Below, in pieces: positions 1 to 64,000 of a stretch of 64,000 bases of DNA. How positions within the stretch are numbered: position 1 is the first letter of the stretch; each line of letters opens with the position of its first letter. Source of the DNA: Eledone cirrhosa (taxonomy: Eukaryota). A program made the translations under genes and the position numbers. The notes beneath the pieces were generated by a model that was given only the letters and a program-made list of their open reading frames with translations, made no database searches and was not told where the DNA came from. The stretch is from contig OZ024740.1 in assembly GCA_964016885.1 (NCBI GenBank), positions 34,596,001-34,660,000 on the forward strand, read 5' to 3'.

Positions 1-3000
1 CAACACTGTCACACTAATATATCTGTATTGTACCCTTTATCTGTTATATAGACTTCACAACACTGTCACAACTAATATATCTGTACTGTACCCTTTATCT
101 GTTATATAGACTTCACAACACTGTCACAACTAATATATCTGTATTGTACCCTTTATCTGTTATATAGACTTCACAACACTGTCACAACTAATATATCTGT
201 ATAGTACCCTTTATCTGTTATATAGACTTCACAACACTGTCACAACTAATATATCTGTATAGTACCCTTTATCTGTTATATAGACTTCACAACACTGTCA
301 CAACTAATATATCTGTATTGTACACTTAATCTGTTATATAAACTTCACAACACTGTCACAACTAATATATCTGTATAGTACCCTTTATCTGTTATATAGA
401 CTTCACAACACTGTCACAACAAATATATCTGTATAGTACCCTTTATCTGTTATATAGACTTCACAACACTGTCACAACTAATAATATATTGTACCCTTTA
501 TCTGTTATATAGACTTCACAACATTGTCACACTAATATATGTGTAGTGTACCCTTTATCTGTTATTTAGACTTCACAACACTGTCACAACTAATATATCT
601 GTATAGTACCCTTTATCTGTTATATAGACTTCACAACACTGTCACAACTAATATATCTGTATTGTACCCTTTATCTGTTATATAGACTTCACAACACTGT
701 CACAACTAATATATCTGTATTGTACCCTTTATCTGTTATATAGACTTCACAACACTGTCACAACTAATATATCTGTATAGTACCCTTTATCTGTTATATA
801 GACTTCACAACACTGTCACAACTAATATATCTGTATTGTACACATTATCTGTTATATAGACTTCACAACACTGTCACAACTAATATATCTGTATTGTACC
901 CTTTATCTGTTATATAGACTTCACAACACTGTCACAACTAATATATCTGTATTGTACCCTTTATCAGTTATATAGACTTCACAACACTGTCACAACTAAT
1001 ATATCTGTATTGTACACTTTATCTGTAATATAGACTTCACAACACTGTCACACTAATATACCTGTATAGTACCCTTTATCTGTTATATGGACTTCACAAC
1101 ACTGTCACAACTAATAATATCTGTATTGTACCCTTTATCTGTTATATAGACTTCACAACACTGTCACAACTAATATATCTGTATTGTACCCTTTATCTGT
1201 TATATAGACTTCACAACATTGTCACACTAATATATGTGTATTGTACCCTTTATCTGTTATATAGACTTCACAACACTGTCACAACTAATATATCTGTATA
1301 GTACACATTATCTGTTATATATACTTCACAACACTGTCACAACTAATATATCTGTATTGTACCCTTTATCTGTTATATAGACTTCACAACACTGTCACAA
1401 CTAATATATCTGTATAGTACCCTTTATCTGTTATATAGACTTCACAACACTGTCACAACTAATATATCTGTATTGTACACTTAATCTGTTATATAAACTT
1501 CACAACACTGTCACAACTAATATATCTGTATAGTACCCTTTATCTGTTATATAGACTTCACAACACTGTCACAACAAATATATCTGTATAGTACCCTTTA
1601 TCTGTTATATAGACTTCACAACACTGTCACAACTAATATATCTGTATTGTACCCTTTATCTGTTATATAGACTTCACAACACTGTCACACTAATATAGCT
1701 GTATTGTACCCTTTATCTGTTATATAGACTTCACAACATTGTCACACTAATATATCTGTATTGTACCCTTTATCTGTTATATAGACTTCACAACACTGTC
1801 ACAACTAATATATCTGTATTGTACCCTTTATCTGTTATATAGACTTCACAACACTGTCACAACTAATATATCTGTATTGTACACTTTATCTGTTATATAG
1901 ACTTCACAACACTGTCGCATTAATATATCTGTATTGTACCCTTTATCCGTTATATAGACTTCACAACACTGTCACAACTAATATATCTGTATTGTACCCT
2001 TTATCTGTTATATAAACTTCACAACACTGTCACAACTAATATATCTGTATTGTACCCTTTATCTGTTATATAGACTTCACAACATTTCACACTAATATAT
2101 GTGTATTGTACCCTTTATCTGTTATATAGACTTCACAACACTGTCACAACTAATATATCTGTATTGTACACTTAATCTGTTATATAAACTTCACAACACT
2201 GTCACAACTAATATATCTGTATAGTACCCTTTATCTGTTATATAGACTTCACAACACTGTCACAACAAATATATCTGTATAGTACCCTTTATCTGTTATA
2301 TAGACTTCACAACACTGTCACAACTAATATATCTGTATTGTACCCTTTATCTGTTATATAGACTTCACAACACTGTCACACTAATATATCTGTATTGTAC
2401 CCTTTATCTGTTATATAGACTTCACAACATTGTCACACTAATATATCTGTATTGTACCCTTTATCTGTTATATAGACTTCACAACACTGTCACAACTAAT
2501 ATATCTGTATTGTACCCTTTATCTGTTATATAGACTTCACAACACTGTCACAACTAATATATCTGTATTGTACCCTTTATCTGTTATATAGACTTCACAA
2601 CATTGTCACACTAATATATCTGTATTGTACCCTTTATCTGTTATATAGACTTCACAACACTGTCACTACTAATATATCTGTATTGAACCCTTTATCTGTT
2701 ATATAGACTTCACAACACTGTCACAACTAATATATCTGTATTGTACACTTTATCTGTTATATAGACTTCACAACACTGTCACACTAATATATCTGTATTG
2801 TACCCTTTATCTGTTATGGAGACTTCACAACACTGTCACAACTAATATATCTGTATTGTACCCTTTATCTGTTATATAGACTTCACAACACTGTCACAAC
2901 TAATATATCTGTATTGTACCCTTTATCTGTTATATAGACTTCACAACATTGTCACACTAATATATGTGTATTCTACCCTTTATCTGTTATTTAGACTTCA

Positions 3001-6000
3001 CAACACTGTCACAACAAATATATCTGTATAGTACCCTTTATCTGTTATATAGACTTCACAACACTGTCACAACTAATATATCTGTATTGTACCCTTTATC
3101 TGTTATATAGACTTCACAACACTGCCACACTAATACATCTGTATTGTACCCTTTATCTGTTATACAGACTTCACAACATTGTCACACTAATATATCTGTA
3201 TTGTACCCTTTATCTGTTATATAGACTTCACAACACTGTCACAACTAATATATCTGTATTGTACCCTTTATCTGTTATATAGACTTCACAACACTGTCAC
3301 AACTAATATATCTGTATTGTACCCTTTATCTGTTATATAGACTTCACAACATTGTCACACTAATATATGTGTATTGTACCCTTTATCTGTTATATAGACT
3401 TCATTACACTGTCACAACTAATATATCTGTATAGTACCCTTTATCTGTTATATAGACTTCACAACACTGTCACAACTAATATATCTGTATTGTACCCTTT
3501 ATCTGTTATATAGACTTCACAACACTGTCACAACTAATATATCTGTATAGTACCCTTTATCTGTTATATAGACTTCACAACACTGTCACAACTAATATAT
3601 CTGTATTGTACACTTAATCTGTTATATAAACTTCATAACACTGTCACAACTAATATATCTGTATAGTACCCTTTATCTGTTATATAGACTTCACAACACT
3701 GTCACAACAAATATATCTGTATAGTACCCTTTATCTGTTATATAGACTTCACAACACTGTCACAACTAATATATCTGTATTGTACCCTTTATCTGTTATA
3801 TAGACTTCACAACATTGTCACACTAATATATGTGTATTGTACCCTTTATCTGTTATTTAGACTTCACAACACTGTCACAACTAATATATCTGTATTGTAC
3901 ACTTAATCTGTTATATAAACTTCACAACACTGTCACAACTAATATATCTGTATAGTACCCTTTATCTGTTATATAGACTTCACAACACTGTCACAACAAA
4001 TATATCTGTATAGTACCCTTTATCTGTTATATAGACTTCACAACACTGTCACAACTAATATATCTGTATTGTACCCTTTATCTGTTATATAGACTTCACA
4101 ACACTGTCACACTAATATATCTGTATTGTACCCTTTATCTGTTATATAGACTTCACAACATTGTCACAATAATATATTTGTATTGTACCCTTTATCTGTT
4201 ATATAGACTTCACAACACTGTCACAACTAATATATCTGTATTGTACCCTTTATCTGTTATATAGACTTCACAACACTGTCACAACTAATATATCTGTATT
4301 GTACACTTTATCTGTTATATAGACTTCATAACACTGTCACAACTAATATATCTGTATTGTACCCTTTATCTGTTATATAGACTTCACAACACTGTCACAA
4401 CTAATATATCTGTATAGTACACTTTATCTGTTATATACACTTCACAACACTGTCACAACTAATATATCTGTATTGTACCCTTTATCTGTTATATAGACTT
4501 CACAACACTGTCACAACTAATATATCTGTATTATACACTTAATCTGTTATATAAACTTCACAACACTGTCACAACTAATATATCTGTATTGTACCCTTTA
4601 TCTGTTATATAGACTTCACAACATTGTCACACTAATATATGTGTATTGTACCCTTTATCTGTTATATAGACTTCACAACACTGTCACAACTAATATATCT
4701 GTATTGTACACTTAATCTGTTATATAAACTTCACAACACTGTCACAACTAATATATCTGTATAGTACCCTTTATCTGTTATATAGACTTCACAACACTGT
4801 CACAACAAATATATCTGTATAGTACCCTTTATCTGTTATATAGACTTCACAACACTGTCACAACTAATATATCTGTATTGTACCCTTTATCTGTTATATA
4901 GACTTCACAACACTGTCACACTAATATAGCTGTATTGTACCCTTTATCTGTTATATAGACTTCACAACATTGTCACACTAATATATCTGTATTGTACCCT
5001 TTATCTGTTATATAGACTTCACAACACTGTCACAACTAATATATCTGTATTGTACCCTTTATCTGTTATATAGACTTCACAACACTGTCACAACTAATAT
5101 ATCTGTATTGTACACTTTATCTGTTATATAGACTTCACAACACTGTCACACTAATATATCTGTATTGTACCCTTTATCCGTTATATAGACTTCACAACTC
5201 TGTCACAACTAATATATCTGTATTGTAACCTTTATCTGTTATATAAACTTCACAACACTGTCACAACTAATATATCTGTATTGTACCCTTTATCTGTTAT
5301 ATAGACTTCACAACACTGTCACACTAATATATCTGTATTGTACACTTTATCTGTTAGATAGACTTCACAACACTGTCACAACTAATATATCTGTATTGTA
5401 CACTTTATCTGTTATATAGACTTCACAACACTCTCACAACTAATATATCTGTATTGTACCCTTTATCTGTTATATAGACTTCACAACACTGTCACACTAA
5501 TATATCTGTATTGTACCCTTTATCTGTTATATAGACTTCACAACACTGTCACAACTAATATATCTGTATAGTACCCTTTATCTGTTATATAGACTTCACA
5601 ACACTGTCACAACTAATATATCTGTATAGTACCCTTTATCTGTTATATAGACTTCACAACACTGTCACAACTAATATATCTGTATTGTACACTTAATCTG
5701 TTATATAAACTTCACAACACTGTCACAACTAATATATCTGTATAGTACCCTTTATCTGTTATATAGACTTCACAACACTGTCACAACAAATATATCTGTA
5801 TAGTACCCTTTATCTGTTATATAGACTTCACAACACTGTCACAACTAATAATATATTGTACCCTTTATCTGTTATATAGACTTCACAACATTGTCACACT
5901 AATATATGTGTAGTGTACCCTTTATCTGTTATTTAGACTTCACAACACTGTCACAACTAATATATCTGTATAGTACCCTTTATCTGTTATATAGACTTCA

Positions 6001-9000
6001 CAACACTGTCACAACTAATATATCTGTATTGTACCCTTTATCTGTTATATAGACTTCACAACACTGTCACAACTAATATATCTGTATTGTACCCTTTATC
6101 TGTTATATAGACTTCACAACACTGTCACAACTAATATATCTGTATAGTACCCTTTATCTGTTATATAGACTTCACAACACTGTCACAACTAATATATCTG
6201 TATTGTACACATTATCTGTTATATAGACTTCACAACACTGTCACAACTAATATATCTGTATTGTACCCTTTATCTGTTATATAGACTTCACAACACTGTC
6301 ACAACTAATATATCTGTATTGTACCCTTTATCAGTTATATAGACTTCACAACACTGTCACAACTAATATATCTGTATTGTACACTTTATCTGTTATATAG
6401 ACTTCACAACACTGTCACACTAATATACCTGTATAGTACCCTTTATCTGTTATATGGACTTCACAACACTGTCACAACTAATAATATCTGTATTGTACCC
6501 TTTATCTGTTATATAGACTTCACAACACTGTCACAACTAATATATCTGTATTGTACCCTTTATCTGTTATATAGACCTCACAACATTGTCACACTAATAT
6601 ATGTGTATTGTACCCTTTATCTGTTATATAGACTTCACAACACTGTCACAACTAATATATCTGTATAGTACACATTATCTGTTATATATACTTCACAACA
6701 CTGTCACAACTAATATATCTGTATTGTACCCTTTATCTGTTATATAGACTTCACAACACTGTCACAACTAATATATCTGTATAGTACCCTTTATCTGTTA
6801 TATAGACTTCACAACACTGTCACAACTAATATATCTGTATTGTACACTTAATCTGTTATATAAACTTCACAACACTGTCACAACTAATATATCTGTATAG
6901 TACCCTTTATCTGTTATATAGACTTCACAACACTGTCACAACAAATATATCTGTATAGTACCCTTTATCTGTTATATAGACTTCACAACACTGTCACAAC
7001 TAATATATCTGTATTGTACCCTTTATCTGTTATATAGACTTCACAACACTGTCACACTAATATAGCTGTATTGTACCCTTTATCTGTTATATAGACTTCA
7101 CAACATTGTCACACTAATATATCTGTATTGTACCCTTTATCTGTTATATAGACTTCACAACACTGTCACAACTAATATATCTGTATTGTACCCTTTATCT
7201 GTTATATAGACTTCACAACACTGTCACAACTAATATATCTGTATTGTACACTTTATCTGTTATATAGACTTCACAACACTGTCGCACTAATATATCTGTA
7301 TTGTACCCTTTATCCGTTATATAGACTTCACAACACTGTCACAACTAATATATCTGTATTGTACCCTTTATCTGTTATATAAACTTCACAACACTGTCAC
7401 AACTAATATATCTGTATTGTACCCTTTATCTGTTATATAGACTTCACAACATTTCACACTAATATATGTGTATTGTACCCTTTATCTGTTATATAGACTT
7501 CACAACACTGTCACAACTAATATATCTGTATTGTACACTTAATCTGTTATATAAACTTCACAACACTGTCACAACTAATATATCTGTATAGTACCCTTTA
7601 TCTGTTATATAGACTTCACAACACTGTCACAACAAATATATCTGTATAGTACCCTTTATCTGTTATATAGACTTCACAACACTGTCACAACTAATATATC
7701 TGTATTGTACCCTTTATCTGTTATATAGACTTCACAACACTGTCACACTAATATATCTGTATTGTACCCTTTATCTGTTATATAGACTTCACAACATTGT
7801 CACACTAATATATCTGTATTGTACCCTTTATCTGTTATATAGACTTCACAACACTGTCACAACTAATATATCTGTATTGTACCCTTTATCTGTTATATAG
7901 ACTTCACAACACTGTCACAACTAATATATCTGTATTGTACCCTTTATCTGTTATATAGACTTCACAACATTGTCACACTAATATATCTGTATTGTACCCT
8001 TTATCTGTTATATAGACTTCACAACACTGTCACTACTAATATATCTGTATTGAACCCTTTATCTGTTATATAGACTTCACAACACTGTCACAACTAATAT
8101 ATCTGTATTGTACACTTTATCTGTTATATAGACTTCACAACACTGTCACACTAATATATCTGTATTGTACCCTTTATCTGTTATATAGACTTCACAACAC
8201 TGTCACAACTAATATATCTGTATTGTACCCTTTATCTGTTATATAGACTTCACAACACTGTCACAACTAATATATCTGTATTGTACCCTTTATCTGTTAT
8301 ATAGACTTCACAACATTGTCACACTAATATATGTGTATTCTACCCTTTATCTGTTATTTAGACTTCACAACACTGTCACAACTAATATATCTGTATAGTA
8401 CCCTTTATCTGTTATATAGACTTCACAACACTGTCACAACTAATATATCTGTATTGTACCCTTTATCTGTTATATAAACTTAACAACACTGTCACAACTA
8501 ATATATCTGTATTGAACCCTTTATCTGTTATATAGACTTCACAACACTGTCACAACTAATATATCTGTATTGTACACTTAATCTGTTATATAAACTTCAC
8601 AACACTGTCACAACTAATATATCTGTATAGTACCCTTTATCTGTTATATAGACTTCACAACACTGTCACAACAAATATATCTGTATAGTACCCTTTATCT
8701 GTTATATAGACTTCACAACACTGTCACAACTAATATATCTGTATTGTACCCTTTATCTGTTATATAGACTTCACAACACTGCCACACTAATACATCTGTA
8801 TTGTACCCTTTATCTGTTATACAGACTTCACAACATTGTCACACTAATATATCTGTATTGTACCCTTTATCTGTTATATAGACTTCACAACACTGTCACA
8901 ACTAATATATCTGTATTGTACCCTTTATCTGTTATATAGACTTCACAACACTGTCACAACTAATATATCTGTATTGTACCCTTTATCTGTTATATAGACT

Positions 9001-9660
9001 TCACAACATTGTCACACTAATATATGTGTATTGTACCCTTTATCTGTTATATAGACTTCATTACACTGTCACAACTAATATATCTGTATAGTACCCTTTA
9101 TCTGTTATATAGACTTCACAACACTGTCACAACTAATATATCTGTATTGTACCCTTTATCTGTTATATAGACTTCACAACACTGTCACAACTAATATATC
9201 TGTATAGTACCCTTTATCTGTTATATAGACTTCACAACACTGTCACAACTAATATATCTGTATTGTACACTTAATCTGTTATATAAACTTCATAACACTG
9301 TCACAACTAATATATCTGTATAGTACCCTTTATCTGTTATATAGACTTCACAACACTGTCACAACAAATATATCTGTATAGTACCCTTTATCTGTTATAT
9401 AGACTTCACAACACTGTCACAACTAATATATCTGTATTGTACCCTTTATCTGTTATATAGACTTCACAACATTGTCACACTAATATATGTGTATTGTACC
9501 CTTTATCTGTTATTTAGACTTCACAACACTGTCACAACTAATATATCTGTATTGTACACTTAATCTGTTATATAAACTTCACAACACTGTCACAACTAAT
9601 ATATCTGTATAGTACCCTTTATCTGTTATATAGACTTCACAACACTGTCACAACAAATAC
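1..9660. repeat. Higher-order duplication inside the 58-bp array, offset 5367 bp (5657 bp after a 5-monomer indel)
   Basis: Rare markers recur at a constant offset of 5367: ataatatatt 481/5848, ttatcagtta 961/6328, gtcgca 1914/7281, ttctaccc 2971/8338. Further markers recur at 5657 (5367+290): gccacac 3124/8781, cttcataac 3631/9288. Confidence 0.9.
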
Positions 9661-12600
9661 ATCTGTATAGTACCCTTTATCTGTTATATAGACTTCACAA
9701 CACTGTCACAACTAATATATCTGTATTGTACACTTTATCTGTTATATAGACTTCACAACACTGTCACACTAATATATCTGTATTGTACCCTTTATCCGTT
9801 ATATAGACTTCACAACACTGTCACAACTAATATATCTGTATTGTACCCTTTATCTGTTATATAGACTTCACAACACTGTCACAACTAATATATCTGTATT
9901 GTAACCTTTATCTGTTATATAGACTTCACAACATTTCACACTAATATATGTGTATTGTACCCTTTATCTGTTATATAGACTTCACAACACTGTCACAACT
10001 AATATATCTGTATTGTACACTTAATCTGTTATATAAACTTCACAACACTGTCACAACTAATATATCTGTATAGTACCCTTTATCTGTTATATAGACTTCA
10101 CAACACTGTCACAACAAATATATCTGTATAGTACCCTTTATCTGTTATATAGACTTCACAACACTGTCACAACTAATATATCTGTATTGTACCCTTTATC
10201 TGTTATATAGACTTCACAACACTGTCACACTAATATATCTGTATTGTACCCTTTATCTGTTATATAGACTTCACAACACTGTCACAACTAATATATCTGT
10301 ATTGTACCCTTTATCTGTTATATAGACTTCACAACACTGTCACAACTAATATATCTGTATTGTACCCTTTATCTGTTTTATAGACTTCACAACATTGTCA
10401 CACTAATATATCTGTATTGTACCCTTTATCTGTTATATACACTTCACAACACTGTCACAACTAATATATCTGTATTGTACCCTTTATCTGTTATATAGAC
10501 TTCACAACATTGTCACACTAATATATGTGTATTGTACCCTTTATCTGTTATTTAGACTTCACAACACTGTCACAACTAATATATCTGTATAGTACCCTTT
10601 ATCTGTTATATAGACTTCACAACACTGTTACAACTAATATATCTGTATTGTACCCTTTATCTGTTATATAAACTTCACAACACTGTCACAACTAATATAT
10701 CTGTATTGAACCCTTTATCTGTTATATAGACTTCACAACACTGTCACAACAAATATATCTGTATAGTACCCTTTATCTGTTATATAGACTTCACAACACT
10801 GTCATAACTAATGTATCTGTATTGTTCCCTTTATCTGTTATATAGACTTCACAACACTGTCACACTAATATATCTGTATTGTACCCTTTATCTGTTATAT
10901 AGACTTCACAACATTGTCACACTAATATATCTGTATTGTACCCTTTATCTGTTATATAGACTTCAAAACACTGTCACAACTAATATATCTGTATAGTACC
11001 CTTTATCTGTTATATAGACTTCACAACACTGTCACAACTAATATATCTGTATTGTACCCTTTATCTGTTATATAGACTTCACAACACTGTCACAACTAAT
11101 ATATCTGTATTGAACCCTTTATCTGTTATATAGACTTCACAACACTGTCACAACAAATATATCTGTATAGTACCCTTTATCTGTTATATAGACTTCACAA
11201 CACTGTCACAACTAATATATCTGTATTGTACCCTTTATCTGTTATATAGACTTCACAACATTGTCACACTAATATATCTGTATTGTACCCTTTATCTGTT
11301 ATATAGACTTCACAACACTGTCACAACTAATATATCTGTATTGTACCCTTTATCTGTTATATAGACTTCACAACACTGTCACAACTAATATATCTGTATT
11401 GTACCCTTTATCTGTTATATAGACTTCACAACACTGTCACACTAATATACCTGTATAGTACCCTTTATCTGTTATATAGACTTCACAACACTGTCACAAC
11501 TAATATATCTGTATTGTACCCTTTATCTGTTATATAGACTTCACAACACTGTCACAACTAATATATCTGTATTGTACCCTTTATCTGTTATATAGACTTC
11601 ACAACACTGTCACAACTAATATATCTGTATTGTACCCTTTATCTGTTATATAGACTTCACAACACTGTCACAACTAATATATCTGTATTGTACACTTTAT
11701 CTGTTATATAGACTTCACAACACTGTCACACTAATATACCTGTATAGTACCCTTTATCTGTTATATAGACTTCACAACACTGTCACAACTAATATATCTG
11801 TATTGTACCCTTTATCTGTTATATAGACTTCACAACACTGTCACAACTAATATATCTGTATTGTACCCTTTATCTGTTAAATAGACTTCACAACATTGTC
11901 ACACTAATATATGTGTATTGTACCCTTTATCTGTTATATAGATTTCACAACACTGTCACAACTAATATATCTGTATAGTACCCTTTATCTGTTATATAGA
12001 CTTCACAACACTGTCACAACAAAATATATCTGTATTGTACCCTTTATCTGTTATATAGACTTCACAACACTGTCACAACTAATATATCTGTATAGTACCC
12101 TTTATCTGTTATATAGACTTCACAACACTGTCACAACTAATATATCTGTATTGTACACTTTATCTGTTATATAGACTTCACAACACTGTCACACTAATAT
12201 ACCTGTATAGTACCCTTTATCTGTTATATGGACTTCACAACACTGTCACAACTAATATATCTGTATTGTACCCTTTATCTGTTATATAGACTTCACAACA
12301 CTGTCACAACTAATATATCTGTATTGTACCCTTTATCTGTTATATAGACTTCACAACATTGTCACACTAATATATGTGTATTGTACCCTTTATCTGTTAT
12401 ATAGACTTCACAACTCTGTCACAACTAATATATCTGTATAGTACACTTTATCTGTTATATACACTTCACAACACTGTCACAACTAATATATCTGTATTGT
12501 ACCCTTTATCTGTTATATAGACTTCACAACACTGTCACAACTAATATATCTGTATAGTACCCTTTATCTGTTATATAGACTTCACAACACTGTCACAACT

Positions 12601-12799
12601 AATATATCTGTATTGTACACTTAATCTGTTATATAAACTTCACAACACTGTCACAACTAATATATCTGTATAGTACCCTTTATCTGTTATATAGACTTCA
12701 CAACACTGTCACAACAAATATATCTGTATAGTACCCTTTATCTGTTATATAGACTTCACAACACTGTCACAACTAATATATCTGTATTGTACCCTTTAT

Positions 12800-15700
12800 C
12801 TGTTATATAGACTTCACAACACTGTCACAACTAATATATCTGTATTGTACACTTTATCTGTTATATAGACTTCACAACACTGTCACACTAATATATCTGT
12901 ATTGTACCCTTTATCCGTTATATAGACTTCACAACACTGTCACAACTAATATATCTGTATTGTACCCTTTATCTGTTATATAGACTTCACAACACTGTCA
13001 CAACTAATATATCTGTATTGTACCCTTTATCTGTTATATAGACTTCACAACATTTCACACTAATATATGTGTATTGTACCCTTTATCTGTTATATAGACT
13101 TCACAACACTGTCACAACTAATATATCTGTATTGTACACTTAATCTGTTATATAAACTTCACAACACTGTCACAACTAATATATCTGTATAGTACCCTTT
13201 ATCTGTTATATAGACTTCACAACACTGTCACAACAAATATATCTGTATAGTACCCTTTATCTGTTATATAGACTTCACAACACTGTCACAACTAATATAT
13301 CTGTATTGTACCCTTTATCTGTTATATAGACTTCACAACACTGTCACACTAATATATCTGTATTGTACCCTTTATCTGTTATATAGACTTCACAACACTG
13401 TCACAACTAATATATCTGTATTGTACCCTTTATCTGTTATATAGACTTCACAACACTGTCACAACTAATATATCTGTATTGTACCCTTTATCTGTTATAT
13501 AGACTTCACAACATTGTCACACTAATATATCTGTATTGTACCCTTTATCTGTTATATAGACTTCACAACACTGTTACAACTAATATATCTGTATTGTACC
13601 CTTTATCTGTTATATAAACTTCACAACACTGTCACAACTAATATATCTGTATTGAACCCTTTATCTGTTATATAGACTTCACAACACTGTCACAACAAAT
13701 ATATCTGTATAGTACCCTTTATCTGTTATATAGACTTCACAACACTGTCATAACTAATGTATCTGTATTGTTCCCTTTATCTGTTATATAGACTTCACAA
13801 CACTGTCACACTAATATATCTGTATTGTACCCTTTATCTGTTATATAGACTTCACTACACTGTCACACTAATATATCTGTATTGTACCCTTTATCTGTTA
13901 TATAGACTTCACAACATTGTCACACTAATATATCTGTATTGTACCCTTTATCTGTTATATAGACTTCAAAACACTGTCACAACTTATATATCTGTATAGT
14001 ACCCTTTATCTGTTATATAGACTTCACAACACTGTCACAACTAATATATCTGTATTGTACCCTTTATCTGTTATATAGGCTTCACAACACTGTCACACTA
14101 ATATATCTGTAATGTACACTTTATCTGTTATATACACTTCACAACACTGTCACAACTAATATATCTTTATAGTACCCTTTAACTGTTATATAGACTTCAC
14201 AACACTGTCACAACTAATATATCTGTATTGTACCCTTTATCTGTTATATGGACTTCACAACACTGTCACAACTAATATACCTGTATTGTACCTTTATCTG
14301 TTATATAGACTTCACAACGTTGTCACACTAATATATCTGTATTGTAACCTTTATCTGTTATATAGACTTCACTACACTGTCACAACTAATATATCTGTAT
14401 AGTACCCTTTATCTGTTATATAGACTTCACAACACTGTCACAACTAATATATCTGTATTGTACCCTTTATCTGTTATATAGACTTCACAACACTGTCACA
14501 ACTAATATATCTGTATAGTACCCTTTATCTGTTATATAGACTTCACAACACTGTCATAACTAATATATCTGTATTTGTACACTTAATCTGTTATATAAAC
14601 TTCACAACACTGTCACAACTAATATATCTGTATTGTACCCTTTATCTGTTATATAGACTTCACAACACTGTCACACTAATATAGCTGTATTGTACCCTTT
14701 ATCTGTTACATAGACTTCACAACATTGTCACACTAATATATCTGTATTCTACCCTTTATCTGTTATATAGACTTCACAACACTGTCACAACTAATATATC
14801 TGTATTGTTCCCTTTATCTGTTATATAGACTTCACAACACTGTCACAACTAATATATCTGTATTGTACCCTTTATCTGTTATATAGACTTCACGACATTG
14901 TCACACTAATATATCTGTATTGTACCCTTTATCTGTTATATAGACTTCACAACACTGTCACAACTAATATATCTGTATTGTACCCTTTATCTGTTATATA
15001 GACTTCACAACACTGTCACAACTAATATATCTGTATTGTACCCTTTATCTGTTATATAGACTTCACAACACTGTCACAACTAATATATCTGTATTGTACC
15101 CTTTATCTGTTATATAGACTTCACAACATTTCACACTAATATATGTGTGTTGTACCCTTTATCTGTTACATAGACTTCACAACACTGTCACAACTAATAT
15201 ATCTGTATAGTACCCTTTATCTGTTATATAGACTTCACAACATTGTCACACTAATATATCTGTATTGTACCCTTTATCTGTTATATAGACTTCAAAACAC
15301 TGTCACAACTTATATATCTGTATAGTACCCTTTATCTGTTATATAGACTTCACAACACTGTCACAACTAATATATCTGTATTGTACCCTTTATCTGTTAT
15401 ATAGGCTTCACAACACTGTCACACTAATATATCTGTAATGTACACTTTATCTGTTATATACACTTCACAACACTGTCACAACTAATATATCTTTATAGTA
15501 CCCTTTAACTGTTATATAGACTTCACAACACTGTCACAACTAATATATCTGTATTGTACCCTTTATCTGTTATATGGACTTCACAACACTGTCACAACTA
15601 ATAAACCTGTATTGTACCTTTATCTGTTATATAGACTACACAACGTTGTCACACTAATATATCTGTATTGTACCCTTTAACTGTTATATAGACTTCACAA

Positions 15701-18700
15701 CATTTCACACTAATATATGTGTGTTGTACCCTTTATCTGTTATATAGACTTCACAACACTGTCACAACTAATATATCTGTATAGTACCCTTTATCTGTTA
15801 TATAGACTTCACAACACTGTCACAACTAATATATCTGTATAGTACCCTTTATCTGTTATATAGACTTCACAACACTGTCATAATTAATATATCTGTATTT
15901 GTACACTTAATCTGTTATATAAACTTCACAACACTGTCACAACTAATATATCTGTATTGTACCCTTTATCTGTTATATAGACTTCACAACACTGTCACAC
16001 TAATATAGCTGTATTGTACCCTTTATCTGTTACATAGACTTCACAACATTGTCACACTAATATATCTGTATTCTACCCTTTATCTGTTATATAGACTTCA
16101 CAACACTGTTACAACTAATATATCTGTATTGTTCCCTTTATCTGTTATATAGACTTCACAACACTGTCACAACTAATATATCTGTATTGTACCCTTTATC
16201 TGTTATATAGACTTCATGACATTGTCACACTAATATATCTGTATTGTACCCTTTATCTGTTATATAGACTTCACAACACTGTCACAACTAATATATCTGT
16301 ATTGTACCCTTTATCTGTTATATAGACTTCACAACACTGTCACAACTAATATATCTGTATTGTACCCTTTATCTGTTATATAGACTTCACAACACTGTCA
16401 CAACTAATATATCTGTATTGTACCCTTTATCTGTTATATAGACTTCACAACATTTCACACTAATATATGTGTGTTGTACCCTTTATCTGTTATATAGACT
16501 TCACAACACTGTCACAACTAATATATCTGTATAGTACCCTTTATCTGTTATATAGACTTCACAACATTGTCACACTAATATATCTGTATTGTACCCTTTA
16601 TCTGTTATATAGACTTCACAACACTGTCACAACTAATATATCTGTATAGTACCCTTTATCTGTTATATAGACTTCACAACACTGTCACAACTAATATATC
16701 TGTATTGTACACTTAATCTGTTATATAAACTTCACAACACTGTCACAACTAATATATCTGTATAGTACCCTTTATCTGTTATATAGACTTCACAACACTG
16801 TCACAACAAATATATCTGTATAGTACCCTTTATCTGTTATATAGACTTCACAACACTGTCACAACTAATATATCTGTATTGTACCCTTTATCTGTTATAT
16901 AGACTTCACAACACTGTCACAATTAATATATCTGTATTGTACACTTTATCTGTTATATAGACTTCACAACACTGTCACACTAATATATCTGTATTGTACC
17001 CTTTATCCGTTATATAGACTTCACAACACTGTCACAACTAATATATCTGTATTGTACCCTTTATCTGTTATATAGACTTCACAACACTGTCACAACTAAT
17101 ATATCTGTATTGTACCCTTTATCTGTTATATAGACTTCACAACATTTCACACTAATATATGTGTATTGTACCCTTTATCTGTTATATAGACTTCACAACA
17201 CTGTCACAACTAATATATCTGTATTGTACACTTAATCTGTTATATAAACTTCACAACACTGTCACAACTAATATATCTGTATAGTACCCTTTATCTGTTA
17301 TATAGACTTCACAACACTGTCACAACAAATATATCTGTATAGTACCCTTTATCTGTTATATAGACTTCACAACACTGTCACAACTAATATATCTGTATTG
17401 TACCCTTTATCTGTTATATAGACTTCACAACACTGTCACACTAATATATCTGTATTGTACCCTTTATCTGTTATATAGACTTCACAACACTGTCACAACT
17501 AATATATCTGTATTGTACCCTTTATCTGTTATATAGACTTCACAACACTGTCACAACTAATATATCTGTATTGTACCCTTTATCTGTTATATAGACTTCA
17601 CAACATTGTCACACTAATATATCTGTATTGTACCCTTTATCTGTTATATAGACTTCACAACACTGTTACAACTAATATATCTGTATTGTACCCTTTATCT
17701 GTTATATAAACTTCACAACACTGTCACAACTAATATATCTGTATTGAACCCTTTATCTGTTATATAGACTTCACAACACTGTCACAACAAATATATCTGT
17801 ATAGTACCCTTTATCTGTTATATAGACTTCACAACACTGTCATAACTAATGTATCTGTATTGTTCCCTTTATCTGTTATATAGACTTCACAACACTGTCA
17901 CACTAATATATCTGTATTGTACCCTTTATCTGTTATATAGACTTCACTACACTGTCACACTAATATATCTGTATTGTACCCTTTATCTGTTATATAGACT
18001 TCACAACATTGTCACACTAATATATCTGTATTGTACCCTTTATCTGTTATATAGACTTCAAAACACTGTCACAACTTATATATCTGTATAGTACCCTTTA
18101 TCTGTTATATAGACTTCACAACACTGTCACAACTAATATATCTGTATTGTACCCTTTATCTGTTATATAGGCTTCACAACACTGTCACACTAATATATCT
18201 GTAATGTACACTTTATCTGTTATATACACTTCACAACACTGTCACAACTAATATATCTTTATAGTACCCTTTAACTGTTATATAGACTTCACAACACTGT
18301 CACAACTAATATATCTGTATTGTACCCTTTATCTGTTATATGGACTTCACAACACTGTCACAACTAATATACCTGTATTGTACCTTTATCTGTTATATAG
18401 ACTTCACAACGTTGTCACACTAATATATCTGTATTGTAACCTTTATCTGTTATATAGACTTCACTACACTGTCACAACTAATATATCTGTATAGTACCCT
18501 TTATCTGTTATATAGACTTCACAACACTGTCACAACTAATATATCTGTATTGTACCCTTTATCTGTTATATAGACTTCACAACACTGTCACAACTAATAT
18601 ATCTGTATAGTACCCTTTATCTGTTATATAGACTTCACAACACTGTCATAACTAATATATCTGTATTTGTACACTTAATCTGTTATATAAACTTCACAAC

Positions 18701-21700
18701 ACTGTCACAACTAATATATCTGTATTGTACCCTTTATCTGTTATATAGACTTCACAACACTGTCACACTAATATAGCTGTATTGTACCCTTTATCTGTTA
18801 CATAGACTTCACAACATTGTCACACTAATATATCTGTATTCTACCCTTTATCTGTTATATAGACTTCACAACACTGTCACAACTAATATATCTGTATTGT
18901 TCCCTTTATCTGTTATATAGACTTCACAACACTGTCACAACTAATATATCTGTATTGTACCCTTTATCTGTTATATAGACTTCACGACATTGTCACACTA
19001 ATATATCTGTATTGTACCCTTTATCTGTTATATAGACTTCACAACACTGTCACAACTAATATATCTGTATTGTACACTTTATCTGTTATATAGACTTCAC
19101 AACACTGTCACACTAATATATCTGTATTGTACCCTTTATCCGTTATATAGACTTCACAACACTGTCACAACTAATATATCTGTATTGTACCCTTTATCTG
19201 TTATATAGACTTCACAACACTGTCACAACTAATATATCTGTATTGTACCCTTTATCTGTTATATAGACTTCACAACATTTCACACTAATATATGTGTATT
19301 GTACCCTTTATCTGTTATATAGACTTCACAACACTGTCACAACTAATATATCTGTATTGTACACTTAATCTGTTATATAAACTTCACAACACTGTCACAA
19401 CTAATATATCTGTATAGTACCCTTTATCTGTTATATAGACTTCACAACACTGTCACAACAAATATATCTGTATAGTACCCTTTATCTGTTATATAGACTT
19501 CACAACACTGTCACAACTAATATATCTGTATTGTACCCTTTATCTGTTATATAGACTTCACAACACTGTCACACTAATATATCTGTATTGTACCCTTTAT
19601 CTGTTATATAGACTTCACAACACTGTCACAACTAATATATCTGTATTGTACCCTTTATCTGTTATATAGACTTCACAACACTGTCACAACTAATATATCT
19701 GTATTGTACCCTTTATCTGTTATATAGACTTCACAACATTGTCACACTAATATATCTGTATTGTACCCTTTATCTGTTATATAGACTTCACAACACTGTT
19801 ACAACTAATATATCTGTATTGTACCCTTTATCTGTTATATAAACTTCACAACACTGTCACAACTAATATATCTGTATTGAACCCTTTATCTGTTATATAG
19901 ACTTCACAACACTGTCACAACAAATATATCTGTATAGTACCCTTTATCTGTTATATAGACTTCACAACACTGTCATAACTAATGTATCTGTATTGTTCCC
20001 TTTATCTGTTATATAGACTTCACAACACTGTCACACTAATATATCTGTATTGTACCCTTTATCTGTTATATAGACTTCACTACACTGTCACACTAATATA
20101 TCTGTATTGTACCCTTTATCTGTTATATAGACTTCACAACATTGTCACACTAATATATCTGTATTGTACCCTTTATCTGTTATATAGACTTCAAAACACT
20201 GTCACAACTTATATATCTGTATAGTACCCTTTATCTGTTATATAGACTTCACAACACTGTCACAACTAATATATCTGTATTGTACCCTTTATCTGTTATA
20301 TAGGCTTCACAACACTGTCACACTAATATATCTGTAATGTACACTTTATCTGTTATATACACTTCACAACACTGTCACAACTAATATATCTTTATAGTAC
20401 CCTTTAACTGTTATATAGACTTCACAACACTGTCACAACTAATATATCTGTATTGTACCCTTTATCTGTTATATGGACTTCACAACACTGTCACAACTAA
20501 TATACCTGTATTGTACCTTTATCTGTTATATAGACTTCACAACGTTGTCACACTAATATATCTGTATTGTAACCTTTATCTGTTATATAGACTTCACTAC
20601 ACTGTCACAACTAATATATCTGTATAGTACCCTTTATCTGTTATATAGACTTCACAACACTGTCACAACTAATATATCTGTATTGTACCCTTTATCTGTT
20701 ATATAGACTTCACAACACTGTCACAACTAATATATCTGTATAGTACCCTTTATCTGTTATATAGACTTCACAACACTGTCATAACTAATATATCTGTATT
20801 TGTACACTTAATCTGTTATATAAACTTCACAACACTGTCACAACTAATATATCTGTATTGTACCCTTTATCTGTTATATAGACTTCACAACACTGTCACA
20901 CTAATATAGCTGTATTGTACCCTTTATCTGTTACATAGACTTCACAACATTGTCACACTAATATATCTGTATTCTACCCTTTATCTGTTATATAGACTTC
21001 ACAACACTGTCACAACTAATATATCTGTATTGTTCCCTTTATCTGTTATATAGACTTCACAACACTGTCACAACTAATATATCTGTATTGTACCCTTTAT
21101 CTGTTATATAGACTTCACGACATTGACACACTAATATATCTGTATTGTACCCTTTATCTGTTATATAGACTTCACAACACTGTCACAACTAATATATCTG
21201 TATTGTACCCTTTATCTGTTATATAGACTTCACAACACTGTCACAACTAATATATCTGTATTGTACCCTTTATCTGTTATATAGACTTCACAACACTGTC
21301 ACAACTAATATATCTGTATTGTACCCTTTATCTGTTATATAGACTTCACAACATTTCACACTAATATATGTGTGTTGTACCCTTTATCTGTTACATAGAC
21401 TTCACAACACTGTCACAACTAATATATCTGTATAGTACCCTTTATCTGTTATATAGACTTCACAACATTGTCACACTAATATATCTGTATTGTACCCTTT
21501 ATCTGTTATATAGACTTCAAAACACTGTCACAACTAATATATCTGTATTGTACCCTTTATCTGTTATATAGACTTCACAACACTGTCACAACTAATATAT
21601 CTGTATTGTACCCTTTATCTGTTATATAGGCTTCACAACACTGTCACACTAATATATCTGTAATGTACACTTTATCTGTTATATACACTTCACAACACTG

Positions 21701-24100
21701 TCACAACTAATATATCTTTATAGTACCCTTTAACTGTTATATAGACTTCACAACACTGTCACAACTAATATATCTGTATTGTACCCTTTATCTGTTATAT
21801 GGACTTCACAACACTGTCACAACTAATAAACCTGTATTGTACCTTTATCTGTTATATAGACTACACAACGTTGTCACACTAATATATCTGTATTGTACCC
21901 TTTATCTGTTATATAGACTTCACAACATTTCACACTAATATATGTGTGTTGTACCCTTTATCTGTTATATAGACTTCACAACACTGTCACAACTAATATA
22001 TCTGTATAGTACCCTTTATCTGTTATATAGACTTCACAACACTGTCACAACTAATATATCTGTATAGTACCCTTTATCTGTTATATAGACTTCACAACAC
22101 TGTCATAACTAATATATCTGTATTTGTACACTTAATCTGTTATATAAACTTCACAACACTGTCACAACTAATATATCTGTATTGTACCCTTTATCTGTTA
22201 TATAGACTTCACAACACTGTCACACTAATATAGCTGTATTGTACCCTTTATCTGTTACATAGACTTCACAACATTGTCACACTAATATATCTGTATTCTA
22301 CCCTTTATCTGTTATATAGACTTCACAACACTGTTACAACTAATATATCTGTATTGTTCCCTTTATCTGTTATATAGACTTCACAACACTGTCACAACTA
22401 ATATATCTGTATTGTACCCTTTATCTGTTATATAGACTTCATGACATTGTCACACTAATATATCTGTATTGTACCCTTTATCTGTTATATAGACTTCACA
22501 ACACTGTCACAACTAATATATCTGTATTGTACCCTTTATCTGTTATATAGACTTCACAACACTGTCACAACTAATATATCTGTATTGTACCCTTTATCTG
22601 TTATATAGACTTCACAACACTGTCACAACTAATATATCTGTATTGTACCCTTTATCTGTTATATAGACTTCACAACATTTCACACTAATATATGTGTGTT
22701 GTACCCTTTATCTGTTATATAGACTTCACAACACTGTCACAACTAATATATCTGTATAGTACCCTTTATCTGTTATATAGACTTCACAACATTGTCACAC
22801 TAATATATCTGTATTGTACCCTTTATCTGTTATATAGACTTCAAAACACTGTCACAACTTATATATCTGTATAGTACCCTTTATCTGTTATATAGACTTC
22901 ACAACACTGTCACAACTAACATATCTGTATTGTACCCTTTATCTGTTATATAGGCTTCACAACACTGTCACACTAATATATCTGTAATGTACACTTTATC
23001 TGTTATATACACTTCACAACACTGTCACAACTAATATATCTTTATAGTACCCTTTAACTGTTATATAGACTTCACAACACTGTCACAACTAATATATCTG
23101 TATTGTACTCTTTATCTGTTATATGGACTTCACAACACTGTCACAACTAATAAACCTGTATTGTACCTTTATCTGTTATATAGACTTCACAACGTTGTCA
23201 CACTAATATATCTGTATTGTAACCTTTATCTGTTATATAGACTTCACTACACTGTCACAACTAATATATCTGTATAGTACCCTTTATCTGTTATATAGAC
23301 TTCACAACACTGTCACAACTAATATATCTGTATTGTACCCTTTATCTGTTATATAGACTTCACAACACTGTCACAACTAATATATCTGTATAGTACCCTG
23401 TATCTGTTATATAGACTTCACAACACTGTCATAACTAATATATCTGTATTTGTACACTTAATCTGTTATATAAACTTCACAACACTGTCACAACTAATAT
23501 ATCTGTATTGTACCCTTTATCTGTTATATAGACTTCACAACACTGTCACACTAATATAGCTGTATTGTACCCTTTATCTGTTACATAGACTTCACAACAT
23601 TGTCACACTAATATATCTGTATTCTACCCTTTATCTGTTATATAGACTTCACAACACTGTCACAACTAATATATCTGTATTGTTCCCTTTATCTGTTATA
23701 TAGACTTCACAACACTGTCACAACTAATATATCTGTATTGTACCCTTTATCTGTTATATAGACTTCACGACATTGTCACACTAATATATCTGTATTGTAC
23801 CCTTTATCTGTTATATAGACTTCACAACACTGTCACAACTAATATATCTGTATTGTACCCTTTATCTGTTATATAGACTTCACAACACTGTCACAACTAA
23901 TATATCTGTATTGTACCCTTTATCTGTTATATAAGCTTCACAACACTGTCACAACTAATATATCTGTATTGTACCCTTTATCTGTTATATAGACTTCACA
24001 ACATTTCACACTAATATATGTGTGTTGTACCCTTTATCTGTTATATAGACTTCACAACACTGTCACAACTAATATATCTGTATAGTACCCTTTATCTGTT
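12800..24100. repeat. Nested higher-order repeats in the 58-bp array (offsets 6225, 4092, 2133 and 1324 bp)
   Basis: Identical or near-identical spurious ORFs act as markers: 13757/17849/19982, 15143/21368, 16467/22692 and 15143/16467. Shared rare variants include ataggcttc, tttaactg, caacgttg and gtatttgtac. Boundaries are approximate. Confidence 0.85.
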
Positions 24101-24444
24101 ATATAGACTTCACAACACTGTCACAACTAATATATCTGTATTGTACCCTTTATCTGTTATATAGACTTCACAACACTGTCACAACTAATATATCTGTATA
24201 GTACCCTTTATCTGTTATATAGACTTCACAACACTGTCACAACTAATATATCTGTATTGTACACTTAATCTGTTATATAAACTTCACAACACTGTCACAA
24301 CTAATATATCTGTATAGTACCCTTTATCTGTTATATAGACTTCACAACACTGTCACAACAAATATATCTGTATAGTAACCTTTATCTGTTATATAGACTT
24401 CACAACACTGTCACAACTAATATATCTGTATTGTACCCTTTATC

Positions 24445-27400
24445 TGTTATATAGACTTCACAACACTGTCACACTAATATATCTGTATTGTACCCTTTAT
24501 CTGTTATATAGACTTCACAACATTGTCACACTAATATATCTGTATTGTACACTTTATCTGTTATATAGACTTCACAACACTGTCACAACTAATATATCTG
24601 TATTGTACCCTTTATCTGTTATATAGACTTCACAACACTGTCACAACTAATATATCTGTATTGTACCCTTTATCTGTTATATAGACTTCACAACACTGTC
24701 ACAACTAATATATCTGTATTGTACACTTTATCTGTTATATAGACTTCACAACACTGTCACACTAATATATCTGTATTGTACCCTTTATCTGTTATATAGA
24801 CTTCACAACACTGTCACAACTAATATATCTGTATTGTACCCTTTATCTGTTATATAGACTTCACAACACTGTCACAACTAATATATCTGTATTGTACCCT
24901 TTATCTGTTATATAGACTTCACAACACTGTCACACTAATATATCTGTATTGTACCCTTTATCTGTTATATAGACTTCACAACATTGTCACACTAATATAT
25001 CTGTATTGTACCCTTTATCTGTTATATAGACTTCAAAACACTGTCACAACTAATATATCTGTATAGTACCCTTTATCTGTTATATAGACTTCACAACACT
25101 GTCACAACTAATATATCTGTATTGTACCCTTTATCTGTTATATAGACTTCACAACACTGTCACAACTAATATATCTGTATAGTCCCCTTTATCTGTTATA
25201 TAGACTTCACAACACTGTCACAACTAATATATCTGTATTGTACACTTAATCTGTTATATAAACTTCACAACACTGTCACAACTAATATATCTGTATAGTA
25301 CCCTTTATCTGTTATATAGACTTCACAACACTGTCGCAACAAATATATCTGTATAGTACCCTTTATCTGTTATATAGACTTCACAACACCGTCACAACTA
25401 ATATATCTGTGTTGTAGCCTTTATCTGTTATATAGACTTCACAACATTGTCACACTAATATATCTGTATTGTAACCTTTATCTGTTATATAGACTTCACA
25501 ACACTGTCTCACTAATATATCTGTATTGTACCCTTTATCTGTTATATAGACTTCACAACACTGTCACAACTAATATATCGTTATTGTACACTTCCTCCGT
25601 TATATACATCTCACAGCCCTCTCACAACGAATAAATCTCTACTGTACACTTTATCTGTTATATACACTTCCCAACACTGTCACAACTAATATATCTGTAC
25701 TGTACACTTTATCTGTTATATACACTTCACAACATTGTCATGACTAATATATCTATATTGTATACATTATTTGTTATATACAACTCACAACACTGTCACA
25801 ACTAATATATCCGTATTGTACACTTAATCTGTTATATACACTTCACATCATTGTCACAACTAATATATCTATACTGTACATTTTATCTGTTATATACACC
25901 TCACAACACTGTCACAACTAATATATCCGTATTGTACACTTAATCCGCTATATACACTTCACAACACTGTCACTACTAATATATCTGTATTGTACGCTTT
26001 ATCTGTTATATACACATCACAGAACTGTCACAACTAATACATCTCATTTGTACACTTTATCTGTTATATACACTTCACAACACTGTCACAACTAATATAT
26101 ATGTACTGTACACTTTATCTGTTATATACACTACACAACTCTGTCACAACTAATATACCTGTATTGTACACATTATCTGTTATATACACTTCACAACACT
26201 GTCACAACTAATATACCTATATTATACAGTTTATCTGTCATATACACTTCACAACACTGTCACAACTAATATATCCGTATTGTACACTTTATCCGTTATA
26301 TACACTTCACAACATTGTAACAACATATATATTCGCATTGTACAATTTATCTGTTATATACAACTCACAACACTGTCACAACTAATATATTTATATTGTA
26401 CCCTTTAACTGTTATATACACGTCACAACACTGTCACAGCTAATATAAGTATATCGTACATGTTACTTGTTATATACACATCACTGTCAGAACTAATATA
26501 TCTCTACTGTACACATTATCGGTTTTATATACCTCACAACTAATATATGTGTATTGTAAACTTTATATGTTATATACACTTCACAAAACTGTTACAACTA
26601 ATATATCTGTATTGTACACATTACCTGTTATATACACCTTACAACACTGTCACAACTAATATATCTGTATTGTACACTTTATCTGTTATATACACATGAG
26701 AACACTGTCTCAACTAATATATCTATATTGTAACCTTTATCTGTTTTATATATCTCACAACACTGTCACAACTAATATATCTATATTGTACACTTTATCT
26801 GTTATATACACCTCACAACACTGTCGCAACTAATATATCTGTATTGTACACGTTATCTGCTATATACACTTCACAACACTGTCACAACACATATATTCGT
26901 ATTGTACATATTATCTGTTATATACACCTCACAACACTGTCACAAGTAATATATTTATATTGTACACTTTATCTGTTATATACACGTCACAACACTGTCA
27001 CAACTAATATATCTCTACTGTACACTTTATCGGTTATATACACCTCACAACTAATATATGTATATTGTAAACTTTATATGTTATATACACTTCACAACAC
27101 TGTTACAACTAATATATCTGTATTGTACACTTTACCTGTTATATACACCTCACAACACTGTCACAACTAATATATCTATATTGTACACTTTATCTGTTAT
27201 ATACACCTCACAACACTGTCGCAACTAATATATCTATATTGTACACTTTATCTGTTATATAGACTTCACAACACTGTCACACTAATATATCTGTATTGTA
27301 CCCTTTATCTGTTATATAGACTTCACAACATTGTCACACTAATATATCTGTATTGTACACTTTATCTGTTATATAGACTTCACAACACTGTCACAACTAA

Positions 27401-30060
27401 TATATCTGTATTGTACCCTTTATCTGTTATATAGACTTCACAACACTGTCACAACTAATATATCTGTATTGTACCCTTTATCTGTTATATAGACTTCACA
27501 ACACTGTCACAACTAATATATCTGTATTGTACACTTTATCTGTTATATAGACTTCACAACACTGTCACACTAATATATCTGTATTGTACCCTTTATCTGT
27601 TATATAGACTTCACAACACTGTCACAACTAATATATCTGTATTGTACCCTTTATCTGTTATATAGACTTCACAACACTGTCACAACTAATATATCTGTAT
27701 TGTACCCTTTATCTGTTATATAGACTTCACAACACTGTCACACTAATATATCTGTATTGTACCCTTTATCTGTTATATAGACTTCACAACATTGTCACAC
27801 TAATATATCTGTATTGTACCCTTTATCTGTTATATAGACTTCAAAACACTGTCACAACTAATATATCTGTATAGTACCCTTTATCTGTTATATAGACTTC
27901 ACAACACTGTCACAACTAATATATCTGTATTGTACCCTTTATCTGTTATATAGACTTCACAACACTGTCACAACTAATATATCTGTATAGTCCCCTTTAT
28001 CTGTTATATAGACTTCACAACACTGTCACAACTAATATATCTGTATTGTACACTTAATCTGTTATATAAACTTCACAACACTGTCACAACTAATATATCT
28101 GTATAGTACCCTTTATCTGTTATATAGACTTCACAACACTGTCGCAACAAATATATCTGTATAGTACCCTTTATCTGTTATATAGACTTCACAACACCGT
28201 CACAACTAATATATCTGTGTTGTAGCCTTTATCTGTTATATAGACTTCACAACATTGTCACACTAATATATCTGTATTGTAACCTTTATCTGTTATATAG
28301 ACTTCACAACACTGTCACACTAATATATCTGTATTGTACCCTTTATCTGTTATATAGACTTCACAACACTGTCACAACTAATATATCGTTATTGTACACT
28401 TCCTCCGTTATATACATCTCACAGCCCTCTCACAACGAATAAATCTCTACTGTACACTTTATCTGTTATATACACTTCCCAACACTGTCACAACTAATAT
28501 ATCTGTACTGTACACTTTATCTGTTATATACACTTCACAACATTGTCATGACTAATATATCTATATTGTATACATTATTTGTTATATACAACTCACAACA
28601 CTGTCACAACTAATATATCCGTATTGTACACTTAATCTGTTATATACACTTCACATCATTGTCACAACTAATATATCTATACTGTACATTTTATCTGTTA
28701 TATACACCTCACAACACTGTCACAACTAATATATCCGTATTGTACACTTAATCCGCTATATACACTTCACAACACTGTCACTACTAATATATCTGTATTG
28801 TACGCTTTATCTGTTATATACACATCACAGAACTGTCACAACTAATACATCTCATTTGTACACTTTATCTGTTATATACACTTCACAACACTGTCACAAC
28901 TAATATATATGTACTGTACACTTTATCTGTTATATACACTACACAACTCTGTCACAACTAATATACCTGTATTGTACACATTATCTGTTATATACACTTC
29001 ACAACACTGTCACAACTAATATACCTATATTATACAGTTTATCTGTCATATACACTTCACAACACTGTCACAACTAATATATCCGTATTGTACACTTTAT
29101 CCGTTATATACACTTCACAACATTGTAACAACATATATATTCGCATTGTACAATTTATCTGTTATATACAACTCACAACACTGTCACAACTAATATATTT
29201 ATATTGTACCCTTTAACTGTTATATACACGTCACAACACTGTCACAGCTAATATAAGTATATCGTACATGTTACTTGTTATATACACATCACTGTCAGAA
29301 CTAATATATCTCTACTGTACACATTATCGATTTTATATACCTCACAACTAATATATGTGTATTGTAAACTTTATATGTTATATACACTTCACAAAACTGT
29401 TACAACTAATATATCTGTATTGTACACATTACCTGTTATATACACCTTACAACACTGTCACAACTAATATATCTGTATTGTACACTTTATCTGTTATATA
29501 CACATGAGAACACTGTCTCAACTAATATATCTATATTGTAACCTTTATCTGTTTTATATATCTCACAACACTGTCACAACTAATATATCTATATTGTACA
29601 CTTTATCTGTTATATACACCTCACAACACTGTCGCAACTAATATATCTGTATTGTACACGTTATCTGCTATATACACTTCACAACACTGTCACAACACAT
29701 ATATTCGTATTGTACATATTATCTGTTATATACACCTCACAACACTGTCACAAGTAATATATTTATATTGTACACTTTATCTGTTATATACACGTCACAA
29801 CACTGTCACAACTAATATATCTCTACTGTACACTTTATCGGTTATATACACCTCACAACTAATATATGTATATTGTAAACTTTATATGTTATATACACTT
29901 CACAACACTGTTACAACTAATATATCTGTATTGTACACTTTACCTGTTATATACACCTCACAACACTGTCACAACTAATATATCTATATTGTACACTTTA
30001 TCTGTTATATACACCTCACAACACTGTCGCAACTAATATATCTATATTGTACACTTTATC
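24445..30060. repeat. 2808-bp tandem duplication spanning the young/old domain junction
   Basis: The junction monomer (tatcgttattgtacacttcctcc) has its CG at 25579 and 28387. Identical 108-aa pseudo-ORFs start at 26844 and 29652. The first 'agac' of each unit lies at 24453 and 27261. Confidence 0.92.
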
Positions 30061-33000
30061 TGTTATATACACCTCACAGCACTTTCACAACAAATACATT
30101 TCTTCTGTACACTTTATCTGTTATTTACAATTCACACACTGTCACAACTAATATATCCGTATTGTACACATTATCCGTTATATACACTTCACAACACTGT
30201 CACAACTAATATATCTATATCGTACACTTTACCTGTTATATACACCTCACAACACTGTCACAACTAATATATCTCTCTTGTACACGTTATCTTTTATATA
30301 CACATCACAACACTGTCACAACATATATATTCGCATTGTACACTTTATCTGTTATATACACCTCACAACACTGTTACAACTAATATATTTATGTTGTATA
30401 TTTTACCTGTTCTATACACATCACAACACTGTCATAACTAATATATCTCTACTTTACACTTTATCGGTTATATACACCTCACAACTAATATATGTACATT
30501 GTAAATTTATGTTATATACACCTCACAACACTATCACAACTAATATATCTATATTGTACACATTATCTGTTATATACACTTCACAACACTGTCACAACTA
30601 ATATATCTGTATTGTACACTTAATCTGTTATATAAACTTTACAACACTGTCACAACTAATATATCTGTATTGTAAACTTTACCTGTTATATACACTTTAC
30701 AACATTGTCACAACTAATATATCTATACTGTACGATTTACCCGTATATACACCTCACAACACTGTCACAATTAATATATCTATATTGTATATTTTATCTG
30801 TTACATATTTTCAGAACACTGTCACAACAAATATATATATTGTACACTTTATCTGTTATATACACCTCACAGCACTATCACAACTAATACATCTCTTCTG
30901 TACATTTCATCTGTTTTATACACTTCATAACACTGTCACAACTAATATATCTGTACTGTACACTTTATCTGTTATTTACTCTTCACAACACTGTCACAAC
31001 TAATATAACTGTATTGTACACTTTATCTGTTATATACACTTCAGAACACTGTTACAACTAATATATCTCTACTGTACACCTTATCTGTTATATACACCTC
31101 ACAACACTGTCGCAACTAATATACCTATATTGTACACTTTATCTGTTATATATACCTCACAACACTGTCTCAACTAATATATCTATATTGTACACTTTAC
31201 CTGTTATATACACCTCACAGCACCGCCACAACTAATACATATCGACGGTACACTTTATCTGTTATATACACTTCCCAACACTGTCACAACTAATATATCT
31301 ATATTGCACACTTTATCTGTTATATACACTTCCCAAAACTGTCACAACTAATATATTTCAACTGTACCCTTTATCTGTTATATACACTTCACAACATTGT
31401 CATAAGTAATATATCTGCATTGTACACTTTACCTGTTATATACACTTCACAACACTGTCACAACTAATATATCTATATTGTACAATCGTCCTGTTATATA
31501 CACATCACAACACTGTCACAACTAATATATCTATATTGTACACTTTATCTGTTATATACACTTCACAACACTGTTACAAATAATATATCTGTATTTTACA
31601 CTTAATCTGTTATATAAACCTTACAACACTGTCACAACTAATATATCTGTATTGTACACTTTATCTGTTATATACACCTCACAACACTGTCACTATTAAT
31701 ATATCTATATTGTACACTTTATCTGTTATATACACCTCACAACACTTTCACAACAAATACATTTCTTCTGTACACTTTTTCTGTTATTTACACTTCACAC
31801 ACTGTCACAACTAATATATCCGTATTGTACACATTATCTTTTATATACACTTCACAACACTGTCACAACTAATATATCTTTATTGTACACTTTACCTGTT
31901 ATATATACCTCAAAACACTGTCACAACTAATATATCTCTACTGTACACTTTATCTGTTATATACACCTCACAACATATATATCTATATTGTACACTTTAT
32001 CTATTATATACACTTCACAACACTGTCACAACTAATATATCTATATTGTACACTTTAAATGTTATATAACCACGCAACATTGTCACAACTAATATATCTA
32101 TAATATACACTTTATCTGTTATATACACGTCACAACACTGTCACAACTAATATATCTATATTGTACACTTTATTTGTAATATACACTTCACTACATTGTC
32201 AGAACCAATATATCTATATTGTACACTTTATCTGTTATATACACTTCACAACACTCTCACAACTAATATATCCGTATTGTAAATTTATCTGGTATATACA
32301 CTTCGCAACACTGTCACAACTAATATATATATATTGTACAATTTAAATGTTATATACACCTCACACCACTGTGACAACTAATATATCTCTACTGTACAAT
32401 TTACCTCTTATATACACTTCACAATATTTTCATAACTAATATATCTATTTTGTACACGTTATCTGTTATATACACTTCACAACATTGTCACAAGTAATAT
32501 ATCTGTATTGTACACTTTATCTGATATATACACTTCACAACACTGTCACAACTAATATATCTATATTGTACACTTTATCTGTTATATACACTTCACAACA
32601 CTGTCACAACTAATATATCCGTATTGTACACTTTATCTGATATATACACTTTACAACACTGTCAAAACTAATATATCTATATTGTACACTTTATTTGTTA
32701 TGTACCCTTCACAACACTGTCACAACTAATATATCTATGTTGTACACATCACCTGATATGTACACTTCACAACACTATCACAACTAATATATCTATATTG
32801 TACACTTTAAATGTTATATAAACCTCACAACACTGTCACAACTAATATATGTGTATTGTACACTTTACCTGTTATATACACCTCACAGCACTGTCACAAC
32901 TAATATATCGATACAATACACTTCATCTGTTATATACATCTCACAACACTGTCACAACTAATATATCAATATTGTACACTATACCTGTTATATACACATC

Positions 33001-36000
33001 ACAAACTGTCAAAACTAATATATCTATATTGTACACTTTATCAGATATATACACTTCACAACACTGTCACAACTAATATATCTGTATTGTACACTTTACC
33101 TGTTATATACACCTCACAACACTGTCACAACTAATATATCGATACTCTATACATTATCAGTTATCGACACCTCACAAAAATGTCACACCTAATATATTTA
33201 TATTGTACACTCTAATTGTTATATACACTTCACAACATTTTCATAACTAATATATCTATATTGAACATTTTATTTGTTATACACAACTCACAGCATTGTC
33301 AAAACTAATATGTCTATATTGTACACATTATCTGTTATATACCCTTCACAACACTGTCACAAATAATATATCTATATTGTACAATTCATCTGTTATACAC
33401 GCCTCTCATCACTGTCAAAACTAATATATCTATATTGTACACTTTATCTGGTATATACCCTTCACAACACTGTCACAACTAATATATCAATATTGAACAC
33501 TTTATCTGTTATATACACCTCACAACACTGTCAAAACTAATATATTTTTTATTGTACACTTTACCTGTTATATACACTTATCAACACTGTCACAACTAAT
33601 ATATCTGTATTGTAAAATTTATCTGTTATATACACCTGACAACACTGTCACGACTAATATACTTATATTGTACACTTTATCTGTTATATACACTTCACAA
33701 CATTGTCACAACTAATATATCTATACTGTATACATTACCTCTTATATACACCTCACAACTAATTTATCTATATTGTACACTCTATCTGTTATATACACTT
33801 CACAACAGTATCACAACTAATATATCTATATTGTACACTTTACCTGTTATATATACCTCACAACACTGTCACAAATAATATATCTATAATGTAAACTTTG
33901 CCTGTTATATACCCTTCACAACACTGTTACAACTAATATATCTGTATTGTACACTTTACCTGTAATATACACTTCACAACACTGTCACAACTAATATATC
34001 TGTATTGTACACTTTATCTGTTATATACACCTCACAGCACCGTCACAACTAACACATCTCTACTGTACACTTTATCTGTTATATACACTTCACAACACTG
34101 TCACAACTAATATCTGTTATATACACATCACAACACTGTCACAACTAATGTAGCTGTATTGTACATTTCATCTGTTATATACACCTCACAGCACTGTCAC
34201 AACTAATATATCTGTATTGTAGGCTTTATCTTTTATATACACTTCACAACAGTGTCACAAGTAATATATGTATATAGTAAACTTTACCTGTTATATACAC
34301 TGCACAACACTGTCACAACTAATATATCTGTATTGTACACTTTATCTATTATATACACTTCACAACACTGTCACAACTAATATATCTGATATGTACAATT
34401 TATCTGTTATATACACTTCACAACACTGTCACCACTAATATATCTGTAATTTTCACTGTATCTGTTATATACACCTCACATCCCTGCAACAAGTAAAATA
34501 TCTATACTGTACATTTTATCTGTTATATACACCTCACAATACTGTCACAACTAATATATCTGTATTGTACACTTTATCTGCTATATACACCTCACAACTA
34601 ATATATATATATTGTACACTTTATTTGTTATATACACTTCATACCACTGTCACAACTAATACATCTCTACTGTAAACATTATCTGTTATATACACTTCCC
34701 AACACTGTCACAACTAATATATTTGTACTGTATCCATTATCTGTTATATACACTTAACAACACTGTCACAACTAATATATCTGTACTGTACCATTTATCT
34801 GCTATATACACCTCACAACTAATATATCTATATTGTACACTTTATCAGTTATATACACTTCACAACACTGTCACAACTAATATATCTGTATTGTACACTT
34901 TATCTGTTATATTCACCTCACAGCACCGTCACAACTAATACATCTCTACTGTACACTTTATCTGTTATATACACTTCACAACACTGTCACCACTAATATA
35001 TCTGTACTGTACACTTTACCTGTTATATACACCTCACAACACTGTCACAACTAATATATCTATATTGTACACTTTATCTGTTATATACACCTCACAACAC
35101 TGTCAAAACTAATATATCTATATTGTACACCTTTTCTGTTATATACACTTCACAACAGTCACAACTAATATATCTGTACTGTACACTTTATCTGCTATAT
35201 ACCCCTCACAACTAATATATCTATATTGTACACTCTATCAGTTATATACACTTCACAACACTGTCACAACTAATATATCGTTATCGTACACTTCCTCCGT
35301 TATATACATCTCACAGCCCTCTCACAACGAATAAATCTCTACTGTACACTTTATCTGTTATATACACTTCCCAACAATGTCACAACTAATAAATATATCT
35401 GTACTGTACACTTTATCTGTTATATACACTTCACAACATTGTCATGACTAATATATCTATATTGTACACATTATTTGTTATATACAACTCACAACACTGT
35501 CACAACTAATATATCCGTATTGTACACTTAATCTGTTATACAAACCTTACAACATTGTCACAACTAATATATCTGTATTGTACACTTTGCCTGTTATATA
35601 CACTTCACATCATTGTCACAACTAATATATCTATACTGTACATTTTATCTGTTATATACACCTCACAACACTGTCACAACTAATATATCCGTATTGTACA
35701 CTTTATCCGCTATATACACTTCACAACACTGTCACTACTAATATATCTGTATTGTACACTTTATCTGTTATATACACATCACAGAACTGTCACAACTAAT
35801 ACATCTCATTTGTACACTTTATCTGTTATATACACTTCACAACACTGTCACAACTAATATATATGTACTGTACACTTTATCTGTTATATACACTACACAA
35901 CACTGTCACAACTAATATACCTGTATTGTATCCATTATCTGTTATATACACTTAACAACACTGTCACAACTAATATATCCGTATTGTACACTTTATCCGT

Positions 36001-38680
36001 TATATACACTTCACAACACTGTAACAACATATATATTCGCATTGTACAATTTATCTGTTATATACAACTCACAACACTGTCACAACTAATATATTTATAT
36101 TGTACACTTTAACTGTTATATACACGTCACAACACTGTCACAGCTAATATAAGTATATCGTACATGTTACTTGTTATATACACATCACTGTAAGAACTAA
36201 TATATCTCTACTGTACACATTATCGGTTTTATATACCTCACAACTAATATATGTGTATTGTAAACTTTATATGTTATATACACTTCACAAAACTGTTACA
36301 ACTAATATATCTGTATTGTACACATTACCTGTTATATACACCTTACAACACTGTCACAACTAATATATCTGTATTGTACACTTTATCTGTTATATACACA
36401 TGAGAACACTGTCTCAACTAATATATCTATATTGTAACCTTTATCTGTTTTATATATCTCACAACACTGTCACAACTAATATATCTATATTGTACACTTT
36501 ATCTGTTATATACACCTCACAACACTGTCGCAACTAATATATCTGTATTGTACACGTTATCTGCTATATACACTTCACAACACTGTCACAACACATATAT
36601 TCGTATTGTACATATTATCTGTTATATACACCTCACAACACTGTCACAAGTAATATATTTATATTGTACACTTTATCTGTTATATACACGTCACAACACT
36701 GTCACAACTAATATATCTCTACTGTACACTTTATCGGTTATATACACCTCACAACTAATATATGTATATTGTAAACTTTATATGTTATATACACTTCACA
36801 ACACTGTTACAACTAATATATCTGTATTGTACACTTTACCTGTTATATTCACCTCACAACACTGTCACAACTAATATATCTATATTGATCACTTTATCTG
36901 TTATATACACCTCACAGCACTTTCACAACAAATACATTTCTTCTGTACACTGTATCTGTTATTTACAATTCACACACTGTCACAACTAATATATCCGTAT
37001 TGTACACATTATCCGTTATATACACTTCACAACACTGTCACAACTAATATATCTATATCGTACACTTTACCTGTTATATACACCTCACAACACTGTCACA
37101 ACTAATATATCTCTCTTGTACACGTTATCTGTTATATACACATCACAACACTGTCACAACATATATATTCGCATTGTACACTTTATCTGTTATATACACC
37201 TCACAACACTGTTACAACTAATATATTTATGTTGTATATTTTACCTGTTCTATACACATCACAACACTGTCATAACTAATATATCTCTACTTTACACTTT
37301 ATCGGTTATATACACCTCACAACTAATATATGTACATTGTAAATTTATGTTATATACACCTCACAACTCTATCACAACTAATATATCTATACTGTACACA
37401 TTATCTGTTATATACACTTCACAACACTGTCACAACTAATATATCTGTATTGTACACTTAATCTGTTATATAAACTTTACAACACTGTCACAACTAATAT
37501 ATCTGTATTGTAAACTTTACCTATTATATACACTTTACAACATTGTCACAACTAATATATCTATACTGTACGATTTACCTGTATATACACCTCACAACAC
37601 TGTCACAATTAATATATCTATATTGTATATTTTATCTGTTACATATTTTCAGAACACTGTCACAACAAATATATATATTGTACAATTTATCTGTTATATA
37701 CACCTCACAGCACTATCACAACTAATACATCACTTCTGTACATTTCATCTGTTTTATACACTTCATAACACTGTCACAACTAATATATCTGTACTGTACA
37801 CTTTATCTGTTATTTACCCTTCAGAACACTGTTACAACTAATATATCTCTACTGTACACCTTATCTGTTATATACACCTCACAACACTGTCGCAACTAAT
37901 ATACCTATATTGTACACTTTATCTGTTATATATACCTCACAACACTGTCTCAACTAATATATCTATATTGTACACTTTACCTGTTATATACACCTCACAG
38001 CACCGCCACAACTAATACATCTCGACGGTACACTTTATCTGTTATATACGCTTCCCAACACTGTCACAACTAATATATCTATATTGCACACTTTATCTGT
38101 TATATACACTTCCCAAAACTGTCACAACTAATATATTTCAACTGTACCCTTTATCTGTTATATACACTTCACAACATTGTCATAAGTAATATATCTGTAT
38201 TGTACACTTTACCTGTTATATACACTTCACAACACTGTCACAACTAATATATCTATATTGTACAAACGTCCTGTTATATACACATCACAACACTGTCACA
38301 ACTAATATATCTATATTGTACACTTTATCTGTTATATACACTTCACAACACTGTTACAAATAATATATCTGTATTTTACACTTAATCTGTTATATAAACC
38401 TTACAACACTGTCACAACTAATATATCTGTATTGTACACTTTATCTGTTATATACACCTCACAACACTGTCACTATTAATATATCTATATTGTACACTTT
38501 ATCTGTTATATACACCTCACAGCACTTTCACAACAAATACATTTCTTCTGTACACTTTTTCTGTTATTTACACTTCACACACTGTCACAACTAATATATC
38601 CGTATTGTACACATTATCCTTTATATACACTTCACAACACTGTCACAACTAATATATCTATATTGTACACTTTACCTGTT
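28380..38680. repeat. Older ~3.4-kb block duplicated at about 6.8-6.9 kb offset (28380-31900 versus 35270-38680)
   Basis: Marker offsets: 28387/35279 (6892), 29652/36548 (6896), 30278/37116 and 30705/37543 (6838), 31741/38521 (6780). The later offsets step by one 58-nt monomer. Confidence 0.85.
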
Positions 38681-41600
38681 ATATACACCTCACAACACTG
38701 TCACAACATATATATTCGCATTGTACACTTTATCTGTTATATACACCTCACAACCCTGTTACAACTAATATATTTATATTATAACTGTATCTGTTATATA
38801 CACGTCACAACACTGTCACAACTAATATATCTATATTGTATATTTTACCTGTTCTATAAACATTACAACACTGTCATAACTAATATATCTCTACTTTACA
38901 CTTTATCGGTTATATACACCTTACTACTAATATATGTATATTGTAAGTTTATGTTATATACACCTCACAACACTATCACAACTAATATATCTATACTGTA
39001 CACATTATCTGTTATATACACTTCACAACACTGTCACAACTAATATATCTGTATTGTACACTTAATCTGTTATATAAACCTTACAACACTGTCACAACTA
39101 ATATATCTGTTTTGTACACTTTACCTGTTATATACACTTTACAACATTGTCACAACTAATATATTTATACTGTACGATTTACCTGTATATACACCTCACA
39201 ACACTGTCACAATTAATATATCTATATTGTACATATTATCTGTTATATACTCTTCAGAACACTGTCACAACTAATATCTATATTGTACATTTTATCTGTT
39301 ATATACACCTCACAGCACTGTCACAACTAATACATCTCTTCTGTACATTTCATCTGTTTTATACACTTCATAACACTGTCAAAACTAATATATCTGTACT
39401 GTACACTTTATCTGTTATTTACCCTTCACAACACTGTCACAACTAATATATCTGTATTGTACACTTTATCTGTTATATACACTTCACAACACTGTTACAA
39501 CTAATATATCTGTGTTGTACACTTTACCTGTTATATACACTTCACAACACTGTCACAACTAATATATCTATATTGTACACTCTATCTGTTATATACACTT
39601 CACAGCACTGTCACAACTAATACATCTCTTCTGTACATTTCATCTGTTTTATACACTTCATAACACTGTCACAACTAATATATCTGTACTGTACACTTTA
39701 TCTGTTATTTACCATTCACAACACTGTCACAACTAATATATCTCTACTGTACACTTTATCTGTTATTTTCCCTTCACAACTCTGTCACAATTAATATATC
39801 TGTATTGTATCTGTTATATACACCTCACAGCACTGTCACAACTAATACATCTCTTCTGTACATTTCATCTGTTTTATACACTTCACAACACTGTTACAAC
39901 TAATATATCTGTGTTGTACACTTTACCTGTTATATACACTTCACAACACTGTTACAACTAATATATCTGTGTTGTACATTTTACCTGTTATATACACTTC
40001 ACAACACTGTCACAACTAATATATCTATATCGTACACTTTATCAGTTATATATATCTCACAACACTGTCACAACTAATATATCTATATTGTAACCTTTAC
40101 CAGTTATATACTGTTCACCACACTGTCACAACTAATATATCTGTATTGTACACACTATCTCTTATATACACTTCACAACACTGTCACAACTAATATATCC
40201 ATATTGTATACTTTATCTGTTATATATATCTCACAACACTGTCACGACTAATATATCTATATTGTAACCTTTACCAGTTATATACTGTTCACCACACGGT
40301 CACAACTAATATATCTGTATTGTACACACTATCTCTTATATACACTTCACAACACTATCACAACTAATATATCTATATTGTATAATTTACCTGTTATATA
40401 CAAATCACCACACTGTCACAACTAATATATCTATATTGTACAATTTATCTGTTATATACACTTCACAACACTGTCACAACTAATATATCTGTATTGTACG
40501 CTTTATCTGTTATATACACCTTACAACAATGTCACAACTAATATATCTCTACTGTACACCTTATCTGTTATATACACCTCATAACACTGTCACAGCTAAT
40601 ATATCTATATTGTACACTCTATCTGTTATATATATCTCACAACACTGTCACAACTAATATATCTATATTGTAACCTTTACCAGTTATGTACTGTTCACCA
40701 CACTGTCACAACTAATATACCTATATTGAACACTTTATCTGTTATATACACCTCACAACACTGTCTCAAATAATATATCTATATTGTACACTCTATCTGT
40801 TATATATATCTCACAACACTGTCACAACTAATGTATCTATATTGTAAACTTTACCTGTTATATAAACTTCACCACACTGTCACAACTAATATTTCTGTAT
40901 TGTACACTTTATCTGTTATATACACCTCACAACACTGTCACTATTAATATATCTATATTGTACACTTTATCTGTTATATACACCTCAAAGCACCGCCACA
41001 ACTAATATATCTGTATTGTACACTTTATCTGTTATATACACCTCACAAAACTGTCACTATTAATATATCTATATTGTACACTTTATCTGTTATATAAACC
41101 TTACAACACTATCACAACTAATATATCTGTATTGTACACTCTATCTGTTATATACACCTCACAACACTGTCACTATTAATATATCTATATTGTACACGTC
41201 ATCTGTTATATACACCGCACAGCACTTTCACAACAAATACATCTCTTCTGTACACTTTATCTCTTATTTACACTTCACACACTGTCACAACTAATATATC
41301 CGTATTGTACACTTTATCCCTTATATACACTTCACAACACTGTCACAACTAATATAACTATATTGAACACTTTACCTGTTATATACACATCACATCACTG
41401 TCATAACTAATATATCTCTACTTTACACTTTATCGGTTATATACACCTCACAACTAAGATATGTATATTGTAAACTTTATATGTTATATACACCTCACAA
41501 CACTATCACAACTAATATATCTATACTGTACACATTATCTGTTATATACACTTCACAACACCGCCACAACTAATATATTTGTATTGTACACTTAATCTGT

Positions 41601-44600
41601 TATATAAACCTTACAACACTGTAACAACTAATATATCTGTATTGTAAACTTTACCTTTTATATACACTTCACAACCTTGTCACAACTAATATATCTATAC
41701 TGTACGATTTACTTGTTATATTCACCTCACAACACTGTCACAATTAATATCTATATAGTACACTTTATCTGTTATATAGACCTCACAGCACTGTCACAAC
41801 TAATACATCTCTTGTGTACACTTCATCTATTTTATAGACTTCATAACACTGTCACACCTAATATATCTGTACTGTACACTTTATCTGTTATTTACCCTTC
41901 ACAACACTGTCACAACTAATATATCTGTATTGTAAATTTTATCTGTTATATACACTTCACAACACTGTTACAACTAATATATCTGTGTTGTACACTTTAC
42001 CTGTTATATACACTTCACAACACTGTCACAACTAATATTTCTGTATTGTACACTTTATCTGTTATATACACCTTACAACAATGTCACAACTAATATATCT
42101 CTACTGTACACTTTATCTGTTATATAAACCTCACAACACTGTCACAACTAATATTCCTATATTATATACGTTATCTGTTATATACACTTCACAACACTGT
42201 TACAACTAATATATCTGTGTTGTACACTTTACCTGTTATATACACTTCACAACACTGTCACAACTAATATTTCTGTATTGTACGCTTTATCTGTTATATA
42301 CACTTCCCAACACTGTCACAACTAATATATTTGAATTGTTTCCCTTTATCTGTTATATACAGTTCACAACACTGTCACAACTAATATATCTGTATTGTAC
42401 ACACCCTCACTTATATACACTTCACAACACTATCACAACTATTATATCTATATTGTACAATTTACCTGTTATATACACATCACGTCACTGTCACAACTAA
42501 TATATATCTACTGTACACTTTATCTGTTATATACACCTCACAACACTGTCACAACTAATATACCTATATTGTACACGTTATCTGTTATATACACCTCACA
42601 ACACTGTCTCAACTAATATATCTATAGTGTAAACTTTACCTGTTATATAAACTTCACCACACTGTCACAACTAATATTTCTGTAATGTACACTTTATCTG
42701 TTATATACACCTCACAACACTGTCACTATTAATATATCTATATTGTACACTTTATCTGTTATATACACCTCAAAGCACCGCCAGAACTAATACATCTCTA
42801 CGGTACACTTTATCTGTTATATACACTTCCCAACACTGTTACAACTAATATATCTGTATTTTACACTTAATCTGTTATATAAACCTTACAACACTGTCAC
42901 AACTAATATATCTGTATTGTACACTTTATCTGTTATATACACCTCACAAAACTGTCACTATTAATATATCTATATTGTACACTTTATCTGTTATACACAC
43001 CTCACAGCACTTTCACAACAAATACATCTCTTCTGTACACTTTATCTCTTATTTACACTTCACACACTGTCACAACTAATATATCCGTATTGTACACTTT
43101 ACCTGTTATATACACATCACATCACTGTCATAACTAATATATCTCTACTTTACACTTTATCGGTTATATACACCTCACAACTAAGATATGTATATTGTAA
43201 ACTTTATATGTTATATACACCTCACAACACTATCACAACTAATATATCTATACTGTACATATTATCTGTTATATACACTTCACAACACCGTCACAACTAA
43301 TATATCTGTATTGTACACTTAATCTGTTATATAAACCTTACAACACTGTCACAACTAATATATCTGTATTGTACACTTTACCTTTTATATACACTTCACA
43401 ACCTTGTCACAACTAATATATCTATACTGTACGATTTACTTGTTATATACACCTCACAACACTGTCACAATTAATATCTATATAGTACACTTTATCTGTT
43501 ATATAGACCTCACAGCACTGTCACAACTAATACATCTCTTCTGTACACTTCATCTATTTTATAGACTTCATGACACTGTCACAACTAATATATCTGTACT
43601 GTACACTTTATCTGTTATTTACCCTTCACAACACTGTCACAACTAATATATCTGTATTGTACACTTTATCAGTTATATACACTTCACAACACTGTTACAA
43701 CTAATATATCTGTGTTGTACACTTTACCTGTTATATACACTTCACAACACTGTTACAACTAATATTTCTGTATTGTACACTTTATCTGTTATATACACCT
43801 CACAGCACCGCCACAACTAATACATCTCTACTGTACACGTTATCTGTTATATACACTTCCCAACACTGTCACAACTAATATAATTGAACTGTACCCTTTA
43901 TCTGTTATATACACTTCACAACATTGTCATAAGTAATATATCTGTATTGTACACCGTCACTATTATACACACTTCAAAACACTGTCACAACTAATATATT
44001 TATATTGAACACTGTATCTGTTAAATATATCTCACAACACTGTCACAACTAATATATCTGTATTGTACACTTTACCTGTTATATACACCTCACAACACTG
44101 TCACAAATAATATATCTATATTGTACACTTTATCTGTTATATACACCTCACAACACTGTCACAACTAATATATCTATATTGTACACTTTATCTGTTATAT
44201 ACACCTCACAGCACTCTCACAACTAATACATCTCTACTGTACACTTTATCTGTTATATACACTTCACAACACTGTCACAACTAATACATCTGTATTGTAC
44301 ACTTTATCTGTTATATACACCTCACAACACTGTCTCAACTAATATACCTGTATTGTACACTTTATCTGTTATATACACCTCACAGCACTCTCACAACTAA
44401 TACATCTCTACTGTATACTTTATCTGTTATATACACTTCACAACACTGTCACAACTAATATATCTGTACTGTACACTTTATCTGCTATATACACCTCACA
44501 ACTAATATATCGTTATTGTACATTTCATCTGTTATATACACTTCACCACACTGTCACAACTAATACATCCCCACTGTACACTTTATCTGTTATATACACG

Positions 44601-46113
44601 TCACAACACTCTCACAACTAATATATCTATATTGTACACTTTATCTGTTATATACACCTTACAACACTGTCACAACAAATATATCTGTATTGTACACTTT
44701 ATCTGTTATATACACCTCACAGCACCGTCACAACTAATACATCTCTACTGTACACTTTATCTGTTATATACACTTCACAACACTGTCACAACTAATATTT
44801 CTGTACTGTACACTTTTTCTGTTATATACACCTCACAACTTATATATGTATATTGTACATTTCATCTGTTATATACACCTCACAGCACTGTCTCAACTAA
44901 TACATCTCTACTGTACACCTTATCTGTTATATACACTTCACAACACTGTCATAACTAATATATCTGTACTATACCCTTTATCTGTTATATACACTTCACA
45001 ACATTGTCATCATTAATATATCTATATTGTACACTTTATTTGTTATATACACCTCACAACACTGCCACAACTAATATACCTGTACTGTACACTTTACTTG
45101 TTATATACACTTCACAACACTTTCACTACGAATATATCTATACTGTACACTTTACTTGTTATATACACTTCACAACACTGTCACAACTAATATATCTATA
45201 TTGTACACTTTATCTGTTATATACACCTCACAACAATGCCACAATTAACATATCTGTATCGTACACTTTATCTGTTATATACACATCACAACACTGTCAC
45301 AACTAATATATCTATATTGTAAACTTTACCTGTTATATAGACTTCACAACACTGTCACAACTAATATATCTATATTGTACACTTTATCTGTTATATACAC
45401 TTCACAACACTGTCACAACTAATATATCTATATTGTAAACTTTACCTGTTATATAGACTTCACAACACTGTCACAACTAATATATTTATATTGAACACTT
45501 TATCTGTTATATACACTTCACAACACTGTCACAACTAATATATTTATATTGAACACTTTATCTGTTATATAGACTTCACAACACTGTCATAACTAATATA
45601 TCTATATTGTACAATTTATCTGTTATATACACTTCACAACACTGTCACAACTAATATATCTATATGGTACACTTTATCTGTTATATATATCTCACAACAC
45701 TGTCACAACTAATATATCTGTATTGTACACTTTATCTGTTATATACACCTCACAACACTGTCATAACTAATATATCTGTATTGAACACTTTACCTGTTAT
45801 ATATATCTCACAACACTGTCACAACTAATATATCTGTATTGTACACTTTATCTGTTATATATATCTCACAACACTGTCACAACTAATATATCTATATTCT
45901 ACACTTTATCTGTTATATATATTTCACAACACTGTCACAACTAATATATCTATATTCTACACTTTACCAGTTATATACACATCACAACACTGTCACAACT
46001 AATATATCTATATTGTACACTTTATCTGTTATATACATCTCACAACACTTTCACAACTAATATATTTATATTCTACACTTTACCTGTCATATACACATCA
46101 CAACAGTCACAAC
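28387..46113. repeat. Diverged (old) domain of the 58-bp array, subfamily 'gtacac...tatacac(c/t)tc'
   Basis: Consensus shifts to tctatattgtacactttatctgttatatacacctca, with many private substitutions and 47-nt deletion monomers. The first part of this domain is also copied at 25579-27252. Confidence 0.93.
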
Positions 46114-46129
46114 CAAGAGATATGTATTG

Positions 46130-46224
46130 AATTATTAATCCAGGGGTTAATTAAATAATGTACCAGTAATACACAGGTGTAATTGCTGACCTTGTGCCAA
46201 AAGTAGAAACAATTATTAATCCAG
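46130..46224. repeat. 14-bp direct repeat aattattaatccag (46130-46143 and 46211-46224)
   Basis: Exact 14-mer seen twice, 81 bp apart, at the right edge of the 58-bp array. Confidence 0.8.
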
Positions 46225-46266
46225 TCATATTCTACAAAGCATCTTTATATCAACATTTACTTTAAA

Positions 46267-46284
46267 CACACACACATATATATA
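46267..46284. repeat. Short compound microsatellite (CA)5(TA)4
   Basis: cacacacaca tatatata read directly. Confidence 0.8.
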
Positions 46285-46286
46285 AT

Positions 46287-46309
46287 CTTACTTCAAACAA
46301 ATTCTTCAG
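46287..46309 (+). promoter_or_regulatory. 3' splice site (candidate branch point cttAc at 46290; acceptor ttcttcAG)
   Basis: CAG|G at 46307-46310 is preceded by a short pyrimidine run, and there is no other AG for about 68 nt upstream. The branch point assignment is inferred. Confidence 0.85.
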
Positions 46310-46471
46310 GTTCAGAGTGGACGCACTACAATAGTCGTTGCTCACAGATTATCAACAATTCGATCAGCAGACAAGATCTTAGCTTTTAAGAGCGGAGAAA
46401 TTGTTGAAAGAGGATCACATGATGAATTAATGAAACTAGATGGATATTATGCTTCGCTTGTTAGGGCTCAG
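46310..46471 (+). CDS. ABCB1: Internal coding exon of an ABCB-subfamily (P-glycoprotein/MDR1-like) ABC transporter; C-terminal part of a nucleotide-binding domain (H-loop), most likely NBD1
   Basis: 162 nt = 54 codons with no stops: [54 protein letters not shown]. It contains the ABCB signature [16 protein letters not shown] and G.I.E.G.H.ELM...G.Y..LV..Q. It aligns without gaps, at roughly 60% identity, to human ABCB1 ARKGRTTIVIAHRLSTVRNAD...GIYFKLVTMQ as recalled from memory. It is flanked by cag| and |gtaaga. Exact orthology (ABCB1/4/5/11-like) cannot be resolved. Confidence 0.95.
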
Positions 46472-46477
46472 GTAAGA
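46469..46477 (+). promoter_or_regulatory. 5' splice donor CAG|GTAAGA
   Basis: Near-consensus donor (MAG|GTRAGT) exactly where protein homology ends; phase 0. Confidence 0.9.
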
Positions 46478-46687
46478 TTAGAAACTATTCAATTCTTTCT
46501 CATTTAATCAATAATGTTTTTGTCTCTAGCTCTATAAAGGCTTTCAACAGAATTTTCATTGACGTTTTTCTTTCGGAAAACGGGTTTCTCATATATCAGT
46601 TTTTACGAGAAAATTGAGAATAATTCAAAAACATTACGTTGGTAAAGGCACCCATTATTATATTCAACTGTGTTTGATACCTTCGAC

Positions 46688-49600
46688 GGAAGTAAAGTCT
46701 ATTAGATGGTTTCTTGTACCAACCACTGATACAGGAACTAAAACTTTTGGATGGTATCTTGTACCAACCACTGACACAGGAAGTAAATCTTTTGGATGGT
46801 TTCTTGTACCTACCACTGTCACAGGAAGTAAATCTATTGCATGGTTATTGTACCTACCACTGATACAGGTAGTAACAAATTTGGATGGTTTCCTGTACCA
46901 ACCACTGACACAAGAAGTAAATCTATTGGATGGTTTCTTGTACCAACCACTGACACAGGAAGTAAAAACTATTGGATAGTTTCTTGTAAATATGATTGTT
47001 ACAGGAAGTAAAATCTATTGAATGGTTTCTTGTAACTTACAATGTCACTGGAAGTAAAAACTATTGAATGGTTTCTTGTAACTTGCAATGTCACTGAAAG
47101 TAAAATCTATTGGATGGTTTCTTGTAACTTGCAATGACACTGAAAGTAAAATCTATTGGATGGTTTCTTGTAACTACCACTGACACAGGAACTAAAAACA
47201 TTTGGATGGTTGCTTGTACCAACAAATGACACAGGAAGTAAATCTTTTGGATGGTTTCTTGTACCAACCACTGACACAGGGAGTACATTTTTGGATGGTT
47301 TCTTGTACCTACCACTGACGCAGGAAGTAAAAAATTATGGATGGTTGCTTGTAGCAAGCACTGACACAGGAAGTAAATCTTTTGGATGGTTAATTGTACC
47401 AACCACTGTCACAGGAAGTAAACACTTTTGGATGGTTTCTTGTACCAACCACTGACAGAGGAAGTAAATCTATTGGATGGTTTCTTGTACCTACCACTGT
47501 CACAGGAAGTAAATCTATTGGATGGTTTCTTGTACATTGCAATGACACAGGAAGTAAAACTAATGGATGGTTTCTTGTACCTACCACTGACAGAGGAAAT
47601 AAATCTATTTGATGGTTTCTTGTAACTTGCAATGACACAGGAAGTAAAACTATTGGATGGTTTCTTGTACATACCACTGACACAGGAAGTAAATCTATTG
47701 GATGATTTCTTGTACGAACCACTGTCACAGGAAGTAAACACTTTTGGATGGTTGCTTGTACCAACCACAGACACAGGAAGTAAATCTATTGGATAATTTC
47801 TTATACCTACCACTGACACAGGAAGGAAATCTATTGGATGGTTTCTTGTAACTTGCAATGACACAGGAAGTAAAACTATTGGTTGGTTTCTGTACCTACC
47901 ACTGCCGAAGGAAGTAAATCTATTGGATGGTTTCTTGTACCTACCAATGATACAGAAGGTAAATCTATTGGATGGTTTCTTGTAACTCGCAATGACACAG
48001 GAGGTAAAACTTTTGTATGGTTTCTTGTACCAATCACTGACACAGGAAGTAAAGTTATTGGATGGCTTCTTGTATCAACCACTGACACAGGAAGTAAATC
48101 TATTGGATGGTTTCTTGTACCAGCCACTGACACAGGAAATAAAAACTATTGGATGGTTTCTTGTAAATATTATTGTTACAGGAAGTAAAATCTATTGGAT
48201 GGTTTCTTGTAACTACCACTGACACAGGAAGTAAAAACTATTGGATGGTTTCTTGTAAATACCACTGACACAGGAAGTAAAAACATTTGGATGGTTTTTT
48301 TTGTATCTACCACTGACACAGGAAGTAAATCTATTGGATGGTTTCTGTACCTACCACTGACACAGGAAGTAAAACCTATTGGATGGTTTCTTGTACATAT
48401 CATTGTCACAGGAAATAAATCTCTTTGATGGTTTCTTGTACCAACCACTGACACAGAAAATAAATCTATTGAAGGTTTTTTGTAACTACCACTGACACAG
48501 GAATTTAATCTATTGGATGGTTCCTTATACGTACCACTGACACAGGAAGTAAAATCTATTGGATGGTGTCATGTACCAACCACTGACACAGGAAGTAAAA
48601 TCTATTGGATGGTTTCTTGTACGTACCACAAGCACAGGAAGTAAAATCTATTGGATGGTTTCTTGTACCTTCTAGTGTAACAGGAATTAAATCTATTGGA
48701 TGGTTTCTTGTACCTACCACTGATACAGGAACAAAGAACTATTGTATGGTTTCTTGTCACCTGCAATGTCACACGAAGTAAAAACTATTGGATGCTTTCT
48801 TGTAACCTGCAATGTCACAGGAAGTAAAAAGTATTGGATGGTTTCTTGTAACTTGCAATGACACAGGAAGTAAAAACTATTGGATGTTTTCTTGTAACCT
48901 GCAGTGTCACAGGAAGAAAAAACTATTGGATGGTTCCTTGTAACTACCACTGACACAGGAAGTAAAATCTATTGGATGGTTTCTTGTACCAACCACTGAT
49001 AAAGGAAGTAAATCTATTGGATGGTTTCTTGTACTTACCACTGACACAGGAAGTAAATCGATTGATGGTTTATTGTACCGACCACTTTCACAGGAATTAA
49101 ATCTATTGGATGGTTTCTTGTACCTACCACTGTCAGAGGAAGTAAATCTATCGGAATGTTTCTTGTATCTACCACTGTCACATGAAGTAAATCTATTGGA
49201 TGGTTTCTTGTACCTACCACTGTCACAGGAAGTAAATGTATTGGCTGGTTTCTTGTACCTTCTACTGTCACAGGAAGTAAATCTATTGGATGGTATCTGT
49301 AACTACAACTGATACAGGAAGAAATCTATTGGATGGTTTCTTGTACCAACCACTGACACAGGAAGTAAATCTATTGGATGGTTTCTTGTACCAACCACTG
49401 ACACAGGAAGTAAATCTATTGGATGGTTTCTGTACCTACCTCACCTCTGTCACAGGAAGTAAATCTATTAGATGGTTTCTTGTATCTACCATTGAGATAG
49501 GAATTAAATCTATTGGATGGTTTCTTGTAACTTGTAATGACACGGGAATTAAAATCTATTGAATGTTTTCTTGTAACTTGCAATGACACAGGAAGTAAAG

Positions 49601-52600
49601 TCTATTGGATGGTTTCTTGTACCTACCATCGACACAGGAAGTAAATCTATTGGATGTTTTATTGTACCTACCACTGATACAGGAAGTAAATCTATTGGAT
49701 GGTTTCTTGTAACTTGCAATGACTCAGGAAGTAGAAACTATTGGATGGGTTTCTTGTACCAACCACTGACACAGGAAGCAAATATATTGGATGGTTTCTT
49801 GTACCTACCACTGACACAGGAAGTAAATCTATTGGATGGTTTCTTGTACCAACCACTTACACAGGAAGTAAAAACTATTCGATGGTTTCTTGTAACTATG
49901 ATTGGTAGAGGAAGTAAAATCTATTGGATAGTTTCTTGTAACGACCACTGACACTGGTAGTAAAACTTATGGGATGGTTTCTTGTAACTTTTAATGACAC
50001 AGGAAGTAAAAGTATTGGATAGTATCTTGTAACTACCACTGACAGAGGAACTAAAAATTATTGGATTGTTTCAATAACACAGGAAGTAATTACTATTGGA
50101 TGGTTTCTTGTAACTTGCAATGACACAGGAAGTAAATACTATTAGATGGTTTCTTGTAACTACCACTGTCACAGGAATTAAAATATATTGGATGGTTTCT
50201 TGTAACTTGCAATGACACAGGAAGTAAAATCTATCGGATGGTTTCTTGTACCTACCACTGACACAGGAAGTAAATCCATTGGATGGTTACTTGTAACTAC
50301 CACTGACACTGGAAGTAAATCTATTGGATGTTTCTTGTAACTACCACTGACACTGGAAGTAAATCTATTGGATGTTTCTTGTAACTACCACTGACACTGG
50401 AAGTAAATCTATTGGATGGTTTCTTGTAACTATCACTGAAACAGGAAGTAAATCTATTGGATGGTTTTTTGTAACACCACTGACACAGGAAGTAAATCTA
50501 TTGGATGGTTTCTTGTAACTATCACTGAAACAGGAAGTAAATCTATTGGATGGTTTTTTGTAACACCACTGACACAGGAAGTAAATCTATTGGATGGTTT
50601 CTTGTAACTATCACTGAAACAGGAAGTAAATCTATTGGATGGTTTCTTGTAACTATCACTGAAACAGGAAGTAAATCTATTGGATGGTTTTTTGTAACAC
50701 CACTGTCACAGGAAGTAAAATCTATTGGATGGTTTCTTTTACCAACCACTGACACAGGAAGTAAAAACAATTGGATGGTTTCTTGTAACTACCACTGACA
50801 CAGGAAGTAAAAACTATGGGATGGTTTCTTGTGCCTTGTAATGACACAGGAAGTAAATCAATTGGATGGTTTCTTGTATCTACCACTGACACAGGTAGTA
50901 AATATATTGGATGGTTTCTTGTAACAACCACTGACACAGGAAGTAAAATATATTGGATGGTTTCTTGTAACTACCACTGACACAGGAAGTAAAAATTATT
51001 GGATTGTTTCTTGTAATCTTCAATGAAACAGGAAGTAAAAAGTATTGGATGGTTTCTTGTAACTTGCAATGACACAGGAAGTAAAAACTATTGGATGGTT
51101 CCTTTTAACTACCACTGACACAGGAAGTAAATCTATTGGATGGTTTCTTGTAACTTGCAATGACACAGGAAGTAAAAACTATTGGATGGTTTCTTGTACC
51201 TACCACTGACACAGGAAATAAATCTATTGGATGGTTTCTTGTACCTACCATAGAGGCAGGAAGTAAAATCTATTGGATGGTTTCTTGTACCTACCACTGA
51301 CACAGGAAGTAAATATATTGGATCGTTTCATGTACCAATCACTGACACAGGAAGTAAAAACTATTGGATGGTTTCTTGTAACTACCACTGACACAGGAAG
51401 TAAAAACTATTGGATGGTTTCTTGTAACTTGTAATGACACAGGAAGTAAAAGTATTGGATCGTTTCTTGTACTAACCACTGACACAGGAAGTAAAAACTA
51501 TTGGATGGTTACTTGTACCTATCACTGACACAGGAATTAAAATATATTGGATGGTTTCTTGTAACTTGCAATGACACAGGAAGTAAATCTATTGGATGTT
51601 TTCATGTACCTACCACAAACACAGGAAGTAAATCTATTGGATAGTTTCTTGTACCTACCACTGACACAGGAAGTAAATCTATTGGATGGTTTCTTGTTCC
51701 TACCACTGACACAGGAAGTAAATCTGTTGGATGGTTCCTCGTAACTTGCAATGACACAGGAAGTAAAAACTATTGGATGGTTTCTTGTACCTACCACTGA
51801 CACAGGAAATAAATCTATTGGATGGTTTCTTGTACCTACCATAGAGGCAGGAAGTAAAATCTATTTGATGGTTTCTTGTACCTACCACTGTCACAGGAAG
51901 TAAATCCATTGGATGGTTTCTTGTAACTACCACTGGCACAGGAAGTAAATCTATTGAATGGTTTCTTGTAACTACCACTGACACTGGAAGTAAATCTATT
52001 GGATGGTTTCTTGTAACTACCACTGACACTCGATGTAAATCTATTGGATGTTTTCTTGCAACTACCACTGACACAGGAAGTAAATCTATTGGATGGTTTC
52101 TTGTAGCACCATTGTCACAGGAAGTAAAATCTATTGGATCGTTTCTTTTACCAACCACTGACACAGGACGTAAAATCTATTGGATGGTTTCTTGTAACTA
52201 CCACTGACACAGGAAGTAAAAACTATTGGATGGTTTCTTGTAACTTGTAATGTCACAGGAAGTAAGAATATTGGATCTTTACTTGTACCAACCACTGACA
52301 CAGGAAGTAAAAAACTATTGGATGGTTACTTGTATCTACCACTGACACAGTAATTAAAATATATTGGATGTTTTCTTGTAACTACCACTGACACAGGAAG
52401 TAAATCTATTGGATGGTTTCTTATACCTACCACTGACACAGGAAGTAAATCTATTGGATTGTTTCTTGTACCTACCACTGACACAGGAAGTAAATATATT
52501 GGATGGTTTCTTGTACCTACCACTGACACAGGTAGTAAATATATTGGATGGTTTCTTGTACCTACCACTGACACAGGAAGTAAAATATATTGGATGGTTT

Positions 52601-55600
52601 CTTGTAACTTGCAATGACACAGGAAGTAAATACTATTAGATGGTTCCTTGTAACTACCACTGACACAGGAATTAAAATATATTGGATGGTTCCTTGTAAC
52701 TTGCAATGACACAGGAAGTAAATACTATTGGATGGTTTCTTGTAACTACCACTGAAAACAGGATGTAAAAATTATTAGATGGTTCCTTGTAACTACCACT
52801 GACACAGGAATTAAAATATATTGGATGGTTTCTTGTAACTTGCAATGACACAGGAAGTAAAAATTATTGGATTGTTTCTTGTAATTTTCAATGAAACAGG
52901 AAGTAAAAAGTATTGGATGGTTTCTTGTAACTTGCAATGACACAGGAAGTAAAAACTATTGGATGGTTCCTTCTAACTACCACTGACACAGGAAGTAAAT
53001 CTATTGGATGGTTTCTTGTAACTTGCAATGACACAGGAAGTAAAAACTATTGGATGGTTTCTTGTACCTACCACTGACACAGGAAATAAATCTATTGGAT
53101 GGTTTCATGTACCTACCATAGAGGCAGGAAGTAAAATCTATTGGATGGTTTCTTGTACCTACCACTGACACAGGAAGTAAATATATTGGATCGTTTCTTG
53201 TACCAATCACTGACACAGGAAGTAAAAACTATTGGATGGTTTCTCGTAACTACCACTGACACAGGAAGTAAAAACTATTGGATGGTTTCTTGTAACTTGT
53301 AATGACACAGGAAGTAAAAGTATTGCATCGTTTCTTGTACCGACCACTGACACAGGAAGTAAAAACTATTGGATGGTTACTTGTGCCTACCACTGACACA
53401 GGAATTAAAATATGTTGGATGGTTTCTTGTAACTTGCAATGACACAGGAAGTAAATCTATTGGATGTTTTCTTGTACCTACCACTAACACAGGAAGTAAA
53501 TCTATTGGATTGTTTCTTGTACCTACCACTGACACAGGAAGTAAATCTATTGGATGATTTCTTGTTCCTACCACTGACACAGGAAGTAAATCTATTGGAT
53601 GGTTCCTCGTAACTTGCAATGACACAGGAAGTAAAAACTATTGGATGGTTTCTTGTACCTACCACTGACACAGGAAATAAATCTATTGGATGGTTTCTTG
53701 TACCTACCATAGAGGCAGGAAGTAAAATCTATTTGATGGTTTCTTGTACCTACCACTGACACAGGAAGTAAATCCATTGGATGGTTTCTTGTAACTACCA
53801 CTGGCACAGGAAGTAAATCTATTGAATGGTTTCTTGTAACTACCACTGACACTGGAAGTAAATCTATTGGATAGTTTCTTGTAACTACCACTGAAACAGG
53901 AAGTAAATCTATTGGATGGTTTCTTGTACCACCATTGTCACAGGAAGTAAAATCTATTGGATGGTTTCTTGTACCTTCCACTGTCACAGGAAGTAAAATC
54001 TATTGGATGGTTTCTTGTACATACCACTGACACAGGAAATAAATCTATTGGATGGTTTCTTGTACCTACCATAGAGGCAGGAAGTAAAATCTATTTGATG
54101 GTTTCTTGTACCTACCACGGACACAGGAAGTAAATCCATTGGATGGTTTCTTGTAACTACCACTGGCACAGGAAGTAAATCTATTGAATGGTTTCTTGTA
54201 ACTACCACTGACACTGGAAGTAAATCTATTGGATAGTTTCTTGTAACAACCACTGACACAGGAAGTAAAAACTATTGGATGGTTTCTTGTAACTTGTAAT
54301 GACACAGGAAGGAAGAGTATTGGATCTTTACTTGTACCAACCACTGACACAGGAAGTAAATAACTTTGGATGGTTACTTGTACCTACCACTGACACAGTA
54401 ATTAAAATATATTGGATGGTTTCTTGTAACTTGCAATGACACAGGAAGTAAATCTATTGGATGGTTTCTTGTATCTACCACTGACACAGGAAGTAAATCT
54501 ATTGGATGGTTTCTTGTACCTACCACTGACACAGGAAGTAAAAACTATTGGATGGTTTCTTGTAACTACCACTGACACAGGAAGTAAAAACTATTGGATG
54601 GTTTCTTGTAACTACCACTGACACAGGAAGTAAAAACTATTGGATGGTTTCTTGTAACTTGTAATGACACAGGAAGTAAATCTATTGGATGGTTTCTTGT
54701 ACCTACCACTGACACAGGAAGTAAATCTATTGGATGGTTTCTTGTATTTACCACTGACACAGGAAGTAAATATATTGGATGGTTTCTTGTACCTACCACT
54801 GACACAGGAAGTAAAATATATTGGATGGTTTCTTGTAACTTGCAATGACACAGGAAGTAAATACTATTGGATGGTTTCTTGTAACTACCACTGACACAGG
54901 AAGTAAATCTATTGGATGGTTTCTTGTACCTACCACTGACACAGGAAGTAAATCTATTGGATGGTTTCTTGTACCTACCACTGACACAGGAAGTAAATAC
55001 TATTGGATGGTTTCTTGTAACTACCACTGACACAGGAAGTAAATCTATTGGATGGTTTCTTGTACCTACCACTGACACAGGAAGTAAATCTATTGGATGG
55101 TTTCTTGTATTTACCACTGACACAGGAAGTAAATATATTGGATGGTTTCTTGTACCTACCACTGACACAGGAAGTAAAATATATTGGATGGTTTCTTGTA
55201 ACTTGCAATGACACAGGAAGTAAAAACTATTAGATGGTTCCTTGTAACTACCACTGACAGAGGAACTAAAAATTATTGGATTGCTTCAATAACACAGGAA
55301 ATAATTATTATTGGATGGTTTCTTGTACCACCACTGTCACAGGAATTAAAATCTATTGGATCGTTTCTTGTACCAATCACTGACACAGGAAGTAAAAACT
55401 ATTGGATGGTTTCTTGTAACTTGTAATGACACAGGAAGCAAAATTATTGGATCGCTTCTTGTACCAACCACTGACACAGGAAGTAAAAACTATTGGATGG
55501 TTACTTGTACCTACCACTGACACAGGAATTAAAATATATTGGATGGTTTCTTGTAACTTGCAATGACACAGGAAGTAAATCTATTGGATGGTTACTTGTA

Positions 55601-58600
55601 CCTACCACTGACACAGGAAGTAAAAACTATTAGATGGTTCCTTGTAACTACCACTGACACAGGAAGTAAATCTGTTGGATGGTTCCTCGTAACTTGCAAT
55701 GACACAGGAAGTAAAAACTATTGGATGGTTTCTTGTACCTACCACTGACACAGGAAATAAATCTATTAGATGGTTTCTTGTACCTACCATAGAGGCAGGA
55801 AGTAAAATCTATTTGATGGTTTCTTGTACCTACCACTGTCACAGGAAGTAAATCCATTGGATGGTTTCTTGTAACTACCACTGGCACAGGAAGTAAATCT
55901 ATTGAATGGTTTCTTGTAACTACCACTGACACTGGAAGTAAATCTATTGGATGGTTTCTTGTAACTACCACTGACACTCGATGTAAATCTATTGGATGGT
56001 TTCTTGTAACTACCACTGACACAGGAAGTAAATCTATTGGATGGTTTCTTGTAGCACCATTGTCACAGGAAGTAAAATCTATTGGATCGTTTCTTTTACC
56101 AACCACTGACACAGGAAGTAAAATATATTGGATGTTTTCTTGTAACTACCACTGACACAGGAAGTAAATCTATTGGATGGTTTCTTGTAGCACCATTGTC
56201 ACAGGAAGTAAAATCTATTGGATCGTTTCTTTTACCAACCACTGACACAGGAAGTAAAATCTATTGGATGGTTTCTTGTAACTACCACTGGCACAGGAAG
56301 TAAATCTATTGAATGGTTTCTTGTAACTACCACTGACACTGGAAGTAAATCTATTGGATGGTTTCTTGTAACTACCACTGACACTCGATGTAAATCTATT
56401 GGATGGTTTCTTGTAACTACCACTGACACAGGAAGTAAATCTATTGGATGGTTTCTTGTAGCACCATTGTCACAGGAAGTAAAATCTATTGGATCGTTTC
56501 TTTTACCAACCACTGACACAGGAAGTAAAATCTATTGGATGTTTTCTTGTAACTACCACTGACACAGGAAGTAAATCTATTGGATGGTTTCTTGTAGCAC
56601 CATTGTCACAGGAAGTAAAATCTATTGGATCGTTTCTTTTACCAACCACTGACACAGGAAGTAAAATCTATTGGATGGTTTCTTGTAACTACCACTGACA
56701 CAGGAAGTAAATCTATTGGATGGTTTCTTGTAACTACCACTGACACAGGAAGTAAATCTATTGGATGGTTTCTTGTAACTACCACTGACACAGGAAGTAA
56801 ATCTATTGGATGGTTTCTTATACCTACCACTGACACAGGAAGTAAATCTATTGGATGGTTTCTTGTACCTACCACTGGCACAGGAAGTAAATATATTGGA
56901 TGGTTTCTTGTATCTACCACTTACACAGGAAGTAAATCTATTGGATGGTTTCTTGTAACTACCACTAACACAGGAAGTAAATCTATTGGATGGTTTCTTG
57001 TAACTATCACTGAAACAGGAAGTAAATCTATTGTATGGTTTCTTGTAACTACCACTGACACAGGAAGTAAAATCTATTGGATCGTTTCTTTTACCAACCA
57101 CTGACACAGGAATTAAAAACTATTGAATGGTTTCTTGTAACTACCACTGACACAGGAAGTAAAAACTATGGGATGGTTTGTTGTACCTTGTAATGACACA
57201 GGAAGTAAATCAATTGGATGGTTTCTTGTACCTACCACTGACACAAGAAGTAAATCTATTGAATGGTTTCTTGTACCTACCACTGACACAGGAAGTAAAT
57301 ATATTGGATGGTTTCTTGTACCTACCACTGACACAGGAATTAAAATATATTGGATGGTTTCTTGTAACTTGCAATGACACAGGAAGTAAATACTATTGGA
57401 TGGTTTCTTGTAACTACCATTGACACAGGAAGTAAAAACTATTAGATGGTTCCTTGTAACTACCACTGACACAGGAATTAAAATATATTGGATGGTTTCT
57501 TGTAACTTGCAATGACACAGGAAGTAAAAATTATTGGATTGTTTCTTGTAATTTTCAATGAAACAGGAAGTAAAAAGTATTGGATGGTTTCTTGTAACTT
57601 GCAATGACACAGGAAGTAAAAATTATTGGATTGTTTCTTGTAATTTTCAATGAAATAGGAAGTAAAAAGTATTGGATGGTTTCTTGTAACTTGCAATGAC
57701 ACAGGAAGTAAAAACTATTGGATGGTTCCTTCTAACTACCACTGACACAGGAAGTAAATCTATTGGATGGTTTCTTGTAACTTGCAATGACACAGGAAGT
57801 AAAAACTATTGGATGGTTTCTTGTACCTACCACTGACACAGGAAATAAATCTATTGGATGGTTTCTTGTACCTACCATAGAGGCAGGAAGTAAAATCTAT
57901 TGGATGGTTTCTTGTAACTACCACTGACACAGGATGTAAATATATTGCATCGTTTCTTGTACCAATCACTGACACAGGAAGTAAAAACTATTGGATGGTT
58001 TCTTGTAACTACCACTGACACAGGAAGTAAAAACTATTGGATGGTTTCTTGTAACTTGTAATGACACAGGAAGTAAAAGTATTGCATCGTTTCTTGTACC
58101 GACCACTGACACAGGAAGTAAAAACTATTGGATGGTTACTTGTACCTACCACTGACACAGGAATTAAAATATGTTGGATGGTTTCTTGTAACTTGCAATG
58201 ACACAGGATGTAAATCTATTGGATGTTTTCTTGTACCTACCACTAACACAGGAACTAAATCTATTGGATTGTTTCTTGTACCTACCACTGACACAGGAAG
58301 TAAATCTATTGGATGATTTCTTGTTCCTACCACTGACACAGGAAGTAAATCTATTGGATGGTTCCTCGTAACTTGCAATGACACAGGAAGTAAAAACTAT
58401 TGGATGGTTTCTTGTACCTACCACTGACAGGAAATAAATCTATTGCATGGTTTCTTGTACCTACCATAGAGGCAGGAAGTAAAATCTATTTGATGGTTTC
58501 TTGTACCTACCACTGACACAGGAAGTAAATCCATTGGATTGTTTCTTGTAACTACCACTGGCACAGGAAGTAAATCTATTGAATGGTTTCTTGTAACTAC

Positions 58601-61600
58601 CACTGACACTGGAAGTAAATCTATTGGGTGGTTTCTTGTAACTACCACTGAAACAGGAAGTAAATCTATTGGATGGTTTCTTGTACCACCATTGTCACAG
58701 GAAGTAAAATCTATTGGATCGTTTCTTTTACCAACCACTGACACAGGAAGTAAAATCTATTGGATGGTTTCTTGTAACAACCACTGACACAGGTAGTAAA
58801 AACTATTGGATGGTTTCTTGTAACTTGTAATGACACAGGAAGGAAGAGTATTGGATCTTTACTTGTACCAACCACTGACACAGGAAGTAAAAAACTATTG
58901 GATGGTTACTTGTAACTACCACTGACACAGTAATTAAAATATATTGGATGGTTGCTTGTAACTTGCAATGACACAGGAAGCAAATCTATTGGATGGTTTC
59001 TTGTACCTACCACTGACACAGGAAGTAAAAACTATTGGATGGTTTCTTGTAACTACCACTGACACAGGAAGTAAAAACTATTGGATGGTTTCTTGTAACT
59101 ACCACTGACACAGGAAGTAAAAACTATTGGATGGTTTCTTGTACCAACCACTGACACAGGAAGTAAAAACTATTGGATGGTTTCTTGTACCTACCACTGA
59201 CACAGGAAGTAAATATATTGGATGGTTTCTTGTACCTACCACTGACACAGGAAGTAAATATATTGGATGGTTTCTTGTACCTACCACTGACACAGGAAGT
59301 AAAATATATTGGATGGTTTCTTGTAACTTGCAATGACACAGGAAGTAAAAACTATTAGATGGTTCCTTGTAACTACCACTGACAGAGGAACTAAAAATTA
59401 TTGGATTGCTTCAATAACACAGGAAATAATTATTATTGGATGGTTTCTTGTACCACCACTGTCACAGGAATTAAAATCTATTGGATCGTTTCTTGTACCA
59501 ATCACTGACACAGGAGGTAAAAACTATTGGATGGTTTCTTGTAACTTGTAATGACACAGGAAGCAAAATTATTGGATCGTTTCTTGTACCAACCACTGAC
59601 ACAGGAAGTAAAAACTATTGGATGGTTTCTTGTACCTACCACTGACACAGGAATTAAAATATATTGGATGGTTTCTTGTAACTTGCAATGACACAGGAAG
59701 TAAATCTATTGGATGGTTACTTGTACCTACCACTGACACAGGAAGTAAAAACTATTAGATGGTTCCTTGTAACTACCACTGACACAGGAAGTAAATCTTT
59801 TGGATGGTTTCTTGTACCAAGCACTGATACAGGAATTAAATGTAATGGATGGTTTCTTGTACCAACCACTGACACAGGAAGTAAATCTATTGGATGGTTT
59901 CTTGTACCTTCCACTGTCACAGGAAGTAAATCTATTGGATGGTTTCTTGTAACTATCACTGAAACAGGAAGTAAATCTATTGTATGGTTTCTTGTAACTA
60001 CCACTGACACAGGAAGTAAAATCTATTGGATCGTTTCTTTTACCAACCACTGACACAGGAATTAAAAACTATTGAATGGTTTCTTGTAACTACCACTGAC
60101 ACAGGAAGTAAAAACTATGGGATGGTTTGTTGTACCTTGTAATGACACAGGAAGTAAATCAATTGGATGGTTTCTTGTACCTACCACTGACACAAGAAGT
60201 AAATCTATTGAATGGTTTCTTGTACCTACCACTGACACAGGAAGTAAATATATTGGATGGTTTCTTGTACCTACCACTGACACAGGAATTAAAATATATT
60301 GGATGGTTTCTTGTAACTTGCAATGACACAGGAAGTAAATACTATTGGATGGTTTCTTGTAACTACCATTGACACAGGAAGTAAAAACTATTAGATGGTT
60401 CCTTGTAACTACCACTGACACAGGAATTAAAATATATTGGATGGTTTCTTGTAACTTGCAATGACACAGGAAGTAAAAATTATTGGATTGTTTCTTGTAA
60501 TTTTCAATGAAACAGGAAGTAAAAAGTATTGGATGGTTTCTTGTAACTTGCAATGACACAGGAAGTAAAAATTATTGGATTGTTTCTTGTAATTTTCAAT
60601 GAAATAGGAAGTAAAAAGTATTGGATGGTTTCTTGTAACTTGCAATGACACAGGAAGTAAAAACTATTGGATGGTTCCTTCTAACTACCACTGACACAGG
60701 AAGTAAATCTATTGGATGGTTTCTTGTAACTTGCAATGACACAGGAAGTAAAAACTATTGGATGGTTTCTTGTACCTACCACTGACACAGGAAATAAATC
60801 TATTGGATGGTTTCTTGTACCTACCATAGAGGCAGGAAGTAAAATCTATTGGATGGTTTCTTGTAACTACCACTGACACAGGATGTAAATATATTGCATC
60901 GTTTCTTGTACCAATCACTGACACAGGAAGTAAAAACTATTGGATGGTTTCTTGTAACTACCACTGACACAGGAAGTAAAAACTATTGGATGGTTTCTTG
61001 TAACTTGTAATGACACAGGAAGTAAAAGTATTGCATCGTTTCTTGTACCGACCACTGACACAGGAAGTAAAAACTATTGGATGGTTACTTGTACCTACCA
61101 CTGACACAGGAATTAAAATATGTTGGATGGTTTCTTGTAACTTGCAATGACACAGGATGTAAATCTATTGGATGTTTTCTTGTACCTACCACTAACACAG
61201 GAACTAAATCTATTGGATTGTTTCTTGTACCTACCACTGACACAGGAAGTAAATCTATTGGATGGTTCCTCGTAACTTGCAATGACACAGGAAGTAAAAA
61301 CTATTGGATGGTTTCTTGTACCTACCACTGACAGGAAATAAATCTATTGCATGGTTTCTTGTACCTACCATAGAGGCAGGAAGTAAAATCTATTTGATGG
61401 TTTCTTGTACCTACCACTGACACAGGAAGTAAATCCATTGGATTGTTTCTTGTAACTACCACTGGCACAGGAAGTAAATCTATTGAATGGTTTCTTGTAA
61501 CTACCACTGACACTGGAAGTAAATCTATTGGGTGGTTTCTTGTAACTACCACTGAAACAGGAAGTAAATCTATTGGATGGTTTCTTGTACCACCATTGTC

Positions 61601-63243
61601 ACAGGAAGTAAAATCTATTGGATCGTTTCTTTTACCAACCACTGACACAGGAAGTAAAATCTATTGGATGGTTTCTTGTAACAACCACTGACACAGGTAG
61701 TAAAAACTATTGGATGGTTTCTTGTAACTTGTAATGACACAGGAAGGAAGAGTATTGGATCTTTACTTGTACCAACCACTGACACAGGAAGTAAAAAACT
61801 ATTGGATGGTTACTTGTAACTACCACTGACACAGTAATTAAAATATATTGGATGGTTGCTTGTAACTTGCAATGACACAGGAAGCAAATCTATTGGATGG
61901 TTTCTTGTACCTACCACTGACACAGGAAGTAAAAACTATTGGATGGTTTCTTGTAACTACCACTGACACAGGAAGTAAAAACTATTGGATGGTTTCTTGT
62001 AACTACCACTGACACAGGAAGTAAAAACTATTGGATGGTTTCTTGTACCAACCACTGACACAGGAAGTAAAAACTATTGGATGGTTTCTTGTACCTACCA
62101 CTGACACAGGAAGTAAATATATTGGATGGTTTCTTGTACCTACCACTGACACAGGAAGTAAATATATTGGATGGTTTCTTGTACCTACCACTGACACAGG
62201 AAGTAAAATATATTGGATGGTTTCTTGTAACTTGCAATGACACAGGAAGTAAAAACTATTAGATGGTTCCTTGTAACTACCACTGACAGAGGAACTAAAA
62301 ATTATTGGATTGCTTCAATAACACAGGAAATAATTATTATTGGATGGTTTCTTGTACCACCACTGTCACAGGAATTAAAATCTATTGGATCGTTTCTTGT
62401 ACCAATCACTGACACAGGAGGTAAAAACTATTGGATGGTTTCTTGTAACTTGTAATGACACAGGAAGCAAAATTATTGGATCGTTTCTTGTACCAACCAC
62501 TGACACAGGAAGTAAAAACTATTGGATGGTTTCTTGTACCTACCACTGACACAGGAATTAAAATATATTGGATGGTTTCTTGTAACTTGCAATGACACAG
62601 GAAGTAAATCTATTGGATGGTTACTTGTACCTACCACTGACACAGGAAGTAAAAACTATTAGATGGTTCCTTGTAACTACCACTGACACAGGAAGTAAAT
62701 CTTTTGGATGGTTTCTTGTACCAAGCACTGATACAGGAATTAAATGTAATGGATGGTTTCTTGTACCAACCACTGACACAGGAAGTAAATCTATTGGATG
62801 GTTTCTTGTACCTTCCACTGTCACAGGAAGTAAATCTATTGGATGGTTTCTTGTACCTTCCACTGTCACAGGAAGTAAATCTATTGGATGGTTTCTTGTA
62901 CCAACCACTGATACAGGAAGTAAATCTATTGGATGGTTTCTTGTAACTTGCAATGACACAGGAAGTAAATCTATTGGATGGTTTCTTGTACCTTCCACTG
63001 TCACAGGAAGTAAATCTATTGGATGGTTTCTTGTACCAACCACTGACACAGGAAGTAAATCTATTGGATGGTTTCTTGTACCTTCCACTGTCACAGGAAG
63101 TAAATCTATTGGATGGTTTCTTGTACCAACCACTGACGCAGGAAGTTAATCTATTGGATGGTTTCTTGTACCTACCACTGATACAGGAAGTAAAATCTAT
63201 TGGGTAGTTTCTTGTAACTATGATTGGTACAGGAAGTAAAAAC
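46688..63243. repeat. 45-47-bp satellite/minisatellite tandem array (about 360 monomers), complete within the window
   Basis: Monomer ggaagtaaatctattggatggtttcttgtacctaccactgacaca (45 nt, 40% GC). 46- and 47-nt forms arise from the A-run (gtaaaatct, gtaaaaact). The central module varies (cctaccact / actaccact / ccaaccact / acttgcaat). Confidence 0.99.
56970..62850. repeat. Near-perfect tandem duplication of 2949/2904 bp in the 45-bp array
   Basis: Markers at offset 2949: taactatcactgaaac 57001/59950 and pseudo-ORFs 57113/60062, 57760/60709. Markers at offset 2904 (one 45-mer lost): 58418/61322, 59333/62237 and ccttccactg 59907/62811. Confidence 0.92.
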
Positions 63244-63310
63244 CGACCCTGACACGAATGTTAGATTTGTTTGTACTAATATTTATATTTTGTGTTAAAT
63301 ATAGTAGATT

Positions 63311-63403
63311 ACACACATACACTCACACATACATACATGCATATATACATAATACATACATACAAACATACACACACACACTGACATACACATACATACA
63401 TAC
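63311..63403. repeat. Degenerate (CATA)n/(CA)n microsatellite
   Basis: acacacatacactcacacatacatacatgcatatatacataatacatacatacaaacatacacacacaca... read directly. Confidence 0.9.
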
Positions 63404-63442
63404 CCAGTCCATTCTGAATGATGGTAGTACTGGTGTCGGTAA

Positions 63443-63483
63443 TGCAAAAAGTGCATGCGAGTATTGCAAAAAGTGCATGCGAG
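63443..63483. repeat. 22-bp-period tandem duplication (tgcaaaaagtgcatgcgag x2)
   Basis: Exact 19-mer at 63443-63461 and 63465-63483. Confidence 0.9.
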
Positions 63484-63567
63484 CAAAACATGGTCACCAG
63501 ATCGGCCTAATCCCATTGCGTGATAGTCCTCTAATGCATGCATGTATGGAAAATAGACGTTAAATGT

Positions 63568-63606
63568 GATGATGATGATGATACTATACACATACATACA
63601 TACATA
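63568..63606. repeat. (GAT)5 followed by a short (CATA)n tract
   Basis: gatgatgatgatgat actata cacatacatacatacata read directly. Confidence 0.85.
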
Positions 63607-63810
63607 ATTGTATTATTGTGCTTTTACCACAACCAGTGGATCCTACCAAAGCAATTGTTTTACCAGGTTCTGCAAAGAAGCTTATGCTATGCAAAACCTA
63701 CAACAGTGAAGGTTTTATGTAAATTAATCATGCATAATCATTGAAGATTTGTCACAATAAATAACATTATGATGTGGTTTAAACACACCGAAGATTTAGT
63801 TACACGCACA

Positions 63811-63873
63811 CATACATACATACATACATACATACATACATACATACATACATACATACATACATACATACAT
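63811..63873. repeat. Perfect (CATA)15 microsatellite
   Basis: 60 nt of uninterrupted cata plus cat. Confidence 0.97.
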
Positions 63874-64000
63874 GATGGCTACCGCCTCGTTATCGAGTAT
63901 AGCCATTGCACAATATAACATTATTAATAATTATCAATTAATGCTATAGTGCAATGCCTGTGCCTAAAGATTTTTTTAAAGTGAGGAAAGACTGTAGACT

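Follow-up and report, generated by a model that had tools for sequence, protein, structure and literature searches.

The window, the whole 64,000-nucleotide stretch of Eledone cirrhosa DNA analysed here, holds an ABCB1/P-glycoprotein-like exon between two long tandem arrays, array A on its left and array B on its right (Table 1). The exon corresponds to residues 580-633 of the Octopus sinensis protein P0001, where nucleotide-binding domain 1 ends, with 45/54 identities to domain 1 and 25/54 to domain 2. It also matches residues 577-628 of human ABCB1, the end of domain 1, in the ABCB1/ABCB4 structures. Human ABCB1 has a counterpart exon of equal length with the same boundaries. Among the best of 8,000 scored candidates, O. 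sinensis (83%) and O. bimaculoides (81%) lead and Argonauta hians comes fourth (78%), and the top three named matches of its kind are all octopods (83, 81 and 78%), which points to a host that is probably an octopod-like cephalopod. Judged from its sequence, this is a real-looking, conserved exon that would belong to an ABCB1/P-glycoprotein full transporter. In the same comparison set, a 38-aa segment of the O. sinensis protein (residues 338-375) is missing from all three O. bimaculoides ABCB1 models, P0002, P0122 and P0123, and is probably an exon missed in that assembly.

No other plus-strand exon of the ABCB1 gene was found within the window. Neither neighbouring exon falls in it; that the arrays are intronic we infer from the splice sites of this one exon, and they would occupy two consecutive introns, each seen in part only.

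Table 1. Features of the window, with positions counted from its first nucleotide.
Feature	Position	Strand	Basis or remark
Array A (58-bp tandem, 802 units, single orientation)	1..46113	+	open at left edge of window
Young layer, array A	1..24437	+	identity to consensus 0.95-0.98; near-exact duplications of kb scale frequent
Tandem duplication, 2.8 kb, array A	24438..30069	+	2 mismatches in 2,824 bp
Old layer, array A	30070..46113	+	~0.85-0.89 identity to consensus; few exact twins
Unique presumed intron end with pyrimidine-rich AG acceptor, 196 bp	46114..46309	+	sequence
ABCB1/P-glycoprotein-like exon, 162 bp, phase 0	46310..46471	+	open frame, AG before, GT donor after
Unique presumed intron start, 216 bp	46472..46687	+	sequence
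Array B (45/46-bp tandem, 365 units, single orientation)	46688..63243	+	
Tandem duplication, 2.9 kb, array B	56969..62855	+	0 mismatches over 1,347 + 1,626 bp, offset by one unit
Degenerate 4-bp microsatellite	63327..63403	.	TRF
High-copy dispersed repeat, 3' tail, ending in 3-bp and 4-bp microsatellites	63530..63603	+	contig depth
Inverted, probably truncated Walker-A exon copy (nucleotide-binding domain 1), 94 nt	63604..63697	-	residues 413-443 of P0001
Intron sequence upstream of the inverted copy, with its acceptor	63698..63761	-	two contig versions, ~95% alike

TRF reported array A as a single 58-bp array of 801 copies and array B as a single 45-bp array of 365 copies at 46688-63216, whose last partial unit extends to 63243. 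Most of the array A units are 58 bp (607) or 57 bp (138) long; 342 of them are distinct, and the unit at 116-173 equals the consensus. For array B, the predicted 45-mer held as a tandem family but not as a single length, since its 365 units (197 distinct) mix 45-bp (166) and 46-bp (165) forms. GC content ranges from 0.28 to 0.38, at ~30% in array A and ~37% in array B. A search of 45500-64000 against Rfam gave no match, and neither did exact scans of metagenomes with a single motif from each unit, metagenomes being uninformative for an animal genome. Both arrays are most likely functionless.

The separation of the two repeats was counted using 12-mers with at most one mismatch to each unit consensus, on both strands of the whole window. 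On the plus strand, 35,570 of 35,588 matches to the 58-mer lay left of the exon, with 18 isolated matches to its right, and 10,989 of 10,991 matches to the 45-mer lay right of it, with 2 to its left. On the reverse strand there was no match to the 58-mer and a single match to the 45-mer, at 63652, outside both arrays. The longest run free of unit-like 12-mers was 46 bp in array A and 31 bp in array B; therefore neither array contains an insertion or inversion. As predicted, the 58-mer and the 45-mer keep to opposite sides of the exon, neither array is inverted anywhere along its length, and a conserved-looking ABCB1 exon divides two arrays that do not mix. The switch had also been placed exactly at the exon; here the exon sits in a unique island of 574 bp, with 196 bp and 216 bp of unique presumed intron flanking it. 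The predicted absence of transposon insertions holds inside the arrays. Within 0.5 kb past 63243, a high-copy repeat tail and an inverted copy of an ABCB1 exon sit just beyond array B, so that the right intron is not pure satellite.

Young and old layers in the arrays

Block duplications were located by k-mer diagonals. Array A contains 15 near-exact duplications of at least 600 bp, the longest of 3,847 bp with 5 mismatches, and array B contains 7 of at least 300 bp. Identity to the array A consensus is 0.95-0.98 as far as ~24 kb and 0.85-0.91 from 26 kb onward. The young layer of array A shows duplication lags of 2.1, 4.1, 5.4 and 6.2 kb, its old layer carries a recurrent 47-bp deletion variant, and the 2.8-kb duplication between them contains the young/old boundary twice.

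Units with an exact twin were counted after the second copies of large duplications had been dropped, which kept 547/802 units in array A and 300/365 in array B. In the two bins of array A nearest the exon, 13/54 and 10/52 units had an exact twin, compared with 73/96, 45/53 and 58/71 in the young layer. Twins were as few in the bin at 33000-36193 (10/57) as in the exon-adjacent bins; the gradient in array A is a step between two layers with no smooth slope. In neither array are the units independent of one another. From the exon outward, array B gave 3/67, 30/66, 71/94, 41/65 and, in the last bin, 4/8. Its first 3 kb are almost without exact twins, and its far end has no frozen zone of comparable length. 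On both sides, the least homogenised units face the exon and the recent kb-scale duplications lie farther off. Such an age pattern is consistent with arrays that grew by local unequal exchange while their exon ends stayed frozen.

In satellite arrays generally, the centre is homogenised better than the ends, according to the available part of a review (PMC5615363). The exon-proximal ends studied here follow that rule; unlike such arrays, array B is young at its far end and array A is divided into a discrete young layer and an older one (PMC5615363). Because array ends homogenise less at any boundary, as the same available text describes (PMC5615363), low homogenisation beside the exon does not show a selected barrier. 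What suggests selection at the exon is the long twin-free zone at the exon end of array B compared with its far end, and a recent cut of array B by a later rearrangement could also explain why that far end is young.

Several of the kb-scale duplications have only 0-5 mismatches, and the very young ones could be assembly errors. An assembly artefact, with arrays lengthened by false duplications or with pieces wrongly joined at the island or within array B, would account for them, and we consider it very unlikely as an explanation of the locus. The window contains no N, array B shares 50-mers unbroken throughout 50.7-62.8 kb, and the array edges fade gradually into unique sequence. Three sequencing runs of one sample contain 0.56-0.76 of the words sampled from 45900-46900, and in one contig from such data the repeat tail runs into the inverted exon just as it does in the window. 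Moreover, false duplications alter lengths, not layout.

Some further properties of the arrays were recorded. The single AG-bearing motif of the array A unit is present in 341/424 young-layer units and 5/280 old-layer units, and the GC skew of array A on the sense strand is -0.42 to -0.61. The longest stop-free stretches in the arrays are 187, 41, 187 and 239 codons.

The junctions between array B units read AG, three letters, GT on the sense strand, with both AG and GT kept in 274/364. This arrangement would be expected if array B were a chain of cloned 42-43-nt introns split by 3-nt exons. The donor G, at a conservation of 0.85, however, falls below the median column (0.96), the triplet is identical in 337/364 junctions and the longest intact run is 18. 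Because this pattern is opposite to that of selection on splice sites with variable exons, we find a cloned-intron chain barely credible. If array B is intronic, as presumed, its junctions offer hundreds of potential cryptic splice sites. Donor-like motifs in array A number 2 on the plus strand against 149 on the minus strand, and acceptor-like motifs in array B 6 against 208. We do not claim an avoidance of splice signals on the sense strand from these counts, as array B has 482 GTAA on the plus strand and each array is one independent draw.

A repeat tail and an inverted exon copy beyond array B

Between 63530 and 63600, summed contig depth rises to 11,645, compared with ~6-9 for single contigs nearby, and the contigs have many different flanks. 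We take this repeat to be a SINE/LINE-like tail. Directly abutting it, an inverted exon copy of 31 residues was compared with PDB and with the collected ABCB1 proteins. Read from 63697 to 63604, it is identical to P0001 at 22/31 residues of domain 1 and 17/31 of domain 2. The copy faces the plus-strand exon across array B and ends after 94 nt at a microsatellite. It is probably truncated and a probable pseudo-exon. The missing remainder of the exon was sought across the repeat tail with an 11-residue profile, and the best score there was -7.0 (17-38 for true segments), a value reached by 156/300 shuffles. A candidate remainder at 63276 scored -10.4 and was rejected.

Three minor features involve this region. 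The plus strand at 46270-46302, in the presumed intron just ahead of the exon, and the minus strand at 63264-63294, in unique sequence past array B, share a 33-nt inverted similarity of 82%, in low-complexity sequence, whose score is reached by 11/1,000 shuffles. A short direct repeat of ~20 bp lies at 63440-63490, in low-copy sequence between the degenerate microsatellite and the repeat tail, and a perfect 4-bp microsatellite of 16 copies lies at 63810-63873.

We compared 63404-63805 with three public contig sets, each from a run of the same sample, and with a RAD-seq run, which covered essentially only the high-copy tail. In a 193-bp contig with a depth of 13.5-15.5, the repeat tail and the inverted exon are connected in the same way as in the window; the contig forks into two versions at 63661. 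Two further contigs have another letter at 63636, with summed depths of 18.0, 17.6 and 12.3 that equal the remainder at 63618. As the window's letter at 63618 is absent from these depth sums, the contigs may come from another individual. One of the two further contigs, 313 bp long, matches 63605-63687 at 79/83 positions; at 63605 it departs from the window, and the 230 letters that follow do not resemble it.

Among the matches listed, the one sample therefore holds four versions of the Walker-A exon, two joined to the tail and two not. Both tail-joined versions have T27K just after the Walker-A motif, and one of them has a stop at codon 13. The two others have the canonical serine at codon 21, one of them with I15V and T14I; H3S occurs in one version, unassigned to type. 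Four versions in one sample require at least two loci, if the sample is diploid. The simplest reading of these sequences would be that the gene has a working Walker-A exon at another place and that the copy here is a recent duplicate, inverted and truncated.

Two domain-1 exons of ABCB1 that face each other, with the inverted one broken, might also mark the whole locus as a rearranged dead duplicate. There would then be a fold-back junction at ~63.3-63.6 kb, the plus-strand gene would end after array B, the exon would be unselected and array B would not be intronic. The plus-strand exon, however, has an open frame and both splice sites. Equally, the four Walker-A versions, which make two diploid loci among the matches listed, amount to one working gene and the broken copy; a further working gene would predict more than four, unless identical copies had collapsed. 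A dead duplicate is consequently an improbable account of the locus.

Origin and growth of the arrays

The original prediction had each intron amplifying its own local seed. Amplification is evident from the kb-scale near-exact duplications; no seed was found in the unique flanks (best match of the unit profiles 1.7 bits), and none when the exons and their flanks were compared with the arrays for exon-derived units (best blastn 24.3 bits).

An independent origin of the two units, also predicted, was not shown. Units A and B share a 10-bp motif, CACTG(T/A)CACA, in the same orientation. In circular alignments of the array A consensuses, the score against the 45-bp consensus was reached by 5/300 and 3/300 dinucleotide shuffles and that against the 46-bp consensus by 83/300 and 97/300, in eight comparisons without correction. 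The motif and the 45-bp alignment, marginally above shuffles, would be explained if both arrays went back to a single ancestral unit and had drifted apart on the two sides of an exon that blocked homogenisation. Against this stand the result for the 46-bp consensus, profile searches between the arrays that gave at best 7.2 bits for A in B (E 0.07) and 3.6 bits for B in A, and a simple local alignment of the two units whose score 53/500 shuffles reach. We regard common descent of the units as doubtful.

The units may instead be genome-wide satellite or transposon-derived families that landed in the introns and then expanded, in which case nothing about them would be private or locally seeded. 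The failure to find a local seed agrees with this, as does the presence of high-copy dispersed repeats in the genome, exemplified by the tail at 63530-63603. Octopus genomes are about two-thirds repeat according to the available text of PMC13282606, which points the same way. There is no direct counter-evidence; the old layer beside the exon implies long residence and is silent on origin. A genome-wide source is a possibility to be taken seriously, though an unlikely one.

The reading to which we give a probability of about 0.55 is that two consecutive ABCB1-like introns were each inflated by a tandem repeat, in layered growth with the exon end frozen. Each array would have grown where it stands: misaligned units would have undergone unequal exchange or slipped during replication, so that blocks of 1-100 units were copied. 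Since exchange depends on homology to both sides, an island of 574 bp of unique sequence would keep arrays A and B unmixed. Growth in place and separation by an island both follow from standard tandem-repeat theory. Events that extended into the island would be purged because the exon or its splice sites would be lost or doubled, and the oldest units would thereby be left beside the exon and newer layers farther away. The broken exon copy past array B, derived from an earlier exon of ABCB1, would stem from a separate, recent inverted duplication and most likely lies in the same intron.

Comparison with other repeat-filled introns

Intron-confined satellite growth between exons is already described in birds (PMC12954441). 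In the 'sequence stuttering' of chicken dot-chromosome genes, as presented in the available text of Hron et al. 2026 (PMC12954441), each intron has its own motifs, tens to hundreds of bases long, that have expanded locally; the blocks are isolated in single introns, do not cross exons and remain strictly local between conserved exons. Stuttering there concerns imperfect tandems on GC-rich dot chromosomes, with length polymorphism shown, and in that text the authors only speculate on the mechanism, which they link to high GC (PMC12954441). The spans between exon and stutter measure 112-23,555 bp (median 1,751), and copies of exon edges occur occasionally (PMC12954441). Like those genes, the E. 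cirrhosa locus has introns (inferred) filled by tandem motifs of tens of bp, and its repeat blocks stay on one side of the single visible exon. It differs from the chicken genes as described (PMC12954441) in being AT-rich (GC 0.28-0.38), invertebrate and built of regular units, in the larger size of its arrays (at least 46 kb and 16.6 kb) and, compared with some stutters, in that the search with exons and flanks yielded no exon-derived unit. What is new here is that the exon-proximal units are the least homogenised and that an inverted, truncated ABCB1 exon copy lies beyond array B.

Similar introns have been described in other genomes. In the accessible portion of Beauclair et al. 2019 (PMC6792250), avian GC-rich 'hidden' genes have introns made solely of tandem motifs, with several motif types per gene; this resembles the composition found here, whereas those motifs are short, G-rich and G-quadruplex-forming and the genes span a few kb. 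A zebra finch preprint describes dot-chromosome euchromatin as minisatellite-rich in its available part (10.1101/2025.10.14.682431). The testis-specific fertility genes kl-3 and kl-5 of the heterochromatic Drosophila Y have megabase introns of 5-bp satellites, shown to be transcribed, as given in the available text of Fingerhut et al. 2019 (PMC6508621). As in kl-3 and kl-5, a conserved exon is embedded here in almost pure tandem repeat; unlike them, the units measure 58 and 45/46 bp, array B spans 16.6 kb and array A at least 46 kb, and transcription is shown only for Drosophila (PMC6508621).

In a literature search, mostly without subscription papers and with supplements excluded, we found no paper on intron-specific satellites in cephalopods, which does not establish their absence from print. 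The main text of two cephalopod genome papers (PMC13282606 and PMC13218726) has no use of 'satellite' or 'intron' at the start of a word. Generality cannot be shown from one locus, and it is a speculative, rather unlikely extension that the cephalopod lineage enlarges many genes through intron-specific satellites layered away from frozen exon islands, as an AT-rich counterpart of avian stuttering on a scale of tens of kilobases. If true, intron-confined expansion would need neither high GC nor G-quadruplexes, and a non-transposon route would be added to those leading to large cephalopod genes. An AT-rich invertebrate locus whose regular units can be put in order of age would be a clean system for testing exons as selected barriers. 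This ABCB1 locus is also hard to assemble and annotate, as over 62 kb of satellite surround an exon of 162 bp and an antisense probable pseudo-exon lies close by.

Follow-up and report, generated by a model that had tools for sequence, protein, structure and literature searches.

Intronic minisatellites (VNTRs) are made of units of 10-100 bp confined to one locus; they grow by unequal exchange and block duplications and have diverged edges. The introns of the Drosophila Y-loop genes kl-3 and kl-5 reach megabase size and are filled with simple satellites; these genes are Y-linked and belong to a spermatocyte programme that involves Blanks and Heph (available parts of PMC6508621 and PMC11207136). 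The 'mirage' minisatellites of amphioxus (Adh3, globins) are unstable in length at the exon-intron boundary, and splicing is seemingly not blocked by them (available part of PMC3087553).

The stretch of DNA analysed here (the window, 64,000 nt without a single N) corresponds to OZ024740.1:34,596,001-34,660,000 (contig alias C1) in a host assembly of 3.0 Gb. It holds one exon of a gene, referred to as A, on an island between two long arrays; two further copies of the gene, B and C, lie on the same scaffold. The features of the window are as follows.

1..46129, plus strand: 58-bp minisatellite array in intron 12 of A; it starts 698 bp before the window and measures 46,827 bp (814.6 copies).
1..25000, plus strand: more recent sub-array carrying the unit variant TATAGAC, with block duplications of 2-6 kb (variant counts per ~4 kb; exact 300-mers).
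46130..46309, plus strand: 3' end of intron 12, a repeat fragment followed by the acceptor ending in AG at 46308-46309.
46310..46471, plus strand: exon 13 of gene A, which encodes the H-loop part of NBD1 in a full transporter of ABCB1-like type (sequence, homology).
46472..46687, plus strand: 5' end of intron 13, donor GTAAGA (A-B comparison).
46688..63241, plus strand: 45-bp minisatellite array in intron 13 of A, 16,554 bp, 365 copies.
63242..64000, plus strand: non-array remainder of intron 13; exon 14 begins 1,781 bp past the window end.
63331..63942, minus strand: truncated inverted copy of the exon 10 region (Walker A) of A itself, outside the reading frame (84% over 554 aligned bases); also in C.

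As in kl-3 and kl-5, where small exons stand amid satellite-filled introns and about 99% of the locus is non-coding, gene A is almost entirely intron (360,749 of 364,439 bp). The locus resembles satellite-filled gigantism on a small scale, but the likeness to these genes put forward in the preliminary description breaks down on intron size, repeat type and size conservation, as far as the consulted parts of the Y-loop papers allow the comparison. Against megabase introns, those around exon 13 measure 51.6 and 19.3 kb and the largest 91.9 kb (A), 107.6 kb (B) and 302.5 kb (C). Instead of simple satellites we find arrays of 16-300 kb whose units of 24-71 bp are private to one intron. Y-loop introns keep their size while their sequence changes, whereas the paralogs here keep the unit and change size 35-fold; and no counterpart of the dedicated spermatocyte programme is known for the ABCB1-like copies. 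The amphioxus mirages, as described in the portion of that work at hand, share with our 58-bp array its position at the exon-intron boundary, since the latter begins at base +1 of intron 12 in A, B and C; however, mirages copy exon and splice site in a few units, whereas the 58-bp unit is unlike the end of exon 12 (by eye) and is present in about 820 copies. The closest match is with intronic VNTRs, whose unit size, single locus, block duplications and diverged edges are all found in the arrays of A, B and C, except that these are satellite-sized and that nearly every large intron or spacer has its own family. A literature search with few subscription papers in its scope listed no description of giant intron-private arrays in octopods and nothing on cephalopod ABCB1 genes or on conversion of P-glycoprotein NBDs.

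The exon on the island is 162 nt long (54 codons, phase 0/0), free of stops and bounded by AG at 46308-46309 and GT at 46472-46473, as had been read from the letters. Its assignment to the H-loop segment also holds: a PDB search aligned the peptide with residues ~577-633 of ABCB1/ABCB4 NBD1 (E 3e-29), and the proteins nearest to it, ABCB1-like ones from octopods, match at 83%, 81% and 78%. Both flanking arrays are present as announced; of the spacers, that on the 45-bp side is 216 bp (given as about 215), while that on the 58-bp side, given as about 200 bp, is 180 bp and so was only roughly right. Around positions 46143-46218 the left spacer carries a fragment of a very high-copy dispersed repeat, common to A, B and C, to which tens of thousands of contigs align.

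A model guided by an Octopus sinensis ABCB1-like protein (P0001, 1,262 aa) on 2.0 Mb of DNA gave gene A 27 coding exons on the plus strand over 364 kb, with 1,229 open codons and GT-AG borders at 26/26 introns; the ATG exon was searched for, and none of six weak candidates was chosen. Exon 12, ending in ...SALEK, lies 51,604 bp upstream of exon 13; on the 3' side, beyond the 19,309 bp of intron 13, come a 25-nt micro-exon 14 and then the linker, TMD2 and NBD2 exons, all on the plus strand. The collinear neighbours anticipated in the preliminary description are thus in place, with the frame open over 27 exons, and exon 13 is no orphan. Satellites do form the main bulk of both introns (91% of intron 12 and 86% of intron 13).

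The predicted product of gene A consists of two TMD-NBD halves in one frame, and its alignment with P0001 begins at residue ~26 and runs through to the end. In this alignment both NBDs retain intact Walker A, LSGGQ signature, Walker B/D-loop and H-loop motifs; this order of domains and motifs is that of ABCB1/P-glycoprotein full transporters, and gene B shares it. PDB and protein searches and trees (references P0001, P0002 from O. bimaculoides and P0004 from Argonauta) all place ABCB1/MDR proteins nearest. The island is an exon of a genuine, intact octopod ABCB1-like multidrug-pump gene. B is identical to P0001 at 955 residues and A at 714. Compared with B and P0001, the membrane domains of A and C are just 44-45% identical; in six NBD exons, by contrast, A and C match B at 94%. 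By homology A and C are putative xenobiotic pumps of ABCB1-like kind with divergent membrane domains. A search of 184 candidates for an A-type protein carrying TMD exon 20 found none at E<=1e-8; this was a weak search.

Three fragments of A's own exons sit in its introns, two of them inverted. One is the Walker A copy, whose exon fragment (~63605-63697, minus strand) was overlooked in the preliminary description; we ruled out a second, interleaved gene there, the piece being a truncated inverted copy of exon 10 without partner exons. Another inverted piece, at OZ024740.1:34695041-34695549 (minus strand), matches the exon 22 region, 40 kb away, with 97% identity across 507 bp, and the third, at OZ024740.1:34745476-34745550 (plus strand), is direct. 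It is only a guess that the inverted copies might pair with the pre-mRNA and undergo editing. On another contig (C2:221771622-221772044, minus strand) an intronless match to P0001 residues 476-616, with stops, might be a processed pseudogene derived from a different ABCB gene.

Near-identical copies of exon 13 are found at 35.058 and 35.855 Mb, so that both other genes lie within 1.3 Mb of A. Gene B is complete from ATG to stop, with 28 exons; gene C is A-like, diverging from A by 1.09% over 167 kb of collinear sequence, and its 27 exons, like those of A, contain no stop or frameshift. Exon 13 of A differs from that of C at 1 position and from that of B at 5. In B the homologous intron 12 measures 1,459 bp and holds 21.9 copies of the 58-bp unit; in C it measures 22,131 bp with 382.9 copies, and in A 51,604 bp with 814.6+6.5, the 6.5 copies lying at the donor and set apart by a LINE of ~4.2 kb. 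The size of this intron thus varies 35-fold among the copies and 2.3-fold between A and C, which are 1.1% apart. The 45-bp array of intron 13 is 16.6 kb long in A and 28.0 kb (618 copies) in C, and is lacking in B. With ~3.7 kb of coding sequence each, the three copies extend over 305-573 kb.

It is possible, though we think it less probable than a true duplication, that A and C represent the two haplotypes of a single gene placed one after the other in scaffolding, their length differences then being allelic; this would remain compatible with the explanation we prefer. Their low divergence fits such a reading, as does the fact that A ends at the gap at OZ024740.1:34,791,342 and C at that at 36,023,542, both inside the same 46-bp array, and in each of two runs from one sample a single version of exons 4-5 was retained. 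However, B, the 59-bp arrays and C run head-to-tail without a gap in the sequence read (30 kb of C's 35-bp array lie outside it), and the 59-bp array does not precede A (298/298 matches are downstream), though other sequence found before C recurs before A. Moreover, a second copy of B, inverted, exists for its last two exons only. The gap-free head-to-tail junction and the single full B thus favour, on the assembled sequence, a real duplication. Contig depth was unusable as a test of paralogs versus haplotypes, one stretch giving 25.3 in one run and 9.27 in another run of the same sample, and a probe of the duplication edge proved to be a common transposon. The scaffold gaps near the cluster are at 34.791, 36.024 and 36.128 Mb; between the last two, OZ024740.1:36023742-36128168 is the inverted piece with B's last two exons, with a near-perfect tandem repeat of 615-bp period at its edge.

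We then looked at how the arrays differ between the copies, with all array lengths taken from the assembly. For the 58-bp unit, 486/486 genome matches of a 22-base motif fall in intron 12 of A, B or C; for the 45-bp unit, 192/192 matches of a 19-base motif fall in A or C. In A six introns carry arrays of more than 1 kb, with units of 46, 35, 37, 58, 45 and 71 bp, the 35-bp one reaching 88.9 kb. Within the 58-bp array of A exact blocks recur at 2.1-6.9 kb, and in its young sub-array the exact 300-mers are offset by 2133, 2808, 4092 and 5367 nt; the TATAGAC variant is nearly absent from B and C by the same counts per ~4 kb. The 5' ~26 kb of this array have zero 60-mers in common with the array of C, and the 3' end up to 14%. 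These exact kilobase-scale blocks, the A-specific variant and the scant overlap of the interiors point to growth in place, which would fit unequal exchange or slippage, fast relative to a flank divergence of 1%.

The LINE mentioned above encodes a reverse transcriptase (PF00078) on the minus strand and cuts the 58-bp array 390 bp past the donor, in A only (~5095-9300 of the extracted sequence L012); the young sub-array begins beside it. In C, intron 9 holds a 35-bp array of ~297 kb (OZ024740.1:35470134-35767610; the 267 kb read are all array), where A has 88.9 kb; donor-like sites occur in this array at ~25 per kb, and it contains no good acceptor. Around a 125-nt exon of gene B, at OZ024740.1:34903109-35044203, lie arrays of its own with units of 28 bp (97.5 + 2.9 kb) and 24 bp (30.9 kb).

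The share of intron DNA taken up by arrays is 46% in A, 47% in B and 63% in C. In the four stretches outside genes it is 82%, 67%, 53% and 31%, and a 47-bp array of at least 72 kb and a 46-bp array of 64 kb were found there. Only 2/20 genome samples (10-kb windows at round positions on 8 contigs) fell inside long minisatellite arrays; the cluster is about fivefold richer in arrays than these samples, within and outside genes alike.

Regulated intron gigantism, in which array length sets the transcription time or level of the pump as proposed for Drosophila Y-loop genes, had been suggested for this locus, and we now regard it as improbable. Every copy spans hundreds of kilobases, B has giant arrays in other introns, so that total length is large in each copy, and delay by introns has been discussed for genes of 10-80 kb (in the part of PMC11207136 consulted). 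Yet the homologous intron varies 35-fold, and 2.3-fold between copies 1.1% apart, and intergenic arrays are as large as those within genes. With a comparable array load between genes and in introns, and 2/20 samples, a timing function is unsupported, as is the proposal that array length tunes expression. Length variation and context instead make neutrality of the arrays likely, as judged from sequence; the fivefold enrichment of the cluster, for which neutrality alone does not account, counts against this explanation.

Comparison of A with B revealed sharp steps in nucleotide identity: exons 11-13 and 25-27 match at 91-98%, the remaining 21 at 51-79%. The likeness extends into intron 12, 183 bp past exon 12 and 614 bp ahead of exon 13, and stops 68 bp after exon 13, which is likely the edge of a conversion tract; over the island 19/410 bases differ. 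In small protein trees (11 sequences, Argonauta partial) the high-identity exons of A and C cluster with B (94%), and the TMD tree groups B with Octopus and Argonauta, leaving A and C outside (82%). From these steps and trees we infer that gene conversion likely made the NBD exons and intron 12 of A and B alike. A contig from a second species has at least 13 exon base differences from A, against 5 for B, so the A-B exchange probably postdates the split from that species.

Transcript evidence comes from run X5, which, like every other run listed, is not recorded as RNA and was treated as such since its contigs are spliced and those of X1 and X3 are not. One X5 contig of 3,756 nt aligns with exactly 46308-46471; of its five differences there, four are listed, and all of these are B's; its flanks of 1,727 and 1,865 nt fit those of the B model (1,729 and 1,881 nt, 2 and 16 nt off). 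Placed by flank lengths, not exon by exon, it likely represents a near-full-length B-type transcript spliced over B's satellite introns of 107.6 and 36.4 kb. In a 302-nt contig (one contig, depth 3) A/C exons 4 and 5 are joined, a 183-nt GT..AG intron being absent, and the contig, which has the C-type base, reads on into exon 6; the joint of exons 4 and 5 was seen in X5 and was absent from X1, X3 and X4. Among the matches listed, the spliced contig on exon 13 is B-type only, and no contig or read joins A/C exons 12-13 or 13-14. The family thus has spliced contigs, B-type over exon 13 and C-type over exons 4-6.

The donor of the 51.6-kb intron 12 of A is weak (10th percentile of modelled sites) and its acceptor lies in the lower quartile of the 53 modelled sites, the matrices being rough and built from these 53 sites only. 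Sense-strand pseudo-exons exceeded 1 per kb in 0/11 intronic arrays and in 7/27 controls (p 0.07), which is not significant, as at other cut-offs (p 0.13 and 0.71), and gives at most a hint of a splice filter. With so few acceptor-donor pairs on the sense strand of each array, ordinary splicing would remove the arrays from an A transcript. Transcription through the arrays and recognition of exon 13 by exon definition, as put forward in the preliminary description, are conjectural. Recursive splicing was unsupported by the YAG|GT counts, no such site being found in the 58-bp arrays and 5 in the 45-bp array of A.

One may ask whether A and C are decaying genes whose H-loop exon is intact merely through conversion from B. 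The 24 coding differences between A and C, 20.5 of them non-synonymous, are close to neutral expectation, the A/C branch of the TMD tree is long, and in A no ATG exon was found and the introns hold exon debris. We nevertheless find this unlikely, given that the 27 exons of both genes are free of stops and frameshifts and that the differences are unevenly placed, with 22 of 1,977 nt in the TMD exons and 2 of 1,521 nt, both silent, in the NBD exons (p 0.0003). Furthermore, a C-type contig is spliced, and the second species carries A-type exons 4-5 (~87% alike) and an A-type island. The 22 membrane-domain differences, nearly all residue-changing, cluster in exons 16-17 and 22-23 (exons involved: 16, 17, 20-23). 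They may reflect diversifying selection acting on the drug pocket or a relaxation of constraint.

That the island is an orphan exon or a misassembly hardly deserves consideration, even though the region is rich in repeats and has three scaffold gaps in 1.9 Mb, as exons are collinear on both sides, the array-island-array order matches in A and C, the window is without N, and independent contigs cover 46193-46687 and extend beyond.

Altogether, we hold it probable that exon 13 belongs to an intact ABCB1-like gene of a tandem cluster, whose locus-private minisatellites grew by block duplication and are tolerated rather than functional. An old duplication would have given rise to B and to the A/C line, after which conversion would have copied exon 12, a then-short intron 12 with a 58-bp seed, and exon 13, with ~3-5% divergence since. 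Next, the 58-bp array would have reached a few hundred units in the A/C lineage, where the 45-bp array is also present. After the A/C split (1.1%), A would have gained the LINE by the donor and ~26 kb of the new unit variant, and the 35-bp and 45-bp arrays of C would have become the longer ones. A bolder picture, which we consider a long shot, would have conversion keep the ATPase of octopod P-glycoproteins in step while membrane domains diversify; conversion would also spread seeds, of which the splice-inert ones grow, and arrays of 1.5-300 kb might act as a heritable, fast-mutating dose dial.

The case remains a striking instance of ordinary minisatellite growth, likely neutral and regional. 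One intron with 22, 383 and ~820 copies of one unit provides a dated series, on an autosome-sized scaffold and in a gene without a germ-line link; with three such copies, the cost or effect of satellite-filled introns becomes measurable between near-identical genes. One octopus annotation limited RNA alignment to introns of 20 kb (PMC9795677, as far as consulted), and octopod gene models are liable to break at satellite-filled introns. As for the family itself, a divergent A/C pump with NBD exons common to B may broaden the substrate range.
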